From: an uncultured Nitrospirota bacterium
Lineage (GTDB): Bacteria; Nitrospirota; Nitrospiria; 2-01-FULL-66-17
DNA length: 64,000 nt
Assembly (NCBI GenBank): GCA_964570625.1
Contig: CAZMYW010000019.1
Span: 11,842 to 75,841, forward strand
Direction of reading: 5' to 3'
In this document: positions 1-64,000 of the stretch, in pieces
Position numbering within the stretch: the first letter of the stretch is position 1
Layout: each line of letters begins with the position of its first letter
Program-made: the position numbers and the translations under genes
The notes under the pieces: model-generated
What the model was told of the DNA's origin: nothing
What the model saw: the letters and a program-made list of their open reading frames with translations, nothing else
Databases searched by the model: none

Positions 1-483
1 CTGCAGGCGGAACACGGCGACCGCGGGCTCCTCTCCACCCACATTCACGCAGACGGGTCGTTGTGGGACTTCATCCACGTTCCGGGCGGGGGATCTCGTC
101 ACCCGCCCTCGGAGGACACCCTCAACCGTCGCCTCCAGTTCCTGCGCATGAAGGGCAGCGAAACCTTCAAGGTCGCGGTACGGACCCTAGAGGACACGGC
201 GGGGGAAGCACTCAAAGCCAACGGACTCTCGATCGCCGACATCCAGTGGTTCATTCCCCACCAGGCCAATCGCCGCATCATCGAAGCGGTCGGCGCCCGG
301 CTGGGTCTGGCCGGTGAGCGCGTGGTGGTCAACCTCGAACGCGTCGGCAATACCTCCGCGGCGTCGATTCCCATCGCCCTGGATGAACTCGTCCGGGCGG
401 GTCGCGTCTCCCCCGACCATCTCTTGCTGTTCGCCGCATTCGGCGCTGGACTGACGTGGGGATCTGCGATCGTACGGTGGTAA
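1..483 (+). CDS. fabH: 3-oxoacyl-ACP synthase III (KAS III), C-terminal part; gene starts upstream of the window
   Basis: The frame is open from nt 1. The C-terminal FabH-like sequence (..HQANRRII..NLERVGNTSAASIPIALDE..) sits directly upstream of fabD-fabG-acpP-fabF. Confidence 0.85.
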   Translation: MQAEHGDRGLLSTHIHADGSLWDFIHVPGGGSRHPPSEDTLNRRLQFLRMKGSETFKVAVRTLEDTAGEALKANGLSIADIQWFIPHQANRRIIEAVGARLGLAGERVVVNLERVGNTSAASIPIALDELVRAGRVSPDHLLLFAAFGAGLTWGSAIVRW

Positions 484-564
484 ATCTGCCGTCCGTAAGC
501 TTGACAAGCGAAGAGGTTTTCAGCAATATCAGGCCACTGTTTTCCATGGAACACTAATCCGACC

Positions 565-1530
565 GTGACGGCACTCCCAAAGATCGCGTGGCTGTTTCCC
601 GGCCAGGGCTCCCAGGCCATCGGCATGGGAAAGGCTCTGTACGAGCACTGCCCCGAAGCCAAACTGGTCTATGCCGAAGCCGCGGAAGCGCTCGGGTGGG
701 ACGTGGCGGGGATTTCGTTCAACGGTCCCGAGGAAGCACTCAACCGCACCGCGGTCACTCAGCCCGCGCTGCTCACCGCAAGTGTGGCGGCCTGGCGTGT
801 CTTGAGCCGCAAGCCCACCGCTGCGGCATTCGTCGCCGGACACAGCCTGGGAGAATATACGGCGTTGGTGTGTGCCGGAGCGGTTCCCTTCGCTGAAGCC
901 GTTCGGCTGGTCCATCAACGAGGCCGGTATATGCAGGAGGCGGTGCCGGAAGGGACGGGAGCGATGACGGCCGTGCTCGGTCTCGATCGGGAGGCCGTCC
1001 TCGCGGTGTGCCGAGAAGCGTCGGCACTCGGCGTGGTGGAACCGGCCAACTTCAACGCGCCGGGCCAGATCGTCGTGTCCGGTGAACGTCGAGCCGTCGA
1101 ACGAGCGGCGGAACTCGCCGGGGCTGCGGGTGCCAAACGGGTGGTGTCGCTGCCGGTCAGCGTTCCCTCGCACTGCCGGCTGATGCGCCAGGCGGCTCAA
1201 CGGCTGGAATCGGATTTGCGACACGCGACGTGGACCGCGCCCGCCGTCTCGGTGGTCACCAATGTGGACGCCACACCGATCGCGTCGCGCGATGCGATCG
1301 TGCCGGCCCTGGTCCGACAGCTCTCTTCTCCGGTGTTGTGGGAGGACTCGGTTCGATTCATCCTCCGTCAGGGAGTGACCACGTTCATCGAGGTGGGACC
1401 CGGCCGCGTGTTGTCCGGGTTGACGAAAAAGATCGAACGTTCGGCACGCACACTGCAAGCCGACTCGCCGGACACGATCGAGGCCGCGTGGGCCGAGATC
1501 GAGCGTGTCGAAGTTGGAGCCTCGTCGTGA
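565..1530 (+). CDS. fabD: malonyl CoA-ACP transacylase
   Basis: It has the LFPGQGSQ and GHSLGEYTAL (active-site Ser) motifs and lies in the fab cluster. GTG start at 565. Confidence 0.9.
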   Translation: MTALPKIAWLFPGQGSQAIGMGKALYEHCPEAKLVYAEAAEALGWDVAGISFNGPEEALNRTAVTQPALLTASVAAWRVLSRKPTAAAFVAGHSLGEYTALVCAGAVPFAEAVRLVHQRGRYMQEAVPEGTGAMTAVLGLDREAVLAVCREASALGVVEPANFNAPGQIVVSGERRAVERAAELAGAAGAKRVVSLPVSVPSHCRLMRQAAQRLESDLRHATWTAPAVSVVTNVDATPIASRDAIVPALVRQLSSPVLWEDSVRFILRQGVTTFIEVGPGRVLSGLTKKIERSARTLQADSPDTIEAAWAEIERVEVGASS

Positions 1531-1550
1531 GCGACGCGACGCCGACCCTG

Positions 1551-2300
1551 ATGCCGTTTAACGCCTCAAGTCTGGCCGACCGTGTGGCATTGGTCACCGG
1601 TGCCGCGCAGGGCATCGGATGGTCGATCGCGCGACAACTCGCCGGGTGCGGGGCGTCGGTGGTCCTCGCCGACGTCGACGCCGACAAGGCGCAGGAGGCG
1701 GCCAAAACGCTCGGCAAACGGACCTTGGGCCTGGCGATGAACGTGACGAGCAGCGAGGCGGTCGCCGCCGGCATCGAGCGCGTGATGGCGGAGTTCGGTC
1801 GGCTCGACGTGTTGGTCAACAATGCGGGAATCACCCGCGACGGCCTGCTGATCCGGATGAAGGATGAGGACTGGGATCGCGTCATGGACGTCAATCTCAA
1901 CGGGACGTTCCGCTGTACCAAGGCCGCGCTGGGGGTCATGATCAAACAACGACGCGGGCGGATCATTAGTATCGCGTCGGTGGTCGGCGTCATGGGCAAC
2001 GCGGGGCAGGCCAACTACGCCGCCTCCAAGGCCGCCATCATCGGGTTTACCAAAAGCGTCGCGCGCGAGTACGCGAACCGCGGCATCACGGCCAACGCGG
2101 TGGCGCCAGGTTTCATCAAGACCGCCATGACCGACCAGTTGTCCGAAGAGGTTCAGACGCGGCTGCGCGAACAGATTCCGTTGGCGAGGCTCGGCACACC
2201 GGAGGACGTGGCCCACGCCGTGACCTTCTTGGCGTCCGACGCAGCGGCATACATCACGGGGCAAGTCGTCCACGTCAACGGTGGGATGTGGATGGGGTAG
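1551..2300 (+). CDS. fabG: 3-oxoacyl-ACP reductase
   Basis: An SDR with the VALVTGAAQGIG Rossmann motif and a NNAG..YAASKAA catalytic region. The track ORF 1230.. runs through fabD. ATG 1551 is the likely start; GTG 1527 is an alternative. Confidence 0.85.
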   Translation: MPFNASSLADRVALVTGAAQGIGWSIARQLAGCGASVVLADVDADKAQEAAKTLGKRTLGLAMNVTSSEAVAAGIERVMAEFGRLDVLVNNAGITRDGLLIRMKDEDWDRVMDVNLNGTFRCTKAALGVMIKQRRGRIISIASVVGVMGNAGQANYAASKAAIIGFTKSVAREYANRGITANAVAPGFIKTAMTDQLSEEVQTRLREQIPLARLGTPEDVAHAVTFLASDAAAYITGQVVHVNGGMWMG

Positions 2301-2307
2301 CCCGTCC

Positions 2308-2336
2308 CTGACGGTCCGCGGACGTCGGACCGTCAG
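2308..2336 (+). terminator. perfect 11-bp stem / 7-nt loop hairpin between fabG and acpP (CTGACGGTCCG-cggacgt-CGGACCGTCAG)
   Basis: The inverted repeat was read directly. There is no T-tract, so it could be an attenuator or an RNA-processing stem rather than a terminator. Confidence 0.35.
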
Positions 2337-2380
2337 TCACCGACATCACGGGACAGAGAGAACAGGAGGTGTGAGAGAGT

Positions 2381-2611
2381 ATGGGTGCTGAGGATCGCGT
2401 CAAAAAAATCATCACCGAGCAACTAGGAGTCGACGAAGAGGACGTCACGCCCGAAGCCAACTTCGTGGAGGATCTCGGCGCGGACTCGCTCGACACCGTC
2501 GAGCTGGTCATGGCGTTTGAAGAGGAATTCGGCATCGAAATTCCTGATGAGGATGCCGAAAAGATCCTGACCGTCCAGCAAGCCGTCGATTATATCAACG
2601 AAAAACTCTAA
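2381..2611 (+). CDS. acpP: acyl carrier protein
   Basis: 76 aa with the DSLDTVEL phosphopantetheine-attachment motif. A strong RBS (aggagg) lies upstream. Confidence 0.93.
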
Positions 2612-2617
2612 GTCTCG

Positions 2618-3853
2618 ATGACCCGTCGCGTCGTCATAACGGGGTTGGGCCTCATTACGCCTTTAGGCCTCACCGTGGAAGACACGTGGACGGCGCTCTG
2701 CGAGGGTCGTTCCGGCATCGGGCCGATCACACGCTTCGACACCACCGATTTCCCCGTCACCATTGCGGGCGAGGTCAAAGGGTTCGATCCCGCCAAGTAC
2801 GTCGAAAAAAAAGACGTCAAGAAGATGGACACGTTTATCCACTACGCCTGTGCAGCCGGACAGGCGGCGTTTGCCGACGCGGGCCTGCGGATGGAACTTG
2901 TCGGCCCGGAACGCGTGGGGGTGTACATCGGATCGGGCATCGGGGGGCTGCAGGCGATCGAAGAGTGGCACGACGTCTTGCGAGAAAAGGGACCCAAGCG
3001 CATTACGCCATTTTTTATCCCGATGTCCATCATCAACATGGCGTCGGGACAACTCGCGATCCTGCTCGGCGCCAAAGGCCCTAACTCTGCGGCAGTTACC
3101 GCGTGTGCCACCGGCAACCATTGCATCGGAGACGCGTTTCGTCTGGTCCAGCGCGGGGACGCCGACGTCATGATCGCAGGAGGCACTGAAGCCGCGATTA
3201 CCCCGCTCGGCGTGGCCGGCTTCGCGGCCTCGCGGGCGTTGTCCACGCGAAACGACGATCCCACCCACGCCTCCCGGCCTTTCGATCGGGACCGCGACGG
3301 ATTTGTCATCGGCGAGGGAGCCGGAGTCGTGGTGCTCGAGATCCTGGAGTCGGCCCGCCGGCGCAACGCCAACATCTACGCGGAGATCGTCGGGTACGGC
3401 GCCTCCGCGGACGCCTACCACATCACGGCTCCACCCGATGACGGTGAAGGCGCGGTGCGGTGTATGCGCACCGCCTTGAGCGACGCGGATACCAAACCCA
3501 ACGAGGTCGGGTATATCAACGCACACGCCACGTCGACCATGGCGGACGCCATCGAGACCCGCGCGATCAAGACGGTCTTCGGTTCCACGACCACGGTTGC
3601 GGTCAGTTCGACCAAATCCATGACCGGACACTTGTTGGGCGCGGCCGGCGGGATCGAAGCGGTCTTCTCCATTTTGGCGATCCAGCGGGAAATCCTGCCC
3701 CCGACCATCAATCTGGAACACCCCGACCCGGCATGCGATTTGGACTACGTGCCCAACACGGCGCGTCGCACGAGGGTGGAGGTCGCGATGTCCAACTCCT
3801 TCGGTTTTGGCGGGGTCAATGCGTGTCTGGTCTTCCGCCGCTTCAACGGCTAG
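2618..3853 (+). CDS. fabF: 3-oxoacyl-ACP synthase II (KAS II)
   Basis: 411 aa in the condensing-enzyme family (..ACATG.., [13 protein letters not shown] motifs), immediately after acpP. Confidence 0.9.
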
Positions 3854-4051
3854 AAACGCGCCTGTCCATGAGCGGTCATCTGCGGCGTTGCTGCTGCGCT
3901 TCCGGTCCTCACGTACAGACTAGTACGCTCCGGTCAGGGTCTCGCGGCGCCTTGCGACCTACCTTCAAAAATCGAAACGCCGGAAGTCCCCGAAGGGGGC
4001 ATCTGACACACTCCTGAACAGGCTTTCTCAGGAGCGTATCAGCCCAACAGC

Positions 4052-4759
4052 ATGCCTACTGATTTACCCATCGACCTTCTCGCCGATCGTCTCGGCTATC
4101 ACTTCCAGACGCGGCGCCTGTTCGAAGAGGCGCTCACCCACAAGTCGTACCTGAACGAATGCCCGAGCTCCGAGCGACGAGACAATGAGCGGCTGGAGTT
4201 TCTGGGCGACGCGGTCCTCGATCTGATAGTCAGTGAACTCTTCTTGTTCCGGTTTCCAGAAGCCCCGGAGGGTGAGCTGTCGAAACTCAAGGCCAAAACA
4301 GTCAGCGAGACGGCCCTCAGTCATGTCGCTCGACGGCTCGATCTCGGCAGCGCATTGGTCCTGGGCCGGGGCGAGGAACTGACCGGAGGGCGGGATAAAC
4401 CCTCGCTCTTGGCCGACGCGCTGGAAGCGGTCATCGCCGCGGTGTACCTGGACGGAGGACTCGCCGCCGCGCGGCAGGTCGTACTCACCGCGTTTACCGA
4501 TCTCTTCGACAACCTCGGGCGCTCGGACGTCGCCGACTTCAAAACCGAATTACAGGAACTGTGTCAGCGCGACTTTTCGGTGCTACCCGTGTACCGCGTG
4601 CTCCGGGAATCCGGACCCGACCACCACAAACAATTCGACGTGGAACTCTCGATCCGCGACGAGGGCTACGGTGTGGGCACGGGGCGGAGCAAGAAAGAAG
4701 CTGAACAACAGGCGGCGAGGACCGCCCTGGAACGGCTCAAACAGGCTCACCGTCCATAA
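4052..4759 (+). CDS. rnc: ribonuclease III
   Basis: It has the ERLEFLGDAVLDL RNase III signature and a C-terminal dsRBD (KKEAEQQAA). Confidence 0.9.
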   Translation: MPTDLPIDLLADRLGYHFQTRRLFEEALTHKSYLNECPSSERRDNERLEFLGDAVLDLIVSELFLFRFPEAPEGELSKLKAKTVSETALSHVARRLDLGSALVLGRGEELTGGRDKPSLLADALEAVIAAVYLDGGLAAARQVVLTAFTDLFDNLGRSDVADFKTELQELCQRDFSVLPVYRVLRESGPDHHKQFDVELSIRDEGYGVGTGRSKKEAEQQAARTALERLKQAHRP

Positions 4760-5490
4760 CGTGTCGGATCGCGCACCCCCGCGTCGGCAAACGCCTGTCG
4801 CCGCTCCGCGCATTTGTTGCATCGACCGCAGTGTCGACCATTCGCGGGGTGGATACAGGAGAAGGTGAGGCTCCACGGAAGGTGGCGATGTCCGGCGATC
4901 ACGTCGGCTTTGTGAAAATTCCGAAACGGTGTGTGGAGGGTGATCGGCGCGTCGAGGCCTAGACGAATGGCCCGGCCCATCGCGTCGAAAAAGGCGGGGG
5001 TCGCGTCCGGAAACGGGTTGGTTTTGAGCGGGCCGAGCACCACGGCCTCCAATCCGTGAAGCGACGCGTAGACCGCGGCCTTGCTCAGCAGCAACAGGTT
5101 ACGCCCGGGCAGGGACACCGCGGAGTCCGGGCTGGAGGCATCGGGCACCCCCCGCCCAGTCAGGCCCCAATGTTTCCCGTAGAGATCCCGAACCGAGACG
5201 TCGAGCACCACCGGCGAGACCAGCCGCGCATTGCCAAGCCTCACGACCAGCTTGCGTAACCAACGAAGCTCAACGGCCTCCCACCGAAGCCCGGCGCGAA
5301 CGTAGAGAGGGGTCACCAACCGGTATCGTTCCAGCGCCCACACCACCAGCGCGGCGCTCTCCACGCCGCCGCTCGCCAGGACACCGGCGCCCCCGCTGCG
5401 CGCCTCGGGCTTCGCGCCCACCCCCGCTCTCACCCGCGGCCAGCCGGCCGCGGCCGCTCGTACGTGGCGTACGACGTTTCGGTTTCCCAC
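4747..5490 (-). CDS. queC: 7-cyano-7-deazaguanine synthase (QueC); true start probably internal to the track ORF (around 5400-5420)
   Basis: It has the SGGVES PP-loop motif and a C-terminal CxxC..HCGRCNKC zinc motif. The 3' end overlaps rnc convergently by 13 nt. Confidence 0.8.
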   Translation of the reverse strand: MGNRNVVRHVRAAAAGWPRVRAGVGAKPEARSGGAGVLASGGVESAALVVWALERYRLVTPLYVRAGLRWEAVELRWLRKLVVRLGNARLVSPVVLDVSVRDLYGKHWGLTGRGVPDASSPDSAVSLPGRNLLLLSKAAVYASLHGLEAVVLGPLKTNPFPDATPAFFDAMGRAIRLGLDAPITLHTPFRNFHKADVIAGHRHLPWSLTFSCIHPANGRHCGRCNKCAERRQAFADAGVRDPTRYGR

Positions 5491-5852
5491 AATCGGATCT
5501 GCCGCAAGGGGAACCCGCGGGCCTCCGCAAAATCGTAGACTAGCCGCGCAATCGCTTCCGCGGTCGGGTTCTCATCCATGACGACGAACGGTTCGCGCAT
5601 GCGCTGCAACACCTCGACCAGCGGATCGTCTTTCCTGAGCAACATGCGGTGATCGAGCTCTTGATCCAGCCACGTTTGTACCGCGGATTTGATCTCGCTG
5701 AAGTCATACACCATCCCGCGGTGATCGAGTCCCTCGGCTTCGAGCTCGATTTCCACCACCCCGTTGTGACCGTGCGGCACCCGACACTTGCCGTCATAAT
5801 CCATCAATCGATGGCCGTAACAAAACGTCAGTCGTTTGGTGACTTTATACAT
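5430..5852 (-). CDS. queD: 6-carboxy-5,6,7,8-tetrahydropterin synthase (QueD / PTPS family)
   Basis: A 140-aa T-fold protein with the CRVPHGH (Cx3HGH) motif and ..FCYGHRL... Confidence 0.8.
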   Translation of the reverse strand: MYKVTKRLTFCYGHRLMDYDGKCRVPHGHNGVVEIELEAEGLDHRGMVYDFSEIKSAVQTWLDQELDHRMLLRKDDPLVEVLQRMREPFVVMDENPTAEAIARLVYDFAEARGFPLRQIRLWETETSYATYERPRPAGRG

Positions 5853-5874
5853 ACAGCGTTAGCTCCGAATGCCG

Positions 5875-6633
5875 TTACGATGCAATGAACCGACCGCCGT
5901 CGATCAGATACGTCCCCCCGGTCGCAAAATCGGTCCCTTCGATCAGAAAGAGCACGATCTGCACAATGTCCTCCGGCGAACCGATGCGTTTCAGCGGTGT
6001 GGCGCGGACGACCCGCTCCCGTTCACCCTCGTCCATATCTTCGGGCAACAGAATCGGTCCCGGCGCAATGCAATTGACCTGGACGGCGGGGGCGAGCTCC
6101 TGGGCCAGCGCCTGTGTCAGCGCGATCACCCCCGCTTTGGAGACGCAGTACGGCAGGTACTCCGGGTACGGACGCATCCCCGCCCAGTCGGCGAAGTTGA
6201 TGATTTTTCCGTCACCTCGGGCGCGCATGTGGTCCGCCACCGCTTTGGCGCATAAAAAACTGCCCTTCAGATTGATCGCGAGCGTGAGATCCCATTCGCT
6301 CTCCGTCACTTGAGCGAACGGGGTTTTGAAGTACACCGCGGCGTTGTTGATCAACACGTCGATCCGCCCGAACCGCTCCAGCGCGCTCGCCGTCAGACGT
6401 TGCACGTCGGCGGCCACGGACACGTCGCCCTGCACCGCGAGCGCCTCGACCCCGATCTGTTTCAACTCACGGACCACCGCTTGGGCGTCGGCGCTCGAAT
6501 AGCGATAGTTGATGACCAGGTTGGCGCCGCGATGAGCCAGCGCCCGCGCCAGATGGCTCCCGATCCGCTTGGCTCCCCCGGTAATCAACACGGTCCGGTG
6601 GTCGAGGCGCATAGGCAGCGATCTTAAAGACAA
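5875..6633 (-). CDS. short-chain dehydrogenase/reductase, pteridine-reductase-like (FolM/PTR1/sepiapterin-reductase-type)
   Basis: It has the TGGAKRIG motif, an NNAA motif and a YCVSK catalytic Tyr/Lys. It is first gene of the SDR-queD-queC operon. Confidence 0.6.
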   Translation of the reverse strand: MSLRSLPMRLDHRTVLITGGAKRIGSHLARALAHRGANLVINYRYSSADAQAVVRELKQIGVEALAVQGDVSVAADVQRLTASALERFGRIDVLINNAAVYFKTPFAQVTESEWDLTLAINLKGSFLCAKAVADHMRARGDGKIINFADWAGMRPYPEYLPYCVSKAGVIALTQALAQELAPAVQVNCIAPGPILLPEDMDEGERERVVRATPLKRIGSPEDIVQIVLFLIEGTDFATGGTYLIDGGRFIAS

Positions 6634-6741
6634 GCCCTCGAGGTGTCAACCCGCATGGGTACGCAGACTCGCCTGGGCACCCACATCCAGATAGCGCCTT
6701 CGCTTTCAACGCGAGTAAAAGTTCCGTTCGCATTGGCTCGA

Positions 6742-6763
6742 AAATGGCGTATTGACGCCATTT
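6742..6763 (+). promoter_or_regulatory. 9-4-9 palindrome AAATGGCGT-attg-ACGCCATTT upstream of purM
   Basis: Read directly. It lies in the divergent SDR/purM intergenic region, upstream of the probable purM start. Confidence 0.3.
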
Positions 6764-6826
6764 GCTAAAATTGATCTTTTGGGGATGTTCTTGTATCATG
6801 CCTCCTGCGCAGGGCAGCCCCCACTC

Positions 6827-7858
6827 GTGACCAAGCAAACCTACCGCAACGCCGGCGTGGATATCGAGGCCGGCAACCGTGTCGTCGAACTGATCAAACC
6901 CCTTGTCAAAGCCACATTTCGTCCCGAGGTACTCACCGATCTGGGCGGATTCGCGGGCTTGTTCCGACTCGACGCGGGCCGTTATCAGGAGCCGGTGTTG
7001 GTCTCCGGAACCGACGGGGTGGGAACCAAGCTTAAGATCGCTCACCTCATGCGACGCCACGACACCATCGGGGTTGATCTGGTGGCGATGTGTGTGAACG
7101 ATATCGTGGTCTGCGGCGCAGAACCGCTGTTTTTTCTGGACTATTTCGCCACCGGGAAACTCAACCCGGAACACGCGCGCGATGTCATCGCCGGGATCGC
7201 CGACGGGTGTCGCCAGGCCGGGTGCGCCCTGATCGGCGGTGAAACCGCGGAAATGCCCTCGATGTACGCGGAAGGCGACTATGACCTTGCGGGGTTTGCG
7301 GTCGGCGTGGTCGACCGGCCGCTGATCATCGACGGACGCTCGATTGTGCCCGGCGACGTGGTGGTCGGACTAGCTTCGAGCGGGCTGCACAGCAACGGGT
7401 ACTCCCTCGTCCGCAAGCTATTGTTCGAGGTCGAGGGCCTGGCGGTGGACGATCGCCTCCCGGAGCTGGGCGAGCCGCTCGGCGCGGTCCTGTTGAAGCC
7501 CACTCGGATCTACGCCAAAACGGTTCTGGCCCTGATGCGAACCACGACACTCAAGGGGATCGCGCACATCACCGGCGGCGGGATCACGGAAAACCTTCCC
7601 CGAATTCTGCCGGAGGGGTGCGCCGCCGTGATCGAACGCGGGGCGTGGGCTCCGCACGCCATCTTCTCCGTCCTGCAGTCCCGAGGGGCCATCTCCGACG
7701 ACGAGATGCTCCGGACCTTTAACATGGGGCTCGGCCTGCTGCTCGTGGTCGGCGCGGACAAGGCCGAATCCGTGCGGTCCGCCGCCGAAGCGCTGGGGGA
7801 ACGAGCGTTCATCGTGGGGAAAATTGAATCTGGAGACCCATCGGTTCGTTATGCCTAA
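6827..7858 (+). CDS. purM: phosphoribosylformylglycinamidine cyclo-ligase (AIR synthetase)
   Basis: It has [12 protein letters not shown] and [11 protein letters not shown]. The track ORF starts at 6752. GTG 6827 gives an N-terminus that aligns with the canonical PurM start; ATG 6785 is an alternative. Confidence 0.85.
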
Positions 7859-8501
7859 CCGAACTATCGCGCTCGGCGTCCTGGCTTCGGGACGCGGCAG
7901 TAATCTCCATGCGATCCTGGACGCGATCGCGGCCGGACGCCTCGACGCCAAGGTCGCGGTCGTGCTCAGCGACCGCGAAGACTCCCCGGCACTCGAACGG
8001 GCGCGGGCAGCCGGCCTCCCGTCCAGGTTCTTCGACCCCAAAACGTTTCCGAACCGCGAAGCGCACGATACCGGCCTGGCCCAGTTCCTGAAGAACGCCG
8101 GCGTGGACGTGGTGGTATTGGCCGGCTATATGCGTATCGTGACGCGCGAATTGCTGTCCGCGTTTCCAGACCGAATTATCAACGTACATCCCTCCTTGCT
8201 GCCCGCGTTTCCGGGGATGCGCTCGCAGCGACAGGCCGTGGACTATGGGGTGAAACTCTCGGGATGCACGGTGCATTTTGTCACCGAACGCGTCGACGAT
8301 GGCGCGATCATCTTACAAGCCGCGGTTTCGGTGCACGACGACGACACCGACGCGTCGCTCGCCGACCGGATCCTCGACCAAGAACACCGCCTGTTGCCGG
8401 CGGCCCTGCAACTCTACGCCGAGGGACGACTGACCCTCGTGGGGCGGCGCGTGATGATCGCGCCGCCGGTTCGATCAACGGCACATCCGACGGAGACGTG
8501 A
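7851..8501 (+). CDS. purN: phosphoribosylglycinamide formyltransferase
   Basis: It has [14 protein letters not shown], a VVLAGYMRI motif and [11 protein letters not shown] 7851 overlaps the purM stop. Confidence 0.85.
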
Positions 8502-8505
8502 CGCC

Positions 8506-8973
8506 ATGAGTCAAGAAATGCGCCCGAAAGACTACGTGGAACTCGGCATGCTCTACGTCCGTGAAGGACGCTACGAAGAGGCCTTCCGCTCGCTCCGGCA
8601 GGCCATGTTTCGCTACAGCGAACAGAACACCCACGACCTGCCGTACCCCTTGATGTCGTATTACGGCCTGTGCCTGGTCATACTGCGCCAGGACCCATCG
8701 CTGGGGATGACGCTGTGCAAACGCGCGGTCAACGAAGCCGGCAATAAGTCTGAGTTCTATTGGAACCTCGGAAAGGCCTATCTGGCATTACGAAACAAAG
8801 CGCAGGCCATCACCGCATTCCAGCACGGTCTTCAGATCGACGACGATCCCCGCCTCATCACCGAATTGAAGCGACTGGGGGTCCGCGGTCGGCCCCTGCT
8901 CCAGTTCCTCCCCCGTCAGCATTTTATCAACCGGTGTCTGGGGCGCTGGCGAACCAAAAGTCGCGCGGCTTGA
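8506..8973 (+). CDS. hypothetical protein (TPR-like helical)
   Basis: A 155-aa ORF with no recognisable catalytic motif. Confidence 0.4.
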   Translation: MSQEMRPKDYVELGMLYVREGRYEEAFRSLRQAMFRYSEQNTHDLPYPLMSYYGLCLVILRQDPSLGMTLCKRAVNEAGNKSEFYWNLGKAYLALRNKAQAITAFQHGLQIDDDPRLITELKRLGVRGRPLLQFLPRQHFINRCLGRWRTKSRAA

Positions 8974-9551
8974 TCCGAACGGTCATTGCGTTCACCCTCC
9001 TGTTGGGCACCGCGAGCGCCTCGTCGGCCGCGCCTCGCGACGGCGCATGGTGGCTCACCGCGCCGGAATCGTTCAAACTCGGGTACGTGGCCGGTTATCT
9101 GGCCGGGCGCGAGGAACAAGCGACTCGGTGGGGCCAATTGGCCGATGACGCGGCCGCGCAACTGCCCCCAGAGGCTCGCGAGCAGTTTGAGCCCGTGCTG
9201 GACGCACTGCGCGAGAGCAACGCGGCGTTTGCGGACGTGACGTACGCACAACTGATCGAACAACTCGACGGGTTTTACCGCCCGGAGAAGAACCGCCGGA
9301 TTCCGCTGGAACAGGCGCTGACCGTGGTTCGCCAAGCGCTCGCGGGCATCGACCAGCAATACCTCTACTGCCAGGTCGAGTACTTCCGCCTCGCCCATGA
9401 CTCCGCCGTGCCGATGAAGGAGCGTTTGGAAGCCCTCGGGAAAAAGGCCTCGGAGTGCGCCAACATGAGCCCGTACAAAGACGCCAGCCCTCCGGGAGGA
9501 GTCGACGAACGCTACGGGCTTCCCGAAGGACATCCCAACACGAACGAGTAG
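8970..9551 (+). CDS. hypothetical secreted protein
   Basis: A TTG 8970 start overlaps the previous stop (TTGA). It has a signal peptide LIRTVIAFTLLLGTASASSAA. The track ORF 8760.. runs across the upstream gene. Confidence 0.4.
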   Translation: MIRTVIAFTLLLGTASASSAAPRDGAWWLTAPESFKLGYVAGYLAGREEQATRWGQLADDAAAQLPPEAREQFEPVLDALRESNAAFADVTYAQLIEQLDGFYRPEKNRRIPLEQALTVVRQALAGIDQQYLYCQVEYFRLAHDSAVPMKERLEALGKKASECANMSPYKDASPPGGVDERYGLPEGHPNTNE

Positions 9552-9568
9552 GTCGCGGCGACTCGGCG

Positions 9569-9597
9569 TTGCGCGCCCGGGTGACTTTTGCTATGAT
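9569..9597 (+). promoter_or_regulatory. sigma70-like promoter for tRNA-Ala (TTGCGC-17bp-TATGAT)
   Basis: A -35/-10 pair with a 17-bp spacer lies about 20 bp upstream of the tRNA 5' end. Confidence 0.4.
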
Positions 9598-9616
9598 CCG
9601 TCGGCCGCTAGCACGT

Positions 9617-9692
9617 GGGGGGTTAGCTCAGTTGGGAGAGCGGCTGGTTCGCAATCAGCAGGTCACCGGTTCGATCCCGGTACCCTCCACCA
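9617..9692 (+). tRNA. tRNA-Ala (anticodon CGC)
   Basis: Hand-folded to 76 nt. Acceptor GGGGGGT/ACCCTCC with the G3:U70 Ala identity pair. D-arm GCTC-AGTTGGGA-GAGC. Anticodon stem GCTGG/TCAGC, loop TTCGCAA. T-arm ACCGG-TTCGATC-CCGGT. Encoded CCA. Confidence 0.85.
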
Positions 9693-9841
9693 TCCCGAGC
9701 TTGCTGAGCCGAACGGAGGCGCGCAGTCCAGCGCCGAGGCTGGGAGAAGTTCTTGACCCTGCCTTCTCCATTCCTCGCTTGCATGGGAAGTGAATCCGGC
9801 CCCTTTCCGATCAAACATCCACACCATCTGCTGAGATTTCT

Positions 9842-10729
9842 TTACAGGCGGGCGAGGCGTGTTTCGAGTTCGGCGAGACTGTCGACCACATCAAGATGGT
9901 GGGACGTCAAGATTCCCTGGATCGTCGCGCTGGCCTGGCCGCCGACCCAGACTGGACAACGCGGTTTGACATGGGAGACCAGCTCCCTCGCCAGGGTGTC
10001 GGCCTCGGTCTCGCCGATCGTAACCGTCAACGAGACCAGCGCCACGGCCGCCGTCACACCGTGACACATCGCAGCCAACGCTGGAACGGGAACCCTGGCG
10101 CCGAGGTAGTGCACCCGATGGCCCCGAAGCTTGCATAGATACGCCACGACGTGGGCGCCCATCTCGTGCAACTCCTCCGGCGCGCAAGCCACCACGACTC
10201 GCAGACCAGCTTCATTGTCCGGCAACTGGTTCATCGCCGCGAACAGCTTATGCTGGACCTGTTTCGTCACATAGTGCTCCACCGAAACATCCAGCTTCGA
10301 CTCGGCCCACAGCTCCCCCACTCGGATCTGCAGCGGCACTAAGATTCCCCTTAACGCCTGGTCAAAGGGAATCACGGCCACCGCGCCGTTGAGGCGCGCC
10401 TCAAACGCCGCGGGATTCAAGGGGGTGAGAGCCGACTCGAGCTCGGCGAGCACTCGGGCGTAGATTCCCGGCGGCGCGGCGGGGATGGACGCACGGCCCT
10501 GAGCCCGCAGCTGTTCAGGCCCCAGCGCAGCCAGCTCACCAATGGATCGCCCCTTATCCAATTCTTCTTTGACGTAGCGTAGTAGCGCTACGTCGTCATC
10601 ACTATAGAGGCGGTATCGGTTGGCGCCTCGAATGGGCCGGACCAGCCCGAACCGCCGCTCCCAGACACGGATCACGTCCCTGGACAAGCCCGTAAGCTTG
10701 GCAACCCGATGGATTCTGTGTTGGTTCAC
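9842..10729 (-). CDS. MerR-family transcriptional regulator with C-terminal cobalamin (B12)-binding domain (CarH/LitR-like light-responsive repressor)
   Basis: The N-terminal MerR HTH is HRVAKLTGLSRDVIRVWERRFGL. The C-terminal region has an E-x-H-x-x-G B12-binding signature (EELHEMGAHVV) within a Rossmann-like stretch. Confidence 0.7.
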   Translation of the reverse strand: MNQHRIHRVAKLTGLSRDVIRVWERRFGLVRPIRGANRYRLYSDDDVALLRYVKEELDKGRSIGELAALGPEQLRAQGRASIPAAPPGIYARVLAELESALTPLNPAAFEARLNGAVAVIPFDQALRGILVPLQIRVGELWAESKLDVSVEHYVTKQVQHKLFAAMNQLPDNEAGLRVVVACAPEELHEMGAHVVAYLCKLRGHRVHYLGARVPVPALAAMCHGVTAAVALVSLTVTIGETEADTLARELVSHVKPRCPVWVGGQASATIQGILTSHHLDVVDSLAELETRLARL

Positions 10730-10779
10730 GTCAACATAATATACTGATAACTAATGAATGTCAAAACAAATTATAAATA

Positions 10780-10860
10780 ACTATTGACACATTAGACAAC
10801 GCTGTGGTAACGTCCGGCATAACATTGGACAAACATAGGTCTCAAAACGAATGTCACCAA
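10780..10860 (+). promoter_or_regulatory. AT-rich divergent control region with repeated (C)ATT(A/G)GACAA elements and TTGACA -35-like hexamer
   Basis: ttgacacATTAGACAAcg ... acATTGGACAAacat was read directly. It lies between the B12-MerR gene and the FGE operon. Confidence 0.35.
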
Positions 10861-10879
10861 CCACGAAGGAGGCCGCACC

Positions 10880-11839
10880 ATGAACCGCAGAGCACGCAAC
10901 GTTCAACGAGTCTTGATCGCAACCCTGACACTCCTCGCCGGCGCCGCCGCGGGGGTCTATGCCGGGGACATCGAGGAAATGGTCTTGATCCCGTTCGGCG
11001 AATTCACGATGGGAGCGAGCCTGGAAGGCGACGACACCACCCATCAGGTCGTCCTGAATTCCTTCTATATCGATAAACACGAAGTCTCCAACGCGCGTTA
11101 TCAACGGTTCGTCGCGGCCACCGGGCATTCCCCTGCAGCGTACTCGGACGATCGGCGCTTGAACCTCCCCAACCACCCGGTGGTCGGCGTCAACTGGCAC
11201 GACGCCAAGGCATTTTGCGAGTGGGACGGAAAACGCCTTCCTACCGAAGCCGAGTGGGAGAAGGCAGCGAGGGGTCCCTCGAGCAACCTGTATCCATGGG
11301 GCAACGCGTTCAACGACAAGAATGCCAACTGCTGCAACATGAACGACTCGACCATGCCGGTGGACTCCCACCCTGAGGGCGCCAGCGAATATGGTGTCTA
11401 CCACATGGCAGGAAACGCCTATGAGTGGGTGCAGGACTGGTACGACCACCAGTACTACAACACAGTAAAGACAGTGCTGAACCCGCAGGGACCCAAGAAG
11501 GGCTACAACTGGGGCGCCTTGGGCGAAATGAGGGTCATCCGCGGCGGCTCATGGTTTGCGCCCAGCGGCTCGCTGACTACGACACACCGATTCTGGAACC
11601 AGCCCGAGAACAACTCTTATGGGATCGGGCTGGGATTTCGTTGCGCGAAAGATGCCGACAATCGATTCGACCAGACCAGTCGCGCGGCCTACAACAAGGC
11701 ACTGATCAAATTCGCGACCGAGAACTACCCGGAGGCCTTGGCGGCCATCGACGAAGCACTCAAGTCCGAGCCAGGAAACCGGGGGTACCTGGAGCTCAAG
11801 ATGGAAGTCACGAAGAAAGCAGCCCGCAAGCAGAAATAA
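10880..11839 (+). CDS. FGE-sulfatase (formylglycine-generating enzyme / SUMF1) family protein, secreted
   Basis: It has a signal peptide, NWHDAKAFCEW..KRLPTEAEWEKAARG, RGGSW and GFRCA motifs. Confidence 0.8.
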   Translation: MNRRARNVQRVLIATLTLLAGAAAGVYAGDIEEMVLIPFGEFTMGASLEGDDTTHQVVLNSFYIDKHEVSNARYQRFVAATGHSPAAYSDDRRLNLPNHPVVGVNWHDAKAFCEWDGKRLPTEAEWEKAARGPSSNLYPWGNAFNDKNANCCNMNDSTMPVDSHPEGASEYGVYHMAGNAYEWVQDWYDHQYYNTVKTVLNPQGPKKGYNWGALGEMRVIRGGSWFAPSGSLTTTHRFWNQPENNSYGIGLGFRCAKDADNRFDQTSRAAYNKALIKFATENYPEALAAIDEALKSEPGNRGYLELKMEVTKKAARKQK

Positions 11840-11900
11840 CGGTACCGAGCCGGAGGGGTCTTTACGACCCTCCGGCCCGCTTCAAGAGGAGGACTCTTTC

Positions 11901-12260
11901 ATGTACGCGCTCGCAAGCCCTGCTGTGAAGGCCTGGCTCCTAGCCTGGTGCATCGTGGCGTCGGCACCCGTCAGTCTGACGTATGCGCTGGATCCGGAAC
12001 GCCTCGCCTCAATCCAGGAGGCCCGGGCGGCGGTGAACCACGCTTGGGAGGTGTATCACCGTGCCGCGCTCTCCGGCACCCTGAAGTCCCCGGCGCTCCA
12101 AGTCAGCATCGAGAAGGACCTGCGCGCAGCCCGAGCGCTGCTCGCTGAAGTCGAGGCGACGGATGACCCCGTCGCAGTCGGCCTCTCCAACGGTTGGCTC
12201 AACCAGATCTACGATCTGACGGACCGGATCATGACCGAGAGCCAAAGGCCCAAACAGTGA
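11901..12260 (+). CDS. hypothetical small secreted protein
   Basis: 119 aa with a signal peptide. It sits between the two FGE paralogs. Confidence 0.4.
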   Translation: MYALASPAVKAWLLAWCIVASAPVSLTYALDPERLASIQEARAAVNHAWEVYHRAALSGTLKSPALQVSIEKDLRAARALLAEVEATDDPVAVGLSNGWLNQIYDLTDRIMTESQRPKQ

Positions 12261-13081
12261 ACACACGAGCGACACCGGTCCTGGTTCTCGTGGTCTTCGC
12301 GGCCGTGATGGCCGTCGCGCCGCCCCACACTGTGGCGGACCAGGCTCAGTCCCGACTTGGGCGCGACCCGGTGACCATGGTTGTGGTGCCGGCGGGCTGG
12401 TTTCTGATGGGGAGTTCGGACCCGGTGGATCAGAGCGACGAGCGCCCGCAACGAAAGGTGTATCTCGACGCTTTTTCCATCGACGCGGTTGAGGTGACAA
12501 CCGAACGCTACGGAGCCTTTGTCAGGGCCACGGGTCACGCATGGCCACCCAATCCCTACGGCCAAGGGACTATCGCGGACTCGGACGGGATCGGGGCGCT
12601 TCCCATCGTTCAAGTCACCTGGCACGATGCATTCGACTACTGCCGCTGGGCCGGAAAACAACTCCCCACCGAGGCGGAATGGGAAAAGGCCGCCCGCGGC
12701 ATCGATGGAAGAAGGTTCCCCTGGGGCAACGCACCACCCAATCCCGAACGGGCAAACTTCGCGCGGGAGTGGGACGGAAATGGCACCATGCGCTCAGTCG
12801 GAACGACGCCGGAGGGGCGCTCGCCGGACGGCGTCATGGACATGGCGGGAAACGTGCGGGAGTGGGTGGCGGATTGGTACCACCCCGAATATTACGCCGG
12901 CGCGCCCGAGCGGAACCCTCAAGGCCCGGGCGACGGGATCCTCAAGGTCATTCGCGGTGGATCGTGGCACAACGGGGCGAACGAGCTTCGAGTCACCGCC
13001 CGCCAGAAAGGCGGGTTCGCCCTGAAGACCGACGGCGTGGGATTTCGGTGCGCCAGGAACATCGAGGCGTCCCAGCGGTAG
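12257..13081 (+). CDS. FGE-sulfatase family protein, paralog 2
   Basis: It has VTWHDAFDYCRWAGKQLPTEAEWEKAARG, RGGSWHN and GFRCARN. The track ORF starts at 12194 (TTG), overlapping the previous gene. GTG around 12257 precedes the signal peptide VLVLVVFAAVMAVA. Confidence 0.75.
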   Translation: MNTRATPVLVLVVFAAVMAVAPPHTVADQAQSRLGRDPVTMVVVPAGWFLMGSSDPVDQSDERPQRKVYLDAFSIDAVEVTTERYGAFVRATGHAWPPNPYGQGTIADSDGIGALPIVQVTWHDAFDYCRWAGKQLPTEAEWEKAARGIDGRRFPWGNAPPNPERANFAREWDGNGTMRSVGTTPEGRSPDGVMDMAGNVREWVADWYHPEYYAGAPERNPQGPGDGILKVIRGGSWHNGANELRVTARQKGGFALKTDGVGFRCARNIEASQR

Positions 13082-13175
13082 CGAGCAGGACCGGAGTGTG
13101 ATGCGTAATGGATGTTCGATGCACGGTACGGCGGTTCGGTTTGCCGGAAACTTTTAACCCGTTCAACGGTGACGT

Positions 13176-13715
13176 ATGCGCCCAACCCTGATGGCTCACT
13201 TGATGCTCACTGCGCTGTTCCTCGGAGCTTGCGCAGGCATCCCGAAACATGTTCAACCCGTGGAGCGATTCGATCTGGCGCGCTACCTGGGCACCTGGTA
13301 CGAGATTGCCCGGCTCGATCACCGATTCGAGCGCGGGCTCACTAACGTCAGCGCTGCCTATACAATGCGCGACGACGGGGGCGTGCGGGTGGTCAACCGA
13401 GGGTTTCGCCCCGCCACCGGGGAATGGGAGGAAGCGATCGGCAAGGCCTATTTCGTCGGCGCGCCGAGCGCTGGAAGCCTCAAGGTGTCGTTCTTCGGCC
13501 CGTTTTATGGCGGGTACAACGTTATCGACCTGGATCACGACGGGTATCAATACGCGCTGGTCTGCGGGCCTTCGCGGTCGTATCTCTGGATCCTCGCACG
13601 GCAGCCCACACTGGAGGATGCCACGGTGCGCGCGTTGGTCGACACGGCCAGGGCCATGGGATTCGAGGTCGACAACCTTGTCTACGTGGCACAGGACAAG
13701 GGCGGAATGCCGTGA
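13176..13715 (+). CDS. blc: bacterial lipocalin (outer-membrane lipoprotein Blc)
   Basis: It has the lipocalin motif GTWYEIARL and a lipobox LGAC. Confidence 0.8.
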   Translation: MRPTLMAHLMLTALFLGACAGIPKHVQPVERFDLARYLGTWYEIARLDHRFERGLTNVSAAYTMRDDGGVRVVNRGFRPATGEWEEAIGKAYFVGAPSAGSLKVSFFGPFYGGYNVIDLDHDGYQYALVCGPSRSYLWILARQPTLEDATVRALVDTARAMGFEVDNLVYVAQDKGGMP

Positions 13716-14662
13716 GTACCGAACGTATTCGCATCGGCATCTCCAGTTGCCTCCTCGGGGAAGAGGTGCGTTACGACGGAGGCCACAAGCACAACGGCTA
13801 CATCACCGAAACCCTGGGGCAGTATTTCAGCTTCGTGCCCTATTGCCCCGAGGTGGCCATCGGGATGGGAGTCCCGCGCCAGCCGATTCGTCTTGTGCAG
13901 ATTGGCGGCAGCCCGCGCGCCCGTGGCGTTACCGACCCGAATCTGGATGTGACCGACGTGCTTGAGGCGTACGCGGAGCTCGTGGCGGTGACGCTGGGAG
14001 CGATCAGCGGGTATATCTTGAAAAAAGGGTCGCCGAGCTGTGGGATGGAGCGGGTCAGGCAGTACAGTCCCAAAGGGATGCCTGTCGCCAGCAGCGCCGG
14101 GATTTATGCACGCGTCATCATGACACGGCTCCCCGAGCTACCCTTCGAAGAAGAAGGGCGTCTGATGGACCCGGTCTTACGTGAGAACTTTGTCGAGCGG
14201 GTGTTCGTCTACCATCGCTGGCAGCAGCTGGTGGTAGACCGCCTCACGCCCAAAACGCTCGTCGAGTTTCACACCCGGCACAAGTTATTGGTGCTGGCGC
14301 ACGACGAACCGGCCTATCGCGCCCTGGGCCGGCTCGTGGCCGCGGCCGGAACAGACCCTATCGTGAACCTGGGCACGCGCTACATCAGGCGCCTGATGGA
14401 GGCCCTCAAGAAGCCGGCGACCCGCAAGCGCCACGCCAATGTCCTTCAGCACGTATTCGGTTTCTTCAAGAGCCAACTCGATGCAGCGGACAAGCGCGAG
14501 ATCGTGGACCTCGTCAACGCCTACCGACGCGGACAGGTGCCGCTGATCGTGCCGATCACCTTGCTTCGGCATTACCTGCGGCGCTTTCCCGATCCCTATC
14601 TCGCAAGCCAACACTATCTCGCCCCGCACCCTGACGAGTTGATGCTGCGAAACCAGATCTGA
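13712..14662 (+). CDS. DUF523/DUF1722 fusion protein (TudS-/YbgA-like)
   Basis: GTG 13712 overlaps the blc stop. The N-terminal DUF523-like part (GISSCLLGEEVRYDGGHK.., CPEV) is followed by a DUF1722-like helical part. The track ORF 13424.. runs through blc. Confidence 0.6.
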   Translation: MSTERIRIGISSCLLGEEVRYDGGHKHNGYITETLGQYFSFVPYCPEVAIGMGVPRQPIRLVQIGGSPRARGVTDPNLDVTDVLEAYAELVAVTLGAISGYILKKGSPSCGMERVRQYSPKGMPVASSAGIYARVIMTRLPELPFEEEGRLMDPVLRENFVERVFVYHRWQQLVVDRLTPKTLVEFHTRHKLLVLAHDEPAYRALGRLVAAAGTDPIVNLGTRYIRRLMEALKKPATRKRHANVLQHVFGFFKSQLDAADKREIVDLVNAYRRGQVPLIVPITLLRHYLRRFPDPYLASQHYLAPHPDELMLRNQI

Positions 14663-14812
14663 CTACCGGACCTCTTGCACCGCGAACCGCGCCTGCGCGG
14701 TGTCGAGCTGCTCATTGGTCGCGGCCTTTTGCGCCGAAATCAGGCGCAAGGTGTCCTGCGGTACGCCTTGGCCACGCCCAGGATCACGTATTGCTGGGCC
14801 AGGAGCCGGTGA

Positions 14813-15346
14813 CTATTTTGATCCGGCCGCGGAACCCGCCATGGACCCCGCGATCACGCCGGCAACTACCCCGATGGCAATGGCGGTCGCGGACGCCGCG
14901 CTGGCCCTCTGCTTACTGATCGCGGCTCTCTGTTGGATCGCAGACATCTCATAATGAGGATCCGATTCGATTGAAATCGTCTGCTCGCGATCCACAAACC
15001 GCAAGAATTGCGCGTTGACCCCATAACAGGAGGTCCACACGTAGTCCGGTTGCTTCTCTCCTACGACGTTGATGACATCGGCGTTCAAGGCACATGCGTC
15101 AGCGATGACCGTCTTGAAGACGGCCCCTTCATCACATTGGTTAGGCATGAATTTGTCATGGATTTCTATATTGCCGAGCACGTGAATTTCTTGATCGGAA
15201 AAATGGAAATCTCTTTTTATGGGAACGTCACAAGATATCCCAACTTGGGAGGGATCCAGCACGTAACCATGCCTCGACACTTCCGCCGCACAGCCGCACA
15301 GGACAATAACGAGGCCGACATGAAGGGCTCGACTGATCTTCTTCAT
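14813..15346 (-). CDS. hypothetical lipoprotein
   Basis: It has a signal peptide plus a lipobox LCGC, Cys-rich. Confidence 0.45.
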   Translation of the reverse strand: MKKISRALHVGLVIVLCGCAAEVSRHGYVLDPSQVGISCDVPIKRDFHFSDQEIHVLGNIEIHDKFMPNQCDEGAVFKTVIADACALNADVINVVGEKQPDYVWTSCYGVNAQFLRFVDREQTISIESDPHYEMSAIQQRAAISKQRASAASATAIAIGVVAGVIAGSMAGSAAGSK

Positions 15347-15453
15347 AATCTTCGCCTCCTGGCAGACGCGTCATGGGCGCCACTCATGGCGGGATACCAA
15401 CAGCAGTCTGGACGGGGAGAATCTTCAATCTTTAGCTCCGCCGATTCATGATA

Positions 15454-15483
15454 TTGACAGAATTCTGTACAGTCACGTATAGT
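15454..15483 (+). promoter_or_regulatory. putative sigma70 promoter of TA operon (TTGACA-18-TATAGT)
   Basis: Read directly upstream of the antitoxin start. Confidence 0.35.
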
Positions 15484-15510
15484 GGTATCGTTTCGATCAG
15501 AGGCCTATCG

Positions 15511-15792
15511 ATGGCGATCTCCCCCAAAGACGTGATTCCTCTCACCAAAGCCCGTGCCACCCTCACGGAACTGTGCGAGCAAGTCCGCCGCACGCGGGGC
15601 GAGAAGCTGATCACCAAGAACGGCGAGAGCTGTGCGGCGCTGATCGACGCCGACCTCCTGGACCACTACCACCGCCTCGAACGTGAGCATATCCATCTCA
15701 CTCTGTTGGAAGAGGCCGTCAAGGGGATGACGGATGCGGCGGCTGGCAAGACCGTCTCGCTGAAGGCCCTCAAAACCCGGTATGGCCGATAG
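15511..15792 (+). CDS. type II antitoxin, Phd/YefM family
   Basis: About 93 aa (MAISPKDVIPLTKARATLTELCEQV..), overlapping the toxin gene by 11 nt. Confidence 0.65.
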   Translation: MAISPKDVIPLTKARATLTELCEQVRRTRGEKLITKNGESCAALIDADLLDHYHRLEREHIHLTLLEEAVKGMTDAAAGKTVSLKALKTRYGR

Positions 15793-16156
15793 GCGGTTCG
15801 CCTCGGTCTTTACCGACAACTTTCTCTCTAATCTGGACGCGATCGAGACCTTCCTCAAACCGGGGGGGATTGCGGCGTTTCGGCGTCTGATGGATCGACT
15901 CTTCGGCGATATTGTTCCGATGCTCGCCCGCTTTCCGGACAGCGGGCGACCCTTCCTCCACCATCCCGTCCGATCCCGCGAGGCGCAGACGCTCGTGCGC
16001 AAACTTCGCTCGCTGATGTCACCGACCGACCAAATCCGGGAGTTTGTCTTGGACGATTACCTCCTTCTGTATCTTCGTCGCCGAAGGAAGCTCTTGTTTC
16101 TGGCGATCAAACATCACCGCCAGTTGTCCTTTGACCTTCGGAGATTCTGGGCGTAA
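15782..16156 (+). CDS. type II toxin, ParE/RelE family
   Basis: 124 aa. The C-terminal ..EFVLDDYLLLYLRRRRKLLFLAIKHHRQL.. is typical of ParE. Confidence 0.6.
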   Translation: MADRRFASVFTDNFLSNLDAIETFLKPGGIAAFRRLMDRLFGDIVPMLARFPDSGRPFLHHPVRSREAQTLVRKLRSLMSPTDQIREFVLDDYLLLYLRRRRKLLFLAIKHHRQLSFDLRRFWA

Positions 16157-16172
16157 GCGGGGCAAGAAGGGA

Positions 16173-16574
16173 TTAGGCATCGACGGCCGTGTAGTTTGCA
16201 ATATCTGCTTCGATTCCCAGTCGCGCGAACAGTTCTTGCGGTTTGAATCCGCTCTTGGCGTGGGCGGCCATCACCACCGCCTTGGCCGCTTCCATGGCGG
16301 ACTGGCTCTGCCACTCGACCAGCGTGACGACGTTGAATCTGCCCGGACCGGATGTTTGTTCGAGCACGACATCGCGAACAAACCCCGGCTGCACAAACCG
16401 ATAGGAAAAAGCGAGTACACACGCGTGGGACATGGGTTGGCCCATCGGCGGATACACCTCGGTGGCGTGCAGCACGGCGTCGATGGCCACCGCGGGAATG
16501 ATGTTGGTGAGCATCCCCGCCAACACCGCGGCAATGCTTCTAGGCCAGGTTTTCTTTGTCGCGGTCTTGTTCAT
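16173..16574 (-). CDS. hypothetical protein (N-terminal TM helix; C-terminal ABM/Dabb-like?)
   Basis: The track ORF is 16173..16655. The probable start is MNKTATKK at 16574. Confidence 0.35.
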   Translation of the reverse strand: MNKTATKKTWPRSIAAVLAGMLTNIIPAVAIDAVLHATEVYPPMGQPMSHACVLAFSYRFVQPGFVRDVVLEQTSGPGRFNVVTLVEWQSQSAMEAAKAVVMAAHAKSGFKPQELFARLGIEADIANYTAVDA

Positions 16575-16868
16575 CGCTTGGCCTGCACGCCGCCAATAAC
16601 TTGCTCCAAGTTTCCCAGCTCGTTCTCCCAACCCATGACCGCCCGTTCCGTCCACTCCTCGTCGTGCATGGCGCCGAATGTTAGCGCCATCCGTACACTC
16701 TGCCCGTTTTCAGGTCGTCGCCGGCGCACTCCTTGCGTCGAGGAGCGCGCCGGCTTTTGCCAGCTCCTCGTGGTACGTGGCCATAGCGGCCATGAGTTCC
16801 TCCCCCGGATTCGGGATGACTTCGGCTTCCGATTCCTTGGTGGCTTTGACGATGATCATGAATCGCAT
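16571..16868 (-). pseudogene. YciI-like (DGPF domain) protein gene, frameshifted
   Basis: A 52-aa N-terminal ORF MRFMIIVKATKESEAEVIPNPGEELMAAMATYHEELAKAGALLDARSAPATT* matches the YciI-like N-terminus. A weakly matching C-terminal half runs in another frame and ends at TGA overlapping the next ATG. The total would be about 99 aa. Confidence 0.45.
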
Positions 16869-17021
16869 GGGCTCTCCTTGCTATTGGGATGCGTGAATTG
16901 CCGTCTACGCCCTCTAGTCGTTCGGGGGAACCTGAGATCGACAACGAAACTCAGAAAAAATTGCTTCGTCGGAGTAGTCGCGATCCGCGATCAGGGAGGA
17001 AACCCGGAGACCTCACGCTCG

Positions 17022-18257
17022 TCAGAATTCCACGCCCAACGACAAACTGGAGCGCAAATCGTTCTTTTCGGGTGTGGTGCCGTCGGCAGCCGTCTGTGGA
17101 TCTGACACATGATCCCACACTACCGCAAGGTCCACGTCGAGAACCTTGGTGAGCTCGAATTCGAGCGTCGCCACCGTGTGATGCAGCGCGCCTCCAGCCT
17201 CTTCGCTGACGAATTGGCCGGTGTACGAGAGATTCAGGTCCACCCGTTTGGTGAGGTCCGCCTCTGCGCTGGTGCCGATTGCGACGACCATGGTGTCCTC
17301 CGATTCGGCTTGTCCTGTCTCCACGGTCTCGAACCTGGTCCGCTGATACCCCGAACCCATGAAAATATCCCACTCCAGATTCTGCCGGTATACGATGTCA
17401 TAGCCCAGCCCGATAACGCCGGTGACCCGGTAGGCCACATTGCTGAAGGGGTCGCTGAAGTATTCCAAGACAGGAGCACGGACGTACACACGGCGGGACA
17501 GCCAATAGTCGAACACGGTCGTCACACGATGGTTGTTGGCTGACTCCACGCCGTTGAGCTCTTCCATAGTCCCCAAGTAATCCAGGGCCAATCTGGTGGT
17601 AGGAGTGCGCCGGGTCAGATCGGTTGTGATGTTCAGTCCGGTGCTTTCGGTGTTGCCGGTGAGTGTGGTCAGGCCGATGCTGATCTTGCCCGACCAGTAG
17701 TCGATCTCGTGAGAGCCCGCGGGCGTGATGGCAATGAGTCGAGCGCGGTCGAACACGATCGGACCTTCCCCGCCTTGCACGGTGACCTTGTCCCTTGATA
17801 CGTGTAAGGTGCCCTCGACTTTGACCCGCTCATCCGAAAAGGCCAAGAATTCGTTGAAGTAAGGCAACAGCGCGACGTCTCGATGCGGCGCCCCCTCCCC
17901 TGGTGTTCCATCCAACAACACCTCATGGCGGTGCGGCGAACGAACCTGATAGACGTCTTCCCAATCGAATTCCTGCCATTCAAGCTCCTCGCTATCGAAC
18001 TCCAAGCTGTAGTCCTGCATCGACTTGAGGCTTCCTTTGAGCCATTCGCCGGACTTCAACTGGATCCAGTCGAATCCATCTGCCCCCGGCTCCAGGGGTC
18101 GCCAGGGCACCGGGGTTGCGGACGGGGTGGAATAGCCGGCGTCAGACGAATCCTGGCCGTCCATGGCGAACACGGGAACGCTCACGGGCATCAGCAGGAT
18201 AAGCCCCGCACCCATTACCTTGAGGCTCATCACCAGCACGCGTGGCAGAGGCGCCAT
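17022..18257 (-). CDS. outer-membrane beta-barrel protein with N-terminal periplasmic domain
   Basis: It has a signal peptide MAPLPRVLVMSLKVMGAGLILLMPVSVPVFA, an alternating beta-strand pattern and a C-terminal ..LGVEF. The track ORF is extended upstream across glsA. Confidence 0.5.
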   Translation of the reverse strand: MAPLPRVLVMSLKVMGAGLILLMPVSVPVFAMDGQDSSDAGYSTPSATPVPWRPLEPGADGFDWIQLKSGEWLKGSLKSMQDYSLEFDSEELEWQEFDWEDVYQVRSPHRHEVLLDGTPGEGAPHRDVALLPYFNEFLAFSDERVKVEGTLHVSRDKVTVQGGEGPIVFDRARLIAITPAGSHEIDYWSGKISIGLTTLTGNTESTGLNITTDLTRRTPTTRLALDYLGTMEELNGVESANNHRVTTVFDYWLSRRVYVRAPVLEYFSDPFSNVAYRVTGVIGLGYDIVYRQNLEWDIFMGSGYQRTRFETVETGQAESEDTMVVAIGTSAEADLTKRVDLNLSYTGQFVSEEAGGALHHTVATLEFELTKVLDVDLAVVWDHVSDPQTAADGTTPEKNDLRSSLSLGVEF

Positions 18258-18310
18258 TCGGCGCCCCTGCCACGGTCCGCAGACCCAGCGCTTGGTAGGA
18301 AGTCGTTGGA

Positions 18311-19339
18311 TCAGCGCGGTTTCACCGCATACGGGTTGCCGCCGAGCGCGTTCGAGATGTCCGCAATCGCTTTCTGGGCCCGTACACTGTTGCCCGCCTT
18401 GTCGAGGGGCGGCGAGATGACGGCGATGCCGAATTTGCCGGGGGATACGGCGATGATCCCGCCTCCCACCCCGCTCTTGGCCGGCAGGCCGGTGCTGAAG
18501 AACCACTTGCCCGAGTCGTCATAGAGTCCTGCGGTCGCCATCACGGCCAGCACCTCGGGGACGTTGTCGCTCTTCATCACCTGTTTGGCCGTTACCGGGT
18601 TCTTCCCGCCGTTCGCCAGGGTCGCGGCCATCATAGCCAGGTCCTTTGCGTTGACGCTCACCGAGCACTGTTCGGTGTAGATGTCTGTGGCCTGCAACGG
18701 GTTGTCCTTGATGTGGCCGTAGGCGTGCATCAGCATGGCGATCGCCTGGTTGCGCTGGTTGGTGTCGGCTTCGGACTTGAAGACCTCCTGGTTGACCGAG
18801 AGCCCCCGCCCGGCAAAGTCACCGTACCAGCCCAGGATCTTCTTCCAGATCTCGTCTCGGCTCGCCCCCTTGACCATACTCGTGGCGGTGATGGCCCCGG
18901 GATTCACCATGGCGTTCATCTCCGCGCCCTTGTGTTGCTCCACGGCCACGATGGAATTGAAGACCTGGCCGGTGGCATCGACGCCCATGTTGCGTTCGAT
19001 GGCCTCCGGGCCCTGCTCCTCCATGACCTTCGCCATGGTGAACACCTTGGAGATGGACTGGATCGACACCTCGGACTTCACGTCTCCCGTGGTGTAGACC
19101 TTGCCGTCCACCGTCACCAGCGCGATGCCGTAGATGTTGGGGTCGACTTTCGCAAGTGCCGGGATGTAGTCGGCGTTCGCGCCTTCCTTGAGCGTCTTGT
19201 ACTTGTTGTGCGCAGCTGTCAGTGCGGCGTCGATGTCGGCTTTGGCCGGAACCTGCGCATGAGCGGTTGTCAGCGACGCGCCCATTACCACGGCCGAGAT
19301 CAACACCAGCGCCGTCTGTCTGTTGTGGATGATTCGCAT
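18311..19339 (-). CDS. glsA: glutaminase A, secreted
   Basis: It has IPALAKVDP, SIQSISKVF and GVGGGIIAV motifs plus a signal peptide. Confidence 0.85.
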   Translation of the reverse strand: MRIIHNRQTALVLISAVVMGASLTTAHAQVPAKADIDAALTAAHNKYKTLKEGANADYIPALAKVDPNIYGIALVTVDGKVYTTGDVKSEVSIQSISKVFTMAKVMEEQGPEAIERNMGVDATGQVFNSIVAVEQHKGAEMNAMVNPGAITATSMVKGASRDEIWKKILGWYGDFAGRGLSVNQEVFKSEADTNQRNQAIAMLMHAYGHIKDNPLQATDIYTEQCSVSVNAKDLAMMAATLANGGKNPVTAKQVMKSDNVPEVLAVMATAGLYDDSGKWFFSTGLPAKSGVGGGIIAVSPGKFGIAVISPPLDKAGNSVRAQKAIADISNALGGNPYAVKPR

Positions 19340-19398
19340 GGACGTTCTCCCCTCTTGTTAGAGTGACCCGAGCTTACACCTCTCCACCCCGAGCGGAT

Positions 19399-20475
19399 TC
19401 ATCGGACGTTGGCTTTCTCCCAGGCTCGCACCTTGACGCGGGCCGCATCGAACAGCCGTTCGTAGTTACCTTTGCGGACTTTCTCACTCGCCTCGGGAGT
19501 GAGCTTCGCAAAGAGCGGCGCGTACATGTCGTAGACCTTCAGATAACTCGCCTGGTCTTTCGGCGCGACTTCGTCCGTGCCGAACAGGAAGCGATCGGGG
19601 TGCCGGTTGATCAGGTCGGCGGTCGCCTGGATCGTCTCGGGAGTCGCCACGACGTACTTAGCGACCTCGTCCCAGGAAATGTCGATATACAGGTGATTGA
19701 GTTCGGGGTTCGAGAGCGCGCGATCGATCAGCCCGATCTGGTCCTTGACCGGGCGCACCACGCGGCCGAGCCCGCAGTGCGCCCAGATGATCGTAGTCTT
19801 CGGATGGCGCTTGAACAGGTCCCGGAGCTGGACCAGCTGATACGGGTCCTGACCGGGCTTGGGATACGGCATGTCGATGTCGTTGTGCAGGAGCGCGACG
19901 AGTCCGGCTTCACCCGCAAAATCGAGGATCCGATCGAGCGCCGGATTGGTGAGGCTCGCGGTCTCGCCAGCCACCTTCGAGGACACAAACTCCTTATGGA
20001 TGGTGAACTCGCCGATGCCGGAAAACACGCCGGGGAACGTCTGCAGGACGCGCTTGATGTGGTCGGCCGCGTACATGTCGGCGGGGTTGAAGCCCGTGAT
20101 CATGGGATCGAACCGTGCCCGCTCCGCCGGTGTGAGCGATTTGTACGCCGTCGCAATATACGCATCGGTGAACGAGTAGTAGTAGAGCGGCGCGTCGGTC
20201 TGCGTATAGTACCATGGCGCGAAGTCGCCAGAGTTCCCGTAGTCCCACGTCTGCTGCAGCGGAATTCCGAAGAGGGTGGAGCGGCCGACCTTGGTGCCCA
20301 TGATCTTCAGGAAGTTCCGGATGTCGGTGCCCTCCTGAATGTAGTTCGTGAGGTGAAAGTGCGAGTCGTGTACGACCGGGGCGCTCTGCGCGGTTGCCGC
20401 AACAGGAGCGACCGAGAGGGCGACGCCGGTCCAGATCGCGACAGCGGCGCGACAATTGATCCGGCGACTCAGCAT
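19399..20475 (-). CDS. amidohydrolase-2 (PF04909-type TIM-barrel metal hydrolase), secreted
   Basis: It has HDSHFHL, ..WAHCG.. and a signal peptide MLSRRINCRAAVAIWTGVALSVAPVAATAQS. The track ORF starts 27 codons upstream. Confidence 0.6.
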   Translation of the reverse strand: MLSRRINCRAAVAIWTGVALSVAPVAATAQSAPVVHDSHFHLTNYIQEGTDIRNFLKIMGTKVGRSTLFGIPLQQTWDYGNSGDFAPWYYTQTDAPLYYYSFTDAYIATAYKSLTPAERARFDPMITGFNPADMYAADHIKRVLQTFPGVFSGIGEFTIHKEFVSSKVAGETASLTNPALDRILDFAGEAGLVALLHNDIDMPYPKPGQDPYQLVQLRDLFKRHPKTTIIWAHCGLGRVVRPVKDQIGLIDRALSNPELNHLYIDISWDEVAKYVVATPETIQATADLINRHPDRFLFGTDEVAPKDQASYLKVYDMYAPLFAKLTPEASEKVRKGNYERLFDAARVKVRAWEKANVR

Positions 20476-20623
20476 GGACCTTCCCCCCTCATTCGACCTC
20501 GCTGCATGGAGGCGTTTCTGGGTCAAAAACCAGAGATTGGAGGTGGCGTCAACCACACGTGTCGTGAGACGGACGTCACCGTGTAAGATCAGAATATTAG
20601 AGATTTCTGAAACCCCGCGACTA

Positions 20624-20639
20624 CTCGTAAATCTACGGG
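20624..20639 (+). promoter_or_regulatory. conserved motif CTCGTA-AATC-TACGGG (copy 1 of 2)
   Basis: A 24-nt block ctactcgtaaatctacgggatttt matches 22/24 with 38729..38752. Confidence 0.3.
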
Positions 20640-20763
20640 ATTTTGAAGAAACTCCTACCAGGACCGAACGCGAGGCACGCGTCGGCGGAGCGCTTGTCGG
20701 TTCGATGCATCACGACCGTCGGTAGTGGTAACATGCCGGAATTCATCTCCCGGGTAACCGATT

Positions 20764-23124
20764 GTGAAACGGACTACACTCTGGATTCTCATTCTCCTTG
20801 TCCTGACGCCACTGCTTTTCGTCGGCCTCACGATCCTGGCCGCGAGGCTGATCAATCACGAGGCGATCAAGAATCGGATTGAAACTGCGGTCTCTCGGGA
20901 CCTCGGTGGCCAGCTCCAGTACGAACGCGTGGCACTCGCGATTCTCCCGCGGCCGCAGGTCGTGATCACCCGCCTATCGGTGACGATTCCTGGAAGCGTG
21001 GTCGGGACGTCCGAATCCCTGAAGGTGAGGTTCGAGCTACTTCCTCTGCTCGTCGGAAAGGCGCGGCTTGCCGACGTGCGGCTCAGTCACCCCGACATCA
21101 CGCTCATGTTGAAAGACGCCCCGACGGCGCCATCAAGCCCAGGCAACGCGTCTCCCGATCGGCCCTTGCCCGCCGTCTTGGGATGGCTGGCCGCGACCAT
21201 GCCACATCTGACGGTGCAGATCGACCACGGACACCTGGTCTTCATCCGGCAGCAGGAACGCGTCTTCGCCCTCGAGGATGCCGCGATCCGGCTCGCGTTG
21301 TCGCCCGAGAACACCGCGCCGACCGGGGCGGGCGCGGCCGACTCCGGCCAGCCGTTTCTGATCACGGGTGAAGCGCGGGCCGTTCTCGCGAATCCGGCCT
21401 TCCCGGGACCGGTCCGGCTTCGGATCGGACGGTTCGAAGCCCTCCCCCACACCCTCTCCTTCTCCGACACCGAGGCGCAAGCCCTCGACGCAGAGGGAAC
21501 CTTCTCCGGCCAATTCGATGCTTACCTGACGCCTCGCCCCACCGCCGACGTGGTGTTCGCCGGGTCCGTCGGACCCCAGATGATGCAGTGGGTTCACACC
21601 GCCTCCTCGGTGCCGGAGGAGCTGCTTCTCCGCGCGCCGCTGTCGATTTCGTCGACACATGTGGTCTGGACATCGGACCGCACCGCGCGGGTCACGGGGT
21701 CGGTGTCGGTCCCGCGCGATGTCTCAGTCACATTCAACATCCAACGAACTCCGGATCGCCTCACCGTCAAGGAACTGACGGTGAGGGAGAAGGGCTCGCA
21801 GGCGGCTCTAACCATGGACCTCCGCGACCGAGTGTTGAACCTCTCGTTTAATGGACACCTCGCGCACTCGACGCTGGCCCAGATCTTCGCGCAGCAGCGC
21901 GTGACGTTCGGTTCGCTGAGCGGCGATTTCCGAACGCGAATTGTGCTGGACCGTCCACGCGACTCGACCGCGCAGGGTCGACTGGAGGGAGACCGGCTGG
22001 TTCTTCCGCTCCAGACCCGCCCCCCCGTGTTCATCGACCGGGTCGTCGCGCAAGCCGCGAAACAAACGGTCTCGGTGGATCCGCTCATCGTCACCATCGA
22101 CGGCACCCAACACACGGTTCGCGGCGGGGTCACCGCCGCCGCCGACCGATGGCTCCTGGATCTGAGTATTGACCGACTCGACTGGAAAACGATCGACTCA
22201 TTGTTCGGTTCCAAGACCGCCGGCTCCGACACCACCGGATCGGAGCCTCCCAGACCCGTTCCCGCGACCATCCGCGTGGCAGCCGGCTCGTTCACGGCCG
22301 GAGGATGGACCGCGGCCCCGGCGCGCGCGGACATCGCCATCGGACCCGAGCCACCCCACATCACGCTTCATGAAGCAGTGGTATGCGGCATCACGGTTGC
22401 GGGATCGGCCACCATCGCGGGGGACGCAACGCGGATCGCTATCACGTCATCGACCAAGGGTCAGAACCTCGAGCCAACCCTGACGTGCCTGGTCGGCAAG
22501 CCCATGCAGGTGACCGGCACGTTCGATTTGTCGGGAAAACTGGACTCGACGGGGACCGGCAAGACCCTGGTGGACAACCTCGGCGGCACCGTCGCGCTCT
22601 CAGTCAAGGGTGGGCGCTTCTACGCAGATTCCGCCGTCGTCCGAATCCTCTCGTACCTCAACCTCACCGAGCTGCTGCGAGGGGCCTTTCCCGACCCGGG
22701 ATCAGACGGCCTTCCCTACAAGAGCGTGGTTGTGCGTGGCACCGCGCAGCAAGGTCGCCTGGCGATTAACGAGGCGGTGGTGACCAGTTCGACAGCGCAA
22801 ATGGCGGCAACGGGATCACTCGACCTGCGAAAACAAACGTTCGACATCACCGTGCTCGTCGCACCGTTGACGACGGTGGACGCCGTGGTGAAAAGAATCC
22901 CTCTCGTGCGGGAGATCCTGGGGGGCTCGCTAGTGACCATTCCGGTTCGCGTGACCGGTCCATTCGACGATCCAAAAGTGGACGCGGTTCCACCGGCAGC
23001 GGTCGCCAAAGAGCTTGGCGGAATCATGACGCGCACCCTGAAACTCCCGTTCAAGATCATGGCCCCGGTGATCCCGGGAGGGAAGAAGCCGAAAGAGGTC
23101 GAGGGCGCTCGTGGTACCGATTGA
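20764..23124 (+). CDS. AsmA-family protein (large periplasm-spanning, TamB/YhdP-like)
   Basis: 786 aa with an N-terminal TM anchor and a long beta-rich repetitive body (GTVALSVKGGRFYADS.., VLVAPLTTVDAVVKRIP). Confidence 0.65.
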   Translation: MKRTTLWILILLVLTPLLFVGLTILAARLINHEAIKNRIETAVSRDLGGQLQYERVALAILPRPQVVITRLSVTIPGSVVGTSESLKVRFELLPLLVGKARLADVRLSHPDITLMLKDAPTAPSSPGNASPDRPLPAVLGWLAATMPHLTVQIDHGHLVFIRQQERVFALEDAAIRLALSPENTAPTGAGAADSGQPFLITGEARAVLANPAFPGPVRLRIGRFEALPHTLSFSDTEAQALDAEGTFSGQFDAYLTPRPTADVVFAGSVGPQMMQWVHTASSVPEELLLRAPLSISSTHVVWTSDRTARVTGSVSVPRDVSVTFNIQRTPDRLTVKELTVREKGSQAALTMDLRDRVLNLSFNGHLAHSTLAQIFAQQRVTFGSLSGDFRTRIVLDRPRDSTAQGRLEGDRLVLPLQTRPPVFIDRVVAQAAKQTVSVDPLIVTIDGTQHTVRGGVTAAADRWLLDLSIDRLDWKTIDSLFGSKTAGSDTTGSEPPRPVPATIRVAAGSFTAGGWTAAPARADIAIGPEPPHITLHEAVVCGITVAGSATIAGDATRIAITSSTKGQNLEPTLTCLVGKPMQVTGTFDLSGKLDSTGTGKTLVDNLGGTVALSVKGGRFYADSAVVRILSYLNLTELLRGAFPDPGSDGLPYKSVVVRGTAQQGRLAINEAVVTSSTAQMAATGSLDLRKQTFDITVLVAPLTTVDAVVKRIPLVREILGGSLVTIPVRVTGPFDDPKVDAVPPAAVAKELGGIMTRTLKLPFKIMAPVIPGGKKPKEVEGARGTD

Positions 23125-23147
23125 AGGTCTACCCCGGGGCGTGACGA

Positions 23148-23945
23148 TCAGAACGACGCGGACACGTAAGCCAGGAATCCCGTGAAGGCACTGCGCTCCG
23201 TCAACACGACATTGTCCCCTTCATACTCCAATCCGTTGGCGTAATGATTGAGACCGATACCCGCGCCAAAGTGCCGGGTGAATCGATACTCGGTCGCGAG
23301 GATAGCGTCCGTCTGCAGCCCCCTCAGGCCGAAGGCGTTGAAGAAGAAGTACTGCGCGGATACTTTCGAGGTCCAGCGCGGGGTGATGTGATATTCCATC
23401 AGGAAACCGATCACCGGCAGCGGGGCGGTGACATTCTCGGCCTCGGATTGCCCCCCCGAATCCGACAGCGACGCCCGGACGGCGGAGGTATGTAGGCCCA
23501 CCGACACGCCGAGTTCCACCTCCTCATTGTGGTAAAACGAGTGCGTGTACCCGACCTTGACGACGCCGGTGTCGATCTCGCTGTTGACCACGTCGTTGAA
23601 GGAAAAGGACTGGTCGCCAAATTGGATGTCGACATCCAAGACACGCGAGCCTCGACGATGGATACTGTAATACGACGCGTCCAGGCGGTGCCGCGGATTG
23701 AACCGATAGTACGCATCGAATCGCGCCACGTTGGCGCTGACCTCGCCGCCGAGCGTGTCGCTGAAATCAATGGTCGCGCCCACCGGCAACCCGGCCGAGT
23801 CCAGGCGGATCGTGGTGTCGTAGTTGCGCACCAAAAAACCTCCGGCTCGAACCGCCCACTTATCAGGAAATTCCTCCGCCCACGTCTCATTCGCCGCCAG
23901 CCCGATCACCGCGGCAACCATCACGATCCACAGTCCTCTTGCCAT
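23148..23945 (-). CDS. outer-membrane beta-barrel protein, hypothetical
   Basis: It has a signal peptide MMARGLWIVMVAAVIGLAA, amphipathic strands and a C-terminal ..YVSASF. Confidence 0.5.
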   Translation of the reverse strand: MARGLWIVMVAAVIGLAANETWAEEFPDKWAVRAGGFLVRNYDTTIRLDSAGLPVGATIDFSDTLGGEVSANVARFDAYYRFNPRHRLDASYYSIHRRGSRVLDVDIQFGDQSFSFNDVVNSEIDTGVVKVGYTHSFYHNEEVELGVSVGLHTSAVRASLSDSGGQSEAENVTAPLPVIGFLMEYHITPRWTSKVSAQYFFFNAFGLRGLQTDAILATEYRFTRHFGAGIGLNHYANGLEYEGDNVVLTERSAFTGFLAYVSASF

Positions 23946-24065
23946 CATCGCCCCCTGATTCAGCCAGTAGTTGCATCGTTCGCACGCCTTGCCCATTTCG
24001 TCACGTCAACCTCACGGGCAACTGCCATCGTCTGCTGTCGTCGCTTATCGTTCGATTGCACGCCC

Positions 24066-24407
24066 TCAGGGCGGCGAGGATACCGACGTGCACTTTCGGA
24101 ACAAGACCTCGCTGTCAGACTCAACAAGGGCCTGGTTGCCCTTCATCCACAGGACCTTGCCGCCATCGGTGAAGGTCGCGCCGCTTGCGGACACGGTCCG
24201 CTTCATCGTCCACTCCTGGTCGTCAAACTTCGTCACCGCCGAGTTCTTGTCCGGGGCCACAGTCACATCGAACGTCTTCCCACCCTCGCACTGGTACCGA
24301 TACGAACCATGGGTCGGGTACGGCTTTGGCTGGGCGCAACCGACCAGTACCCCACCGATGAGAGCGATGGCCAGAGCGTGAATCCATTGTCGCCTGTGCT
24401 GAAGCAT
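24066..24407 (-). CDS. MliC-like lipoprotein (lysozyme inhibitor fold)
   Basis: It has a lipobox LVGC, YQCEGGKTF.. and ..SASGA.. resembling MliC. Confidence 0.4.
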   Translation of the reverse strand: MLQHRRQWIHALAIALIGGVLVGCAQPKPYPTHGSYRYQCEGGKTFDVTVAPDKNSAVTKFDDQEWTMKRTVSASGATFTDGGKVLWMKGNQALVESDSEVLFRKCTSVSSPP

Positions 24408-24480
24408 TCGAGACTCCTTGTGTGAGATAGTCGGCCCGTGCTCCGTCACGGTGGACCGCAGGAGAGATCCTTCGGCGCAA

Positions 24481-25386
24481 TCAGAACCAGAGCACCTGCC
24501 AGACCACCCCCATCGTATCGAAGTTGGACCCGATACGGGTGGAGACTCCCCGTGCCCAGGTGAGCTTCACGGATTGGCTGAGCGTCACCGGGACCGAGAG
24601 CGTGACTCCCCCGCGCGAATTGTTTTGTCGGTCGTCCTGGACCGCGCCGTCGACCGTTGTCGACCCGCCCGAGTAGTAGGTGAAGTCGAAGGCCAGCCAC
24701 AGACGCGGACGGACCGTGTATACCACATGAGTCTGGAGCGAGGCAAGCGGATCTTGTTTTCGCACCTGGCCACCGAAGAAATCGCGATTCTCCGTGAACA
24801 GCCAGACCCCAGCGTAGAATTCGAAGCCCCAATTCCCGAGGGGGTACGAGAGTCCCAACTCCGGCTTGAATGCCCAGCGGTTGGTGCCCAAATTGATCAG
24901 CTTTGAGGAGTCGTATTCACCAAAGGGAGCGACGACAATGAGGCTCGTGCCCAGGGTGGTGACGTGTTGGTGCCGTTGGAACTCCTGCGGCGTCAGCGCT
25001 GGGCCGCCGATCAAATTCACACTGAGCCGAAATTGCGGGTCGCCGAATCCGGACCGATCAACGGTTCGATTCACCTCCTGCACGTCGCCGGAAACCGCGG
25101 CCCACGCGTACGGCGTCGTCAATGTCACACTGGCTTGCCGACCGAAGAGACCGAATGTCCGTCCGTAGTACGGCACCGTGCTGTGGACCCTGGCATGGAT
25201 GTTTGTGATCGGCACGGAGGAATCCGTGACTGCGCCCCCGCTCTGATACAAGTAGCCCATGCCGACGAAGTTCGCGCCCACCGGCGACGGCGAATACGCC
25301 CGGGGTTCGAGCTGCTGGGCCGACGCCGGCCCTACGCTGACGAGCAGCGCCGTGAGGACAACGAGCCATACGGTATGTGCGATCAC
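24481..25386 (-). CDS. outer-membrane channel protein (MetA-pathway/phenol-degradation-like transporter family)
   Basis: It has a signal peptide, QLEPRAYSPSPVGANFVG and a C-terminal ..WQVLWF. Confidence 0.45.
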   Translation of the reverse strand: MIAHTVWLVVLTALLVSVGPASAQQLEPRAYSPSPVGANFVGMGYLYQSGGAVTDSSVPITNIHARVHSTVPYYGRTFGLFGRQASVTLTTPYAWAAVSGDVQEVNRTVDRSGFGDPQFRLSVNLIGGPALTPQEFQRHQHVTTLGTSLIVVAPFGEYDSSKLINLGTNRWAFKPELGLSYPLGNWGFEFYAGVWLFTENRDFFGGQVRKQDPLASLQTHVVYTVRPRLWLAFDFTYYSGGSTTVDGAVQDDRQNNSRGGVTLSVPVTLSQSVKLTWARGVSTRIGSNFDTMGVVWQVLWF

Positions 25387-25531
25387 CTACCGTTCACGAC
25401 GGGCAAAATAGAAGTACACGCCGACCGTGAAGAAATTGGTCGCCACCGCAACGACATTCCAAAGAAGACAGGCAACCGCACCTCCATGCCCTCGAATTGC
25501 CCCTCATGAGACGGCCTCATCGCGCATCTCG

Positions 25532-28399
25532 TCAAACCTTTCGGGCTTTGTCCTCCTCCGCCTTGTCAGCCGCCTTCATTGCCTCTAGCTCGATCGTCAC
25601 TTCGCCTTCCTTGTTGGCGTCGGTCACGTTGGTAGCCTTGTTCACGCCCCCAGCATCCGGGGTGCCATTCTTGAACGCGGCCTGCTTGCCGCCCTCCAGG
25701 GCCCGCTTGGAATCCAGAAGGCCGTACAGCTGAATGGTCTTGGCCACGAGTCCGGTCCACCCTGTCTGATGGCTTGCGCCCAGCCCGGCGCCGTTGTCGC
25801 CGTGGAAGTATTCGTAGAAGAGGAGATGGTCGCGCCAGAGGGGATCGGTCTGGAACTTTTCCGTGCCGCCATAGACTGGCCGCTGACCCTGTTCATTACG
25901 CAGGAAGATCCGGCTCAGCCGATCCGCGATCTCCTTGCTCACCTCGAACAGGTTCATCATGTTGCCGGACCCCGTGGGGCATTCGATTTTGAAGTTGTCG
26001 CCGTAATACAGGTAGAAATTCAGCAGCGCCCGGATGATCATCGCGTTCACCGGCATCCAGACCGGGCCCCGCCAGTTGGAGTTACCGCCGAACATGCCGG
26101 TGTTCGATTCGGCCGGCAGATAGTCCACCCGGTACTCCTGGCCGTTCACGTGAAAGACGAACGGGTGCTGTTCGTGGAACTTGGAGAGCGAGCGGATCCC
26201 GTAGGGGCTCAGAAACTCGTTCTCGTCGAGCATCTTCGTGAGGATCCGGCGCAGCCGCTCCGGGTTGACCAAGGCCAAGATCCCGCGATCCGCCACACCG
26301 AGATGACCCGGGCCGGTGGGATGGATGGTCTTCAGCAGTTCGGGCATCCGGCGCCAGCGTTCCGAGAGATGGGCCATCGCCTTCGGGACGCGCTCCCGCT
26401 GCCATGCCTCGGTGACCGTGGTGGCGCACAAGGGCAGAAGCCCCACCATCGAGCGCACCTTGAGCCGCGTGGCGCTACCGTCCGGGAGCTGCAGCAGATC
26501 GTAGTAGAAGCCGTCCGCCTCGTCCCACATGCCGTCCTGCCCGGGCTTGTTCATGGCTGCGGCGATATAGTAGAAGTGCTCGGCGAACTTCATGACCATA
26601 TCTTCGTAAGCGGGATCGTGGACGGCGAGCTCTACCGCGATCTCCAACATGTTTTGACTGAACAGCGCCATCCAGGCCGTGCCATCCGCCTGTTCCAGGT
26701 GGCCGCCGGTGGGCAGTGGGGCGCTGCGGTCGAAGACGCCGATGTTGTCGAGGCCGAGGAAGCCGCCCTCGAACACGTTCTTGCCGAAACGGTCCTTGCG
26801 GTTCACCCACCAGGTGAAGTTCAACAGCAGCTTGTTGAATGCCGACTTGAGGAAATCCACGTCCGTCTCGCCACGCAGGGCCTGCTCCGTGCGGTGCAGG
26901 AACAGCGTCGCAAAGGCGTGGACCGGCGGATTCACGTCGCTGAAGTTCCACTCGTACGCGGGCATCTGGCCGCTGGGGTGCAGGTAAAGGCCGCGCAGCA
27001 TCAGCTCCATCTGCTCCTTGGCAAAGTCGGGGTCCACGATCGCGAGCGGGAGTGTGTGGAACGCCAGGTCCCAGGCCGCGTACCAGGGGTACTCCCACTT
27101 ATCCGGCATGGAGATGATGTCCTCGTTCAGCATGTGGAACCACTCCGAGTTCCGAGAGATACGATATCCGGTATGCAGAGGGTTGGAGTGGTGCTCCTCC
27201 AACCAGCTATCACCGTCGAAGAAGAAGAACTGCTTGCTCCACAGCATGCCGGCGATGGCCTGGCGCATCACGTTGGCCGCGTCCGGGGAGACCGAGGGCG
27301 GGGTCACCGAGCGATAGAACTCGTCCGCCTCCTGCAACCGTGCCGCCAGGGTCGCGTCAAACGCCGGCCCGAAGGGCACGGCAGCGCCTTTGGTGGTTGT
27401 GCTTTGCGCGGCGGATCCACGCGCGGTCAGGCGCAGCCGCACGGTCGCCGACTGGCCTGAGGCAATCGTCACACGATAGTGCGCTGCAACCTTGGTGCCC
27501 TCCTTTTCGGGGTTCACCGCAGCCTGATCGCCCTGTACCACGCAGTTGTTGATGCCGTCCTTGACGTATGGGCCGGCATTGGGCTGACCGGGAAAGAGCC
27601 GGTCGTTGTTCGTGGTGTTATCGGTGAAGAGCAGCGGTACCTCGCCTTCGCAGGAAAAGATGAATTCACCCAGGAGCCGATGCGTTGCCGCGACCGTGCT
27701 CGCGCCCACCGCTGCCTTGATCTGCTTGAGGTGTGGTTTCTCGGGAGCTCGGTTGGATTCGGCGATCCACGTCGCCCAGTCGTTCCGGAACCACAGCGTC
27801 GGCAGGAGATGCAGTTCGGCCGCTTCCGGCCCACGGTTGAAGGCCGTGATCTTGACGAGAATGTCCTCGGCCCCGCCCTTGGCATACTCCACGAAGACGT
27901 CGAAGTAACGGTCGTCATTGAAGACGCCGGTGTCGAGGAGTTCATACTCCATGTCGTTCCGGGTGCGACGACGGTTTGTCTCGACCAGGTCCGCGTAGGG
28001 ATAGGCCGCCTGAGGGTACTTGTAGAGATACTTCATGTACGAGTGGGTTGGCGTGCTGTCGAGGTAGAAGTAGTACTCCTTGACGTCCTCGCCATGATTG
28101 CCTTCGCTGTTGGTGAGGCCGAAGAGCCGTTCCTTGAGGATCTGGTCCTTCCCATTCCACAGGGCCAGGCTGAAGCAGAGGCGCTGCTTGTCATCGGAAA
28201 TGCCGGCGATGCCGTCCTCACCCCAGCGGTAGGCGCGCGAGCGCGCATGATCGTGGGTGAAGAAATTCCAGGCGTCGCCTCCTTCGCTATAGTCCTCGCG
28301 CACCGTTCCCCACTGTCGCTCACTGAGGTACGGTCCCCATTTCTTCCAAAGAGCGTTCTGTCCCCGCACTTCATCGAGGCGGTTCTTTTCGGCGCTCAT
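25532..28399 (-). CDS. GH63-like glycoside hydrolase (glucosidase / mannosylglycerate-hydrolase-type)
   Basis: 955 aa. The N-terminal LWKKWGPYLSERQWGTVREDYS..GDAWNFFTHDHARSRAYRWGEDG is characteristic of bacterial GH63. It has an (alpha/alpha)6-type core and a K/E-rich C-terminal tail. Confidence 0.65.
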   Translation of the reverse strand: MSAEKNRLDEVRGQNALWKKWGPYLSERQWGTVREDYSEGGDAWNFFTHDHARSRAYRWGEDGIAGISDDKQRLCFSLALWNGKDQILKERLFGLTNSEGNHGEDVKEYYFYLDSTPTHSYMKYLYKYPQAAYPYADLVETNRRRTRNDMEYELLDTGVFNDDRYFDVFVEYAKGGAEDILVKITAFNRGPEAAELHLLPTLWFRNDWATWIAESNRAPEKPHLKQIKAAVGASTVAATHRLLGEFIFSCEGEVPLLFTDNTTNNDRLFPGQPNAGPYVKDGINNCVVQGDQAAVNPEKEGTKVAAHYRVTIASGQSATVRLRLTARGSAAQSTTTKGAAVPFGPAFDATLAARLQEADEFYRSVTPPSVSPDAANVMRQAIAGMLWSKQFFFFDGDSWLEEHHSNPLHTGYRISRNSEWFHMLNEDIISMPDKWEYPWYAAWDLAFHTLPLAIVDPDFAKEQMELMLRGLYLHPSGQMPAYEWNFSDVNPPVHAFATLFLHRTEQALRGETDVDFLKSAFNKLLLNFTWWVNRKDRFGKNVFEGGFLGLDNIGVFDRSAPLPTGGHLEQADGTAWMALFSQNMLEIAVELAVHDPAYEDMVMKFAEHFYYIAAAMNKPGQDGMWDEADGFYYDLLQLPDGSATRLKVRSMVGLLPLCATTVTEAWQRERVPKAMAHLSERWRRMPELLKTIHPTGPGHLGVADRGILALVNPERLRRILTKMLDENEFLSPYGIRSLSKFHEQHPFVFHVNGQEYRVDYLPAESNTGMFGGNSNWRGPVWMPVNAMIIRALLNFYLYYGDNFKIECPTGSGNMMNLFEVSKEIADRLSRIFLRNEQGQRPVYGGTEKFQTDPLWRDHLLFYEYFHGDNGAGLGASHQTGWTGLVAKTIQLYGLLDSKRALEGGKQAAFKNGTPDAGGVNKATNVTDANKEGEVTIELEAMKAADKAEEDKARKV

Positions 28400-28537
28400 A
28401 CGATTCCTCCCTTGGCTCGGTCAGATAGCAGGTAAGGGGTCGTGCCGAGGCCACGCGACGCCTCAACTCGCTGATTCTCGCCTGAACGATATCGGCTGGC
28501 CGCCCACTTATCCATCTCCCAAGTGGGGAGTTAGGTA

Positions 28538-30208
28538 CTACTCCGGCTGCTTCCGATCGTCGTTCCTTTCCGGTCGGACCGCCGCCGGCGCCATGTGCCA
28601 CTGCGCCTTCGGCACCACTTTGGGCTTCTCGGGATCGCCCTCGTAGGCTGGGGTCATGATTTGCACGTCATATTCGTTGAACACATCCAGAATGTTCCGG
28701 TGCATGCCCGTATACAGCACTCCCATCGCCTTGACGTCGTTGCAGTAAACATTGAGCTCATACGTGACGCAGAAATCACCGAGCGACAGCTGTCGAATAA
28801 ACGGCTCCGGGTCCTTGAGTAACCCCTCGGTGCGCTCCGCTGCCATTCTCAGCATCGCCTCGACCTGCCGCCAGGGCGTTTCGTAACCGATCCCCACGGT
28901 AGTGTGGAGAATGAGGCCCCGGGTGCGGGCCAGGGAGCTGTAGTTCACGATGTCGCTGTTGAGGATCTTCGAGTTGGGAACGATGACCTCTTCGTTCTTG
29001 ATCGTGTGTAGGTGCGTGACGAGCAGTCGGACCGTCATCACATAGCCAATCACGTCATCGATCTTGACTCGGTCGCCGACTTTGAACGCTCGGCGGTACG
29101 TCAGGGTGTATCCGGCGATGATGTTCGAAATCGCCGAGGACGAACCGAGCGACACGAGGATCCCGAGAAAGAGCGACAGGCCTTTGAACGCCGGAGACTC
29201 GGATCCTGGAATGTACGGATATGCGACCACCAGGCCGAAGCCCACCACGAACAGCCGAACGATCTTGTAGGTCGGCTGGGCCCAGTCCGCGTCGAACCCC
29301 GAAAGCGTCACGGTGCCGCGTTCGACGCCGATGAAGAACAACCTCGTTACCTTGAGCGCGTAGCGGATGACAATAAAGAGGATCGCGAGAAACAAGAGAT
29401 TCGGCAGATACGACACCACGCCGCGGCCCAGCGTGACGACGGGGTCGAGCACCCAGGCGCCCAGCTTAGCCGCGACGGGTCGCGTCCAAGGGAAAAACGC
29501 GAACGAAAATTCCACATACACGAAGAGCAGTACCAGGACGACGAGCGCGCGCAGCGTTTTGAGCCCGCTGGTCAGCGAGCCCCAGACCCGTTCGGCGTGG
29601 ATCACTTCGAACGACTTGATGGTCAACCCCTGGACTCGCGCCTTGTACCGTACCTCGAGGGCTCGCTCGGCGCGGCGAAGCGCGCGCAACACGAGCCAGA
29701 TCGAGAGGACCAGTACGACGGTCGCGATCCCGGCCGCCGCCGCGCCTTTCATCAGGCTCTCCGGGCTGCGGTCTCGGCGGTATTGCTCGATCGCGGCGCG
29801 AATCATGGCCATGTGTGCGCCCGCGACCACCTGGCGTTCCAGCCCTTCCAGTCTGGCGTCCGCGTCGAACACCGACATGAGGAACCGATCACCGGCCATG
29901 ATATCCGTGCTCGCTTCGGCCTCCACCATTCGCACGGCTTCAGGACGAACCTCCGCGTCCCGCGCGACCGCCTCGAGGCGTTTGCGAATCGCGAGCGCCC
30001 GCTTCTCCGCCGGGAATGACGTCGTACCCCGCACGGGAAACAAGACCACGCCGTCGAGCTCGACGGCCGCCATCGATTCCGCAGCCTCGAGCGCTTCGCG
30101 TGACACCTCAGCCGACTCGCCGGCGGCAGGTTGCGCCACCGGCGCCTGCCACGCCATCAGGGCCGTCGCGAGCGCGAGCGTTGCGAAAAAAACCAAGATC
30201 TGTCCCAT
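28538..30208 (-). CDS. mechanosensitive ion channel, MscS family (large, N-terminal periplasmic extension)
   Basis: The MscS core is ..GDRVKIDDVIGYVMTVRLLVTHLHTIKNEEVIVPNS.. with preceding TM helices. Confidence 0.75.
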   Translation of the reverse strand: MGQILVFFATLALATALMAWQAPVAQPAAGESAEVSREALEAAESMAAVELDGVVLFPVRGTTSFPAEKRALAIRKRLEAVARDAEVRPEAVRMVEAEASTDIMAGDRFLMSVFDADARLEGLERQVVAGAHMAMIRAAIEQYRRDRSPESLMKGAAAAGIATVVLVLSIWLVLRALRRAERALEVRYKARVQGLTIKSFEVIHAERVWGSLTSGLKTLRALVVLVLLFVYVEFSFAFFPWTRPVAAKLGAWVLDPVVTLGRGVVSYLPNLLFLAILFIVIRYALKVTRLFFIGVERGTVTLSGFDADWAQPTYKIVRLFVVGFGLVVAYPYIPGSESPAFKGLSLFLGILVSLGSSSAISNIIAGYTLTYRRAFKVGDRVKIDDVIGYVMTVRLLVTHLHTIKNEEVIVPNSKILNSDIVNYSSLARTRGLILHTTVGIGYETPWRQVEAMLRMAAERTEGLLKDPEPFIRQLSLGDFCVTYELNVYCNDVKAMGVLYTGMHRNILDVFNEYDVQIMTPAYEGDPEKPKVVPKAQWHMAPAAVRPERNDDRKQPE

Positions 30209-30227
30209 AAATCAGCGTCCTCCCCGG

Positions 30228-30971
30228 TCAGTCCCGCGTCGGTGTCCTCTCGCTGTCCGGGTTCGGCTCCATGACGTAGCGGCTCACGAGCCAGGCAATC
30301 ACAATGGCGATGTAGAACTGCCCGATCACCGCCTCCAGCGCCGCGAGGATCTGCGGAAGCGGCAACTGCGGCGTGATATCCCCGTAACCCAGCGTGGCGA
30401 TGGTGACGAAACTGAAATACAACAGCGGCGAGGGCAACGGCGCACGGTCATCAAAGCCTGGGCGGTCGGCCACGTTGAACGCCTGGGGGTCGAGCCCCAA
30501 CAACATGGTGTAGAGCAGCGCGAAGCCGACGCCGATTAGCAGGTAGGCCACCACCGCGGCGAAGATTGTGTCCAGGCTCGCACGGCGGGTCGTGATGACG
30601 TACCGGAACGTGGCCACCACCCCGGTCATGATCAAGATGAGGTACGCACTCTGGCCCGCAAAGACCGCCAGCCGATCGAACCCCTCGCCGACGTGAATCT
30701 CCCCCCACGCCATGCACAGCGTGCCGATCACCCATACGCCAACCAGAGTTCGGCCCACCATCGGCCCATGGCCCACCGCCGACAGGGTGACGAACAGGGT
30801 GTTGAGAAACATCAACGACACCAGGGAGCGCACCAGCAGCGCGTGGGGGAAGATCGCGTTGACTAGCAGGAGGACCACAACGAACACCGCCAACTGCAAG
30901 AACCGGAGGTGTTCAAACCGCGTCGGGACCATCCATCTCATCGCGAAACTCACCCCATCCACCATCACCAC
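30228..30971 (-). CDS. potassium channel family protein
   Basis: It has the K+ selectivity filter TLGYGD within FVTIATLGYGDITP. Confidence 0.75.
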   Translation of the reverse strand: MVMVDGVSFAMRWMVPTRFEHLRFLQLAVFVVVLLLVNAIFPHALLVRSLVSLMFLNTLFVTLSAVGHGPMVGRTLVGVWVIGTLCMAWGEIHVGEGFDRLAVFAGQSAYLILIMTGVVATFRYVITTRRASLDTIFAAVVAYLLIGVGFALLYTMLLGLDPQAFNVADRPGFDDRAPLPSPLLYFSFVTIATLGYGDITPQLPLPQILAALEAVIGQFYIAIVIAWLVSRYVMEPNPDSERTPTRD

Positions 30972-30989
30972 GCGCGTCGTGATCGTTTT

Positions 30990-32078
30990 CTAATGCGCCA
31001 CTTCGGGAATGAAGTAGAACATCAGAGCGATAATCACATACACCGTGGTGAGCTGCACGCCCTTGAACCAGTTCGATTGACCGTCGCCGCAGACCAAGGT
31101 TCCGATTAACACGGCGAGAAACAATGAGCCGACCTCCGCGCGATTAAACGAAAGGTCGAACGGCTGCGGCGCGATCACGTAGCTCATCAACACCAGCACC
31201 GGGGCGACGAACAATGCGATCTGGATACAGCTCCCCAATGCGATACCCACCGACAGATCCATCTTGTTCTTGCGAGCCATCGCAATCGCGGAACTGCTTT
31301 CCGCCGCGCCGCCGATGATGGCGAGGAACACGATGCCAATGAACGTCTGGGACATGCCCAGCGCCTTTCCGGTCTCCTCGGCCACGCCAACGAGAATTTC
31401 ACTCATCCACGCGGCAAGCACGGCCGCCGCCAGCAGGCCGCCGATGGCCCGCGGCAGGCTCCATGGCGGACCCTCGTGGTGCGCGTCCCCCGTGCCGTCC
31501 GCGCTGGCGAAGACGCGTGGATGCGTGACGAGCGAGAACACCAAATACAGACCGTAGGCCAGCAGGAGTACCACCGCGATGCCGAGGTTCAGGAGTTGCT
31601 CCTGTGGAATCGTGCCTTCCGGCGCAAAGTACCGGCTGAAGGCACTCGGAACAATCAGGCTGATGACCGCGAGCAACATCATCGTACTGTAGGCGTGCGC
31701 GGCGGCGGGGTTGAATTGCTGGTCGCGGTGACGAAAGCCGCCGAGCAAAAAGGCGATGCCCAGGGCGAGCAGCAGGTTGGCCAGAATCGCGCCGATGAGC
31801 GCTCCCCGCACCATGTCCAGGTAACCCGCCTTCAACGCCACGAATGTGATGATCAGCTCCGGGGCGTTGCCAAAGGTCGCGTTGAGCAGGCCGCCGACGG
31901 AATCGCCGGTGCGCGTGGAGATCTGCTCCGTGGCCATGACGATGAGCCTCGCGATGGGAACGATGGCGAGCGCGGCCGAAAAGAACACGGCGGACGCCGG
32001 CATCGTGCCCGCGTGTTCCGCCACCACGGTCACGGGAATGAACACGAAGAGCCAGTTGAGCGACGGCTTCAGTGTCAT
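30990..32078 (-). CDS. Ca2+/H+ antiporter (CaCA/CAX family)
   Basis: It has GNAPE (ATFGNAPELIIT) and a second GGAAE alpha-repeat motif, with about 10-11 TM helices. Confidence 0.75.
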   Translation of the reverse strand: MTLKPSLNWLFVFIPVTVVAEHAGTMPASAVFFSAALAIVPIARLIVMATEQISTRTGDSVGGLLNATFGNAPELIITFVALKAGYLDMVRGALIGAILANLLLALGIAFLLGGFRHRDQQFNPAAAHAYSTMMLLAVISLIVPSAFSRYFAPEGTIPQEQLLNLGIAVVLLLAYGLYLVFSLVTHPRVFASADGTGDAHHEGPPWSLPRAIGGLLAAAVLAAWMSEILVGVAEETGKALGMSQTFIGIVFLAIIGGAAESSSAIAMARKNKMDLSVGIALGSCIQIALFVAPVLVLMSYVIAPQPFDLSFNRAEVGSLFLAVLIGTLVCGDGQSNWFKGVQLTTVYVIIALMFYFIPEVAH

Positions 32079-32159
32079 GGCCTGAGCATCGACGGTCCGA
32101 TCTCCTTTGGTAACCCCGTCGCCCCCCCCGGTATCCCGCCGACGACGGAAGGCCGGCGG

Positions 32160-33635
32160 TTAGGGCGAGGATGACGCGGCTTGCTGCTCGGGGCGCGTCT
32201 CGAAGCTCCCGCCGAGCGCAAGGTGCAGGTTGACGCGCTGGCTCAATTGCTCGCTCTGCACGCGCAGCAGCACCAGCCGCGCGGCATGGACGTTCAACTG
32301 CTGCTGCTGCACGCTCCGCAGGTCCTGCCGACCCACACGGTAACCGATCTGCGCCAGCTCCAGGCCGCGTTCGCTGTCCGTGACGACCTGGCGCAACACG
32401 GTTTCACGCTCAGCCAGATTTTGACCGGCGGCAAGGGCGTTCTCGACGTCGCCGATGGCGCGCAACGCCATGCCGGCGTATTGTGCGACGGCTTCCTTCT
32501 GCTCCAAGGTGCGAATCTCGACTTGGGTCGTCAATGCGCCGCCCGTGTAAATAGGAGCGATGAGCCTGCCTCCGACACCGGCGGTGGGGTTTTCGAAGTC
32601 CTGCTTCAACTGCAAGATGTCGCTGCTGATGGCCGCGATGCTGGTGTTGAGGATGATCCTCGGCAACCGCGCGGCTTTGGCCTCGCCGACGCGGTTGAAC
32701 GCGGCGGCGACCCGGCGTTCGGCGGCCACCATGTCGGGACGGCGCTCCAACATGTCGAGCGGCATGCCGGCAGGTACGGCACCGGGAAACCCCGGGAGGT
32801 CGTGTCGCGCCTGCAACTCAGCGGCGGGATAACGACCCAGCAACAGTTCGATCCCGCGGAGCGCCTGTTCGTGGGCGAGTTTCACCTGCCGCGCGGTGTC
32901 TTCGAAATTGCCGCGGTTGGCGCGCGCCACCGCCACGTCCTGCTCGCTGCCGGAACCGACCTGGCGGCGCTTTTCAGCCAGCGTCACGAGTTCCTTTGCG
33001 ATGGTCACCATGTCATCGGCCAACTGCTTCTGGAGCCAGGTCTCGGTGGCCATGAACCAGTTCTTCGCGGTGGTGGCGGCAAGTGACTGGCGGGCGAATT
33101 CGAAGTCGGCCTGCACCGAGGCGTGCGCGGCCTGTGCCGCGTTGCGGCCGTAACGCATCCGTCCCCAGAGGTCTGGTTCCCACGATGCGCCCAGGGAGAT
33201 GCCTTGCAGAGCGGAGCTGACGTCGCCGCCGCCCATGTTGAGACCGCCGGTGCCCAAGACATTCACGGTCGGGCGCAGCGCGGCCTTGGCAAGGTTCACG
33301 TATGCAGCGGCTTGCTCGACGCGCACAGTCGTGACGCGAAGGTCGGGATTGTTGGTGATCGCCTCGGCCACGAGCGCGTTGAGTTGCGCATCGTCGAAAC
33401 CGGCGAGCCACTGGTCCTGGACACCATCGGACGATCCGCCGGCCTTCCAAGGCTGAGTGAGTGTGAGATTCGCGAGCGCCTGCCGCTGGAGTTCCTCGCG
33501 AGAGGGAGGAGACAAGGTTTGGCAGCCGGCCACGAGAATCGCGGTACCGATCAGGACCACCAGACCCAGTGGCGCGCTCGTTCGTCCGACTGTTGCGATA
33601 GGTGAGGTGATCGTCGGCCAGCCAGGGTTATTCAT
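32160..33635 (-). CDS. efflux outer-membrane factor lipoprotein (TolC/NodT family)
   Basis: It has a lipobox LVAGC and long coiled-coil/beta-barrel OMF repeats. The track ORF is extended upstream by 50 codons. Confidence 0.75.
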   Translation of the reverse strand: MNNPGWPTITSPIATVGRTSAPLGLVVLIGTAILVAGCQTLSPPSREELQRQALANLTLTQPWKAGGSSDGVQDQWLAGFDDAQLNALVAEAITNNPDLRVTTVRVEQAAAYVNLAKAALRPTVNVLGTGGLNMGGGDVSSALQGISLGASWEPDLWGRMRYGRNAAQAAHASVQADFEFARQSLAATTAKNWFMATETWLQKQLADDMVTIAKELVTLAEKRRQVGSGSEQDVAVARANRGNFEDTARQVKLAHEQALRGIELLLGRYPAAELQARHDLPGFPGAVPAGMPLDMLERRPDMVAAERRVAAAFNRVGEAKAARLPRIILNTSIAAISSDILQLKQDFENPTAGVGGRLIAPIYTGGALTTQVEIRTLEQKEAVAQYAGMALRAIGDVENALAAGQNLAERETVLRQVVTDSERGLELAQIGYRVGRQDLRSVQQQQLNVHAARLVLLRVQSEQLSQRVNLHLALGGSFETRPEQQAASSSP

Positions 33636-33797
33636 GAAGGTTCGTTGCGAAACGGTGCAGACGCCCGCGAAACGGGCGTTCGGAGCCGTGAAGGCGGGAG
33701 GCGTACTCTCTGCGGTACGTTGACCGCCTGAGCGGCGAGACCGCCCGTTACAGCGGCGTATCCACGGTTGCAGCAGAAGGTTCATGAATAATCCGGG

Positions 33798-34979
33798 CTA
33801 GTGGAGTTTGAGGATCAACCAGTCCATCTTGGAGCCGACGCGGAGGATGACCTTGCGGATAATGTGAACGATGTGACCGCTGTTGGTGTAGATCGCGCCC
33901 TGTCCGCGCGCGCCGGCCGCCAGGAACAGGGCCTTGTCCTTCTCGCCGACCGCGAGCCTGACGACGAGGCTTCCCTCCGGTAGAGGCGCGACGGCTTGGT
34001 TGGGGAGGTTTCCGCCGATCGGCAACTGACCGCCGGCCGTGGCCCAGACGACCGAGTCGACCGTGCACTTGATGATGCGGTTGGGATACATGCGCATCGC
34101 GATCTCGGCCTCGTTGCCCGGCTCGACCTGGCGCACCTCGTTCTGGTGAAAGAGCGCGACGACCCATTGCTCGCTCTCCACGAAACTCATCACCGGGGCC
34201 ATCACAAGTTGCGACGCCACCGCGCCCGGACGCAGTTGCAGGTTGATGACCGTCCCGTCCGCCGGCGCGTAATAGACGGTCTGTTCGAGGTTCCATTTCG
34301 CGTCAGCCACCTGCGCCTCGCCCTGGGCAATCTGCGCCTGGACCTGGGCAACCTCGTCCTGCTCGCCTTTGGTGTTCTTGGCGGCCAGTTTTTCCTTGAC
34401 CTGCCCTTCGGCGGCGGCCAGGGACGCGAGTTCATTCTCGAGGTTTTGCACGTCGGCCTGGGCCTGCTCCAGGTCGAACTTGCTGCCTGCTCCGGTGTCC
34501 GCGAGCTCTTGGAACTGCTCGACCCGCTTGTAGGCCAGGGTCAGTTTGGCGCTGAGCGCCTGCTTCTTGCCGATCGCGCTCTTGAGCTGTTCGTCGAGAC
34601 TGCGGGTATTGGCCTGGGCGGTCAGTAGCTTCGCGTTCAGCATCGCGAGATTGGCCTCCGCAGCCCGCACATCGATTTCGAAGGGCACGGGGTCGATCTT
34701 GAAGAGCACGTCGCCTTTCTTGACCGCCTGATTGGGCTCAACCGGCACCTCAATGACCCGGCCGGTGACTCGGGGCACCACGGCCACGGAGTAGTTGATC
34801 ACGCGAACGTCGTGCGACGACGGCGCCACGATATTGAGGACCAGGATGAGCACCGCCATCCCGATGATCGGAAGGGTAACGACGATGACCTGGCTGACGA
34901 TATTCCACGGAAGCCACTTGAACTTGAAGAAGATCAGCCACACGAAAAACGAATAGATAAGTAGTAGCAGCAATTCCAT
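33798..34979 (-). CDS. HlyD-family membrane-fusion protein (EmrA-like periplasmic adaptor)
   Basis: It has an N-terminal TM, a biotinyl-lipoyl-like VKKGDVLFKIDP motif and long coiled coils. Confidence 0.75.
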   Translation of the reverse strand: MELLLLLIYSFFVWLIFFKFKWLPWNIVSQVIVVTLPIIGMAVLILVLNIVAPSSHDVRVINYSVAVVPRVTGRVIEVPVEPNQAVKKGDVLFKIDPVPFEIDVRAAEANLAMLNAKLLTAQANTRSLDEQLKSAIGKKQALSAKLTLAYKRVEQFQELADTGAGSKFDLEQAQADVQNLENELASLAAAEGQVKEKLAAKNTKGEQDEVAQVQAQIAQGEAQVADAKWNLEQTVYYAPADGTVINLQLRPGAVASQLVMAPVMSFVESEQWVVALFHQNEVRQVEPGNEAEIAMRMYPNRIIKCTVDSVVWATAGGQLPIGGNLPNQAVAPLPEGSLVVRLAVGEKDKALFLAAGARGQGAIYTNSGHIVHIIRKVILRVGSKMDWLILKLH

Positions 34980-34982
34980 GGG

Positions 34983-35390
34983 TCAGGCGTCGCCTCGTTT
35001 TAGACGCGTGTCCGCGAGTTGGAGTTCGAGTGCCGCCACTTTGCGGCGCAGCCGTTGGAGTTCGTCGTCAGGCGCGACGCCCTCGTCGGCGTCCGCCGTC
35101 CCCTCGTGACCGTGCTCCTCGGCCACGTCGGTGCCGTAGGCCAGTTTGTACAGGACAGGCTTGGTGTAGGCCCAGATCCAGGCCAGCGGCCAGAGCAGTC
35201 CGCCGAAGGCCAACGACAGCAGGCAAAGCGTCTGAATCGCTTTGGCCTGCGGATGTTTTCGCTTCTCAGCGATCTTCTCCGGCAGGATGTGGACCAACCA
35301 GAAGATGACGATGGCAGCGACGGGCGCGACCACGAGCACCACCCACGAAATCACGTTGGCGACCGTGTCGAGCGCCTCGCCCTGGAACAT
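34983..35390 (-). CDS. DUF3302 small membrane protein (HlyD-associated)
   Basis: It has IFWLVHILPEKIAEKRKHPQ..LCLLSLAFGGLLWPLAWIWAY and is adjacent to HlyD. The start is uncertain (35390 or 35441; the track gives 35615). Confidence 0.55.
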   Translation of the reverse strand: MFQGEALDTVANVISWVVLVVAPVAAIVIFWLVHILPEKIAEKRKHPQAKAIQTLCLLSLAFGGLLWPLAWIWAYTKPVLYKLAYGTDVAEEHGHEGTADADEGVAPDDELQRLRRKVAALELQLADTRLKRGDA

Positions 35391-35677
35391 GGAGGCGCGG
35401 GCGGTGGAGGGCACCACAAGACCCAGCGCAAGCCACGACATCGGCCATGCGCGGCGGCACGATCTTAGGGTGAGCCGCACCGCCCGAGGTACGGTCGTTG
35501 ACCAGTCCGGCCGAGTGGACGACGGGAACCATGCCGAGAGGACCCAAAACGCCGTCGCAGCGACAAGCCAAGCTCGTCGCTGCGACAGGGAAGAGTTGCT
35601 TATCACGTTCATCATGTTGGCAACTCAGATCCGGGATGGTCCATCCCTGGGTCCGACCATCGACCCTCGACCACCCT

Positions 35678-36283
35678 CTACCAGGCGATCCCGAGTTTCA
35701 AGGTCCAGTACGTGAGCGTCGAGTCTGAGGCCTCAAAGCCGTAGTTGTACCTCAGAGCAAGGAGCGCCCGCACGTCGTAATCAATCTCGTACGACACCCC
35801 GACCTCCGGCGCGACGCCCCAATGCCACTGCTCTTCGTCGAACGAAAAGATCCCGATGTCGAAGCGCCGCTCCTCGTAGTAGACCCCCCCACCGAGCCCG
35901 GCGAAGAACCGGTTCTCCGGGCCCATGTAATAGTGGCCGGTCACGAGGATGGGAAACGTGTTGATGGTTCGATCCTGCGTCCCCGACAGCGTGACGTTGT
36001 TCACGGTGATAGCATCGCCGGTTTTATCATGGAGCACGTTCCAATCAAAGGAATACCCGATCGACGTGTTCCGGGAGTTGAACCATCGCCCCTCAAACCC
36101 AATGCCCCGGAAGCTCGTCTCGTCGACGAAGTCGGAGGTGTCCGACGTGGGGAGCGAAATCTCGTAGTTGAACACGCCCCACGAGTCCTTCGCCGAGGCG
36201 TCCGAACTGGGCAGAAGAACCGTTGTTAGCAGGGTGATTGCCGTGACAATCACCCACAAAAATCTCACGCGCGTGGTTCGCAT
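35678..36283 (-). CDS. small outer-membrane beta-barrel protein (OmpW/OmpA-barrel-like)
   Basis: It has a signal peptide, alternating strands and a C-terminal ..LKLGIAW. Confidence 0.5.
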   Translation of the reverse strand: MRTTRVRFLWVIVTAITLLTTVLLPSSDASAKDSWGVFNYEISLPTSDTSDFVDETSFRGIGFEGRWFNSRNTSIGYSFDWNVLHDKTGDAITVNNVTLSGTQDRTINTFPILVTGHYYMGPENRFFAGLGGGVYYEERRFDIGIFSFDEEQWHWGVAPEVGVSYEIDYDVRALLALRYNYGFEASDSTLTYWTLKLGIAW

Positions 36284-36293
36284 CGAATCCTCC

Positions 36294-36959
36294 TTACGGC
36301 AGTGTGTTCAGATAGGGTGACTGATTGAAGGCCGCATTGATCGCATTCCGGGCCCTCGAGGCAGTCGCGGACGGGGTGTCGGTGCCGGTAATCCCATTGA
36401 TGCCGGCAATCCAGAGCGGCTCAGAATTCGGGGGGAGAAGGGGATCGGGATCAATCATCGGAACAATGACCGAGCCGGTGGTGTACGAGTAGTACACCGG
36501 GTAACACCACCCGTATCCTGAGTAATACCAATCGTAATAGTAGGGATAACACGAGCCGCCGACCCACGTGCTCTGAACGGCGAACGGCGTGATTTGCACG
36601 TCGACGCCTGCTGGCGCAGTGCCATCAGGATTATTCGCCACCCGGGTGTACCCCAGAGCCTGCATGTTGGTGGCAATCGCGCCAAGAATGGCGGATTCAA
36701 CAGTGGCGTTGATCCGGTCTGCCTGGTCCGGCGGCGTGTCGGGATCCGTCACCTCGACAATCTCGTCCGGCATGGCGTAGGTGCTCAGGTTGGCAAAGAC
36801 GACATTCGGATCAAAAGTTGTGGCGATGACGTCGTAGTCCGAGGTGGACTCGCGATCGTACGGGTAGCAGCCCCCGAGTATCGGGAGGAGCCCGACGATC
36901 AGCAGGGCCACTCGTACGGACGAGCGCGCCAGCGATTGGCGTCTGCCTTCATGGTTCAT
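36294..36959 (-). CDS. lipoprotein with Tyr/Trp-rich low-complexity segment
   Basis: It has a lipobox ILGGC and GGSCYPYYYDWYYSGYGWCYPVYYSYTTG. Confidence 0.45.
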   Translation of the reverse strand: MNHEGRRQSLARSSVRVALLIVGLLPILGGCYPYDRESTSDYDVIATTFDPNVVFANLSTYAMPDEIVEVTDPDTPPDQADRINATVESAILGAIATNMQALGYTRVANNPDGTAPAGVDVQITPFAVQSTWVGGSCYPYYYDWYYSGYGWCYPVYYSYTTGSVIVPMIDPDPLLPPNSEPLWIAGINGITGTDTPSATASRARNAINAAFNQSPYLNTLP

Positions 36960-37062
36960 GGTGTGACCGTCCTTTCTCTGATGGTTTCTCTCTTGCCACC
37001 CGCAGTCCGTGCGACACTAAGCCCCGTCGCAACCCGGACCGCGCGTCTATGGACTCTCAGTC

Positions 37063-37632
37063 CTACTTCTGCGGCGCTTGAACGGAAATCGCCGTCGTCT
37101 CCGTGTAGCTCACGTAGACTTCGTCGCCCTTCTTGACGTTGTCGAACCGCTTGGCGTCCGGACCGACCTTCAGTGTTCGGCTGTTGCCCTCGGGGCCCTT
37201 GAGCGTGACCGTCCGCGCCTTGTAGTCGATCGCCTCCACCGTGGCGACAATCTCGCGCGTATTCACCTCGACGGCGCGCGGCTTTTCACCGAGCTTCGCC
37301 ACTTCCAGTGAACTGGAGCTAGCCTTGGCCAAGGGCGCCTCGCCTTTCGGCACCACCAGCAGCGCGAGGGATTCCACCTGCTCCACGACGAGCACGTCAC
37401 CCTTCTTCACCTGCTTGAAGTTCTTGACCTCGGGGCCCACGTCCATCGTCGTCGTGCTCTTCCCATCCTCGCTCCGGAGCACTACGGTCCGTTTGTCGTA
37501 GTCAATGGCGTCAACCGTGGCCTTAATCGTCGTCGACGACGCGATGATACCGGCCGGTTTGTCGGCCGGGTCCCCGGCGAGTACGGGAGAAGTCATCGCA
37601 AGCACTGCAGCAATCAATATGAGATGAAACAT
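37063..37632 (-). CDS. secreted protein with two tandem ~75-aa repeats
   Basis: It has a signal peptide MFHLILIAAVLAMTSPVLA. The repeat IKATVDAIDYDKRTVVLRSEDGKS..KKGDVLVV parallels IVATVEAIDYKARTVTLKGPEGNS..KKGDEVYV. Confidence 0.5.
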   Translation of the reverse strand: MFHLILIAAVLAMTSPVLAGDPADKPAGIIASSTTIKATVDAIDYDKRTVVLRSEDGKSTTTMDVGPEVKNFKQVKKGDVLVVEQVESLALLVVPKGEAPLAKASSSSLEVAKLGEKPRAVEVNTREIVATVEAIDYKARTVTLKGPEGNSRTLKVGPDAKRFDNVKKGDEVYVSYTETTAISVQAPQK

Positions 37633-37681
37633 GGGAATACCTCCTTGTGAGTGTTGAGTTGAACGTCTATGGATAACCCGG

Positions 37682-38554
37682 CTAAAACCGGATGCCCACA
37701 CCCGCGTAAAACCCGTGCATCGCCATCTCCCACACGAACCCGTCGTCGGAATAGTCCTGGAAGAGCGCGCGATACCCGCCTTTGGCCACGAACCGCTTGG
37801 TGATCTCCCAGTTGATGCCGGCCAGCGCTTGCCCAGTCACGTCCGAGCCCACGCCGAAGCCCCCGAGGTCCGCGTACCCTACTGCCGTCCAGCGCTCCGC
37901 GAACGGGAAGAGGAGCCGGAAACCGAAGATCGGATCCCACCAGCTCTGCTGGTCGCTGACGCTGCGCGAGCCACCCGGCAGCGTCCCTCCGGTGGTCGTG
38001 GTCAGCGTGAGATGGGAGTCAAGGCTGGTGTAGCGCGTTCCGAAGATCAGATCGACCATGGAGCCATCATCCACGACGCGTTTTGCCAGAGACAGTTGGA
38101 AGATCTCGTCGGTCACATCCGCCGCAAGGTCGCCGGTTGCGGTCCCGATACCTCCGGGTCCCTGCCACGCTCTGGTGCCTTCGCCCTTGAGGTGAAAATA
38201 CACGCCGTCGAAGAGCAGCCCCCAGGATCCCTTCCGCGCCTCCACCGCCCCCATAAACGCGCTGTCGAGTCGATCCAGGATGTCTCCGACCCCCATGTCC
38301 ACGTCGGCCGTCACGCCGGCCACCCCCGCAGTACCGTCAAGACCCGCGGCGACGAAATACGGGGTGACCTCGAACTGCCACTTTTCGGGGGCCGGAGCTG
38401 GGGCTGGAGTCGTGGTTGGAGCCGGAGTCGTCGCTGGAGCCGGCGCTGGGGTCGGGGCTGGTACCGGTTCCTGCGCCTCGACGGAGCCGGAGGGAATGCC
38501 CACCCAGGCAACTGCCAGCAGCAGCGCCAGCCCCACACAAACTATTTCACGCAT
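37682..38554 (-). CDS. outer-membrane beta-barrel protein with Pro/Thr/Ala-rich linker
   Basis: It has a signal peptide, a PAPTPAPAPATTPAPTTTPAPAPAP linker and a C-terminal ..GVGIRF. Confidence 0.5.
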   Translation of the reverse strand: MREIVCVGLALLLAVAWVGIPSGSVEAQEPVPAPTPAPAPATTPAPTTTPAPAPAPEKWQFEVTPYFVAAGLDGTAGVAGVTADVDMGVGDILDRLDSAFMGAVEARKGSWGLLFDGVYFHLKGEGTRAWQGPGGIGTATGDLAADVTDEIFQLSLAKRVVDDGSMVDLIFGTRYTSLDSHLTLTTTTGGTLPGGSRSVSDQQSWWDPIFGFRLLFPFAERWTAVGYADLGGFGVGSDVTGQALAGINWEITKRFVAKGGYRALFQDYSDDGFVWEMAMHGFYAGVGIRF

Positions 38555-38731
38555 GCGTGTCAGTTCGATGACACCCGCACGATCAGGCGCTTCGCACTTC
38601 ATTGTGCGTCCCATAACCGTCTCCTTTGCCACGGGACAAGCGCGACCCGCACCACGCGGGTCGTCCCAAAACGCTGTCCCGTTAAACTGAACCGCCATAA
38701 TATTAAAATGAGTTCTAAAGATCCAGGGCTA

Positions 38732-38747
38732 CTCGTAAATCTACGAG
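38732..38747 (+). promoter_or_regulatory. perfect palindrome CTCGTA-AATC-TACGAG (copy 2 of 2)
   Basis: Read directly in the intergenic region between OMP genes. Confidence 0.3.
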
Positions 38748-38992
38748 GTTTTCGGCACGATGCTTACGAGCCCGCTCTCAGGACGCCGTCAGTTTCTGAG
38801 GCAGCCCGCTCCAAAGCTCCGCGAAGCCGCCCCACAAGAGCTGCACTCCGATACAGATCAGGATGAAGGCAAACAGACGCGACAGAACATCGGAGCCGGT
38901 TTGCCCCGGGCATTCGATCACTCAACCCCGCGTGAACGACTGGACCACCCCGGCGACTGGAAACCAGGGTGATCCAGTCGAGAGACCTTTCA

Positions 38993-40204
38993 CTAGAAAT
39001 TGTATTTCGCCGAGAATTGCAGGCGCGTATCGCTTGCGTCCGCGCCGTTCTTGTTCTCGCGCTGACCCCAGATCAGCTCGCCGCCGACCATGACGTTTTG
39101 AGCCGGGTAGTGCAACAGGTTGGCGGAGGCGTAGCTGCCCTTGGCCATGGCGGTCGCGGTCTGTCCGTCGGTGGTGTCCTGATCCACCGCGCTGTATCCG
39201 ATCGAACTGCTCCATTGATCGCTCCAGTAATGATCGTAATAAAGGAGCCAGCCCAGCAGCGGCACGGCTTCGCCGTCGTTGAGCGCGGCGTTGGGCGCCA
39301 CGTCCACACAGCAATCGTTGATGTAGCTGGCGATGCCCTCGCCATAGGCCACTTGGAACAGCACTTTGCTCTTGCCCATGGTATTGAAACTGCCCGCGAG
39401 ATTGCCGCCCCACCCGATCACGTTGTCCGAGGGTTCAGAGTCGACGGCTGTGGGTGTTTCCCAGCCGATCCAGCGCAGGATGCCAGAGGCCTGAATGTGT
39501 CCCCAACTCTGGTCCATGCGGTACTGAGCGGTCACGTCAGGGTACTTGGTATAGCCCTGGATGTTTGCGGCAATGGGGGGGGCCACGTTGGCGATATTCC
39601 CGGAGTCCACCGCCGACCCCGGCGCCTCCAGCGCCACGGCGAATTTCGAGCCGTCCCGATTGACCGGCGTCCAGCGCGCCTGGATGTTGCGGTAGAAGAT
39701 CATGCCCACCGGCCCCCAGTATTCGATGGTGTTCGGGAACACGTCAATGTCCATGAACAGGCTGTTGGTCTGGCCGGCAAGGAACGATCCGACCTCCCCG
39801 TACGCGTGCCGCAACCGCATCGTGGTCTGGCCGGCATCGGGGCCGACGCCGAACATATCGATCTCGACCTTGGTGTTGAGCTCGCCCATGGACGTGGGGA
39901 CCGCGGCTTTGACGCCGAGCCGCGTCTGGCGGACGCTGAAAATCATCTCGCCGTCCTTCCCGCATCCCACGTCTCCCGGGCAGTTCACGGGGATCTTGGA
40001 CGGACGCAACGCGGCGTTCCAACTCGGGTCCATGGTGTTGAAATCGTAGATCGCATCCATTTGGGCGAACCCGTAGACTTGCACACGTGACTCTTCCGCC
40101 GCCTCCGCCGACGTGGGTGCAGCGGCCAGCGCCACCGCGAAGATTGCCGCCATCACCGCGACCAGCGCAGTTGCTCTCCCTTTGAACCCCGTGTTCATCA
40201 ACAT
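38993..40204 (-). CDS. porin-like outer-membrane protein
   Basis: It has a signal peptide MLMNTGFKGRATALVAVMAAIFAVALAAAPTSAEA, is about 400 aa, beta-rich, with a C-terminal ..FSAKYNF. Confidence 0.55.
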   Translation of the reverse strand: MLMNTGFKGRATALVAVMAAIFAVALAAAPTSAEAAEESRVQVYGFAQMDAIYDFNTMDPSWNAALRPSKIPVNCPGDVGCGKDGEMIFSVRQTRLGVKAAVPTSMGELNTKVEIDMFGVGPDAGQTTMRLRHAYGEVGSFLAGQTNSLFMDIDVFPNTIEYWGPVGMIFYRNIQARWTPVNRDGSKFAVALEAPGSAVDSGNIANVAPPIAANIQGYTKYPDVTAQYRMDQSWGHIQASGILRWIGWETPTAVDSEPSDNVIGWGGNLAGSFNTMGKSKVLFQVAYGEGIASYINDCCVDVAPNAALNDGEAVPLLGWLLYYDHYWSDQWSSSIGYSAVDQDTTDGQTATAMAKGSYASANLLHYPAQNVMVGGELIWGQRENKNGADASDTRLQFSAKYNF

Positions 40205-40331
40205 GATCGTCTCCCTATTCTCCTGACGGTTGATGGTGGTCGCACCACGAATCACCCTACTCCAGACGAATAAAATCTTTCTACCATAAAGAAATATAGA
40301 AACGCGTTGTCTACTGGTAAAAATACGAGGA

Positions 40332-40970
40332 CTATCCCACCTGAAACCGCAACAACACCATGAAGCTCCCCCACATGGTGAGCAGAATGCTGGCCAACGC
40401 ATAGGGCACCGTGTACCCCAGGACCGGGGTCTGGCTCTCCGCGATTTTCTGAACCGCTGCGAGAGCCGGGGGGTGGGTTTGGGCGCCGGCCATGGCGCCG
40501 ATCAGCAGCATCGGAGGCATCCGGAGGACGTAACGCCCGAACACGAAGGCGACGACCAGCGGAACCATCGTCACCACCACCCCGCCGAGCAGCAGCCACG
40601 GCCCGGCCGACAGGCCGATATCCAACCCGAGCAGTCGGGCCATGGCATACGCCACGCCGAGACCCGCGCCGCAGTGCACGATCGTGAACGCCAGCGCGCG
40701 CAAGCCGTCGCCCTTCAGGGAACGGAAGAACTGCGGGCCCACCGAATACCCGGTGCCGAACAGGAACAGCATGAACAGGACGGTCTTGACCAGGCCCGGC
40801 ACTTCGATGTCGAGTCGACCGATCAGCAACGCCGCGAGGAGGGATCCGGTCACAGCACCCAGGCTGAAGCTGCCGAACTTCCGGGAGCCGAGCCAGAACC
40901 CGAGGCCGATGGCCAGGAACAGCGCGAGTTCCGGATTGCCACGTAGCGACGAGACGAACCACTCGATCAT
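40332..40970 (-). CDS. membrane transporter-domain protein (YidE/YbjL/AspT 'Asp-Al_Ex' half-domain)
   Basis: It has about 6 TM helices and Gly-rich helices typical of the AAE duplication domain. Confidence 0.45.
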   Translation of the reverse strand: MIEWFVSSLRGNPELALFLAIGLGFWLGSRKFGSFSLGAVTGSLLAALLIGRLDIEVPGLVKTVLFMLFLFGTGYSVGPQFFRSLKGDGLRALAFTIVHCGAGLGVAYAMARLLGLDIGLSAGPWLLLGGVVVTMVPLVVAFVFGRYVLRMPPMLLIGAMAGAQTHPPALAAVQKIAESQTPVLGYTVPYALASILLTMWGSFMVLLRFQVG

Positions 40971-41023
40971 CTGTTTAGCCCTCAGCGTTCAATTAGTCAC
41001 GACGCCTGATGTCACGCTCTGGA

Positions 41024-41647
41024 TCAGAACCGCATCACCAAACCGGCGGCCAGCTCTCCCTGAATAAAACCACTGCTCTGCACGCTGATCGCGCAGCCGC
41101 CCGAGCAGAAAACCGCACCACTGGAGCTGAGCGCCGTGAAGATCCCACGCGCATCGAGTCGAAGGCCCAAGTGGTCCGTGATGAAGAATTTGGCGCCACC
41201 GCCGATGGCCAGCGAGAAACGAGTCTCGGTGCTCAGGCCGTCGCCTTGCGGGTTCATCCGGGTGATACCCAAGGTTCCAGACACAAACGGTCGGACGCGC
41301 TCGTTCTGGATGTCGATGAGATACAGGCCGCCCACGTGGTAGTACTCGACGGTGAGGTCGAAGAGCGGGTTGCCGGTGAATGTCCCATCCGCTGACAGTG
41401 TGGTGCTCTGGCGGCTCAGGTAGATCTCGATTTGTTTGTCGGGTTCGAGGTCCACGTCGACCACCAGTCCATAGCTGCCGGACTCGTCGAGCGAGATCTG
41501 ATTCCCGGTATTCGTGTCTTCAAACGAGCCGCCAAAGCGAAGCCCGGCAAACGGCGTGACTTCGACACCGGCGACCGCCGGTGTCGCGGCGGAAAACACG
41601 CCCAGAACGCTCCCGAACAGGAAGATCCATCCGCATCGCCACGACAT
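41024..41647 (-). CDS. outer-membrane beta-barrel protein (OmpA-like barrel)
   Basis: It has a signal peptide and a C-terminal ..GLVMRF. Confidence 0.5.
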   Translation of the reverse strand: MSWRCGWIFLFGSVLGVFSAATPAVAGVEVTPFAGLRFGGSFEDTNTGNQISLDESGSYGLVVDVDLEPDKQIEIYLSRQSTTLSADGTFTGNPLFDLTVEYYHVGGLYLIDIQNERVRPFVSGTLGITRMNPQGDGLSTETRFSLAIGGGAKFFITDHLGLRLDARGIFTALSSSGAVFCSGGCAISVQSSGFIQGELAAGLVMRF

Positions 41648-41756
41648 TCGACGCTCCGAGTGTGTGATGCCGGTTACGGCGTTCATTGCGCCAAGTAAGA
41701 GCGCGATCCAGAACCGCCAGCCCTGTCGAAGTCGGCTCACCTCACTACCTGGCCAT

Positions 41757-43181
41757 TCACCGAGCTTCCAGAAACGCCCGGATCTTCGGTTCATTCTGGG
41801 CAACCACCTTCGCGGCCGCGGTCACGATCAGGTCTCGATCACAGGTTGATTTCAACCAGAGCCGCGTGACAATCCCGGACAGGTGCTCGCCGACCTCCTT
41901 TGGTGATTTCCATTTGACATCCTCGTCGCGGCAGGACTCCGGTAGATCGCTCAAATCTTCCTTCCACACCGCATCGGTGTGCCGGAGGTGGACAAACGTC
42001 AGGGTGCGTTCATCCGGCAAGAGCCCCTCGCGCTGTCCGACGCGGAAGAAAAAGGTTCGATACGCATTGGACCGCTCTTCCATGATGCTCGGAATCCGCG
42101 AGTAGTCGTAGGTGAAGAGGCTGAACCCTTCGGAGCGGAAACTCAGAGACTTGCCGCCGACGTCGAACGGAAACGAGCTGTCCAGCGAGATGATGAGGAC
42201 ACGCCGCGCCTTCCCTGCTTGCAGGTTCTTCAGGGCCACCATCAACAAGGATTCGGCGCCCGAGTTGTCTGACAGCCCGCCGTCGCCGGCGTGCCAGTAC
42301 GGGTCTTCGTCACCCACGCGAAACGTGATCGGACCGATCACGGGCGGGAAGGACATGGACGCCGCCACGGCGCTGGCGACTTTCATCGAACAGACATCGA
42401 GATGAAGGTCTCTGGGGGTCCGGGACTGCAGGGTTTCCCATCGGGCGTGGAGCAGGCGTTGAACCTCCTCGTTCAGTTCCACTTTTCCGGGAGAGCGCTC
42501 CAACTCGCCGACAAAGTCATATCGGAGTTCATCGGGATCAAGTGTGGTCACCACGAAGCGGCGTGCGTCGTTATAGAGCGTGGTGTTGACGAGCAGATAG
42601 GGACTGTCGCCTTGCGCTTCCCGGCGCGCCAGCGCAGAGAAATTCGCGTCGCTGAGATACTCTTCATTGAGGACTTCGGCGAGGGAACGCGCGGTCCAGG
42701 AGGGATTGAACCAGCGAAGGCGAAAAATTTGCCGCCATAACAGCGGGCCTTCGTAGTCCTTCGCCATCGCATCTTTGAAGCCCGCGAAAAACCGCTGGTA
42801 CTCCTCGCTGATCTCACCGTCCTCGGTGAGGACCCGGGTCGCGTGCGAGGGCTTCTTGAGGACGTAGTACGCGGAAGCCATGCTCCCACCGGACACACTG
42901 GAGATATAGGAGACCTGCTCGAGCACGGACCGGTGGTCCGGCCCGGCCTGAAGCCGGCCCAGCGCCTCCAGCCCGCCCGCCGCGAACAGCGCCGCCCTGC
43001 TGCCTCCGCCGGACACGGACAGGCCGACAAGCACGTCCTGGTCGGGCGCGTGCGTCGGCCTCACACAGCCCGGTTGTTGCGTAGTGGGTGCCACGCGATA
43101 GACCGGAGACGTCACGCATCCTGACGTCAGGATCGCCACGAAGACGATCAGTGCCCGGAGCGGCCAAGATATCCTAGACAT
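41757..43181 (-). CDS. patatin-like phospholipase, lipoprotein
   Basis: It has an oxyanion GGGSRAA motif (GLSVSGGGSRAALFAAG), a GxSxG motif (SGGSMAS) and a lipobox LTSGC. Confidence 0.7.
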   Translation of the reverse strand: MSRISWPLRALIVFVAILTSGCVTSPVYRVAPTTQQPGCVRPTHAPDQDVLVGLSVSGGGSRAALFAAGGLEALGRLQAGPDHRSVLEQVSYISSVSGGSMASAYYVLKKPSHATRVLTEDGEISEEYQRFFAGFKDAMAKDYEGPLLWRQIFRLRWFNPSWTARSLAEVLNEEYLSDANFSALARREAQGDSPYLLVNTTLYNDARRFVVTTLDPDELRYDFVGELERSPGKVELNEEVQRLLHARWETLQSRTPRDLHLDVCSMKVASAVAASMSFPPVIGPITFRVGDEDPYWHAGDGGLSDNSGAESLLMVALKNLQAGKARRVLIISLDSSFPFDVGGKSLSFRSEGFSLFTYDYSRIPSIMEERSNAYRTFFFRVGQREGLLPDERTLTFVHLRHTDAVWKEDLSDLPESCRDEDVKWKSPKEVGEHLSGIVTRLWLKSTCDRDLIVTAAAKVVAQNEPKIRAFLEAR

Positions 43182-43612
43182 CAATTTGCTCTCCCTGTTG
43201 ATCCTGGTGATAGTTGGACGCCATAACACCAACGCGTTCACGCTCATAGCTCTCCGAACCCGAGGTTGCGTGCTGTTTCTCAAAACGGGCTCTCGATCGG
43301 CATTTCAGGCGCCGGGACGTGGTGCCGGACCGCTCCTTGAATTCGACGCGGAAGGCATTCCCCCGTGCGGTCTGATCGAAATCCTCCGCGAACAGGTCCC
43401 CGGCCTCCGGGCTCGCGAAGAGAACTCCGATTGGGGATCGCATTATGCCGACTTTCGATATGTCTTTCAATCACGGTCGACGCCACGCCCGTGATCACGC
43501 ATCAAGCGACCAGCGTCAGGCCGAGGATTGACACCAGGTCAGCACTGGTGGAGAATGGCCGCAAATCAACGTCCGCCCGACCACAGTACGGCGACGTAAC
43601 CCGGAGGAGATT

Positions 43613-44218
43613 GTGAACAAAACCGCTCTCGCAACCATCGCTCCACTGATTGTTCTATCAGTCCTCATGGGATGCGCCGCTACGAAGGTGACGTCGACAT
43701 GGAAGGATGAGGCGTACAAGAAGAAACCGCAGAAGGTGCTGACCGTCGCCATCCTGAAGAGCAATACCAACCGACTCGTGTTGGAAGACGAGTTCACCGT
43801 CCAACTCAAGCAGAAGGGCCTTGACGCCACGGCCGGTCATACCGTGCTCTCGGAAAAGGAACCCGCCACCAAAGAGACGCTGGCGGCAACCCTCCGCGAG
43901 ACAGGGTTCGACGCGCTCCTGGTCGTTCGGCTCGTGGACCAGCGAAGCCAACAGACCTATGTTCCCGGCGCCGTGTACCCGGCTGGAGCGACGTGGCCCG
44001 GCGCCTACGGAGCCGGGTACAACACGATGTACGCGCCCGGCTATGTCGTGGAGGACAAGTTCGCAATTGCCGAGGCGAACCTTTACGACGTCGAAACCGA
44101 GAAGCTCATCTGGACCGCGGCGACCGAAACCTGGATCAACGCGGCGGAGCGCAAGCTCCTTCAGGAGTACGTCGGCCTGATGATGCATGAAATGCAAGAA
44201 GCCGGTATCGTCCGGTAA
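43613..44218 (+). CDS. hypothetical lipoprotein
   Basis: It has a lipobox LMGCAA and is about 200 aa. Confidence 0.45.
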   Translation: MNKTALATIAPLIVLSVLMGCAATKVTSTWKDEAYKKKPQKVLTVAILKSNTNRLVLEDEFTVQLKQKGLDATAGHTVLSEKEPATKETLAATLRETGFDALLVVRLVDQRSQQTYVPGAVYPAGATWPGAYGAGYNTMYAPGYVVEDKFAIAEANLYDVETEKLIWTAATETWINAAERKLLQEYVGLMMHEMQEAGIVR

Positions 44219-44253
44219 CAGCCCACATCGCGCGCAATGTAGACCCTGACTCA

Positions 44254-44826
44254 GTGACAACGGAGGATCGCGTGAAGAAGAAGCCGGTGCTCGATACGAG
44301 AACGATCGTCATCCCCGCCGGCCTGCTGTGCGCCGCGCTCGTAATGGCCTTTGTGGTGGAGCCCTTCGCCCGGGCGGACGCGGCCGAGGTGGGCGCGAGT
44401 TTCAGCCAAGGACGCTCGCGTTTCTCGGTTGTGGGTGGCAACGGGTACGCGTTTAACGAAAGCTACTTCGTGCTGGGCGTGGGCGCGGGCTACTTCGTGG
44501 CCGACGGGCTCAGCGCGGGCTTGGACGTCGAGTGGTGGACCGGCGGCGACCCCGGAATCGTGAAGGTGTCACCCTCGCTGCTGTACGTGTTCTATCAGGT
44601 GCCGCGGGTGGCTCCGTACGTCGGCGCGTTCTATCGCCGCAGTTACCTGCAGGACCTCGAGGACCTCAACTCCGCCGGCGGCCGAGCCGGCGTGTACATT
44701 TCCGCCGGACGGAACACCCACGTTGGATTGGGGATGGTGTACGAGTCCTACTTTGATTGCGACGAGTCGACATATGTCTCCTGCTCGGACACCTATCCCG
44801 AGGTGAGCTTCACCGTCGCGTTCTAA
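44254..44826 (+). CDS. hypothetical exported beta-rich protein
   Basis: It has a hydrophobic N-terminus and a C-terminal ..FTVAF. Confidence 0.4.
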   Translation: MTTEDRVKKKPVLDTRTIVIPAGLLCAALVMAFVVEPFARADAAEVGASFSQGRSRFSVVGGNGYAFNESYFVLGVGAGYFVADGLSAGLDVEWWTGGDPGIVKVSPSLLYVFYQVPRVAPYVGAFYRRSYLQDLEDLNSAGGRAGVYISAGRNTHVGLGMVYESYFDCDESTYVSCSDTYPEVSFTVAF

Positions 44827-44863
44827 CCCCGCGGTCCGCAGGTCGGCTCGTCATCGGGTGGCC

Positions 44864-47053
44864 CTACCGCCGTCGCCCTCCTCCCCCTCCACCTCCACGC
44901 GGCGCCGAATGCATTCGCTCTTGCGAGGCGCCTGATTGCCGCGCTTGATACGAGCGATTCAGGTCCGCCCGGTCCGCCGACGGTTGCGACGCCGAGGGCG
45001 GAGCGCTCGCGGGGCGATTGTCGCGCGCCGGCGCTTGGGATTCGCGAGCCTGAGGCGTCGCCCGGTCGCCCACGGCCGACTCGGGTTTCCAGGCGCCCTG
45101 GTCGCGCGTTTCCCATTGATCGCCCGTGCGCCGCGCCACGTTCCCGTTGCGGTCCGCGTATACGTTATTGTCTCGTCCGGGCGCGGCGCCAGCCTGCGTG
45201 AGGTCGCGGGATCCGGCCGCGCGGTCGGCCGTGCGCGCGCGGTTCTCCGGCCGGTTATACAGATTGGTCTGGCTGGGACGGCTGCGGTCGCCCCCGGCCG
45301 AGGCATCCATCCTGTTGCCAACGTTCGCCCGATTGCCGGCATTGACCGTGTTGCCGATATTGATGTCGCCGGTGTGAACCACCATCGGCGGACGATACCC
45401 GCCACCGTACCATCCGCCGCAACAGCCGTGGGGGGGATGGGGCCCGTAGCCCCCGCCCCAACTCACGCCGACGCTCAAGAAGCCGTTGCTCCAGCTCACG
45501 CCGTAGTTCCAGCCGGTCCACGGGTTATACCCGACGTGGAAACCCCACGTGGGCGGCCGCGGGTAGTAATAATAGGAGGGGCCCCAGTACGGCGGGTAGT
45601 ACCAGCCGGTGCCATACACCGGCACGCCGTAGTACGGATACGACCAAAGATAACCAGTGGTATAACCCACGTACACGACCTCGGGCGTGGAGTCGTAGAT
45701 AGTAACGTAGGTGGTGTTGTAGACCGGGGAGCTCGGCGGAATCTTGTCGATCTCCTCCTTCGGAATCTTGTCCGCGATGGTCCACGGGCCGGTGGCCGAC
45801 GCGGCCGTGAACCACACCCCGTTGTCCACCGCGTAGTAGCGCGTGTTGATCTCGAGCACCTGCGCGCCGGTGTTGACGGCGTAAGCCACGTTCGTACCCG
45901 CGATCTTCTCGAACTTGGGCGCGCCGTCGTACTGGACCTCCAGTTTGGCTTCGCTGCGTTTGATCGCGGCGGTCTGCGGAATCGCGGCGGCCAGCACGGC
46001 TTCCTCGGCTTCCGGCGTTCCCGCGACCGAGGTGCGTACACCCCCGATCGCCGAGTCCGGGGGGATGTCCTGGAAGCTGGCCGGAAGTTGATCAGGCCGC
46101 ACGAACGACCAGGGGCCCTTCTGCGCCTTGGCCCGATACCAGCGGCCTGAGAGCAGCACGTACAGTTGCTGGTCCGAGATCGCGCGCAGCCACGGCGTTT
46201 CGGTGTTCTCGACGTAAAGGAGCTTATCGCCCGACAGCGGTTTCCAATTCGGCTTGCCGTCGGTCGCGATCAGCTCGGTCGGCTTGGTCGCGACGATGAT
46301 TTTCGGCGGCACGTTGGGTACCGGGATGTCCTGATCGGGCGGCGGCAGCATCTTGACCAGATCGTCGGGCGGCGGCGCTGGGGTAAATGGTCCCAGCGGA
46401 TCGTCGGCGCTGTACCAGAGGGTTCCGCTGCTCAGGTAGACGCGCTTCGTGTTCTTGTCGCGGGCCACCGCGAACGGCGTATTTAGCGCCCGCTCGTACG
46501 AGCTGTTCTCGACGGCTTTGAAACGCGGCGCGCCGTCGTAGAGCAACAGCACCGCGAGTTCTTCTTTGAAGACAATGGCGGGCGGATCGTTTTTCAATGC
46601 GGCGAGACTTCGCTGTTCACGCTCCGCGGTCGCCAGACTTGCGGAAAGCCGCTCGAGCGACACCTCGAATCCCGCCTTGGGCACGGCGTTGTTCACGACG
46701 TCGGTGAACCGCGCTTCACCCTCGTCCGACGAGTCCGGCCATCGCACCTTCGTCACCTGCAGATCGCGAACCATCACCGTCCCCTCGTCCTGATCCGTAT
46801 CGATCTTCGCAGAGAACCAGAACGCCCCGAAGACCGGCTCCGGCGTGTTCGTGAGTTCGAGCGCCATCGCGGCCCGTCCGGTCAACACGTTGCCGCTGAG
46901 CTTTTCCGGCTGGAGTTGGTAGACGAGGATTTTCCCCTCGGGAATATCGATCTGCTGCGGCCAGTCGATGGCGAGGGCTCGAAACGGAACCAAAAACAGG
47001 ATGAGCACCGCGGCACAGCTCAGGGCGACCAGCGCGCTACGACCTTGCCTCAT
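44864..47053 (-). CDS. large secreted repeat protein with Tyr/Trp/Gly/Pro-rich low-complexity region and Arg/Ala/Ser/Asp-rich acid-base tail
   Basis: It has a signal peptide. There are three repeats of the motif G.W[YF]...(GP[FW]): SGTLWYSADDPLGPF, SGRWYRAKAQKGPW and NGVWFTAASATGPW. It also has YPYYGVPVYGTGWYYPPYWGPSYYYYP.. and terminal GGGGGGGRRR. Confidence 0.55.
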   Translation of the reverse strand: MRQGRSALVALSCAAVLILFLVPFRALAIDWPQQIDIPEGKILVYQLQPEKLSGNVLTGRAAMALELTNTPEPVFGAFWFSAKIDTDQDEGTVMVRDLQVTKVRWPDSSDEGEARFTDVVNNAVPKAGFEVSLERLSASLATAEREQRSLAALKNDPPAIVFKEELAVLLLYDGAPRFKAVENSSYERALNTPFAVARDKNTKRVYLSSGTLWYSADDPLGPFTPAPPPDDLVKMLPPPDQDIPVPNVPPKIIVATKPTELIATDGKPNWKPLSGDKLLYVENTETPWLRAISDQQLYVLLSGRWYRAKAQKGPWSFVRPDQLPASFQDIPPDSAIGGVRTSVAGTPEAEEAVLAAAIPQTAAIKRSEAKLEVQYDGAPKFEKIAGTNVAYAVNTGAQVLEINTRYYAVDNGVWFTAASATGPWTIADKIPKEEIDKIPPSSPVYNTTYVTIYDSTPEVVYVGYTTGYLWSYPYYGVPVYGTGWYYPPYWGPSYYYYPRPPTWGFHVGYNPWTGWNYGVSWSNGFLSVGVSWGGGYGPHPPHGCCGGWYGGGYRPPMVVHTGDINIGNTVNAGNRANVGNRMDASAGGDRSRPSQTNLYNRPENRARTADRAAGSRDLTQAGAAPGRDNNVYADRNGNVARRTGDQWETRDQGAWKPESAVGDRATPQARESQAPARDNRPASAPPSASQPSADRADLNRSYQARQSGASQERMHSAPRGGGGGGGRRR

Positions 47054-47136
47054 CCCTCACTCCTCCGACGGAAAGACCTTCTTCCAGTCCCTCTTGATGT
47101 CCACGACCGTCCGGCACCATGACCTGCCGCGGTGCG

Positions 47137-47835
47137 TCACGACCGATCAGAGCCCAGCCATTTGTAAAACCAGCCCGCGCCCAGGGCTCCGAGCATCGGC
47201 GCGACCCAGAACAGCCAGAGCTGGCTGATCGCCCATCCGCCGACGAACACGGCCGGGCCGGTGCTGCGCGCGGGATTCACGGATGTCTGAGTGACTGGAA
47301 TGCTGATCAAATGGATCAGGGTCAGCCCCAAGCCAATCGCAATGGGCGCAAACCCTTTAGGCGACTTGGGGTCGGTCGCACCGAGAATGATGACGAGGAA
47401 CATGAAGGTGAACACCACTTCCGCCATAAAACCGGCTTGCAGGCTGTACCCGCCCAGAGAATGCTCCGCATATCCGTTCGCGGCAAAGCCTCGGCTGGGG
47501 TCAAAACCCGATGCGCCGCTGGCAATGAGATATAAGACGCCCGCGCCCAACACGCCTCCCACGACTTGCGCCGCGATGTAGGGAGGCAACTCAGCCGCCG
47601 GGAAGCGGCCCCCCGCCCAGAGTCCGACTGACACCGCGGGATTCAGATGACAGCCCGAGATGTGGCCGATGGCGTATGCCATGGTCAGCACGGTCAACCC
47701 GAACGCCAACGACACCCCCAGCAGCCCGATCCCGATGTCCGGGAATGCCCCGGCCAGCACCGCGCTCCCGCATCCGCCCAACACGAGCCAGAACGTGCCC
47801 ACCGACTCTGCGACCGACCGTTTCACTAACGACAT
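47137..47835 (-). CDS. aqpZ: aquaporin Z
   Basis: It has two NPA motifs ([18 protein letters not shown]) and 6 TM helices. The start is at MSLVKR. Confidence 0.85.
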
Positions 47836-47923
47836 TGGCTCCCTCCCTCGCGATGAAAAGCTCCACACCACCCCATGTCATACAACGACCAACCCCGCGT
47901 CTATCTCCATTGGTAACTGGTGC

Positions 47924-48226
47924 TCAGCCGGTTTTTCTGAACACGATGCGATACACGAGCAGAATCAGCATGGCGCCGACCACCGCGGCCACGAATCCGG
48001 AAAACTCCCCGGCGCTGGAAAGCTTGAAATAGTGCCCGAGATAGGTCGCCAGGCTCGATCCGGCGATGCCGAGCAGCGGTGTCACGATCAGCCCGCTGGG
48101 ATCATCACCCGGCATGATGAGGGTGGCCGCGATACCGGCCACCGCTCCGATGACAATGGTGCCCACGATGCCCATGGCGCCGAGCGACTCCAGAATCGAC
48201 TGGACCTGTTCCATATGCGTCTCCAT
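47924..48226 (-). CDS. GlsB/YeaQ/YmgE-family (transglycosylase-associated) small membrane protein
   Basis: 100 aa with Gly-zipper TM helices (IVGTIVIGAVAGIAATLIMPG). Confidence 0.6.
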   Translation of the reverse strand: METHMEQVQSILESLGAMGIVGTIVIGAVAGIAATLIMPGDDPSGLIVTPLLGIAGSSLATYLGHYFKLSSAGEFSGFVAAVVGAMLILLVYRIVFRKTG

Positions 48227-48310
48227 AAGGAAATACCGCCGTTGCTTGGCTCCTAACGCTCGCCCACATCCGCGAGAAACTACTCCTTCGGTGCGATGTT
48301 CTGCAAGTGT

Positions 48311-48604
48311 TTACTTCGGGAAAATCGTGTTCCAGTCCTTCTTCATGTCCACCACCGTCCAGCCCTTGGCCTTCGCCTCGTCCAGCGCCTTGTCGAGTTG
48401 ACCGATGTGTGACTTGCGGTCGTAGGCCCATTCGCGCTCGGCATCGGTGTGGTGAACGACCAGGGCGAAACGTGGGCCGCTCCCGGAGGTCGCCCATTGG
48501 AGCATCTGCAAATCGCCGTCGGAGTTGCCGAAGGCCGCGATCGGACGGCGGCCGATGTGCATGAATTCGGCCTTCCCGAAGTTCTTATGCCCTGGCAGCA
48601 TCAT
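48311..48604 (-). pseudogene. 5'-truncated HAD-hydrolase gene fragment (C-terminal 97 codons), paralog of 49974..50984
   Basis: The protein ..IGRRPIAAFGNSDGDLQMLQW..DAEREWAYDRKSHIGQLDKALDEAKAKGWTVVDMKKDW aligns with the C-terminus of the full-length HAD protein. Nucleotide identity to the full gene is about 80%. Confidence 0.6.
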
Positions 48605-48660
48605 ATCCAGTTACCAGAACCAGGAAAAACATGAGTTAGACTCCCGATTTTCATGGTAAT

Positions 48661-49830
48661 ATGCAGGCCATGCTCGAGCGTTCCGGACACTTGGCCATCC
48701 TGCAGCGCCTGCTCCGGCAGTTTCCGGTGGTGGGTTTGATCGGCGCGCGACAGGTCGGCAAGAGCACGCTCGCACGCGCGTTGGTCGAGCGGGCCGGCGG
48801 GCGAGCGGCGTTCTTCGATCTCGAGGACCCCCGAGCGCTGGCGCGTCTCGACGCGCCCATGCTCGCCCTTGAAGGGCTCAGGGGCTTGGTCGTGCTCGAC
48901 GAGATCCAGCGCCGGCCCGACCTCTTCCCGGCGCTGCGCGTGCTGGCGGACCGACCCCGTCGCCCCGCGCGCTTCCTTGTGCTCGGCAGTGCTTCGCCGC
49001 CGCTCTTGCGTCAGAGCTCCGAGACGCTCGCCGGGCGCATCGCCTACCACGAACTCTTCGGGTTCGATCTGTCCGAGGTCGGACCGCGGGCGCTCGAGCG
49101 GCTGTGGCTTCGAGGCGGGTTCCCGCTGTCGTTCACCGCCAGAACGGAGGCGGCAAGCTTCCTCTGGCGCCGACAATTCATCGCGACGTTCGTCGAGCGG
49201 GAGATTTCGGAGCTGGAGCTGCGTCTCTCGCCCGCCGTCATCGGGCGCTTCTGGAACATGCTCGCTCACTATCACGGGCAGACCTGGAACGCGGCCGAGC
49301 TCGCTCGGGCTTTCGGCGTGTCGGAGAAGACCGTGCGTAGCTATCTCGATTTTCTGGTCGCGACGTTCGTCGCGTTTCGCCTGCCTCCCTGGCACGAGAA
49401 CGTCGGCAAACGCGAGGTCAAGGCGCCCAAGGTTTACCTCTCCGACAGCGGGCTGCTGCATGCCATGTTCGGCGTGAGTACGCGCGATGATTTGCTCGGA
49501 CATCCGAAACGCGGCGCATCCTGGGAAGGCTTCGCGATCAGCCAGGTCATCAGCCGCCTCGGCGCCCATCCCCGGGAGTGCTTCTTCTGGGGTCTCCACT
49601 CCGGAGCGGAGCTCGACCTTCTGGTGATGCGCGGGCTGGTGCGCCTGGGCTTCGAGGTGAAACACACGGATGCACCCGAGGTGACGCCCTCGATGCGCTC
49701 CGCGCTCGACAACCTGCGACTGTCCCATCTCTACGTCATCCATGCGGGCAAAGAAACATTCTCGCTGGGACCGAAGATCACGGCATTGCCCCTCGGTCGC
49801 GTGTGGACGGACCTCGGCGAGATCAGGTGA
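48661..49830 (+). CDS. AAA+ ATPase with C-terminal DUF4143 (PD-(D/E)xK-like) domain, copy 1
   Basis: It has a Walker A GARQVGKST, Walker B VVLDEIQ, and ..KAPKVY.., GFEVKHTD (E-x-K). Confidence 0.75.
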   Translation: MQAMLERSGHLAILQRLLRQFPVVGLIGARQVGKSTLARALVERAGGRAAFFDLEDPRALARLDAPMLALEGLRGLVVLDEIQRRPDLFPALRVLADRPRRPARFLVLGSASPPLLRQSSETLAGRIAYHELFGFDLSEVGPRALERLWLRGGFPLSFTARTEAASFLWRRQFIATFVEREISELELRLSPAVIGRFWNMLAHYHGQTWNAAELARAFGVSEKTVRSYLDFLVATFVAFRLPPWHENVGKREVKAPKVYLSDSGLLHAMFGVSTRDDLLGHPKRGASWEGFAISQVISRLGAHPRECFFWGLHSGAELDLLVMRGLVRLGFEVKHTDAPEVTPSMRSALDNLRLSHLYVIHAGKETFSLGPKITALPLGRVWTDLGEIR

Positions 49831-49973
49831 GAGCGCGCGAGGCGCGTCACCTGTCGCCCGGAATCGAGAGCATCCCCTGGACCGAAATTGCCTCCGGTCA
49901 GGTGGACGTGTTCTGACATCGTCGTCATTGACTTCCGTCCGGTAAGCCGTGCTCCACCGTTGTTCCAGCTTCC

Positions 49974-50984
49974 TTACTGCTTTTCGAACGCGAACACGCG
50001 TTTCCAATCCGCCTTCATGTTCACGACCGTCCAGCCCTTCGCCTTCGCCTCGTCGAGCGCCTTGTCCAACTGCCCGACGGATGACGCGCGGTCGTACGCC
50101 CATTCGCGGTCGGCATCGGTGTGGTGGATCAGCCCCATAAAACGCGGCCCACTTCCCGCAGCCGTCCACTGCAGCATCTGCAGGTCACCGTCGGAGTTGC
50201 CGAAGGCCAAGATCGGACGCCGCCCGATGAACTTGTGGATGCCCACCGGCTTGCCGGCCTTGTCGTCGATGAAGTCGATCTCGGGCAGACGCATCAGCAC
50301 CGGCTTGCCGTCGCGTAGATCAAGCTTGGTCTTGATGCTGCTGCCGACCACCTGCTCGGGCGGGATGCCATACACTCTCTCCGTCCACGGCCGCATGAAC
50401 TCGATGCCGCCCCCGGACACGATGAAGGTCTTGAACCCGTTGGCCCGGAGATAGGCCAGCAGGTCAAGCATGGGCTGGTACACCATTTCGGTGTAACGGC
50501 GTTTGGTCTTCGGATGCCGGGCGATCATGATCCAGTCCGTGACAGCCTGCTCGAACTCCTGAGTGGTCATGCCCGCGTGCGTGGCCATCACGATTTCGAG
50601 GATCGCTCGTTCACCACCCGCAAGCGCGCCTTTCACGTCGCCTTTCAGCAGCGAGGCGAACGGCTCCTTGTCCTTCCACTCCGGGTGTTGCGGCGCGAGC
50701 GCCTTGACCCGGTCGAGCGCGAACGCGAGCTGAAAATACATGGGCTGTTCGGCCCAGAGCGTGCCGTCGTTGTCGAAAACCGCGATGCGTTCGGCAGGCG
50801 GGACGAAGTCCGGCGAGCCGTCCTTGGTCACCTTCGCAACGAATTGAGTGACGGCCTTCTTGGCCGCCCCGTCGTTCCACGAGGGAAGCGGATCGGCCGT
50901 CTGCGCGTGTGCAGTCGTCGCAACGGCGCCCATCAGCATGTACGCGAGGGCGGCGATGAGGTTTCGCGTACGGGTGGTTTTCAT
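49974..50984 (-). CDS. HAD-superfamily hydrolase (HAD-IB/PSP-like phosphatase), secreted
   Basis: It has motif I VFDNDGTLW, a C-terminal GNSDGDLQML motif and the signal peptide MKTTRTRNLIAALAYMLMGAVATTAHA (shared module). Confidence 0.65.
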   Translation of the reverse strand: MKTTRTRNLIAALAYMLMGAVATTAHAQTADPLPSWNDGAAKKAVTQFVAKVTKDGSPDFVPPAERIAVFDNDGTLWAEQPMYFQLAFALDRVKALAPQHPEWKDKEPFASLLKGDVKGALAGGERAILEIVMATHAGMTTQEFEQAVTDWIMIARHPKTKRRYTEMVYQPMLDLLAYLRANGFKTFIVSGGGIEFMRPWTERVYGIPPEQVVGSSIKTKLDLRDGKPVLMRLPEIDFIDDKAGKPVGIHKFIGRRPILAFGNSDGDLQMLQWTAAGSGPRFMGLIHHTDADREWAYDRASSVGQLDKALDEAKAKGWTVVNMKADWKRVFAFEKQ

Positions 50985-51203
50985 CGTTGTGTCCTCTCGG
51001 GGTTGGTTGTTACTCGGTTTCTTCGTGCACTTTTTTCCAATCGGTGTTTCATTGCTCCCGATCATGGTGGGGGAATATGCCTTGAAAAGTCGGTGGGATC
51101 AACCGAGTTTTCAAGGTCCAATTTCGACCGAATATGGCATGTCGTTACCCCCACCGCACGCGAAGGCGAGCGCGACGGCGTCGAAGCATGGCCCTGACCG
51201 TCG

Positions 51204-51929
51204 CTACTCTTTCAGCTTGATCGGCTTCACGCGAATGACACCCGCGGTGACGGTGGCTGACACGCCTGCGTCGGTGATGAAATGGACCGAATATCCCTTA
51301 TCCGTTCCAACGTCACCGCTCCCCGCGCCGCCCGCAGCACCTGTCTCTCCAACCTTGGCGGCCGCTTCTGCGCCGGCCTGCGCCTCCCATTCACCCTTGA
51401 TAAAATGCTTGAACTTCTTTTCATCCTGAAAGATCAACACAGGCCGTACGCTTCTCGCTCCCCAGCCTCCACCGATATCGAACCGCTCCATTTTGATGTA
51501 GGTCTTTTCTTCGGTCTTCGTCTCGATCGCCACGCCGTATCCGCTGCCTGCTCCGACAACCGGGATCTTCGTGATCTTGTTGTTCATGATCGCGTAGCCA
51601 ACGGACCTCTCTATCGCTTCCTTGGTCTTCGGTTCCTGCGTGTACAAGTCGGACAGCGTTCGCTCGACCAGCTCGTCGATCGTTTGCTCCTGCTCCGCGC
51701 CTGTTTTGCCGGGCACGCCGGCACAGCCGAACATGCCGACGACAAGGAACCACAGGCTAAAACCGGTCAGTGCGGTTGATCTCAGGTACAGCCTCCTCTG
51801 AGTGGGCGTTAAAGCCGGCACACCCACAAGCGCAGCGGCGATGAGGTCATACTTGTGTGCGGTTTTCACCGTTGTGTCCTTTCGCCAACGAGCGGTGGCG
51901 ATGAGATTTTGTGTGCAGGCGATTTTCAT
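51204..51929 (-). CDS. hypothetical lipoprotein (Gly-rich; SYLF/Ysc84-like?)
   Basis: The 5' end carries a tandem duplicated signal-peptide module; the second start is GTG 51870, [19 protein letters not shown]. It has a lipobox FGCAG. Confidence 0.45.
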
Positions 51930-52357
51930 CGTTGTATCCTTTCGGTGATGTTTCGTGACCTACTTTCCACCGCTCGCATTTCCCGCTCGTTCCGAAGGCC
52001 CGCCATGCACCAAACGGCCATCGCCGCGTGAAGGACCACGGCCGGCCAGAGGCCGATGCCGGAGAGCCCCAAGCCGGTGCCGGTATAACCGAGCACCGCG
52101 ACGGCGCCGGTGTTGTAGAGCAACATGGCCGCGACCAATCCTCCCGCTACGCGGTTCTGCGCGTCGTTGCGCGCCAGCCAGCAGGCGAGTGCCAGCGCCA
52201 GCAGCGCCGCGCCGGCCAACCGGGCCACCACCAAGCCGCCGGGCGTGTCGAGAGATGTACCGAGCAGCACCGACGCCATCACCGATGGCGCGATCATCAG
52301 CCCCAGGCCGGCGCCCAGCTCAATCAGGGCCGTCACGATGAGCAGCGTTCTCATCAC
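51926..52357 (-). CDS. small 4-TM membrane protein (paralog of 53434..53883)
   Basis: 143 aa, hydrophobic. Its stop overlaps the next start (ATGA). Confidence 0.5.
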
Positions 52358-52502
52358 ATCATACTCAACCTATCGCCCCGTGCCCCTCGAACATCTCGAA
52401 CTTCGGGAGGCACTCAATGGTCATCCTGTGAATTCCAACGGACACTTCCCTTGCCAATTGCCAAATCTCAAGCTTCTTATAGCTCATCACCCACCCTCAT
52501 TC

Positions 52503-52655
52503 GGGATTCGTGATCCGGGATGCGAGATTCGCGATCCGAGATTCGAGATTTGCAGTGCTTGATCCGAGATGCGTGATTCGCGATTCGGAATATCTCGCAT
52601 CCCGCATCCCGTTTCTCGCATCTCGCAACTCGCATCCCGTATCTCGTATCTCGAC
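52503..52655. repeat. ~150-bp imperfect palindrome built from ~11 tandem 7-bp units per arm (GAT[T/C/G]CGN ... NCG[C/T]ATC)
   Basis: Left arm: gattcgt gatccgg gatgcga gattcgc gatccga gattcga ... gatccga gatgcgt gattcgc gattcgg. Right arm: cgcatcc cgcatcc cgtttct cgcatct cgcaact cgcatcc cgtatct cgtatct. It lies immediately 3' of gene 52658..53437. Confidence 0.7.
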
Positions 52656-52657
52656 AG

Positions 52658-53437
52658 TTACTTTGTGAGGGTCAACGGCTGCGTCAACGTCACGTCCGCC
52701 ACCGTACCGGCAGGAACCTTGAGGTTATTTCCTGGTCCCAGCAGCCCCACGCCGGCGCCGATCATGGCCCCTTTGCCGGCGCCAGACCCCCCGTCAACAG
52801 CTCCCCCGATGAGCGCGCCGGCAGCGGCTTTCCGAACAACCTTGCCCCCCTCGCTCTCAGCGCCGATGTGGCCGGTCGCGATCGGCACGAGCTGGTCGTT
52901 GATACTCAAATCGGTGAAGGTCATCATGATCGCCGCCTTGCCGACGCGCCTTCCGCCGATTGATTCCGTCACCGTGCCGAATACCTTGGTCCCCTTGGAG
53001 ACGATGACTGATCCGCCGCTCGCGAGATCGGTGTCCAAGACGCCGGTCACCCGGCTCCCCTTCTTGTGCGACGCCGTGCTCACGTCATGATCCAGCTTGA
53101 CCATGAGCCGCGTGCCCACCGGCAATGTCCCTGCCGCAGTCTGCGCCCCCGGAGCAGGGGTAGGCGCCGCGGGGGCTGGCGCCGATGCGGCGCGAGGCGA
53201 GTTGAAGGTGACGGACATGATGTCGGTGATGGCATAGGTCTGAACCACGCCCCCAGCCTCGACGACGACCGTCGCGTCGTTTCCGCCCTTGAACAATCCC
53301 TGCACGACCCGGCCGTCCTTGAGCATGATGGTATCGGCGCCGGCGGGTCCGGCTGCGAACAGCACTGCGACCAGACCGGTTTGCACAATAGTCCTGATTC
53401 TTTTCCTGTCATAAGCTCCGAGAGAGAACCGGTTCAT
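52658..53437 (-). CDS. hypothetical secreted protein (Gly/Ala-rich C-terminal half)
   Basis: It has a signal peptide and a [11 protein letters not shown] linker. Its start overlaps the upstream gene's stop. Confidence 0.45.
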
Positions 53438-53883
53438 GGCTGTGCTCCTTTCATGTGGTTCATTCGGTCGCGTTCACCCGCGTGCCGAAGGCACGCAACG
53501 CACCAGCCGGCCATCGCCGCGTGAAGAAGTACTGCCGGCCAAAGACCGACGCCGGAGAGTCCCAAATCTAGACCTGCAAAACCGAGGACCGCAACAGCGG
53601 CCGCGTTATAGAACAGCATGGCCGCGACCAGCCCCATGGTTGCGCGGCTCTGTGGGTCGTTACGCGCCAGCCAGCAGGCGATGCCCAGCGAGAGCAGCGC
53701 CGCCCCCGCCACACGGGCCACCACCACTCCGGGCGTGTCGAGCGATGTGCCGAGCAGCACCGGCGCCAGCACCGACGGTGCGATCACGAGCCCCAGGCCG
53801 GCTCCCAGCTCAATCACTGCGGTCGCGATGAGTAGCGTCCTCACGGGAATATCTGTTTCCAGTCTTGCTTCATATCCCACCAC
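53434..53883 (-). CDS. small 4-TM membrane protein (paralog of 51926..52357)
   Basis: About 70% aa identity to the 51926 ORF (..[32 protein letters not shown]..). Confidence 0.5.
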
Positions 53884-53913
53884 GGTCCCGGCGTTCGCCG
53901 TCGCTTCGCGCGA

Positions 53914-54207
53914 CTATTGGGCCGGAATGGTGATCAAGGGCAGCTTCTCGTTGCCGCCGGTGTCCGCCAGCGTGAAGAAAAACATGATCGCTGTCATCGC
54001 GCGCTTCGTTTGCCGGGCTTGAGCCGCTCCGGCTCCTTCCGCCACTACATCGGGGAATCCTGGACCGTCGGTCCGGCGACGCTGGCGGAGGGCGTTGGCG
54101 GAAAGGGCAACACGGAGCCGTCGTCGGCTGCCTGAGCTACGTCCGCTGTGAGCCAGCACGCAAGCGAGCGCGGCGGCGATGAGGATCGGCGTGTGGGTGG
54201 TTGTCAT
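53914..54207 (-). pseudogene. chimeric gene remnant: shared signal-peptide module + unrelated Arg-rich middle + last 33 codons of the 57009..58133 lipoprotein gene
   Basis: The C-terminal KRAMTAIMFFFTLADTGGNEKLPLITIPAQ is identical to the 57009 gene's C-terminus. About 100 nt are near-identical, including the downstream non-coding region. Confidence 0.6.
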
Positions 54208-54243
54208 GGTTCTGACCTTTCGGTGGTTGGCAGGATTTTCCCA

Positions 54244-55398
54244 TTAGGAGACTCCACGAAGGTGTTTTATCTTTTCAAAATCACATATTGAAATGACCTG
54301 AATGCGTTCACCCAAGTCATAATTTTCTTTCCCAGGGTAAATAACGAATAATTTTTCTAACTTTAAATCATGCACGGCAATTCGCATGGATGGTGTGAGG
54401 CTTGGACGATCACTGAGCTTGATCTCAAAGCCAATTTTTCTTCCATTCTTAAGAAAGAGAAGATCCAATTCCGCCCGATTATGGGTTGCCCAAAAATAGG
54501 CGGCATCCGGTTGTACCTGTTTGAATAAGTCCTCAATCACATATCCCTCCCAGGACATCCCGCGCTTCGAATGATCTCTAAAGTCTTTCTCGTTTTGAAT
54601 TCCAAGCAGCAAGTGTAAAAGTCCTGAATCACGGACATACACCTTGGGCGCCTTCACCTGTCGTTTGCCAAGATTTTCGTGCCATGGCTGAAGCTGACGC
54701 ACCATCAAAAGATGATCCAGATAATCCAGATATTTTCGTACCGTCGGCTGGCTCACTCCGAGCGATGACGCGGGATCAGCCGCGTTCCACATCTGACCAT
54801 GGCTGTGAGCCAGCATCGTCCAAAATCGGCGGAACATTGGCGCCGGTATGTTGAGTCCCATCTGTGGGACATCCCGCTCAAGAAACGTTTGAACAAATTC
54901 CTTACGCCAGGCGTAACTGATTGCATTGGTGCCGGCAAGAAATGACTGTGGAAATCCCCCACGGAACCAATGTGTTTTTAGTTTGCGATGCGTCGCCTCT
55001 TTGAGCGAAAAACCGCTCATGAAAATCGTTTCAACCCTTCCGGCAAGGGACTCGGACGACTGTTTTAAAAGCGCCGGACTTGCACTGCCTAAAATTAAAA
55101 ACTTGGCAGGCAATGGTTTGCGGTCTGAAAGCACGCGCAATAATGGGAACAGCTCCGGTTTACGATGAATTTCATCAATCACGACAAGTCCGCGAAGCCC
55201 CGCGAGCTCCGATTTGGCGTCTTCAAGACGCACCAAATCATCCGTGTCTTCCAAATCAAAATAATTCTTCTTCTCCGCAGATAAAAACTGCCGAGCAAGG
55301 GTTGTTTTGCCGCATTGACGCGGCCCCAGCAACACCACAACTCGGCTACGCTGAATCGCTTTTTGAACGTGTTCGATCAATTGTGGCCGTTTAATCAC
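54244..55398 (-). CDS. AAA+ ATPase with DUF4143 domain, copy 2 (low-GC, probably horizontally acquired)
   Basis: It has a Walker A GPRQCGKTT, Walker B VVIDEIH, KAPKVY and GFEIKLSD. Local GC is visibly about 45-48% against about 62% in the flanks. Confidence 0.75.
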   Translation of the reverse strand: MIKRPQLIEHVQKAIQRSRVVVLLGPRQCGKTTLARQFLSAEKKNYFDLEDTDDLVRLEDAKSELAGLRGLVVIDEIHRKPELFPLLRVLSDRKPLPAKFLILGSASPALLKQSSESLAGRVETIFMSGFSLKEATHRKLKTHWFRGGFPQSFLAGTNAISYAWRKEFVQTFLERDVPQMGLNIPAPMFRRFWTMLAHSHGQMWNAADPASSLGVSQPTVRKYLDYLDHLLMVRQLQPWHENLGKRQVKAPKVYVRDSGLLHLLLGIQNEKDFRDHSKRGMSWEGYVIEDLFKQVQPDAAYFWATHNRAELDLLFLKNGRKIGFEIKLSDRPSLTPSMRIAVHDLKLEKLFVIYPGKENYDLGERIQVISICDFEKIKHLRGVS

Positions 55399-55704
55399 GA
55401 CGGGAGTGTACCATGAAATATGAAACTATATATTTCAATTTTCATTATGTAATTTCACGGACCTGAAACAGCCCCGATCAGAAATCAAACCCCAATGCCA
55501 AATTCAGGCGGACATCATTTTTCTTCGGCACCACGCCGTCGGCCCCCGGGTTGTGGATATGCGGTGCGATCCCAGATTAACGACATGTCGAAATCGAACA
55601 CCCGGGTCAAGGCGGTCAACGCGAAGTTCCCAATCAGCAGAACCGCAGCGAGGCTCGCACGGGTCTTCGTGACATTCGGCAGTTCTTCGCCCTGGCCACC
55701 GCGA

Positions 55705-56895
55705 TCAGAACAATAGGACCTTGATCAGGTAGTCCACGACCTTCTCGAGCGGAACCATCGTCAGCGTGAGCGGCAGCAACGGCGCGGCCGTCACCACGGC
55801 GAGCCGCAGCACCACCTCTTTCCCGAACGGCACCCGCCGCATCTCGCGCACCACCGCGTAGCTGTTCCCGAGGTCGGCCAGCGACTGGATATCGCTGCTG
55901 CCCAACAGGCCCTCGTCCTTCGGCGCGCCTCCGCGGATCCACTTCGCCTCGAATTCCCGCACGTACCGGTTGACCAGCGAGCCGTACTCGCGCCGGCCCT
56001 GCCGCCACGCGCGCGTGAGGTGCGGCGTGAACAGGACAAGCGGGCTGAGGATGACCAGCACGAAGAAGGACACAAAGGCGACGATGTCGAGCTTGAAGGC
56101 CAACAGGCTCTGTCCCTCGAAAAAAATCCGGTTGGCGATCATCCCGGCGAGCAGGACGCCGTGGGCGAACAGGATTGCCTCAAAGGCGTAGGCGGTGTTG
56201 TCCAGAAACCCCATTCCACCGGTTCGATCCGCGTGGGTCGGTACGAGGTGCAGGTTCAATCGCGAAACGCGCCACACAAACCATATCCAGACGAAGAACC
56301 GCAGATACCACTGAAAGAAGATGAACTGAAAAAGCGGAATGCTCACAAAGACGTACCAGGACCCGGCGAGCGTCAGGGTGAGGCCCGCGCCCTCCGGGTG
56401 TGCAGACCAGGTCGCGGAATCAAGCGCGACTTGGGTTCTCCACAGCCACTGTCCCACCGTATAGACGAATACCGCCAACCCGCTTTGCACGATGACCGAG
56501 TTGACCACCCGCATGACCGAGTCGATCGCCGCGCGGAACGCCGGTCGATCTTCGGGAATCACGATGCCCCGGTCCACGAGCTGGTGGACCACGGATTGGA
56601 GCCGATTATGGGAGATCCGATCGGCGATGATCAGCACCGGCAGTGCAAGCAGATATCGGAGGTGCGCCTCGAAGTCGTACAGGAACGGAACCGTGATGGA
56701 GCCGCCCAGCGCGTGACCTTCGAGCGCCGACAGCAGCAGCAGCGGTAGCCACGCGATCAGGGCAATAAGTGCGACTCGTCGCCCCGCACGCCCTAGTTGG
56801 GGATCGGCGACCCCCGTCCGCAGGCACAGCCGATAGAGCGGCCCCTGCACCAGCGAGAACTCGGGCAACTCCTGGGAAGGCTCAGGATGAGTCAT
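55705..56895 (-). CDS. hypothetical polytopic membrane protein
   Basis: It has about 8 TM helices. Its start lies 3 nt downstream of the 57009 gene, so they are probably co-transcribed. Confidence 0.45.
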   Translation of the reverse strand: MTHPEPSQELPEFSLVQGPLYRLCLRTGVADPQLGRAGRRVALIALIAWLPLLLLSALEGHALGGSITVPFLYDFEAHLRYLLALPVLIIADRISHNRLQSVVHQLVDRGIVIPEDRPAFRAAIDSVMRVVNSVIVQSGLAVFVYTVGQWLWRTQVALDSATWSAHPEGAGLTLTLAGSWYVFVSIPLFQFIFFQWYLRFFVWIWFVWRVSRLNLHLVPTHADRTGGMGFLDNTAYAFEAILFAHGVLLAGMIANRIFFEGQSLLAFKLDIVAFVSFFVLVILSPLVLFTPHLTRAWRQGRREYGSLVNRYVREFEAKWIRGGAPKDEGLLGSSDIQSLADLGNSYAVVREMRRVPFGKEVVLRLAVVTAAPLLPLTLTMVPLEKVVDYLIKVLLF

Positions 56896-57008
56896 TCGCG
56901 GCTCCACACACGGTAGGTGATATCGTCCATCATTGATGCAGGTGCCCCCAGGGTCCCGCCTTTCACCGTCGCTTCGCTCGGCACATTCATCTGGTGTGGT
57001 TCGCACGC

Positions 57009-58133
57009 CTATTGCGCCGGAATGGTGATCAAGGGCAGCTTCTCGTTGCCGCCGGTATCCGCCAGCGTGAAGAAAAACATGATCGCCGTCATCGCGCGTT
57101 TCGTTTTCCAGTCGCCGTCATCGATCCAGAACCAATAGTCGCGGTAATACACAGCGGCAAACGCGTCTACCGGCTTGTCCTTTCCGCTGTGAATTCGCAC
57201 CACGTCCCGCCGGGTCTCCGCGGAGGCGTTTTCGAAGTTGGGCAGCGCGCGGTGGGCCTTCAGGTGCGCCTCGGGCACGTCCAGATAGCTGGCGAACGCT
57301 CCCATGATTTGTAGCATCGAGCGGCTGTTGACAGCCAGTTCGCCCTCCGCCCCACGCCCCGGCGAATAGGTGAGCACGAACTTTTGCCCCTCGGCGGGCA
57401 TCTTGAGCAACCGCCGGACTTCTGCCGCCTTTTCCAGGATGTCGGCGGGCACGTCCTCACGCCGGAAGAACACGACGCCGGTTGAGCCTTTGGCCTTGTC
57501 CTCCTCCACGCGCATCCCGACAGCGCCAGCGGCCTGCACCTCGCGCAGCAATTCCAGCGCGCGCACAAACTCCGGGTCCGCCTCCCGCACCGCGCCGCCC
57601 GTCGTCGAACGATTGCGCACCCCGTTGAGCGACTCGACGGTCAGGCCCAGAATGAAGTTCGCCGGGTAACCCGATTGCAGCATAAAGAAAATGTTCTTCG
57701 GATCAATCGGCGTGATCAACCCGCGCAAAAACTTTTCCCCGGTCATCGGCACGTAGGTGATGGTGGGCCGGTCGGTGTAGATGGCCTGCGCCCCCGCCGA
57801 CATAAAATTGCCCTGGATCGCATTTTTGGACGAGACGGTGCCGCCGACGTTCACGCCGGTCTGCAACGAGTAGCCGGCGACGATGGACGCCACGTCCACA
57901 AACACCGGCAGGTCCATGTAGCGCAGCTTGACGATGTTCAGCAGCGTCTGCTGTTTCCACGAATCGGCGATGGCCGTGCTGTAGTCGAAACGGTCCACCG
58001 TCATGGTCTTGGGACCGAGGTGCGTGCAGCCGGCGAACAGCGCCGCCGCGAGACACAGGCTCAGTTTCGTTGCAGCGAGGCCATGGAAGCGGCGCGCGTC
58101 GGCCAGGAGGTTTGGTGTGCGTGTGGTTTTCAT
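57009..58133 (-). CDS. hypothetical lipoprotein
   Basis: It has the shared module MKTTRTPN.. and a lipobox LFAGC. It is about 375 aa. Confidence 0.5.
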   Translation of the reverse strand: MKTTRTPNLLADARRFHGLAATKLSLCLAAALFAGCTHLGPKTMTVDRFDYSTAIADSWKQQTLLNIVKLRYMDLPVFVDVASIVAGYSLQTGVNVGGTVSSKNAIQGNFMSAGAQAIYTDRPTITYVPMTGEKFLRGLITPIDPKNIFFMLQSGYPANFILGLTVESLNGVRNRSTTGGAVREADPEFVRALELLREVQAAGAVGMRVEEDKAKGSTGVVFFRREDVPADILEKAAEVRRLLKMPAEGQKFVLTYSPGRGAEGELAVNSRSMLQIMGAFASYLDVPEAHLKAHRALPNFENASAETRRDVVRIHSGKDKPVDAFAAVYYRDYWFWIDDGDWKTKRAMTAIMFFFTLADTGGNEKLPLITIPAQ

Positions 58134-58170
58134 GGTTGTGTCCATTCAGTTGTTGATTGGTTTGGCCATT

Positions 58171-59589
58171 TCACTTCGGCGGAGTGTAAGGATCAGGCGT
58201 GCCCATCGGAATGAGCGGATACTTTTTCACGCTCTGCTCGAACGCGCCCACGATTTTCAGAACCGGACCAACCACCCACGAATCCGCCGTTGGCTTCTCT
58301 TCGCGCGGATCGGTGTAGAGGTTGTAAATGGTCGGCGTAGGGTTCTTGACCGGCGGATCGAACATGGTGTCCTGGCGCATGAAATGCAATTTCCAGTTAC
58401 GCCACTTCACTGCTTGCAAACGTTCTGCTCCCCAGACTGGGAAACCTTCCCGCGCCGACTTTTCGGTCTTGCCGAGGAAAAAGGCAGACTGATCAATGCT
58501 GTCGAACGGCCGATCCATGGGTACTTTGGCACCGCTGAATCTGGCGAGTGTCGCAAATAAATCCACGCCATGCACAATCTCGTTGCTTACGCGTTCGGCG
58601 GCGATCTTACCGGGCCAGCGAATCAGGAAGGGCACGCGAATGCCGCCCTCGAGTGCGGTGAAATACGCGCCACGCCAAGGGCCGGCCCAACCGTCCCAAG
58701 GCTTGAGGAATTAGGCCCCATTGTCGCTGGTGAAGATGAAGATCGTGTTGTCGCGCACGTTCGCCTTGTCTACCGCGTCGAGAATCTGGCCGACGTTGGC
58801 ATCCATTTCGGCAAGCATGTCCGCCCAGTCCCCGTTGCCGGTCTTGCCGGCGAAGGCAGGATTCGGCAGTGTGGGCAAGTGCGGCTGAGTAAGCGCCACA
58901 TAGGCGAAGAACGGCTTGCCGGACTTGGCCCCCCGCTCGATGAACGCGACCGAGCGCCGGGTGATTTCCGCATCAATGAGTCGCCGCTGCACCACATCGT
59001 AAATTCCCAACTCGCGGCTCTTCTCGCTCTTCTTGCCTTCCATCATGTGTTCCGCCGGCATAATGTCGGAGGACCATCCGGGCGAAGTTGGCCAGAGCGA
59101 TTCATCCGTCGTGCGCGGGATGCCGAACCACTCGTCGAAACCCTGGTCGTTGGGCAACCGTCCGTCGTGACTGCCGAGATGCCACTTACCGTAGTAGCCG
59201 GTCGCGTAGCCCGCGTCCGACAGCGCCTCGCCGATGGTCACTTCCCACTGCGTGAGGCCGTCGGCCACACCGCCAAACGGCACGGAATGGGTGCCCGAGC
59301 GGATCGCCCACCGGCCGGTCATCAGGCTGGAACGGCTCGGCGTGCACTGCGTCTCCATGTTCATGTTCAGCAGGCGTAGGCCCTCTTTGGCGAGACTGTC
59401 AATGCGCGGGGTGGCTGCGCCGCGTGTGAGTCCCCCGCCGTAACTGCCGATTTCGCCGTATCCAAGATTGTCGGTCAGGATGAAGACGATGTTGGGTTTG
59501 TCCGCTGCGTGGGCAGCGGTCGAGGTGATGAACGCCAGCACGCCAACGAGCGCGGCGGCGATGAGGCTTTGGTCGTTTTTGGTTTTCAT
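58171..59589 (-). pseudogene. arylsulfatase gene interrupted by a single in-frame TAA (plus-strand TTA at 58711..58713)
   Basis: The N-terminal ORF 58711..59589 carries the CTPSRSSLMTGR formylglycine motif. The C-terminal ORF 58171..58635 is in the same frame. The frame reads ..FTSDNGA*FLKPWDGW.. whereas the intact paralog reads ..FTSDNGGEFVKPWDGW... Confidence 0.7.
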
Positions 59590-59677
59590 GGTTGTGTCCT
59601 TATCAGTGATTGATTGGTTTGTTCACTTCACCTTTTCGATGTCCGGTGGCGGCCAGCGCGTTGTCGCACCACGGCGT

Positions 59678-60919
59678 TCATAGCTGTGACCACGGCAGGG
59701 CAGTCACCCGGTCGGTGAGCGCCAGCGGGGCAGAGCAGCGGCAAATGACGTAGCCGTGCCGGGCACGTTTCGGGTGTTCGTCCAGAAACGTCAGCAGATG
59801 TCGCGCGTCGCCGGACGTAGGGTGCTCGGTCCATTTCACTTCGATGGGAATGAGCCGGCCGGCGCGGGCAATGATGAAATCCACTTCCGCGCCCGCCTTG
59901 GTGCGCAGGTAATGCAGTTTGCCGCCGCCCAGATATTGCAGACGTTTCCACAACTCAATGCCCACCCATTGCTCAAACACGGGTCCGGGATTCGCTCGGA
60001 TCGCGGCGGCTTCCAACGGCAAATCGGCAGCGGCATTGCGAACGCCGACGTCGAAAAAGCAAAACCGCTCCGTGGACAGCAGGCTCTTGCGCGGACTCCC
60101 AGAAAATGCCGTCACCCGAAACCCGAGGAACATGTCTTCGAGCAACTGATAGTAGGTCTTCACCGTCGGCAGGCTGACCCCGGCCTCGCGGGAAATCCCG
60201 GCGTAGTTGATCATCCGGCCGGACTCGGCGGCGGCCAGTTGCAGGAACCGGGAGAAGGCCGGCCAGTTTTTCACCAGCGCCTCGCGCCGCAGCTCCTCCT
60301 CCAGATACACCACCGTGTAGGCGCGCAAGAGATCGGCGCGATGAGCATGAGTGGCGGTCGCCACGCCGGGCAGCTCGCCAAATGTGAGCCGCTCGAACAA
60401 GTCGGCGGCGGCGAACCGACGCTCATCCACCGCCCCGCGCGCGGGCATCGGCAACGGCGACTCGGCCCGCATCTTCCCGGCGCCGGCCGGCGGGCGCTCC
60501 GCCAGCAGCAGCGGATACAAATGATGCAGGAAACTGCGCCCCGGCAGCAGGTTCGCGCCCGTCACGCGTAGCTTGCGGGCGGAACTGCCACACAACACAA
60601 AACGCCACCGACGCTTGTCGGAATCGTAGAGATGCTGCACCGCGTCGAAGATCGCCGGCACGTTTTGCGCCTCGTCCACCACGACCGTCGCGGGGCGTCG
60701 CGATTTCGGCAGCGCCCGGCACCGCTGGACGAGCAGATCGGGGTTGCGCAGGTATTCGGCGCGTTCGGCGGGCCGGGAGAAATCCAGCCAGACCGGCGGC
60801 TCCGGCAGCAGTTTGTGCAGCAACGTGGACTTGCCGGTCTGGCGCGCACCGAACACGAGATGCACGTATGGCGCGGCAAGTTTCTTCTTCCACAGCGGTT
60901 CGACCCAGCGACCAAACAT
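59678..60919 (-). CDS. AAA+ ATPase with DUF4143 domain, copy 3 (divergent subfamily)
   Basis: It has a Walker A GARQTGKST, Walker B VVVDEAQ and ..DFIIARAGRLIPIEVKWTE (D..E-x-K). Confidence 0.7.
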   Translation of the reverse strand: MFGRWVEPLWKKKLAAPYVHLVFGARQTGKSTLLHKLLPEPPVWLDFSRPAERAEYLRNPDLLVQRCRALPKSRRPATVVVDEAQNVPAIFDAVQHLYDSDKRRWRFVLCGSSARKLRVTGANLLPGRSFLHHLYPLLLAERPPAGAGKMRAESPLPMPARGAVDERRFAAADLFERLTFGELPGVATATHAHRADLLRAYTVVYLEEELRREALVKNWPAFSRFLQLAAAESGRMINYAGISREAGVSLPTVKTYYQLLEDMFLGFRVTAFSGSPRKSLLSTERFCFFDVGVRNAAADLPLEAAAIRANPGPVFEQWVGIELWKRLQYLGGGKLHYLRTKAGAEVDFIIARAGRLIPIEVKWTEHPTSGDARHLLTFLDEHPKRARHGYVICRCSAPLALTDRVTALPWSQL

Positions 60920-60980
60920 ATTGCCTGCTTTATAAACGCCCGACTATTCTAATGTCAACAATCTGATCGGTCCGCTCGCT

Positions 60981-61052
60981 TTAGACGACAAGGAGCGCCA
61001 ACGCGCCAACGAGCGCGGCGGCGAGGAGGGTTGGTCTGACCGTGGCTTTCAT
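60981..61052 (-). other. orphan copy of the shared RBS+signal-peptide module encoding only MKATVRPTLLAAALVGALALLVV*
   Basis: ggaggaaacagacATGAAAGCCACG..CTCCTCGCCGCCGCGCTCGTTGGCGCGTTGGCG is followed by a stop. It lies between ATPase 3 and the 61079 gene. Confidence 0.5.
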
Positions 61053-61078
61053 GTCTGTTTCCTCCGCTTCAGACTGAT

Positions 61079-61894
61079 TCACTTCGGGAACAGAAACGTG
61101 ACGCCGGCGCGAAGGCCGAGACCCTCCGGCCCGTTGTCCGGCGACTCGACCCAGTACCGCGCGCCCGCAAAAACCTGGAGGATCTGCGGGCCGACTTTCA
61201 GCAACTGCGACACCGTCGCATTCACCGGCACCGACCATTGGTCGTTCTCCCAGTCGTAGGTGGACTCCGTGTTGAGACCGAGAGTGGTTTTGGTCTTCGT
61301 GATGTAGGAGATAAACGGCTGTACGAAACTCAGGCTGATGTCTGCGCGGTCATCCTGGCCCGTGAGCGACCAGATCTGATTGGCCAACAGGCCGTAGGTC
61401 CAGCCGTTCTTCTGTTGCAGCGCCAGCACCGTCGGCCCCGCGCCCCACTTGCCGCCGCCGAGCACGTCGTCGGACGCCGTGGGATAGAGTCCCACCGGGC
61501 CGACCGCCAGAATCCACCCGCCGACCGGTTGCTTGGGAGAGAAGAAGAAACTCTGCACGATGTCGCCCAGGCCCGACTCACTGGAGCCCGGGGGCACGTT
61601 ATCGGCGTTCACCAACGGCACAATCGTCCGCGTGATGAGGTTCCAATCCTCGTTCAGCGAAAACGGCCAGACCGGCTGGACATTCAGCACGGACTTGGAT
61701 CCTTCATCGTTCGGGCCGATGTTCTCGTCGTAGTTGTACTGTAACGGCACGCTGATGAGCGCCGCCACCGGGTTCGCCAGTTTCTTCGCCAGCTCCGCCG
61801 CCTCGTCCCCCTCCTGCGCCTCTGCACCGGCGGCGACGGCCAGCACGCCAACGAGCGCGGCGGCGATGAGGTATTTTATGCGTTTGGTTTTCAT
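61079..61894 (-). CDS. exported/outer-membrane protein, hypothetical
   Basis: It has the shared module [26 protein letters not shown] and a C-terminal ..GVTFLFPK. The track ORF is extended to 62059. Confidence 0.5.
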   Translation of the reverse strand: MKTKRIKYLIAAALVGVLAVAAGAEAQEGDEAAELAKKLANPVAALISVPLQYNYDENIGPNDEGSKSVLNVQPVWPFSLNEDWNLITRTIVPLVNADNVPPGSSESGLGDIVQSFFFSPKQPVGGWILAVGPVGLYPTASDDVLGGGKWGAGPTVLALQQKNGWTYGLLANQIWSLTGQDDRADISLSFVQPFISYITKTKTTLGLNTESTYDWENDQWSVPVNATVSQLLKVGPQILQVFAGARYWVESPDNGPEGLGLRAGVTFLFPK

Positions 61895-61922
61895 GGTTGT
61901 GACTTCTCCTTGGTCGATTGTT

Positions 61923-62444
61923 TCAAAATGCAGCGACGCGTTGGATGACCCAGAACATGGCGACACTGCCGATGGCATACGGAGGAATGCGCCAGGCCCA
62001 CGCCGGCTGGAAGAAGTCGGTGAACATCCCGATGACGTTCGGCGGGGCATACACGACAAGTGGCCCGGTTTCCTTGAGGTCGAGGTAACTCATCGAGTAA
62101 ATCACGTCGCAGTTCGGCGTGGGTACCCAGGTCTTGGCGTTCATCCGGTCTTTCCAGATCGGCAGCACGTTGTAGCCTTTGCCGAACTTCGCCTCCGAGC
62201 CGTCGCGCATGCCGATGGTATTCAAGATGGGCAGCGTCTGCATGTAAGCCTCTATGCCCCGCTGCTGGAGGCGCTCTTGATTCAACTGCTCGACGGCCGC
62301 CCGATCCGGCCAGGTGCCGTTATACATTTGCTTCACGAGCGGTGGCATGTCGCCTTGCGCCTGCACAACGGTGGTTGTGAAAGCCAGTGCGCTGACGAGC
62401 GCGGTGACGAGGAGAGTTTTTGTTTTCATTTTTGTGATTTTCAT
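61923..62444 (-). CDS. DUF1254-like secreted protein (short; possibly truncated)
   Basis: It has a signal MKITKMKTKTLLVTALVSALAF and YNVLPIWKD..KTWVPTPNCDVIYSMSYLDLKETGPLVVYAPP. Confidence 0.4.
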   Translation of the reverse strand: MKITKMKTKTLLVTALVSALAFTTTVVQAQGDMPPLVKQMYNGTWPDRAAVEQLNQERLQQRGIEAYMQTLPILNTIGMRDGSEAKFGKGYNVLPIWKDRMNAKTWVPTPNCDVIYSMSYLDLKETGPLVVYAPPNVIGMFTDFFQPAWAWRIPPYAIGSVAMFWVIQRVAAF

Positions 62445-62504
62445 TGTTGTCTCCTGTCTTTGGTTGATTGGTTTGGTCATTTCACTTTCACTCGGTTTGC
62501 ACAT

Positions 62505-63929
62505 TCACTTCGGCGGCGTGTAAGGGTCCGGCGTGCCCATCGGGATGAGCGGATTGTCTTTCATGGTCGCATTGAACGCGCCCACTATTTTCAACATCGG
62601 AGTCACCACCCAAGTATCCACGGTCGGCTTCTCCTCGCGCGGGTCGGTGTAGAGGTTGATGATGAAGGGAATCCCAAGCTTCACCGGCGGATCGTACATC
62701 GTGTCCTGCCGGTAGAAGTGCAACTTCCAGTTGCGCCACTTCACGGCGGTCAGGCGGTCCGCGCACCAGATGGGGAAACCCTCGCGGGCCGACTTCTCGG
62801 ATTTGCCAAGCAGGAAATCGGACTGATCCACGCTGTCCATGGGCCGATCGTTGGGCACCTTGGCGCCGCCAATCCTCGCGAGTGTCGCGAACATGTCCAC
62901 GCCATACACGATCTCGTTGCTGACGCGCCCGGCGGGCACCTTCCCCGGCCAGCGGATCATGAACGGCACGCGAATCCCGCCTTCCAGCGCGGTGAAATAC
63001 TGGCCCCGCCACGGACCCGACCAGCCGTCCCACGGCTTGACGAATTCCCCGCCGTTATCGCTGGTGAAAACCACGATGGTATTGTCGGCGATGCTGAGTT
63101 TGTCCACGGCATCAAGCATCTGCCCGACGTTGCTGTCCATCTCGGCCAGCATGTCCGCCCAATCGCCGTTGCCCGTCTTGCCTTTGAAAGCCGGGTTCGG
63201 TTCGGTGGGCAGATGCGGCTGGGTCAGGGATGCATACATGAAGAACGGCTTGCCCGCCTTGGCCTGCCGCTCCATGAACGCCACCGAGCGCTTGGTGATT
63301 TCGGCATCGATGAGCCGGCGCTGAACGATGTCGTAGTCCTTCAAGGCAACACTCTTCCCGCCTTTTTTGCCCTCCATGATCTTTTCCAGCGGCACAATGT
63401 CCGGCGAGTAGCCAACCGAGGATGACCACAACGCCTCATCCGTCGTGCGCGGGATGCCGTACCACTCGTCGAAACCCTGATCGTTCGGCAGACGGCCATC
63501 GTGGCTGCCAAGATGCCACTTGCCGTGCAACGCCGTGGCGTAACCGGCCGCAGAAAGTGCCTCAGCCACCGTAACTTCCCATTGGGTCAAGCCTTCGGGC
63601 ACGCCACCAAATGGAACCGCATAGGTGCCGGAGCGGATGGCAAAGCGGCCGGTCATGAGACTGGAGCGGCTCGGCGTGCATTGCGTCTCCATGTTCATGT
63701 TCGTGAGGCGCAGTCCTTCACTGGCGAGCTTGTCGATGCGCGGCGTAGGCGCTCCCCGCGTGGCTCCGCCGCCGTAGACGCCCAATTCGCCATAGCCCAG
63801 GTTATCCGCCAGGATGAAGAGGATGTTGGGTTGCTTGTCCGCTGCTTGGGCCGGAGCGAGGATGCCGAATACTGCCAGCGCGCAAACGAGCGCGGCGGCG
63901 ATAAAAATTCGGGTATGGAGGGTTTTCAT
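62505..63929 (-). CDS. arylsulfatase (formylglycine-dependent), intact paralog
   Basis: 474 aa with CTPSRSSLMTGR, GKWHLG and the shared signal module MKTLHTRIFIAAALVCALA. Confidence 0.85.
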   Translation of the reverse strand: MKTLHTRIFIAAALVCALAVFGILAPAQAADKQPNILFILADNLGYGELGVYGGGATRGAPTPRIDKLASEGLRLTNMNMETQCTPSRSSLMTGRFAIRSGTYAVPFGGVPEGLTQWEVTVAEALSAAGYATALHGKWHLGSHDGRLPNDQGFDEWYGIPRTTDEALWSSSVGYSPDIVPLEKIMEGKKGGKSVALKDYDIVQRRLIDAEITKRSVAFMERQAKAGKPFFMYASLTQPHLPTEPNPAFKGKTGNGDWADMLAEMDSNVGQMLDAVDKLSIADNTIVVFTSDNGGEFVKPWDGWSGPWRGQYFTALEGGIRVPFMIRWPGKVPAGRVSNEIVYGVDMFATLARIGGAKVPNDRPMDSVDQSDFLLGKSEKSAREGFPIWCADRLTAVKWRNWKLHFYRQDTMYDPPVKLGIPFIINLYTDPREEKPTVDTWVVTPMLKIVGAFNATMKDNPLIPMGTPDPYTPPK

Positions 63930-64000
63930 CGTCGGACTCCTCAGTTAATTTCAAAAATCATCAGACCGCACCCGCCGATGCGACACCCCGCGGAAGGCTT

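Follow-up and report, generated by a model that had tools for sequence, protein, structure and literature searches.

A CarH-type regulator divergent from a predicted photoprotection operon with a conserved module of FGE-like proteins

The locus at 9842-14662 of the stretch of DNA analysed here (64 kb in all, hereafter the window) is likely to comprise a CarH-type, coenzyme-B12-dependent light switch over a photoprotection operon that includes FGE-like proteins which are not true FGE. Taken as a whole, the analysis suggests that the operon is real and probably serves light-derepressed photoprotection. The regulation itself is ordinary. The periplasmic trio of FGE-like, small and FGE-like proteins is a conserved module of which we found no description in the literature searched, and the pairing of sensor and trio is common to two phyla of nitrite-oxidizing bacteria.

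Gene layout and the regulator

Gene starts were rechecked against independent gene calls on an identical contig. The features of the locus are:

9842..10729, minus strand: carH/litR-like regulator gene, 295 aa, GTG start; MerR wHTH, four-helix bundle and Rossmann B12-binding domain
10736..10764, minus strand: regulator promoter-like site, TTGACA-17-TATTAT (11/12 in a consensus scan)
10784..10813, plus strand: predicted operon promoter; -35 TTGACA at 10784-10789, 18-nt spacer, TG-extended -10-like TGGTAACGT at 10805-10813
10789..10832, plus strand: candidate CarH operator, 44 bp, four 11-bp units in register (DR1-dr2-dr3-DR4)
10789-10799, plus strand: DR1, ACATTAGACAA
between DR1 and DR4, plus strand: dr2, CGCTGTGGTAA, and dr3, CGTCCGGCATA, in which the TnnACA core is absent
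10822-10832, plus strand: DR4, ACATTGGACAA
10880..11839, plus strand: FGE1 (FGE-like type A), 319 aa; Pfam FGE-sulfatase 1.7e-54
11846..11879, plus strand: GC-rich hairpin in the interval between FGE1 and the small ORF, from RNA folding
11901..12260, plus strand: gene of a small protein, predicted to be exported, 119 aa; signal-like N-terminus
12257..13081, plus strand: FGE2 (FGE-like type C), 274 aa, GTG start; Pfam FGE-sulfatase 1.1e-55
13191..13715, plus strand: Blc-type outer-membrane lipocalin, 174 aa, LGAC lipobox; Pfam Lipocalin_2 6e-43
13712..14662, plus strand: RudS-type gene (TudS/DUF523 plus DUF1722), 316 aa; 2-thiour_desulf 4.4e-36, DUF1722 1.3e-43

The six ORFs all lie where the initial annotation put them, with some starts corrected. 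The independent calls place the start of FGE2 at 12257 (GTG) and not 12194, sharing 4 nt with the stop of the small ORF, that of Blc at 13191 and not 13176, and that of the DUF523/DUF1722 gene at 13712, in a 4-nt overlap with the Blc stop. The tight five-gene cluster described earlier holds as to overlaps and co-orientation, the next gene being convergent, but some gaps exceed 60 nt: 61 nt separate FGE1 from the small ORF, and 94-109 nt separate FGE2 from Blc. The hairpin inside the 61-nt gap is GC-rich and has no T-run (the fold of 11838-11900 gives -27.2 kcal/mol, z = -2.2). Judged by eye from N-terminal hydrophobic segments, FGE1, the small protein, FGE2 and Blc are all predicted to be exported, with AxA-like cleavage sites in the first three and the LGAC lipobox in Blc.

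By all sequence and fold criteria tested, the regulator is predicted to be a full class I CarH/LitR-type AdoB12 photoreceptor; Pfam, motifs, phmmer and Foldseek bear out the MerR plus cobalamin-domain photoreceptor architecture first proposed for it. Pfam recognizes MerR_1 (1.7e-14), B12-binding_2 (1.2e-6) and B12-binding (1.7e-10). The recognition motif RVWERRF occupies residues 21-27, W141-x9-E151H152 is intact, and the B12 motif reads E186xH188xxG-x41-S233xT-x27-G263G264, the E-x-H-x-x-G noticed earlier being E186-L-H188-E-M-G191. The protein matches Thermus thermophilus CarH/LitR (3whp, 5c8d) over its full length (phmmer E about 1e-20), and its AF2 model (pLDDT 87.6) has 5c8f, 5c8d and 5c8e as best Foldseek matches (E 5e-17 to 1e-12). 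W141, E151, H152 and H188 are unchanged in 18 homologues and Wx9EH is found in 93 of 93 distinct regulators; the score against the NCBIfam CarH equivalog is 108 bits, the cut-off being 400.

Divergent promoters and conservation of the locus

The regulator promoter-like site is kept in the 83%-identical relatives L006-L008. Its -10 box ends 6 nt ahead of the GTG start, a spacing from which the regulator mRNA is probably leaderless. The -10 of the operon is weak (3/6) and fell below the pass level of the consensus scan, so this promoter is inferred only, as read off the sequence; its -35 box and TGGTAAC are kept in L006.

The intergenic region 10730-10879, singled out in the initial annotation as a place for operator repeats, carries direct repeats of the 11-bp CarH type that overlie the promoter of the operon and are kept in orthologous loci. 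DR1 and DR4 are exact 11-bp ACATTRGACAn repeats, 33 nt apart in the 150-nt divergent region, and both match the published CarH repeat 5'-nnnnTnnACAn-3' (PMC9304148). On the FGE1 promoter, the candidate operator extends from the -35 box as far as about +11. When up to one mismatch is allowed, ACATTRGACA has two matches only within the 64-kb window, namely DR1 and DR4. Across 82 related loci, 159 of 198 exact motif copies (80%) lie no more than 150 nt upstream of regulator starts, in 1.1% of the bases, and most of the remaining exact copies are also upstream of regulators, whose starts went undetected. Repeat copies are 21, 22, 33 or 43-44 nt apart, with 49 of 54 successive pairs spaced 21 or 22 nt. 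The repeats of Nitrospinaceae differ, yet they are TnnACA-type and placed after the -35 box. Autoregulation of the window's regulator is doubtful, because its own promoter has a degenerate repeat only, TCATTAGTTAT. By homology, AdoCbl-bound regulator oligomers would occupy the 44-bp DR1-dr2-dr3-DR4 operator in the dark and block RNA polymerase; in the light, photolysis of the Co-C bond would break up the oligomer and allow the operon to be transcribed.

An FGE-like gene is divergent from CarH in 56 of the 60 Nitrospirota loci counted (those with more than 3 kb upstream). The arrangement is therefore not due to chance, and the pairing of FGE orthologues with B12-MerR regulators, which the initial annotation thought worth looking for elsewhere, does recur. 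Such cargo had been called unusual; this is true of CarH regulons generally but not within Nitrospirota and Nitrospinota, where it is the rule. More distant CarH genes have carotenoid cargo instead. The trio is the conserved core of the operon, which in Nitrospirota usually ends in photolyase-RudS, with a photolyase in the same direction in 37 of 44 loci. In most Nitrospira loci the DUF1722 homologue directly follows the photolyase in the CarH-linked operon, in agreement with its earlier description as a photolyase partner, and two intermediate lineages have a pyrimidine-dimer glycosylase-DUF1722 fusion in place of photolyase. In Nitrospinota the unit divergent from CarH-RudS is FGE-small-FGE-cytochrome c, and RudS is transcribed with the regulator and not with the FGE module. 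In every lineage examined RudS lies within a CarH-linked operon or beside CarH, and trio relatives are repeatedly fused to, or found beside, c-type cytochromes, including the NapC/NirT type. Neither photolyase nor cytochrome was found in the window's cluster or elsewhere in the 64 kb.

Cargo proteins and alternative readings

FGE1 combines a signal-like N-terminus, an FGE-sulfatase fold with the motif RGGSWFAPSGSLTTTHRFWNQPENNSYG and a TPR-like helical tail (weak, sub-threshold Pfam TPR matches), and FGE2 bears RGGSWH...ARxKGGFALKTDG. A conserved His lies within HRFWN in type A and within GGSWH in type C, and a structural Cys pair provides the only cysteines conserved across the FGE-like alignment. 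The small protein, for which Pfam and NCBIfam hold no family, is a predicted three-helix bundle with the invariant core AWEVYHRAALxGTxxSP and a single invariant His; its AF2 model (pLDDT 68) has helices at 32-58, 64-86 and 90-115 and disordered residues 1-28, and a PDB fold search gave no match (best E 0.74). SMBP was ruled out as an identity (hhalign probability 2.8%). In 54 of the 82 loci compared (80 from a genome scan and two other non-redundant contigs), a small-protein homologue sits between the FGE-like genes, and homologues occur in Nitrospinota as well. The 4-nt overlap with the type-C gene is kept in 47 of 54 pairs; the small gene and its type-C neighbour are coupled in translation, and their products are probably partners in a periplasmic complex.

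Blc scores 240 bits against the NCBIfam Blc subfamily (cut-off 267) and none of the other 82 CarH loci has it, which makes it a lineage-specific, recently inserted addition. In Chryseobacterium lacus, light induces a lipocalin gene (PMC7064467). Judged by its residues, the DUF523-DUF1722 protein is a RudS, a tRNA 4-thiouridine (s4U) desulfidase, and its function would thus already be assigned: the cluster ligands and the catalytic Glu and Ser of RudS_KT, a characterised enzyme, have counterparts in Cys13/45/110, C-P-E47 and S107-P-S109-C110, and RudS is reported in LitR-controlled light operons and lessens the UVA growth delay (PMC11417400). In the cytoplasm, RudS would strip UVA-sensitive 4-thiouridine from tRNA and lessen crosslink-induced growth arrest; Blc, in the outer membrane, probably deals with damaged or lyso-lipids; and type-A FGE-like, three-helix and type-C FGE-like proteins would make up the exported trio.

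It is highly improbable that the FGE paralogues are working formylglycine-generating or Cys-oxidising enzymes through which light controls sulfatase maturation or periplasmic thiol chemistry. Their homology to FGE-sulfatase is strong, human (1y1e, E 1e-36 with FGE1) and Streptomyces FGE (6muj, E 3e-36 with FGE2) being the best solved relatives, and the automated JGI name of a 90%-cluster relative is 'formylglycine-generating enzyme required for sulfatase activity'. However, the catalytic Cu-binding Cys pair (human C336/C341) aligns to non-Cys residues in FGE1, is substituted at both positions in FGE2 and is missing from all 187 paralogues aligned; the trio is therefore not a formylglycine-generating system, and the light-controlled sulfatase maturation or FGE-type Cys oxidation first envisaged is unsupported. 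Pfam annotation detects no sulfatase gene, either in this cluster or in the operons of Nitrospira and Nitrospinota, and no DinB domain on FGE1 or FGE2, and scores are far below the curated NCBIfam cut-offs (GldK, EgtB, PvdO). A non-enzymatic trio, acting in the periplasm as a binding, scaffolding or inhibitory complex to shield a target in the envelope, is only somewhat unlikely: the FGE fold is structural in PorK/GldK rings (PDB matches), FGE-like T6SS immunity proteins are reported in bioRxiv 10.1101/2021.05.21.445229, type A has its TPR-like tail, and the partner offers one invariant His only. Against it stand the cytochrome fusions and adjacencies of the relatives, whose recurrence indicates electron transfer. 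Because of these, and because the trio occurs only within the CarH regulons of nitrite oxidizers that have respiratory machinery in the periplasm, we suggest at low confidence that the trio may bind or redox-process a periplasmic component damaged or dangerous in light; with no photolyase or cytochrome in the window's cluster, the redox idea is borrowed from relatives.

As for regulation, we find it quite improbable that the regulator is B12-responsive or CarA-like and the operon answers cobalamin supply or another signal. Every CarH needs AdoCbl for repression, so B12 scarcity would derepress the operon too; some nitrite oxidizers are B12 auxotrophs (N. marina 'requires exogenous vitamin B12', according to PMC8115632), and B12-binding MerR proteins that do not sense light exist, such as CarA (PMC9304148). 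But the motif that tells CarH and CarA apart, Wx9EH, is both intact and invariant, and the cargo across lineages has light or UV-damage functions (photolyase, pyrimidine-dimer glycosylase, RudS). Control by CarH of FGE1-small-FGE2 only, with Blc and RudS as a separate downstream transcription unit, is unlikely. It would suit the FGE2-Blc gap, which holds a short, weak GC hairpin followed by AAACUUUU (a short U run), the recent insertion of Blc, and the separation of RudS from the FGE module in Nitrospinota. Yet scans of that gap gave neither a promoter-like site nor a CarH repeat, its hairpin region is no stabler than shuffled sequence (z = +1.15), and the shared orientation of the five genes and the constant association of RudS with CarH in the lineages examined speak against such a split.

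Comparison with known systems

The window's regulator resembles Thermus thermophilus CarH (LitR) and class I LitR in its three domains, RxWERR(Y/F) helix, Wx9EH cap and E-x-H-x2-G...SxT...GG lower-ligand motif, and Thermus CarH is its top PDB match whether sequences or folds are compared; identity is about 25%, under the NCBIfam CarH equivalog cut-off. As in class I CarH, a candidate operator of 11-bp nnnnTnnACAn repeats overlaps the -35 and the predicted target operon is divergent. Whereas the Thermus operator has three contiguous repeats, the 10-mer here, ACATTRGACA, is longer and more specific, its strong copies are 2-3 helical turns apart, and the cargo is not carotenoid genes.

The light-inducible PplR1-PhrB-RudS operon of Pseudomonas putida and E. 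coli ybgA-phr likewise link a MerR/LitR light regulator to photolyase and a DUF1722 protein (RudS/YbgA), and most Nitrospira loci have the photolyase-RudS order of ybgA-phr neighbourhoods. Class II LitRs of the PplR1 type lack the Rossmann B12 domain and have LOV partners (PMC9758184), whereas the window's regulator is class I and its operon has RudS without photolyase, plus the trio and Blc. The predicted RudS, of about 316 aa and from a Nitrospirota genome, shares with P. putida PP_0741 the TudS-DUF1722 fusion, [4Fe-4S] Cys spacing (13/45/110 versus 17/49/114), catalytic Glu (C+2), S-x-S-C motif and light-regulator neighbourhood.

The FGE-like proteins share with SUMF1/FGE and with non-canonical FGE-fold proteins (PvdO, PorK/GldK, the EgtB C-domain) the FGE-sulfatase fold, the scaffold motifs GNxxEW, RGGSW and GFRC and the structural Cys pair, and, like PvdO, are predicted to be exported. 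Without the Cu-binding Cys pair they are not FGE, without a DinB domain they are not EgtB/OvoA, and their scores come nowhere near the cut-offs for PvdO and GldK. The subtype motifs HRFWNQPxNNSYG and GGSWH...GGFALxT, together with an obligatory small three-helix partner, set them apart from other FGE-fold proteins.

A CarH-type regulator facing a probable five-gene operon

The protein encoded at the head of the cluster is a CarH/LitR class I protein, predicted from its motifs and its structural model to be an AdoCbl photoreceptor repressor. The features that define CarH are its recognition helix, the adenosyl-capping Wx9EH motif (as against CarA) and the lower-ligand motif D/E-x-H-x2-G/P-x41-S-x-T/V-x22-27-GG (PMC9304148). 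In the window regulator, a MerR winged-helix domain (Pfam MerR_1, 1.7e-14) carries the recognition helix RVWERRF at residues 21-27, with F in place of the Y of RxWERRY; by regular expression, the form R.WERR[YF] is found in 92 of 93 homologues. The four-helix bundle has an intact Wx9EH motif (W141-AESKLDVSV-E151-H152), which aligns to W131/E141/H142 of TtCarH and is present in all 93 distinct regulators of related loci. It is followed by a Rossmann domain (Pfam B12-binding, 1.7e-10), and the full B12 motif was again matched by regular expression as E186-L-H188-E-M-G191-x41-S233-L-T235-x27-G263-G264. Residues W141, E151, H152 and H188 are invariant in an alignment of 18 homologues.

The closest solved sequences are Thermus thermophilus LitR/CarH (3whp and 5c8d; E ~1e-20, residues 5-268), to which the Trp, the Glu-His pair and the ligand His all align. 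An AF2 model of the regulator (pLDDT 87.6) retrieved full-length TtCarH as all of its top 12 Foldseek matches (E 5e-17 to 1e-12), with a target TM of ~0.8 and an rmsd of ~3 Å against chains containing the cobalamin-binding domain only. Both the ligand His and the fold expected of the B12-binding domain that the initial annotation had proposed are thus in place. The regulator scores 107.8 bits against the NCBIfam CarH equivalog NF052513, below the cut-off of 400; motifs and fold place it in the family, but it is no equivalog of the curated CarH set. Where taxon names are given for its homologues they are Nitrospira, Nitrospirae or Nitrospirota, and many homologues bear the automated JGI name 'light-induced transcriptional regulator'.

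All six reading frames first described for the cluster, together with their domains, were recovered by an ORF check and Pfam, with gene starts adopted from independent calls on the identical public contig.

Genes of the cluster (window positions, strand, product and Pfam domains)
9842-10729, minus: regulator; MerR_1, B12-binding_2 and B12-binding
10880-11839, plus: FGE1; FGE-sulfatase, with a weak TPR-like tail
11901-12260, plus: small ORF; no family
12257-13081, plus: FGE2; FGE-sulfatase
13191-13715, plus: lipocalin Blc; Lipocalin_2
13712-14662, plus: RudS; 2-thiouracil desulfurase (DUF523) and DUF1722

The regulator and FGE1 genes are separated by 150 nt. Within the operon, the small ORF and FGE2 overlap by 4 nt, as do Blc and the RudS gene; the limit of 60 nt once placed on the gaps was slightly off, since FGE1 is 61 nt from the small ORF and FGE2 is 109 nt from Blc. 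Intrinsic terminators within the cluster amount to weak intragenic matches only, and in the FGE2-Blc gap we found no promoter-like site or CarH repeat, only a weak hairpin. A GC-rich hairpin also occupies the gap between FGE1 and the small ORF (11846-11879, plus strand; CCGGAGGG...CCCTCCGG; -27 kcal/mol, z = -2.2); it has no 3' T-run and may set differential mRNA stability.

The cluster lies in the core chromosome of a Nitrospirota organism, and its base composition is unremarkable. One flank is housekeeping (purM, purN, a TPR protein and tRNA-Ala(CGC)); the tRNA gene (9617-9692, plus) is convergent with the regulator gene and 150 nt from its 3' end. The other flank holds an unassigned convergent ORF (14813-15346) followed by a PhdYefM-type antitoxin/ParE-type toxin pair (15448-16156, plus) that has a strong promoter-like site of its own (15454-15483). 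Elsewhere in the window, a low-GC patch (54001-56000; 0.53 versus ~0.62) that is possibly acquired DNA contains an AAA_14/DUF4143 ATPase gene (54244-55398, minus) and an unassigned 433-aa ORF.

The candidate operator

The intergenic region was searched for operator repeats common to related regulons by aligning it with three 83%-identical loci (L006-L008) and by counting k-mers in 82 orthologous upstream regions. Together these yielded the 10-mer ACATTRGACA, which with one further base gives an 11-bp unit fitting the published CarH operator repeat, 5'-nnnnTnnACAn-3', also 11 bp (PMC9304148). At up to one mismatch the window contains just two copies, both exact and both intergenic (10789-10798 and 10822-10831), and none elsewhere in the 64 kb. 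Lying 33 nt apart, they delimit four 11-bp units in register, DR1-dr2-dr3-DR4 (10789-10832), of which DR1 and DR4 are exact and dr2 and dr3 are non-consensus pseudo-repeats. This candidate operator would extend from the -35 box to about +11 of the FGE1 promoter: DR1 adjoins the -35 element TTGACA (10784-10789), a weak, TG-extended -10-like element (TGGTAACGT, 10805-10813) falls in dr2/dr3, and DR4 lies where transcription would be expected to begin.

Two copies in the window are not above chance, shuffled sequences giving 3.2, and the significance of the operator comes from position and conservation rather than from copy number. Of the 198 exact copies in 1.10 Mb of non-redundant related loci, 159 fall in the 150 nt preceding a regulator start, a space comprising 1.1% of the bases, and most of the other 39 lie upstream of regulators whose start the pattern missed. 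Successive copies are spaced by 21 or 22 nt in 49 of 54 cases, by 33 nt in two and by 43-44 nt in two, and such spacings place them on one face of the helix. The search thus did reveal strongly enriched, positioned and conserved repeats, which the regulator is predicted to bind.

The regulator gene has its own promoter-like site (TTGACA-17-TATTAT; within 10727-10764, minus), the -10 box of which stops 6 nt short of the GTG start codon, with no Shine-Dalgarno sequence; the same -10-to-start spacing is seen in L006-L008. From this distance the regulator mRNA is probably leaderless. In many genomes the spacer of this promoter carries a repeat copy in the opposite orientation, degenerate in the window (TCATTAGTTAT). 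A 28-nt imperfect direct repeat (10730-10757/10760-10787; 71% identity, 30-nt spacing) overlaps the same promoter, and the CarH repeats do not account for it. As an operator it found no support, coinciding with AT-rich promoter sequence and minus-strand TTGAC boxes.

Products of the operon

FGE1 and FGE2 are paralogues (~41% identical), each with a C-type-lectin-like FGE-sulfatase domain (PF03781; 1.7e-54 and 1.1e-55) and matches to FGE structures in the PDB at E ~1e-36. The initial annotation had suggested that the cluster might couple sulfatase maturation to light. Aerobic, copper-dependent FGE uses two catalytic, copper-binding cysteines, C336 and C341 in the human enzyme. In alignments with human and Streptomyces FGE, the corresponding positions are non-Cys in both FGE1 (GGSWFAPSGSL) and FGE2 (GGSWHNGANEL), and the pair is missing from all 187 distinct paralogues of the related loci, in which only two structural cysteines are conserved. 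Because the copper-binding catalytic cysteines are replaced, FGE1 and FGE2 are not formylglycine-generating enzymes, and for want of the pair we rejected light-controlled sulfatase maturation. Pfam showed no sulfatase domain within the cluster or in those related operons that are annotated. Pfam also finds no DinB-type iron domain of the EgtB/OvoA kind on either protein, and their NCBIfam scores (50-119 bits against cut-offs of 350-500) are far under the GldK, EgtB, SenA and PvdO thresholds, which sets them apart from EgtB/OvoA, PvdO and GldK/PorK. They represent two types, type A (FGE1; RGGSWxAPxxSLxTxHRFWNQPxNNSYG and a helical tail) and type C (FGE2; RGGSWH...ARxKGGFALxT). The automated name 'formylglycine-generating enzyme required for sulfatase activity' on these genes is hereby corrected, and the conserved exported module, predicted to lack FGE activity, becomes a concrete target in the search for a new activity of the fold.

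The small protein encoded between them has a signal-like N-terminus and, in an AF2 model, a three-helix bundle. It belongs to no Pfam or NCBIfam family and has no informative fold match, only generic three-helix bundles (best E 0.74); its core AWEVYHRAALxGTxxSP is invariant among homologues. The UniRef name on a Nitrospira moscoviensis homologue had raised the idea of kinship with Nitrosomonas SMBP, which we rejected on an hhalign probability of 2.8%, the lack of a Pfam match and the presence of a single invariant His. The 4-nt overlap of the small and type C genes is kept in 47 of 54 pairs, a conservation that suggests coupled synthesis of the two proteins.

The last gene encodes a 316-aa protein that unites TudS (PF04463, 4.4e-36) and DUF1722 (PF08349, 1.3e-43) domains. 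Its only three cysteines (13/45/110) have the 32/65 spacing of the [4Fe-4S]-ligating cysteines in the characterised RudS_KT (17/49/114), and E47 and S107/S109 correspond to Glu51 and Ser111/Ser113, so that the catalytic Glu and the Ser-x-Ser-Cys motif are conserved. By these residues the protein is RudS, a predicted tRNA 4-thiouridine desulfidase. RudS strips 4-thiouridine from tRNA and shortens the UVA-induced growth delay, and has been reported beside photolyase in LitR-controlled light operons (PMC11417400). Blc (Lipocalin_2, 6e-43; lipobox LFLGAC read from the sequence) is an ordinary outer-membrane lipocalin, scoring 240 bits against the NCBIfam Blc subfamily, slightly under the 267 cut-off. 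In Chryseobacterium lacus, light induces a lipocalin gene (PMC7064467). None of the 82 related loci has Blc, which makes it a lineage-specific addition.

A predicted regulon in two phyla

A scan of a genome collection with the regulator alignment retrieved 80 Nitrospirota loci (BLAST-labelled), including that of Ca. Nitrospira defluvii (FP929003.1); the collection comprises species representatives and does not include the window's own genome, the best match being 58%. The Nitrospirota operon divergent from the regulator typically encodes a zinc-ribbon protein (97 aa), FGE-like A, (NmrA/DUF2867), FGE-like A', the small protein and FGE-like C, followed by epimerase/DUF1731, (redoxin), DUF4149, PDZ, DNA photolyase and RudS. 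Whether orthologous FGE genes elsewhere are linked to B12-MerR regulators can be answered in the affirmative: an FGE-like gene lies within 2.5 kb on the divergent strand in 56 of the 60 loci whose upstream sequence exceeds 3 kb. Where more than 9.5 kb is available, photolyase occurs in 37 and RudS in 27 of 44 loci. In two intermediate Nitrospirota MAGs, a pyrimidine-dimer DNA glycosylase-DUF1722 fusion ends the module in place of photolyase. This fusion (L013:5273-5968 and L010:1610-2308, both minus) joins a T4 endonuclease V-like Pyr_excise domain to DUF1722, an unusual partner, and again ties DUF1722 to UV-damage repair.

Several further features of these loci were noted. The first gene of the Nitrospira operon (L002:8977-9270, minus; orthologues in ~60 loci), missing from the window operon, encodes ~97 aa with two conserved CxxCGG-type motifs (C-x-R-C-G-G ... 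R-C-V-Q-C-G); this zinc-ribbon-like protein has no Pfam or NCBIfam match and could be a co-regulator. A second CarH paralogue, associated with the same ACATTRGACA repeats, is found in many Nitrospira (L002:18062-19726; also L015, L023, L061, L070, L077 and L082-L084); it is transcribed divergently from genes for a NapC/NirT-type multihaem cytochrome and for a fusion of cytochrome c with an FGE-like protein. Extra CarH repeats at L002:14940-14949 and L029:5223-5254 lie upstream of a small ORF-SMBP-katG unit, and catalase-peroxidase (katG) may belong to the Nitrospira light regulon.

A metagenome scan and a further protein search extended the arrangement to a second phylum. On Nitrospinaceae/Nitrospinota contigs, the order DUF4399-FGE-like-small protein (126-129 aa)-FGE-like(-FGE-like)-cytochrome c is divergent from CarH.

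Nitrospinota modules (contig and positions)
L096:5409-11926 (Nitrospinaceae GCA_021604505.1); RudS directly downstream of CarH
L092:1-5508; RudS directly downstream of CarH
L097:7184-10915; RudS not directly downstream of CarH

The Nitrospinaceae repeats are different but still of the TnnACA type, directly 3' of the -35 box. As controls, a CarH of only 32% identity belongs to a crtB/crtI carotenoid cluster, and no FGE neighbour was found beside one Chloroflexi CarH or a third paralogue in one Nitrospirota MAG. From the shared synteny, the window cluster is therefore a condensed version of the two-phylum regulon, retaining the FGE1-small protein-FGE2 trio and RudS, with Blc added. The whole 64 kb contains no photolyase, NmrA/DUF2867, epimerase/DUF1731, redoxin, DUF4149, PDZ, DCC1, KatG, NapC/NirT or second CarH.

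Following the CarH paradigm, AdoCbl-bound regulator oligomers would occupy the operator in the dark and be released by photolysis, and a lack of B12 would likewise derepress the operon. The cargo suggests a response to light or UV damage, in which RudS would pre-empt s4U8-C13 tRNA crosslinks, the photolyase or glycosylase of relatives would repair dimers, and Blc and other envelope proteins might handle membrane damage. More speculatively, the exported trio could assemble into a complex for the binding or redox processing of a periplasmic target, an idea prompted by its relatives, which are repeatedly fused with or encoded beside cytochromes, and by the restriction to two phyla. Nitrospirota and Nitrospinota are phyla known for nitrite oxidation, and light inhibition of nitrification, of nitrite oxidizers especially, is a classical observation that has been invoked for features such as the primary nitrite maximum. 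It is conceivable, if rather unlikely, that the trio is an unrecognised periplasmic photoprotection or repair system of nitrite oxidizers, turned on through a B12 photoreceptor and connected to c-type cytochromes, that guards or restores the nitrite-oxidising/electron-transport machinery after light damage. Were this so, the long-familiar photoinhibition of nitrite oxidation would become accessible at the molecular level, and light sensing in auxotrophic species would depend on externally supplied B12.

The searchable papers on Nitrospira light responses, photolyases and photoinhibition make no mention of a photoreceptor or light regulon. Among the papers open to search, we likewise found none that connects Nitrospira or Nitrospina with CarH/LitR, or that places FGE-like genes in a light regulon. 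The analysis predicts a conserved CarH-type B12 photoreceptor, with its operator sequence, in Nitrospirota and Nitrospinota, and a regulon of photolyase or dimer glycosylase, RudS, envelope proteins and possibly katG. The regulation itself is textbook, and the value of the finding is that light sensing by nitrite oxidizers becomes testable and a mis-annotated module is flagged. The regulator type, the operator logic and the light-linked RudS are already known; the new element is a periplasmic FGE-fold module, conserved but uncharacterised, within a CarH regulon that spans two nitrite-oxidizer phyla.

Follow-up and report, generated by a model that had tools for sequence, protein, structure and literature searches.

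Three candidate defence ATPase genes in a Nitrospirota leader array, a probable insertion and recombination hotspot

Within 16 kb of a 64,000-nucleotide stretch of DNA from an uncultured Nitrospirota bacterium (the window), three ATPase genes each lie beside a broken gene. Do the ATPases break their neighbours, or do both gather in the same place? The original prediction proposed either that selfish ATPase genes had repeatedly disrupted one paralogous family of secreted proteins, or that an ATPase/nuclease-associated gene-conversion or cassette system acts on that family. We find that the 16 kb form part of a Nitrospirota 'leader array', a same-strand row of genes for envelope and secreted proteins. 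This array is probably an insertion and recombination hotspot, with PDC-S01 ATPases, acquired independently by horizontal transfer, as its commonest cargo.

The three ATPase genes, with the Walker A, Walker B and E-x-K motifs ascribed to them, are indeed present (Table 1). All match Pfam AAA_14 and DUF4143 (E 1e-19 to 1e-46). The N-terminal P-loop domain AAA_14 (PF13173, E 1e-19 to 1e-24 in all three) has an invariant Walker A, G-x-R-x-x-G-K-[ST], and Walker B, hhhhDE, and the C-terminal DUF4143 domain, of the PD-(D/E)xK superfamily, carries a D...E-x-K motif conserved in the three copies. PADLOC PDC-S01 models match all of them end to end (PDLC04790, E 1e-68 to 1e-84), and the predicted architecture combines an ORC/STAND-like AAA+ ATPase, a winged helix and a PD-(D/E)xK nuclease. 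In domains, motifs, single-gene organisation, multiple copies and horizontal spread, the genes themselves are no different from the PDC-S01 family (AAA_14 + DUF4143, COG1373); what is new is their setting, as minimal promoter-plus-ORF units in leader-delimited slots. Compared with STAND/ORC-type NTPases that carry an effector nuclease (e.g. Avs), they are much smaller, at ~390-410 aa, lack a sensor repeat domain and come from another sequence family. PDC-S01 was reported as the fourth commonest prokaryotic defence candidate, often in multiple copies (PMC12988326), and one representative did not protect E. coli (bioRxiv 10.1101/2024.09.26.614923). The present genes are candidate phage-defence genes, from a family that is itself only a candidate.

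What defines the array is a leader. One homologous module of ~110 nt opens at least 10 genes on the minus strand between 50.9 and 64 kb, whose families are unrelated; nhmmer found 10 copies of it in this interval and none elsewhere in the window. The module comprises a 5' UTR, an RBS and a signal peptide, running from the ...AAG-TGA-A end of the previous gene through AAACCAATCAAC, the RBS GGACACAACC and ATG-AAA-ACC to a LIAAALVG-type signal peptide. The copies agree at the level of codons, which points to homology of the DNA. The genes belong to the HAD, sulfatase, DUF1254/DUF1214 and HupE families or encode a 378-aa protein (p378) without a Pfam match, and the 5' module is all that they have in common, so that the proposed single family of paralogous targets does not exist. 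Folding of 40 leaders with alifold gave no consensus structure (mean z -0.27), and the module had no match in Rfam. In Mycoplasma and Borrelia, families of lipoproteins and surface proteins share the DNA of the 5' UTR and signal peptide, differ in their mature parts and serve as a substrate of recombination. Here, by comparison, the mature parts are unrelated enzyme families, the host is a Nitrospirota and no machinery for phase or antigenic variation is evident.

Table 1. Positions of the ATPase genes, leaders, intact genes and scars in the window
Feature	Position	Strand	Evidence and details
HAD 3' fragment	48311..48560	-	48330-48557 80% nt identical to intact HAD 3' end, 50002-50229
ATPase 1, AAA_14 + DUF4143 (PDC-S01)	ORF 48661..49830; conserved unit 48619-49830	+	Pfam, PADLOC
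Intact HAD hydrolase	49974..51024; ATG 50984; leader 50911-51024	-	Pfam HAD, nhmmer leader
Tandem leaders before 221-codon gene (51204-51869)	51791..51950	-	nhmmer matches
Empty-slot chimera	53905..54246	-	Leader + signal peptide 54136-54246, 135 nt unassigned sequence, p378-type 3' stub 53905-54014
ATPase 2 with AT-rich promoter region	54244..55445; ORF 54244-55398	-	Pfam, PADLOC
Intact p378 and overlapping partner p433	55705..58176; p378 ATG 58133, leader 58059-58176; p433 55705-57006	-	
Sulfatase with nonsense codon	58171..59633; leader 59512-59633, intact	-	Pfam Sulfatase
DUF1254/DUF1214-type C-terminus stub, 33 nt	59623..59655	-	WPPPDIEKVK-stop, sequence read
ATPase 3 with own promoter	59678..60962; ORF 59678-60919	-	Pfam, PADLOC
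Solo leader	60977..61085	-	RBS, ATG 61052, 23 signal-peptide codons, stop; nhmmer 72 bits
Intact 271-codon secreted protein	61079..61926; leader 61822-61926	-	No Pfam match
p193 chimera	61923..62486; scar 61923-62444	-	Leader, ~146 codons DUF1254 N-terminus, 27 codons HupE_UreJ_2-type C-terminus (61923-62006)
Intact sulfatase B	62505..63961; leader 63855-63961	-	Pfam Sulfatase

Nucleotide alignments recovered the three defective genes originally described, namely the HAD fragment, the chimera of leader and 3' stub, and the sulfatase with one TAA, but the array holds at least seven scars. The four that had been missed are the solo leader, the DUF1214 stub, the p193 chimera and a truncated leader (51883-51950) fused to a complete copy (51791-51884). 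The stub of the empty-slot chimera shares 93.6% identity with the 3' end of the p378 gene (57000-57109); p433 also has no Pfam match, and orthologues of both genes occur in the related loci L070/L080. The first sulfatase is 76% identical to sulfatase B (58159-59562 against 62494-63902), which has orthologues at 85% nucleotide identity in L006, L070 and L080, and a single in-frame change from GAA to TAA (58711-58713) gives DNGA-stop-FLKPW where the paralogue reads DNGGEFVKPW. In p193, the Pfam DUF1254 match covers profile positions 2-60 of 133, the last 27 residues match the end of an L036 HupE_UreJ_2 protein at 74% identity, and no ATPase adjoins the scar.

Only ATPase 3 occupies a gutted slot. 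The solo leader lies directly upstream of its promoter, and the DUF1214 stub, whose motif matches the ends of Pfam-confirmed DUF1254 + DUF1214 genes (e.g. ..WMPPNVEKTK-stop in L060), lies 22 nt downstream of its stop codon. ATPase 1 is located outside any leader slot. Its neighbour, the HAD fragment, makes up the right end of a block of ~1.5 kb (aqpZ 47137-47871, glsB-like 47924-48226, HAD 3' end) that is absent from sister contigs and meets sequence shared with the sister contig L085 at ~48557-48562. In L085, a homologue of ATPase 1 (98% aa) sits in the same p729-ATPase 1-HAD position and adjoins an intact HAD gene, and the fragment is missing. The fragment was therefore not made by ATPase 1, nor was the sulfatase defect ATPase-made, since it is a point nonsense mutation. 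The L085 HAD orthologue is 93.6% identical in nucleotides but begins with another 5' UTR and signal peptide. For the slots of ATPases 2 and 3, no strain-level comparator was found in the collections searched.

The ATPases themselves have travelled. Their units are 87-90% identical in nucleotides to copies in unrelated contexts, and homology to these remote copies extends only from ~40-47 nt upstream of the start to the stop codon or its vicinity. The ATPase 1 unit (ORF plus ~42 nt upstream) matches L086 and L088 at 87%, confined to 48619/48624-49830, and ATPase 2 matches L084 at 90.2%, confined to 55445-54267. The promoter hexamers of ATPase 3 (TTGACA-N18-TATAAA, 60958-60929) fall inside the region homologous to the L021 and L022 copies; a promoter-like site for ATPase 2 lies at 55453-55425. 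With a GC content of 0.474 against 0.62 for the genome, ATPase 2 is a low-GC, recently acquired unit. Among the matches listed, each ATPase has dozens to more than 100 homologues at 78-98% aa, those of ATPase 3 from source taxa spanning several phyla. Pairwise identity between the three is only 23-48%, and judged by sequence they are independent of one another, members of unrelated lineages that were acquired separately.

Alignments with flanks revealed no target-site duplications, inverted repeats or terminal or flanking repeats at the boundaries and junctions of the ATPase units. A transposon or IS-type element was rejected because homology reaches no further than the promoter on one side and the stop codon or its vicinity on the other, the flanks are unrelated and flanking repeats are absent. 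On these alignments the three ATPases behave as horizontally mobile, self-contained promoter-plus-ORF units with sharp boundaries. Mobility is the part of the selfish-insertion idea that stood; disruption by the ATPase did not hold for the HAD fragment and the sulfatase.

Could the association be pure coincidence, with a multi-copy family having three members here and unrelated pseudogenes next to them? The reported abundance and frequent multiplicity of PDC-S01 fit this view, as does random placement inside the array, where the probability that each ATPase adjoins any scar is 0.23. For adjacency to the three scars first described, which the original prediction thought unlikely to be chance, P is ~0.02, a post hoc figure. 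Against coincidence stands the clustering, with all three ATPases inside the 16 kb and not one in the remaining 48 kb of the window (P ~0.016). Moreover, an ATPase occurs in 11 of 39 leader-positive loci but in none of 34 leader-negative ones that match them in total length, these controls coming from other taxa, and the layout of solo leader, ATPase and next leader recurs across related loci. Coincidence is therefore unlikely.

Related Nitrospirota arrays repeat the layout with other ATPase lineages, toxin-antitoxin modules or no insert, and gene content varies among sister contigs. One ATPase type occupies different slots (L069 versus L038/L061), and PIN-VapB and additional ATPases are found as well. 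Other inserts are HigBA, AbiEii, ParE/PaaA2 and CopG-like genes, beside empty slots, and in L070 a TA-type insert is flanked by a 216-nt, 95% direct repeat of its target gene. Scars of these kinds are found next to toxin-antitoxin modules as well, and in slots that are empty. Within the window, p193, the tandem leader and the point-mutated sulfatase are scars that have nothing to do with an ATPase. The broken neighbours are general scars of the region and no proof that the ATPases rearrange genes.

A bolder alternative holds that the ATPase-nucleases are autonomous selfish elements of the homing type, which would recognise and cut the conserved DNA of the leader or signal peptide, be copied in and destroy the gene behind the leader. 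A truncated leader is directly followed by an ATPase that replaces the gene body for ATPase 3 and, in related arrays, for five or more further lineages, and a solo leader precedes an ATPase with its own promoter in the ATPase 3, L007/L041, L069, L075, L043 and L033 types. Retention of the upstream solo leader in at least six ATPase lineages, under no obvious selection, could mean targeting instead of passive retention. The PD-(D/E)xK domain with a wHTH, the sharp unit boundaries and the enrichment of ATPases in leader loci would also suit such elements. However, truncated leaders equally precede HigBA, AbiEii, a bestrophin-like gene, p433 or nothing, the leader breaks at model positions 59-120 alike for ATPases and other inserts, and the same ATPase types occur leaderless in L021, L022, L084 and L086. 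The lack of target-site duplications and terminal repeats, and the position of ATPase 1, outside any slot and next to a fragment absent from L085, also speak against it. We regard this explanation as quite unlikely. Homing endonuclease genes in the known sense resemble ATPase 3 and L007 in that a nuclease gene is flanked by the 5' and 3' ends of a host gene; this class was rejected on the variable break points, which replace a fixed insertion point, the host gene bodies, which are deleted and not interrupted, and the toxin-antitoxin modules or empty space at the same sites.

A system in which the ATPases drive gene conversion or cassette shuffling and so diversify the secreted-protein repertoire appears extremely improbable. 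The empty-slot chimera, p193 and the exchanged leader of the orthologous HAD gene would be its products, and ATPase-nuclease genes are close by. Yet the L070/L080 array is comparably scarred and has no ATPase, what arises are truncated or nonsense genes and no new variants of full length, each of the three ATPases was acquired separately, and no recombinase, donor-cassette organisation or conserved RNA or DNA structure was detected. This second proposal of the original prediction drew no positive support, given the shared break points, the absence of duplications and inverted repeats, and the leaderless copies.

Nor do the scars look like artefacts of assembly or sequencing. Repeats of ~110 nt can mislead short-read assemblers, and only one base separates the TAA from GAA. 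A wrong join at a leader, however, would yield a leader with another gene body, not with an ATPase promoter. Junctions of the same types recur in assemblies made independently from different samples (L007=L051, L041~L047, L038=L062~L061), and L085 independently confirms the segment from ATPase 1 to the HAD gene, which makes an artefact highly improbable.

Several known systems share traits with the array. Like defence islands and hotspots, it is a variable region with several unrelated defence-candidate genes, nested insertions and gene remnants, and sister loci carry HigBA, AbiE, ParDE and PIN-VapB. Defence-gene clustering is seen as three unrelated PDC-S01 genes in the window, which holds no other defence genes, and as toxin-antitoxin and defence genes in related arrays. 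Unlike such islands, the array has no integrase, tRNA or prophage framework, its residents are secreted enzymes, and a repeated 5' module marks the slot boundaries. With integron arrays it shares tandem units in one orientation, a recurring junction sequence and content that varies between strains. The leader junction, in contrast, lies at the 5' end, encodes an RBS and signal peptide and has no attC-like hairpin, and the inserted ATPases bring their own promoters. A scan of 30 ORFs in the 35-64 kb interval gave no match to intI-type or Phage_integrase models, the array continuing beyond the window end at 64000, and no attC-type imperfect inverted repeats were present at the junctions.

The hotspot explanation would account for these observations as follows. 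The array would be dispensable and is rich in dispersed homology, so it would behave as a hotspot. Gene bodies would be lost, fused or replaced, with leaders and 3' stubs left behind, and promoter-plus-ORF ATPase units would lodge in or beside its slots, as toxin-antitoxin modules do in sister genomes. Movement from slot to slot may proceed by homologous recombination in flanking leaders, and arrival from other phyla by illegitimate recombination. The ATPases would act in defence as NTP-dependent, nucleic-acid-sensing nucleases, and not on the array. This explanation is weakened by the exact coincidence of ATPases and decayed copies, given its P of ~0.02 under random placement in the array, by the solo leaders kept upstream of ATPases and by the different taxa of the control loci.

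A further reading, distinctly improbable at present, would make the leader module an integrase-free cassette platform of Nitrospirota, where any DNA between two leaders is exchangeable across slots and strains through recombination in the leaders, and the ATPases are leader-recognising selfish genes of the homing type or the nuclease that starts the exchange. If true, it would give the abundant PDC-S01/COG1373 family a function in mobility.

Minus-strand genes or gene remnants between about 50.9 and 64 kb open, at ten sites, with a homologous module of about 110 nt, the leader, made of a 5′ UTR, a ribosome-binding site and a signal peptide. Self-comparison and profile search placed it throughout this array and found none in the first 48 kb of the window. 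The module begins with the last bases of the gene before it, in many cases ...CCG-AAG-TGA-A, and continues with AAACCAATCAAC, the ribosome-binding site GGACACAACC, ATG-AAA-ACC and about 20 signal-peptide codons. The mature proteins behind the leaders are HAD, sulfatase, DUF1254/DUF1214 and others without Pfam match; since these families are unrelated, the leader genes do not form the single paralogous secreted-protein family of the original prediction. The codon choices common to the leaders, such as GCC-GCC-GCG and the rare GTT, point to common DNA ancestry rather than to convergent signal peptides. Since 40 leaders gave no consensus RNA structure, the idea of a riboswitch or of a structured 5′ UTR was abandoned; no Rfam family was found in 47–64 kb.

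Coordinates of the ATPase genes, leaders, scars and neighbouring features, with cargo found behind truncated leaders (window coordinates unless a locus is named; L-handles are comparison loci or contigs from genome and metagenome collections)
Feature	Position	Strand	Remarks
ATPase 1	48661-49830	+	87% nt to L086, L088; homology from 48619/48624 to stop at 49830
ATPase 2	54244-55398	-	90% nt to L084; homology from 55445 to 54267
ATPase 3	59678-60919	-	89%, 75% nt to L021, L022; from -35 box (60962/60958) to stop codon (59678)
Leader	50911-51024	-	start 51024
Leader	51791-51950	-	starts 51950, 51884
Leader	54136-54246	-	start 54246
Leader	58059-58176	-	start 58176
Leader	59512-59633	-	start 59633
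Solo leader	60977-61085	-	start 61085; 23-codon ORF
Leader	61822-61926	-	start 61926
Leader	62364-62486	-	start 62486
Leader	63855-63961	-	start 63961
HAD leader comparison	50908-51024		against L085 10226-10300
HAD fragment	48330-48557		80% identical to 3′ end of intact HAD gene
378-aa gene stub	53905-54014		93.6% identical to 3′ end of 378-aa gene
Defective sulfatase	58159-59562		76% identical to intact sulfatase; TAA at 58711-58713
33-nt stub	59623-59655	-	WPPPDIEKVK-stop, typical DUF1254+DUF1214 gene end
Truncated leader fused to next leader	51883-51950	-	profile search
p193 chimera			in-frame fusion: leader, ~146 DUF1254 codons, last 27 codons of HupE_UreJ_2-type gene
Aquaporin block	47054-48557		1.5 kb
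REP-like cluster	52499-52654		heptamer-type repeats (GGGAT[TA]CG.GAT / ATCCCG)
Small membrane protein genes	51980-52353, 53473-53843		143 and 149 aa
Self-complementary stretch	33620-33799		between minus-strand ORFs 32160-33785 and 33798-34979
Direct repeat	L070 339-554, 1559-1774		216 nt, 95.4%
Nested insertions	L043 3290-5250
ATPase fragment	L007 5912-6127 (= L051 5475-5690)
Three ATPase genes	L088 941-9161		syntenic to window 41.7-49.8 kb
HigBA	L066, L043		behind truncated leader
AbiEii	L037, L075		behind truncated leader
Bestrophin-like gene	L071		behind truncated leader
p433-type (433-aa) gene	L032		behind truncated leader
Nothing (leader + 3′ stub)	L031, L050/L058, L077		behind truncated leader

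The HAD gene of the window and its orthologue on the JGI contig L085 match at 93.6% as far as the signal-peptidase site; before it, L085 has a wholly different 5′ UTR and signal peptide (MKAALAICAALALFVTAARA|ADPLPSWND versus MKTTRTRNLIAALAYMLMGAVATTAHAQT|ADPLPSWND). The switch falls exactly at this site, so that one orthologue has gained or lost the leader module by a swap; the leader itself is exchanged.

The three ATPases are ordinary members of a known and very abundant family. All carry AAA_14 and DUF4143 domains (Pfam E values of 1e-19 to 1e-46) and match PADLOC PDC-S01 models end to end, which bears out the predicted genes, and the Walker A, Walker B and C-terminal D...E-x-K motifs are invariant across the three copies, as had been claimed. 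A PDB sequence search with ATPase 2 returned only P-loop matches, to RecA. In prokaryotes, PDC-S01 (AAA_14-DUF4143) genes count among the most abundant uncharacterised candidates for defence (PMC12988326). Copies 1 and 2 share 48% amino-acid identity and copy 3 shares 23–28% with them; the homologues listed for each number at least dozens to over a hundred at 78–98% identity, those of copy 3 coming from several phyla among the taxa named in the sources. Nucleotide homology with copies in unrelated contexts has sharp limits, and the GC content of ATPase 2 is 47% against 62% for the genome, the contig of its relative L084 having 49%. A simple sigma-70 scan listed the promoter of ATPase 2 and missed that of ATPase 3, the −10 box of which (TATAAA) fails the position-6 rule of the scan. 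In these comparisons, the three genes are independent of one another and behave as minimal, horizontally mobile promoter+ORF units moving between phyla.

No inverted repeats, target-site duplications or transposase were found with any of the three ATPases. A transposon or IS reading was dropped, as terminal inverted repeats and target-site duplications are absent around them; the proposed breakpoint comparison thus gave no target-site duplication. An ATPase travelling with its downstream leader was also rejected, because homology stops at or near the stop codon and the copies in L021, L022, L084 and L086 have no leader.

The array holds seven scars (gene remnants or chimeras) among about 18 features, four of them absent from the original prediction. 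The three defective genes reported there are real, matching the intact HAD, 378-aa and sulfatase genes. The p193 chimera has no ATPase adjoining it.

Re-examination of the three reported pairs separates their histories. On L085, an ATPase 98% identical to ATPase 1 lies between an intact HAD gene and the orthologue of the 729-aa gene of the window, with no aquaporin gene, glsB-like gene or HAD fragment at this position. Window 48551–50907 aligns to L085 at 93.6%, and the alignment starts exactly at the break of the HAD fragment (~48557–48562). The 729-aa orthologue directly adjoins the ATPase in L088, a more distant Nitrospirota genome. Co-inheritance of ATPase 1 and the HAD fragment was rejected on the strength of L085 and L088. 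Most parsimoniously, a 1.5-kb block (aqpZ, glsB, HAD 3′ end) would have been inserted 100 nt upstream of a pre-existing ATPase 1, making the HAD fragment the edge of this block rather than a product of the ATPase.

In the window, this block separates the 729-aa gene from ATPase 1; besides the HAD 3′ end, it carries the gene for aquaporin Z and a GlsB-like gene of the transglycosylase-associated type. It is absent here in L085 and L088, the aquaporin gene of L085 lying about 7 kb away. Against the single ATPase 1 of the window, the corresponding region of L088 packs three different AAA_14/DUF4143 genes into 8 kb, and its patatin gene is flanked by two ATPases with a ParD-PIN pair between them.

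The chimera beside ATPase 2 is an empty slot, a slot being the stretch between two leaders: behind the leader and signal peptide come 135 nt that could be assigned to nothing, then a 3′ stub of 110 nt. The ATPase 2 unit reaches no further than its stop codon, directly followed by the leader of the chimera; no comparator genome was found for this slot. The sulfatase beside ATPase 3 does carry a single TAA, as reported; a point mutation turned GAA into TAA, and the frame is otherwise complete and the leader intact. The real insertion scars at ATPase 3 are a solo leader, without gene body, upstream and a DUF1214 stub downstream. ATPase 3 stands where the body of a DUF1254/DUF1214 gene would be. 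Sulfatase decay might conceivably be an indirect effect of ATPase 3, by way of lost transcription from upstream. Profile search found no leader at 49831–49973 or 55399–55704, which sets ATPases 1 and 2 outside the solo-leader layout.

The threefold adjacency had been judged unlikely to be chance. Under random placement, all three ATPases fall beside some scar in 23% of cases (7 scars, ~18 features), and beside the three reported scars in 2%, a post hoc figure. The clustering of the genes is less likely to be chance, since all three lie in the array and the remaining 48 kb of the window have none (P ~0.016); coincidence as the whole explanation is unlikely.

Comparison loci extend these observations. 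A scan of genome contigs with the 19-nt leader core gave 20 singletons, about the chance expectation, with only L006 and L007 real, and a metagenome scan gave 53 loci; over both pattern scans, 39 loci have true leaders. An AAA_14/DUF4143 gene stands right beside a leader in 11 of these 39, versus none of 34 control loci from other taxa, pattern hits that lack a leader and add up to the same length (Fisher's test, 5.5e-4; 0.011 with near-identical loci collapsed). In the Nitrospira MAG locus L007, the leader and a truncated signal peptide of 30 codons precede a 395-aa ATPase that has a promoter of its own; a DUF1214 3′ fragment and the next leader follow. At least six ATPase lineages repeat an arrangement in which a truncated leader comes after the end of the previous gene and is followed by an ATPase with promoter, a short stub and the next leader. 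One ATPase type is found both in L069 and in L038/L061, in slots that differ. An assembly artefact is very improbable. About 20 of 50 leaders are truncated, the cargo behind them is not limited to ATPases, and leader break points fall at profile positions 59–120 for ATPase and non-ATPase inserts alike. Homing of an ATPase-nuclease to the leaders, favoured by the ATPase enrichment beside leaders and opposed by these shared break points, seems quite unlikely.

The related array L070/L080 (sulfatase B orthologue, 85.5% nt; p378, the 378-aa gene, 80% nt) carries the same scar types and no ATPase. In L070, a direct repeat of the 5′ end of a p433-type gene flanks a ~1-kb insert with a CopG-like antitoxin gene, a 'fragment plus intact copy' scar that a non-ATPase insert has made; a sulfatase 3′ fragment adjoins a PaaA2-ParE pair, and p378 is split. 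Gene conversion driven by the ATPases, the cassette-like engine also proposed originally to account for the recurring fragments, finds no support against these ATPase-free scars and is hardly credible. L022 (Nitrospira sp. CR1.3) has a similar gene set with two ATPases, DUF433 and PIN-VapB, and a HAD 3′ remnant after one of the ATPases. In L043, a HigBA insertion truncates an ATPase gene.

Other features were observed in these loci. The nested insertions of L043 include an ATPase 1-like gene divergent from a truncated leader and a second ATPase behind that leader, of which a duplicated HigA fragment leaves about 100 codons, with a full HigBA pair 1 kb away. L007 has an isolated AAA_14/DUF4143 C-terminal fragment (profile positions 322–379), about 600 nt from the intact ATPase and on the opposite strand. 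The REP-like cluster of the window has 49–55-nt imperfect inverted repeats, and repeats like these immediately precede leaders in L007, L041, L047 and L038. Two paralogous small membrane protein genes (80% nt, no Pfam match) have homologues or 3′ fragments adjoining leaders in L041, L047, L048, L049, L073 and L085. Outside the array, where two ORFs meet, a stretch of ~180 nt has 69% identity with its own reverse complement.

We consider it probable that the array is a dispensable, repeat-rich hotspot in which PDC-S01 ATPases, and TA modules in sister genomes, lodge as accessory cargo, the remnants arising from recombination among leaders, block insertions and point mutation. The region works like defence or accessory-gene hotspots. 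Movement from slot to slot may use the flanking leaders as homology arms, which would explain the retention of the upstream solo leader and the adjacent downstream leader, and ATPases from other phyla may have arrived by illegitimate entry. As an observation, the original prediction is confirmed in part. Its selfish-insertion reading survives in the bounded mobile units and in ATPase 3 within its gutted slot; it does not extend to the HAD fragment or the sulfatase TAA. The ATPase proteins may act in defence, PDC-S01 being a candidate only; a representative gave E. coli no protection (bioRxiv 10.1101/2024.09.26.614923).

Literature on DUF4143, COG1373, AAA_14 and Nitrospira islands yielded only the PD-(D/E)XK classification and PDC-S01 surveys, and no description of the leader-array architecture was found. 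What appears new and unusual here is slots bounded by a module of 5′ UTR and signal peptide that secreted-enzyme genes of unrelated families have in common, the commonest occupants being bare promoter+ORF ATPase units. Pseudogenes next to nuclease-ATPase genes in a region of this kind are no proof that the ATPases caused the decay. In Nitrospirota, PDC-S01 ATPases accumulate in one kind of locus, a row of leader-bearing genes for unrelated secreted enzymes. Should leader arrays turn out to be landing pads in general, they would offer a defined place to seek new accessory and defence genes in nitrifier genomes. They would also be a natural system in which to study gene gain and loss driven by dispersed short homologies.

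Follow-up and report, generated by a model that had tools for sequence, protein, structure and literature searches.

Several multigene families are known in which the 5' ends of the genes are conserved. In the vlp and vsa genes of Mycoplasma, the mlp and erp genes of Borrelia with their upstream homology box, and the tandem lipoprotein genes of staphylococci, a common 5' untranslated region (UTR) and signal-peptide-coding region are used in recombination, and the mature parts are related or repetitive and subject to antigenic or phase variation. Conservation of the signal sequence extends to silent sites in cone-snail toxin genes. These toxins form gene superfamilies in which a conserved signal sequence precedes a hypervariable mature toxin, as described in PMC10561478. 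The phytoplasma SVM (sequence-variable mosaic) signal (PF12113; e.g., SAP11 and SAP54) is described in PMC8026896 (citing Jomantiene 2007) as one conserved signal-peptide motif joined to different mature parts.

Here, we describe a conserved leader in a 64,000-nt stretch of DNA (the window) from an uncultured Nitrospirota bacterium. Like SVM, it is a shared signal on differing secreted proteins, in regions shaped by repeated recombination or transposition. However, SVM belongs to wall-less, AT-rich plant pathogens, where it heads small effectors on potential mobile units, whereas the hosts here are diderm soil bacteria, the cargo consists of enzymes, porins, and lipoproteins, and the conserved block takes in the ribosome-binding site (RBS) and, in some copies, the entire intercistronic spacer. 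Pfam scans of 16 proteins that carry the leader or are encoded near it gave no match to PF12113. As in the cone-snail superfamilies, conservation is much higher in the signal than in the mature part; those genes are eukaryotic, however, and within a superfamily their mature parts are homologues that evolve fast, not unrelated folds. Unlike the Mycoplasma, Borrelia, and staphylococcal families, the leader heads unrelated enzymes and porins, and nothing points to switching.

An nhmmer profile of the block detected 10 copies, with E values from 1e-6 to 9e-19. Every copy is on the minus strand and lies in the region from 50.9 to 64 kb; in the remaining 51 kb of the window, the same profile found no copy better than E = 0.65. 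A 22-nt RBS-plus-ATG pattern gave 7 matches with up to 3 mismatches, versus 0 in 100 dinucleotide shuffles. These copies head 10 co-oriented genes or gene remnants in a leader island of ~13 to 14 kb (Table 1); 71 nt of window sequence remain upstream of the last leader. The block is ~70 nt long, from about -14 to +56 relative to the start codon, and is comprised of the RBS (Shine-Dalgarno region, AAAGGACACAAC), the start codon, and the first 19 signal-peptide codons (MKTTRTQNLLAAALVGALA), which cover the n- and h-regions. Its information content goes up at about -13 and drops sharply between +56 (1.1 bits) and +57 (0.0 bits). A C/A-rich spacer of ~45 nt, reaching back to the previous stop codon, also is conserved in a subset of copies. 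The start codons listed in an earlier note on this DNA all were present on the minus strand, one of them a single position off: the start placed at 51870 is a GTG at 51869. The ATGs at 62444 and 62429 both exist but belong to one copy, and the spacing between the conserved parts, given earlier as 12 to 15 nt, is a constant 15 nt.

Inspection of the encoded peptide revealed a charged n-region, MK(T)xR/K, and then the hydrophobic stretch LLAAALVGALA, as in the n- and h-regions of a Sec-type signal peptide. The c-regions that follow the module are gene specific, reading, by inspection, AHA-AD, AQA-AD, AEA-QE, or ..GAGC/FAGC. Judged by these features, the module is a predicted Sec-type (type I/II) signal peptide and would be expected to function in export and to be cleaved.

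Table 1. Features of the leader island, from high to low coordinate
Feature	Positions	Strand	Match or repeat family
Leader module (-14 to +56), ATG 63929, fused to intact sulfatase	63874-63943	-	nhmmer E = 1.4e-15
Sulfatase A, 474 aa, PF00884	62505-63929	-	
Conserved spacer (GTGAAATGACCAAACCAATCAACC...) and variant leader, ATG 62444, 15-nt internal duplication giving second ATG 62429	62374-62487	-	nhmmer E = 1.3e-6; repeat families D1, D7
Truncated DUF1254-type gene, 173 aa (~485-515 aa in full-length relatives)	61923-62444	-	
Leader module, ATG 61894, highest-scoring copy	61839-61908	-	nhmmer E = 9e-19
271-aa outer-membrane-type protein	61079-61894	-	no Pfam match of its own
Orphan leader, 23-aa stub, ATG 61052, followed by ATPase gene	60981-61066	-	
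ATPase between two leaders, candidate defence gene	59678-60919	-	PADLOC PDC-S01 match
Conserved spacer and leader module, ATG 59589	59534-59633	-	nhmmer E = 6.4e-17; repeat family D7
Sulfatase B, disrupted, ORFs 58711-59589 and 58171-58635	58171-59589	-	repeat families D3, D4, D6
Conserved spacer and partial leader, ATG 58133	58078-58176	-	orthologue L041:9316
374-aa lipoprotein	57009-58133	-	no Pfam or NCBIfam match
Second PDC-S01 ATPase	54244-55398	-	PADLOC match
Leader module, ATG 54207	54152-54221	-	nhmmer E = 2.3e-17
Chimeric remnant: leader, frame-shifted stretch, 3' end of 374-aa-lipoprotein paralogue	53914-54207	-	repeat family D9
Tandem half-leader, ATG 51929	51882-51943	-	nhmmer E = 5e-14
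Leader module, GTG start 51869	51814-51883	-	
221-aa SYLF/BPSL1445-like lipoprotein	51204-51869	-	
Leader module, ATG 50984, 5' part conserved, h-region diverged	50929-50998	-	nhmmer E = 2.3e-13
HAD-family hydrolase, 336 aa from leader ATG	49974-50984	-	
Third PDC-S01 ATPase, convergent, low-coordinate edge of island	48661-49830	+	PADLOC match

The bodies behind the block are unrelated, as the earlier note had stated. In the window, they are an HAD hydrolase, two sulfatases (one disrupted), a DUF1254 fragment, the 271-aa outer-membrane-type protein, the 374-aa and SYLF-like lipoproteins, a 23-aa orphan, and one chimera. Across the window and related metagenome contigs (loci designated by L numbers), the block heads at least nine families without detectable relationship (unconnected by BLASTP and in different Pfam families): sulfatase, HAD, DUF1254/DUF1214, two Phenol_MetA_deg outer-membrane types, NHL lipoprotein, 5'-nucleotidase, SYLF lipoprotein, and the 374-aa lipoprotein. 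The counterpart of the 271-aa gene in loci L055 to L058 matches PF13557 (Phenol_MetA_deg). Similarity does not run through the mature protein, and the copies are not a family of whole-gene paralogues, the outcome that would have undone the earlier proposal. The leader was found in 328 cluster representatives at E <= 1e-3. Homologues of the 271-aa protein at 66 to 80% identity mostly have ordinary, different signal peptides, and a leader-like N terminus is present in only ~6 of 120 close homologues. The module is lineage specific, being absent from most close homologues. Other exported proteins of the window and island also have different signal peptides.

Because an exact DNA pattern was used to retrieve most related loci, the core positions are biased; the controls for this bias were pattern-free positions, secondary copies, and copies selected by peptide. 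Codon 2 is AAA in ~100% of leaders versus 25% in mature regions. At a pattern-free position, the CAA:CAG ratio is 29:1 against a background of 26% CAA; Val in the leader is GTT (12% in the background), and the run GCC-GCC-GCG-CTC is fixed, contrary to background codon use. Codon choice is free from codon 19 onward, and at codon 19 (Ala) all four codons occur. Identical residues have the same codon at a frequency of 0.79 to 0.90 in the leader and 0.49 to 0.63 (family means) in mature regions of homologous pairs. In loci found by a peptide-only search, GCC GCC GCG CTC was kept in five of five leaders (four peptide hits and one neighbour within the same locus), where chance predicts ~0.03 per copy. 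The silent-site conservation of the module exceeds what the peptide requires, so that the other refutation named in the earlier note fails too. These results agree with the earlier claim that the block is conserved as DNA and not only as peptide.

Leaders that share a contig (likeness, 0.71 to 0.72) do not resemble each other more closely than do leaders of separate contigs (0.74 to 0.75) or of different families. Locally, more similar leaders do occur (0.93 in L042 and 0.90 in L002), and a GTG variant is common to four window copies. The gene conversion within the lineage suggested earlier therefore is only partly supported, as sporadic local events and not as a general mechanism. Local gene conversion alone cannot explain the conservation of leaders between genomes, and unbiased conversion within genomes should not fix silent sites between genomes whose mature regions look saturated. 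This constancy would call for pool-wide exchange or for a function at the nucleotide level.

A comparison of breakpoints, which the earlier note had proposed for the 5' side, revealed clustering at the edges of the block. Among 154 distinct breakpoints of similarity between contigs, 24 fell at -30 to +10 (2.0 expected) and 16 fell at +40 to +75 (2.1 expected), i.e., ~8- to 12-fold above chance at the two edges, a count that mis-joins at the ~60-nt repeat could inflate, as most loci are short metagenome contigs. L038 and L045/L033 have a common upstream region and leader up to +56 and then unrelated bodies; L001, L036/L027, and the window have a common sulfatase 3' end, spacer, and leader before they diverge. 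The unit comprised of stub, ATPase, and leader to +56 is flanked differently in the window than in L024 (window 61052 to 59533 matches L024 207 to 1710). In the two window sulfatase copies, which have 75 to 80% nucleotide identity, similarity runs through the spacer into the leader, and different bodies follow (D6 and D7). Stubs, one tandem half-copy, and chimeras are frequent by-products at leaders. The half-leader ends at +48, and the following copy starts immediately after it, at -13. In the chimeric remnant, the frame-shifted stretch (AADDGSVLPFPPTPSASVAGPTVQDSP) reads like the arylsulfatase body starts of L032/L034, and the last part is the 3' end of a paralogue of the 374-aa lipoprotein (94% over 110 nt). 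The 374-aa lipoprotein itself has the leader n-region grafted ahead of its own lipobox signal (..KLSLCLAAALFAGC). The second PDC-S01 ATPase lies in the lowest-GC 2-kb bin of the window (54001 to 56000; GC, 0.53). A stub-bearing arrangement recurs in four samples (L055 to L058), and this recurrence, together with the window's own stubs, chimeras, and cases of same upstream region but different body, speaks against a pure mis-join origin.

The block probably is a portable translation start plus Sec n/h-region that also provides the homology by which gene bodies are shuffled. This agrees with the earlier suggestion that modules were shuffled or recombined onto different exported proteins, given the at least nine families, the ordinary signals of homologues, the edge breakpoints, and the body swaps. 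Each gene would bring its own c-region, with an A-x-A signal-peptidase site or a lipobox, so that one module could serve soluble, lipoprotein, and outer-membrane cargo. Near-identical stretches of 70 to 100 nt on many co-oriented neighbouring genes would make the module a substrate for recombination, which we infer to be homology driven. Exchange, deletion, and duplication between copies would carry gene bodies from array to array, move non-exported genes such as the PDC-S01 ATPases along with them, and leave stubs, tandem half-copies, and chimeras behind. Such exchange, possibly along with a nucleotide-level function, may keep the copies alike across genomes.

A more far-reaching possibility, which we put forward only tentatively, is a gene-cassette system that works by homology, with the module as its repeat unit, and that fills the role of an integron but has no integrase. 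Its arrays would be built as [spacer-RBS-ATG-signal n/h-region][body], with bodies (exported enzymes, porins, lipoproteins, defence-candidate ATPases, and toxin-antitoxin pairs) swapped within and between genomes via the module. The module's sequence would be held constant because it is both expression/export adaptor and recombination site, or because an RNA- or DNA-binding factor reads it in addition. Integron arrays likewise are co-oriented, mostly promoterless genes set apart by a repeat that bounds the cassettes, include toxin-antitoxin and defence-type genes, and vary in content between relatives. Here, in contrast, the repeat is 5', lies inside the reading frame, and encodes the RBS, ATG, and signal peptide; it lacks both an attC-type palindrome and a GTTRRRY core, no integrase was seen in scans that covered part of the window's ORFs, and any exchange would be homology driven.

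The nucleotides themselves also could be read, the block being a cis-acting element (a small-RNA target, a site for an RNA- or DNA-binding protein, or a structured mRNA leader) that coregulates exported hydrolases and porins. We consider this rather unlikely as the main explanation. It would account for silent sites held across genomes with saturated-looking mature regions, for a star-like similarity among leaders that is independent of genome and gene family, and for stubs without a fused body that are as conserved outside the pattern as fused leaders (0.75 versus 0.64 in the UTR and 0.79 versus 0.78 at free positions). However, it leaves the edge breakpoints unexplained, and neither covariation nor Rfam searches gave the signs of a structured cis-regulatory RNA. 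The 10-bp GC hairpin that is possible at +31 to +56 in most copies would fit this reading but is without covariation (at 90.7%, the share of paired cells equals the mean of the shuffles, and there is a single double change), a test whose power is low because there is little variation; the leader had no Rfam match, whole-region folding energies were unremarkable (z-scores, -1.4 to +2.4), and nhmmer found no complementary or antisense copy in the window.

The discrete limits seen in the tandem half-copy, the star-like similarity, the stubs ahead of unrelated non-exported genes, and the co-oriented arrays with toxin-antitoxin and defence-candidate genes would fit a small mobile element, or the end of one, pasted from a master copy, whether transposon-like or a site for a recombinase as in integrons and shufflons. 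This origin is improbable. An insertion-sequence end or MITE was rejected, as neither terminal inverted repeats (8 of 20 matches) nor target-site duplications were found (flank word sharing, 3.37 nt versus 3.19 nt in controls; maximum, 6 nt). No transposase or integrase was seen beside the arrays examined except for a resolvase and an IS66 TnpB in L061, and the junctions of stubs are not fixed at one site but vary in position, from about +50 to past the c-region. Inversion, as in a shufflon, is excluded, since 10 of 10 window copies and all copies of each multicopy locus are direct repeats on one strand. The leader's GTTGGCG does not fit GTTRRRY of the attC R''/R' cores (RYYYAAC ... GTTRRRY), and instead of a long imperfect palindrome the block offers only the local 10-bp hairpin; pairing between its two halves is precluded by the C/A-rich composition of the 5' one. 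Least credible of all, and refuted by the data above, is ordinary convergence of high-GC signal peptides (whose Ala, Leu, and Val codons are GC rich) or recent duplication of whole genes. The h-region is Ala/Leu rich like that of any signal peptide, and true paralogues exist (the two sulfatases and the 143/149-aa membrane proteins), but convergence does not agree with the shuffles, the codon choices, the conserved 5' UTR, or the different signal peptides of nearby exported proteins, and duplication does not agree with bodies from unrelated Pfam families whose close homologues have other signal peptides.

If the portable-module reading is correct, the block would amount to a natural standard part for protein export in bacteria. 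Unrelated proteins would acquire this fixed adaptor, made up of translation start and signal peptide, through recombination, and the adaptor would in turn render the genes that follow it exchangeable. It would represent a concrete route by which proteins gain or swap export signals, and it would pose the puzzle of why the silent sites of a signal peptide stay fixed across diverged genomes. It also would serve as a marker for a variable island of exported-protein and defence genes in an abundant uncultured soil lineage.

The leader, a block of about 70 bases that carries an RBS, a start codon and the first 19 codons of a signal peptide, is present in 10 copies in the window. All lie at 50.9-64 kb on the minus strand, where they form a clustered, co-oriented island. 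The RBS-plus-ATG pattern gave 7 matches in the window and none in 100 shuffles. A nhmmer profile recovered the ten copies at E = 1e-6 to 9e-19, and the best hit in the remaining 51 kb reached only E = 0.65. These searches confirm the proposal of the earlier note that at least 10 genes share the block; its listed starts are all present, except that the GTG start assigned to 51870 lies at 51869. The consensus, built on 66 canonical copies from the window and from related loci (mostly short metagenome contigs, L001 to L061), is GAAAGGACACAAC-N-ATG AAA ACC ACA CGC ACA CAA AAC CTC CTC GCC GCC GCG CTC GTT GGC GCG CTG GC. Relative to the start codon, the rise in information content comes at about -13; the value is still 1.1 bits at +56 and is 0.0 at +57. 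Also conserved, in the window copies at 62444, 59589 and 58133 and in many related loci, is a C/A-rich spacer, (G)TGAARTGAMCAAACCAATCAAYCA, that extends as far as the preceding stop codon. Another, longer element lies upstream of some leaders (L002, 260-357, 1900-2003 and 2830-2932; L041, 12300-12400 and 13400-13480), and its purine-rich arm (..TTCAACAGAAACAAACCGAGATCACAGAGAAG..) and pyrimidine-rich arm (..CTCCGCTCCTTCCGCTCCCTCCTGTTCAA) could form a long imperfect stem. The upstream end ..CTCCTGTTCAA occurs in 10 of 88 distinct leaders. An antisense ORF across the leader, open in several copies but without a start and conserved over only 23 codons, was rejected as a by-product of GC richness.

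Features of the window that bear on the leader island (window coordinates)
Feature	Position	Strand	Remark
Leader start codons	50984, 51869, 51929, 54207, 58133, 59589, 61052, 61894, 62444, 63929	-	51869 is GTG; copy at 62444 has a 15-nt internal duplication giving a second ATG at 62429
HAD hydrolase			leader-headed body
Sulfatases (two)			leader-headed bodies, one intact, one disrupted
DUF1254 fragment, 173-aa			leader-headed body
Outer-membrane-type protein, 271-aa (P0040)	61079-61894	-	leader-headed body
Lipoprotein, 374-aa			leader-headed body
SYLF/BPSL1445-like lipoprotein			leader-headed body
Orphan leader, 23-aa			
Chimera	53914-54207	-	
PDC-S01-type ATPase gene	48661-49830	+	PADLOC match
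PDC-S01-type ATPase gene	54244-55398	-	PADLOC match
PDC-S01-type ATPase gene	59678-60919	-	PADLOC match
Membrane protein, 143-aa	51926-52357	-	no family match; D5, D8
Membrane protein, 149-aa	53434-53883	-	no family match; D5, D8
Two adjacent 25-nt direct repeats (CTCGCATCCCGCATCCCGTTTCTCG)	52594-52646		88% identical, 28 nt apart, in gap downstream of 259-aa gene
FabF	2618-3853		
Single tRNA gene	9617-9689	+	only gathering-score Rfam match in whole window

Codon usage bears out the earlier claim that the leader is conserved at the DNA level and not just as peptide. Against a background of 16,931 codons from mature regions, Lys at codon 2 is AAA in about 100% of copies (background, 25%), Val is GTT (12%), and the three Ala codons and the next Leu are almost always GCC GCC GCG CTC (GCC, 43%; GCG, 42%; CTC, 36%). 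Gln, which the search pattern did not constrain, is encoded by CAA and CAG in a ratio of 29 to 1 (background CAA, 26%), and all four codons are in use for Ala at codon 19. Among homologous pairs, identical residues share the same codon at family means of 0.79-0.90 in the leader versus 0.49-0.63 in mature regions, and how far the bodies have diverged does not predict how alike the leaders are in amino acids. Because most related loci had been fetched with the exact DNA pattern, a control was added in which leaders found with a peptide-only profile were traced to DNA. GCC GCC GCG CTC was kept in all five leaders of these loci (four peptide hits and one neighbour from the same locus), with scattered silent changes at the edges.

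The mature proteins behind the leader are unrelated, as the first reading of the sequence had suggested. BLASTP clustering across 54 related loci placed the mature parts in at least nine unconnected groups, with several Pfam families among them: DUF1254+DUF1214, a 344-aa Phenol_MetA_deg protein, an NHL-repeat lipoprotein and a metallophosphatase/5'-nucleotidase. The 344-aa protein does not belong to the 271-aa family. Pfam gave no match for the 271-aa protein of the window, but the gene at its position in L055 to L058 is listed as PF13557 Phenol_MetA_deg. The c-region differs by gene, being A-x-A in some and a lipobox Cys in others, so that the common part of the leader comprises the n- and h-regions only. 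No N-terminal signal-type model of NCBIfam matched. In the 374-aa lipoprotein family, the leader n-region precedes the protein's own lipoprotein signal, MKTTRTPNLLADARRFHGLAATKLSLCLAAALFAGC, and looks like a graft.

Leader identity was 0.71-0.72 inside one contig versus 0.74 (same body family) and 0.75 (different families) between contigs. This rules out general within-genome homogenisation, and the copies form a star-like pattern around one consensus. Of the earlier suggestion that gene conversion maintains the leader, what survives is a set of local exceptions: high within-contig identity in L042 (0.93) and L002 (0.90), and a GTG (Val) variant common to four window copies whose bodies are unrelated. 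At positions that the search pattern did not cover, stubs, which are leaders without a fused body, match the consensus as well as fused leaders do; conservation is thus independent of a working fusion. At four loci (L013:2744, L032:1575, L034:3520 and L048:1094), a stub of 24-31 aa is followed by a second spacer copy and then by an arylsulfatase gene whose own signal peptide (MKRxILIILxLAFGL..) is unlike the leader. The stop codon of the stub adjoins the arylsulfatase start. From this layout, the stub looks like an intermediate that has not fused, or like an upstream ORF coupled to the gene.

To compare where similarity ends, as had been proposed, we ran BLASTN all against all (thresholds, 80% identity and 300 nt). 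Among 154 distinct internal similarity breakpoints, 24 fell between -30 and +10 relative to the ATG of a leader, where 2.0 were expected, and 16 between +40 and +75, where 2.1 were expected, an excess at both edges that marks them as probable recombination junctions. L038 resembles L045 and L033 from about 75 nt upstream through the leader to +56, beyond which the bodies are unrelated. A sulfatase 3' end with spacer and leader is common to L001, L036/L027 and the window at 62444, with divergence afterwards; likewise, in the window's two sulfatase regions (repeat families D6 and D7), similarity continues through the spacer into the leader and then gives way to a lipoprotein gene in one and a DUF1254 gene in the other. 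A unit of stub, ATPase and leader to +56 is shared by the window (61052..59533) and L024 (207..1710) with different flanks. Together, the breakpoints and the shared upstream-plus-leader segments with different bodies support the earlier idea that a module was recombined onto different exported proteins. By-products of this kind are frequent: a tandem half-copy at 51929/51869, in which +48 is joined to -13, and the chimera at 54207. In the public-data mini-genes P0031, P0294, P0324 and P0330, only two gene ends are kept or two genes are fused. In this class, which takes in the window chimera at 53914-54207, the leader is followed by just 15-40 residues from each end of an outer-membrane or HAD gene, or the start of one family is joined to the end of another. 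Internal deletion that keeps both gene ends seems to be a recurrent outcome. Mis-joins of short metagenome contigs at a 60-nt repeat could also create breakpoints; against this, one stub-bearing arrangement occurs in four samples, and the same kinds of product lie within the window.

Mature regions look saturated at silent sites between genomes whose leader silent sites stay fixed. Unbiased within-genome conversion should not fix silent sites between genomes, which leaves two options: exchange of copies throughout the gene pool, or a function that resides in the nucleotide sequence itself. We consider the rival, regulatory explanation of the block unlikely. A 10-bp hairpin at +31 to +56 can form in most copies, with third codon positions pairing with third codon positions, but changes that disrupt a pair on one side are not compensated on the other, and pair counts equal those of shuffles; a conserved structure is thus not supported. 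Rfam gave nothing at the leaders, either in a permissive scan of the island or in a gathering-threshold scan of the window. A mobile element or a site-specific system is more doubtful still as an explanation: neither transposon-type ends nor target duplications were seen at the leaders, and inspection and folding revealed no attC-type palindrome or core. Inversion switching is excluded, since all copies are direct repeats.

The leader appears to be lineage specific. The best 120 homologues of the 271-aa protein, at 66-80% mature-part identity, carry a variety of ordinary signal peptides, with a leader-like one in only about six. The exact DNA pattern is present on 53 metagenome stretches from soil or sediment; a profile search gave 328 cluster representatives at E <= 1e-3, and a 42-column peptide profile matched short proteins only. 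Taxonomic labels conflict. FabF of the window shares 85-86% identity with proteins named from Nitrospirota/Nitrospiria MAGs and 73% with those of Nitrospira and Manganitrophus, whereas in the genome collection the leader matched a single contig, 1.6 kb long and binned as Verrucomicrobiota (L001; CAZIFU010000092.1), and one leader peptide match, fragment P0005, is labelled Anaerolineales. Both labels are on short pieces and may reflect mis-binning or spread of the module across phyla; assignment to Nitrospirota is therefore only probable.

The island and its related loci are variable regions; toxin-antitoxin pairs and gene fragments occur in the related loci. Three ATPases of the island have PADLOC matches to PDC-S01, a candidate defence family (E = 2e-68 to 2e-84), and a relative in L059 is listed as AAA_14+DUF4143. 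Two of five distinct ATPase types (window/L024 and L007/L016/L021) sit between a truncated leader stub, which they follow directly, and the next full leader. GC content is lowest in the window at 54-56 kb (0.53). The 143-aa and 149-aa membrane proteins are paralogous (78-85% nucleotide identity), with a 259-aa secreted Gly-zipper-like protein between them. Repeat families D5 and D8, with D9 and D10, mark a segmental duplication within the island. Promoter and terminator scans gave site counts no higher than in shuffles; the genes look co-transcribed.

We found no description of this leader in the literature. The cases compared were phytoplasma SVM (PMC8026896), conotoxin signal sequences, 5'-conserved lipoprotein families and integron arrays. 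The leader differs from these cases in its combination of features: its hosts are a soil lineage of diderms, the block takes in the RBS and the spacer, the enzymes and porins behind it have unrelated folds, its silent sites are conserved, and breakpoints fall at its edges. On the sequence comparisons made here, we somewhat favour, as the best-supported account, the view that the leader is a portable module of translation start and Sec n/h-region at which recombination between genes also takes place. It would serve unrelated genes as a translation start and as the n- and h-regions of a Sec signal, and its near-identical copies would supply the homology for recombination between them.
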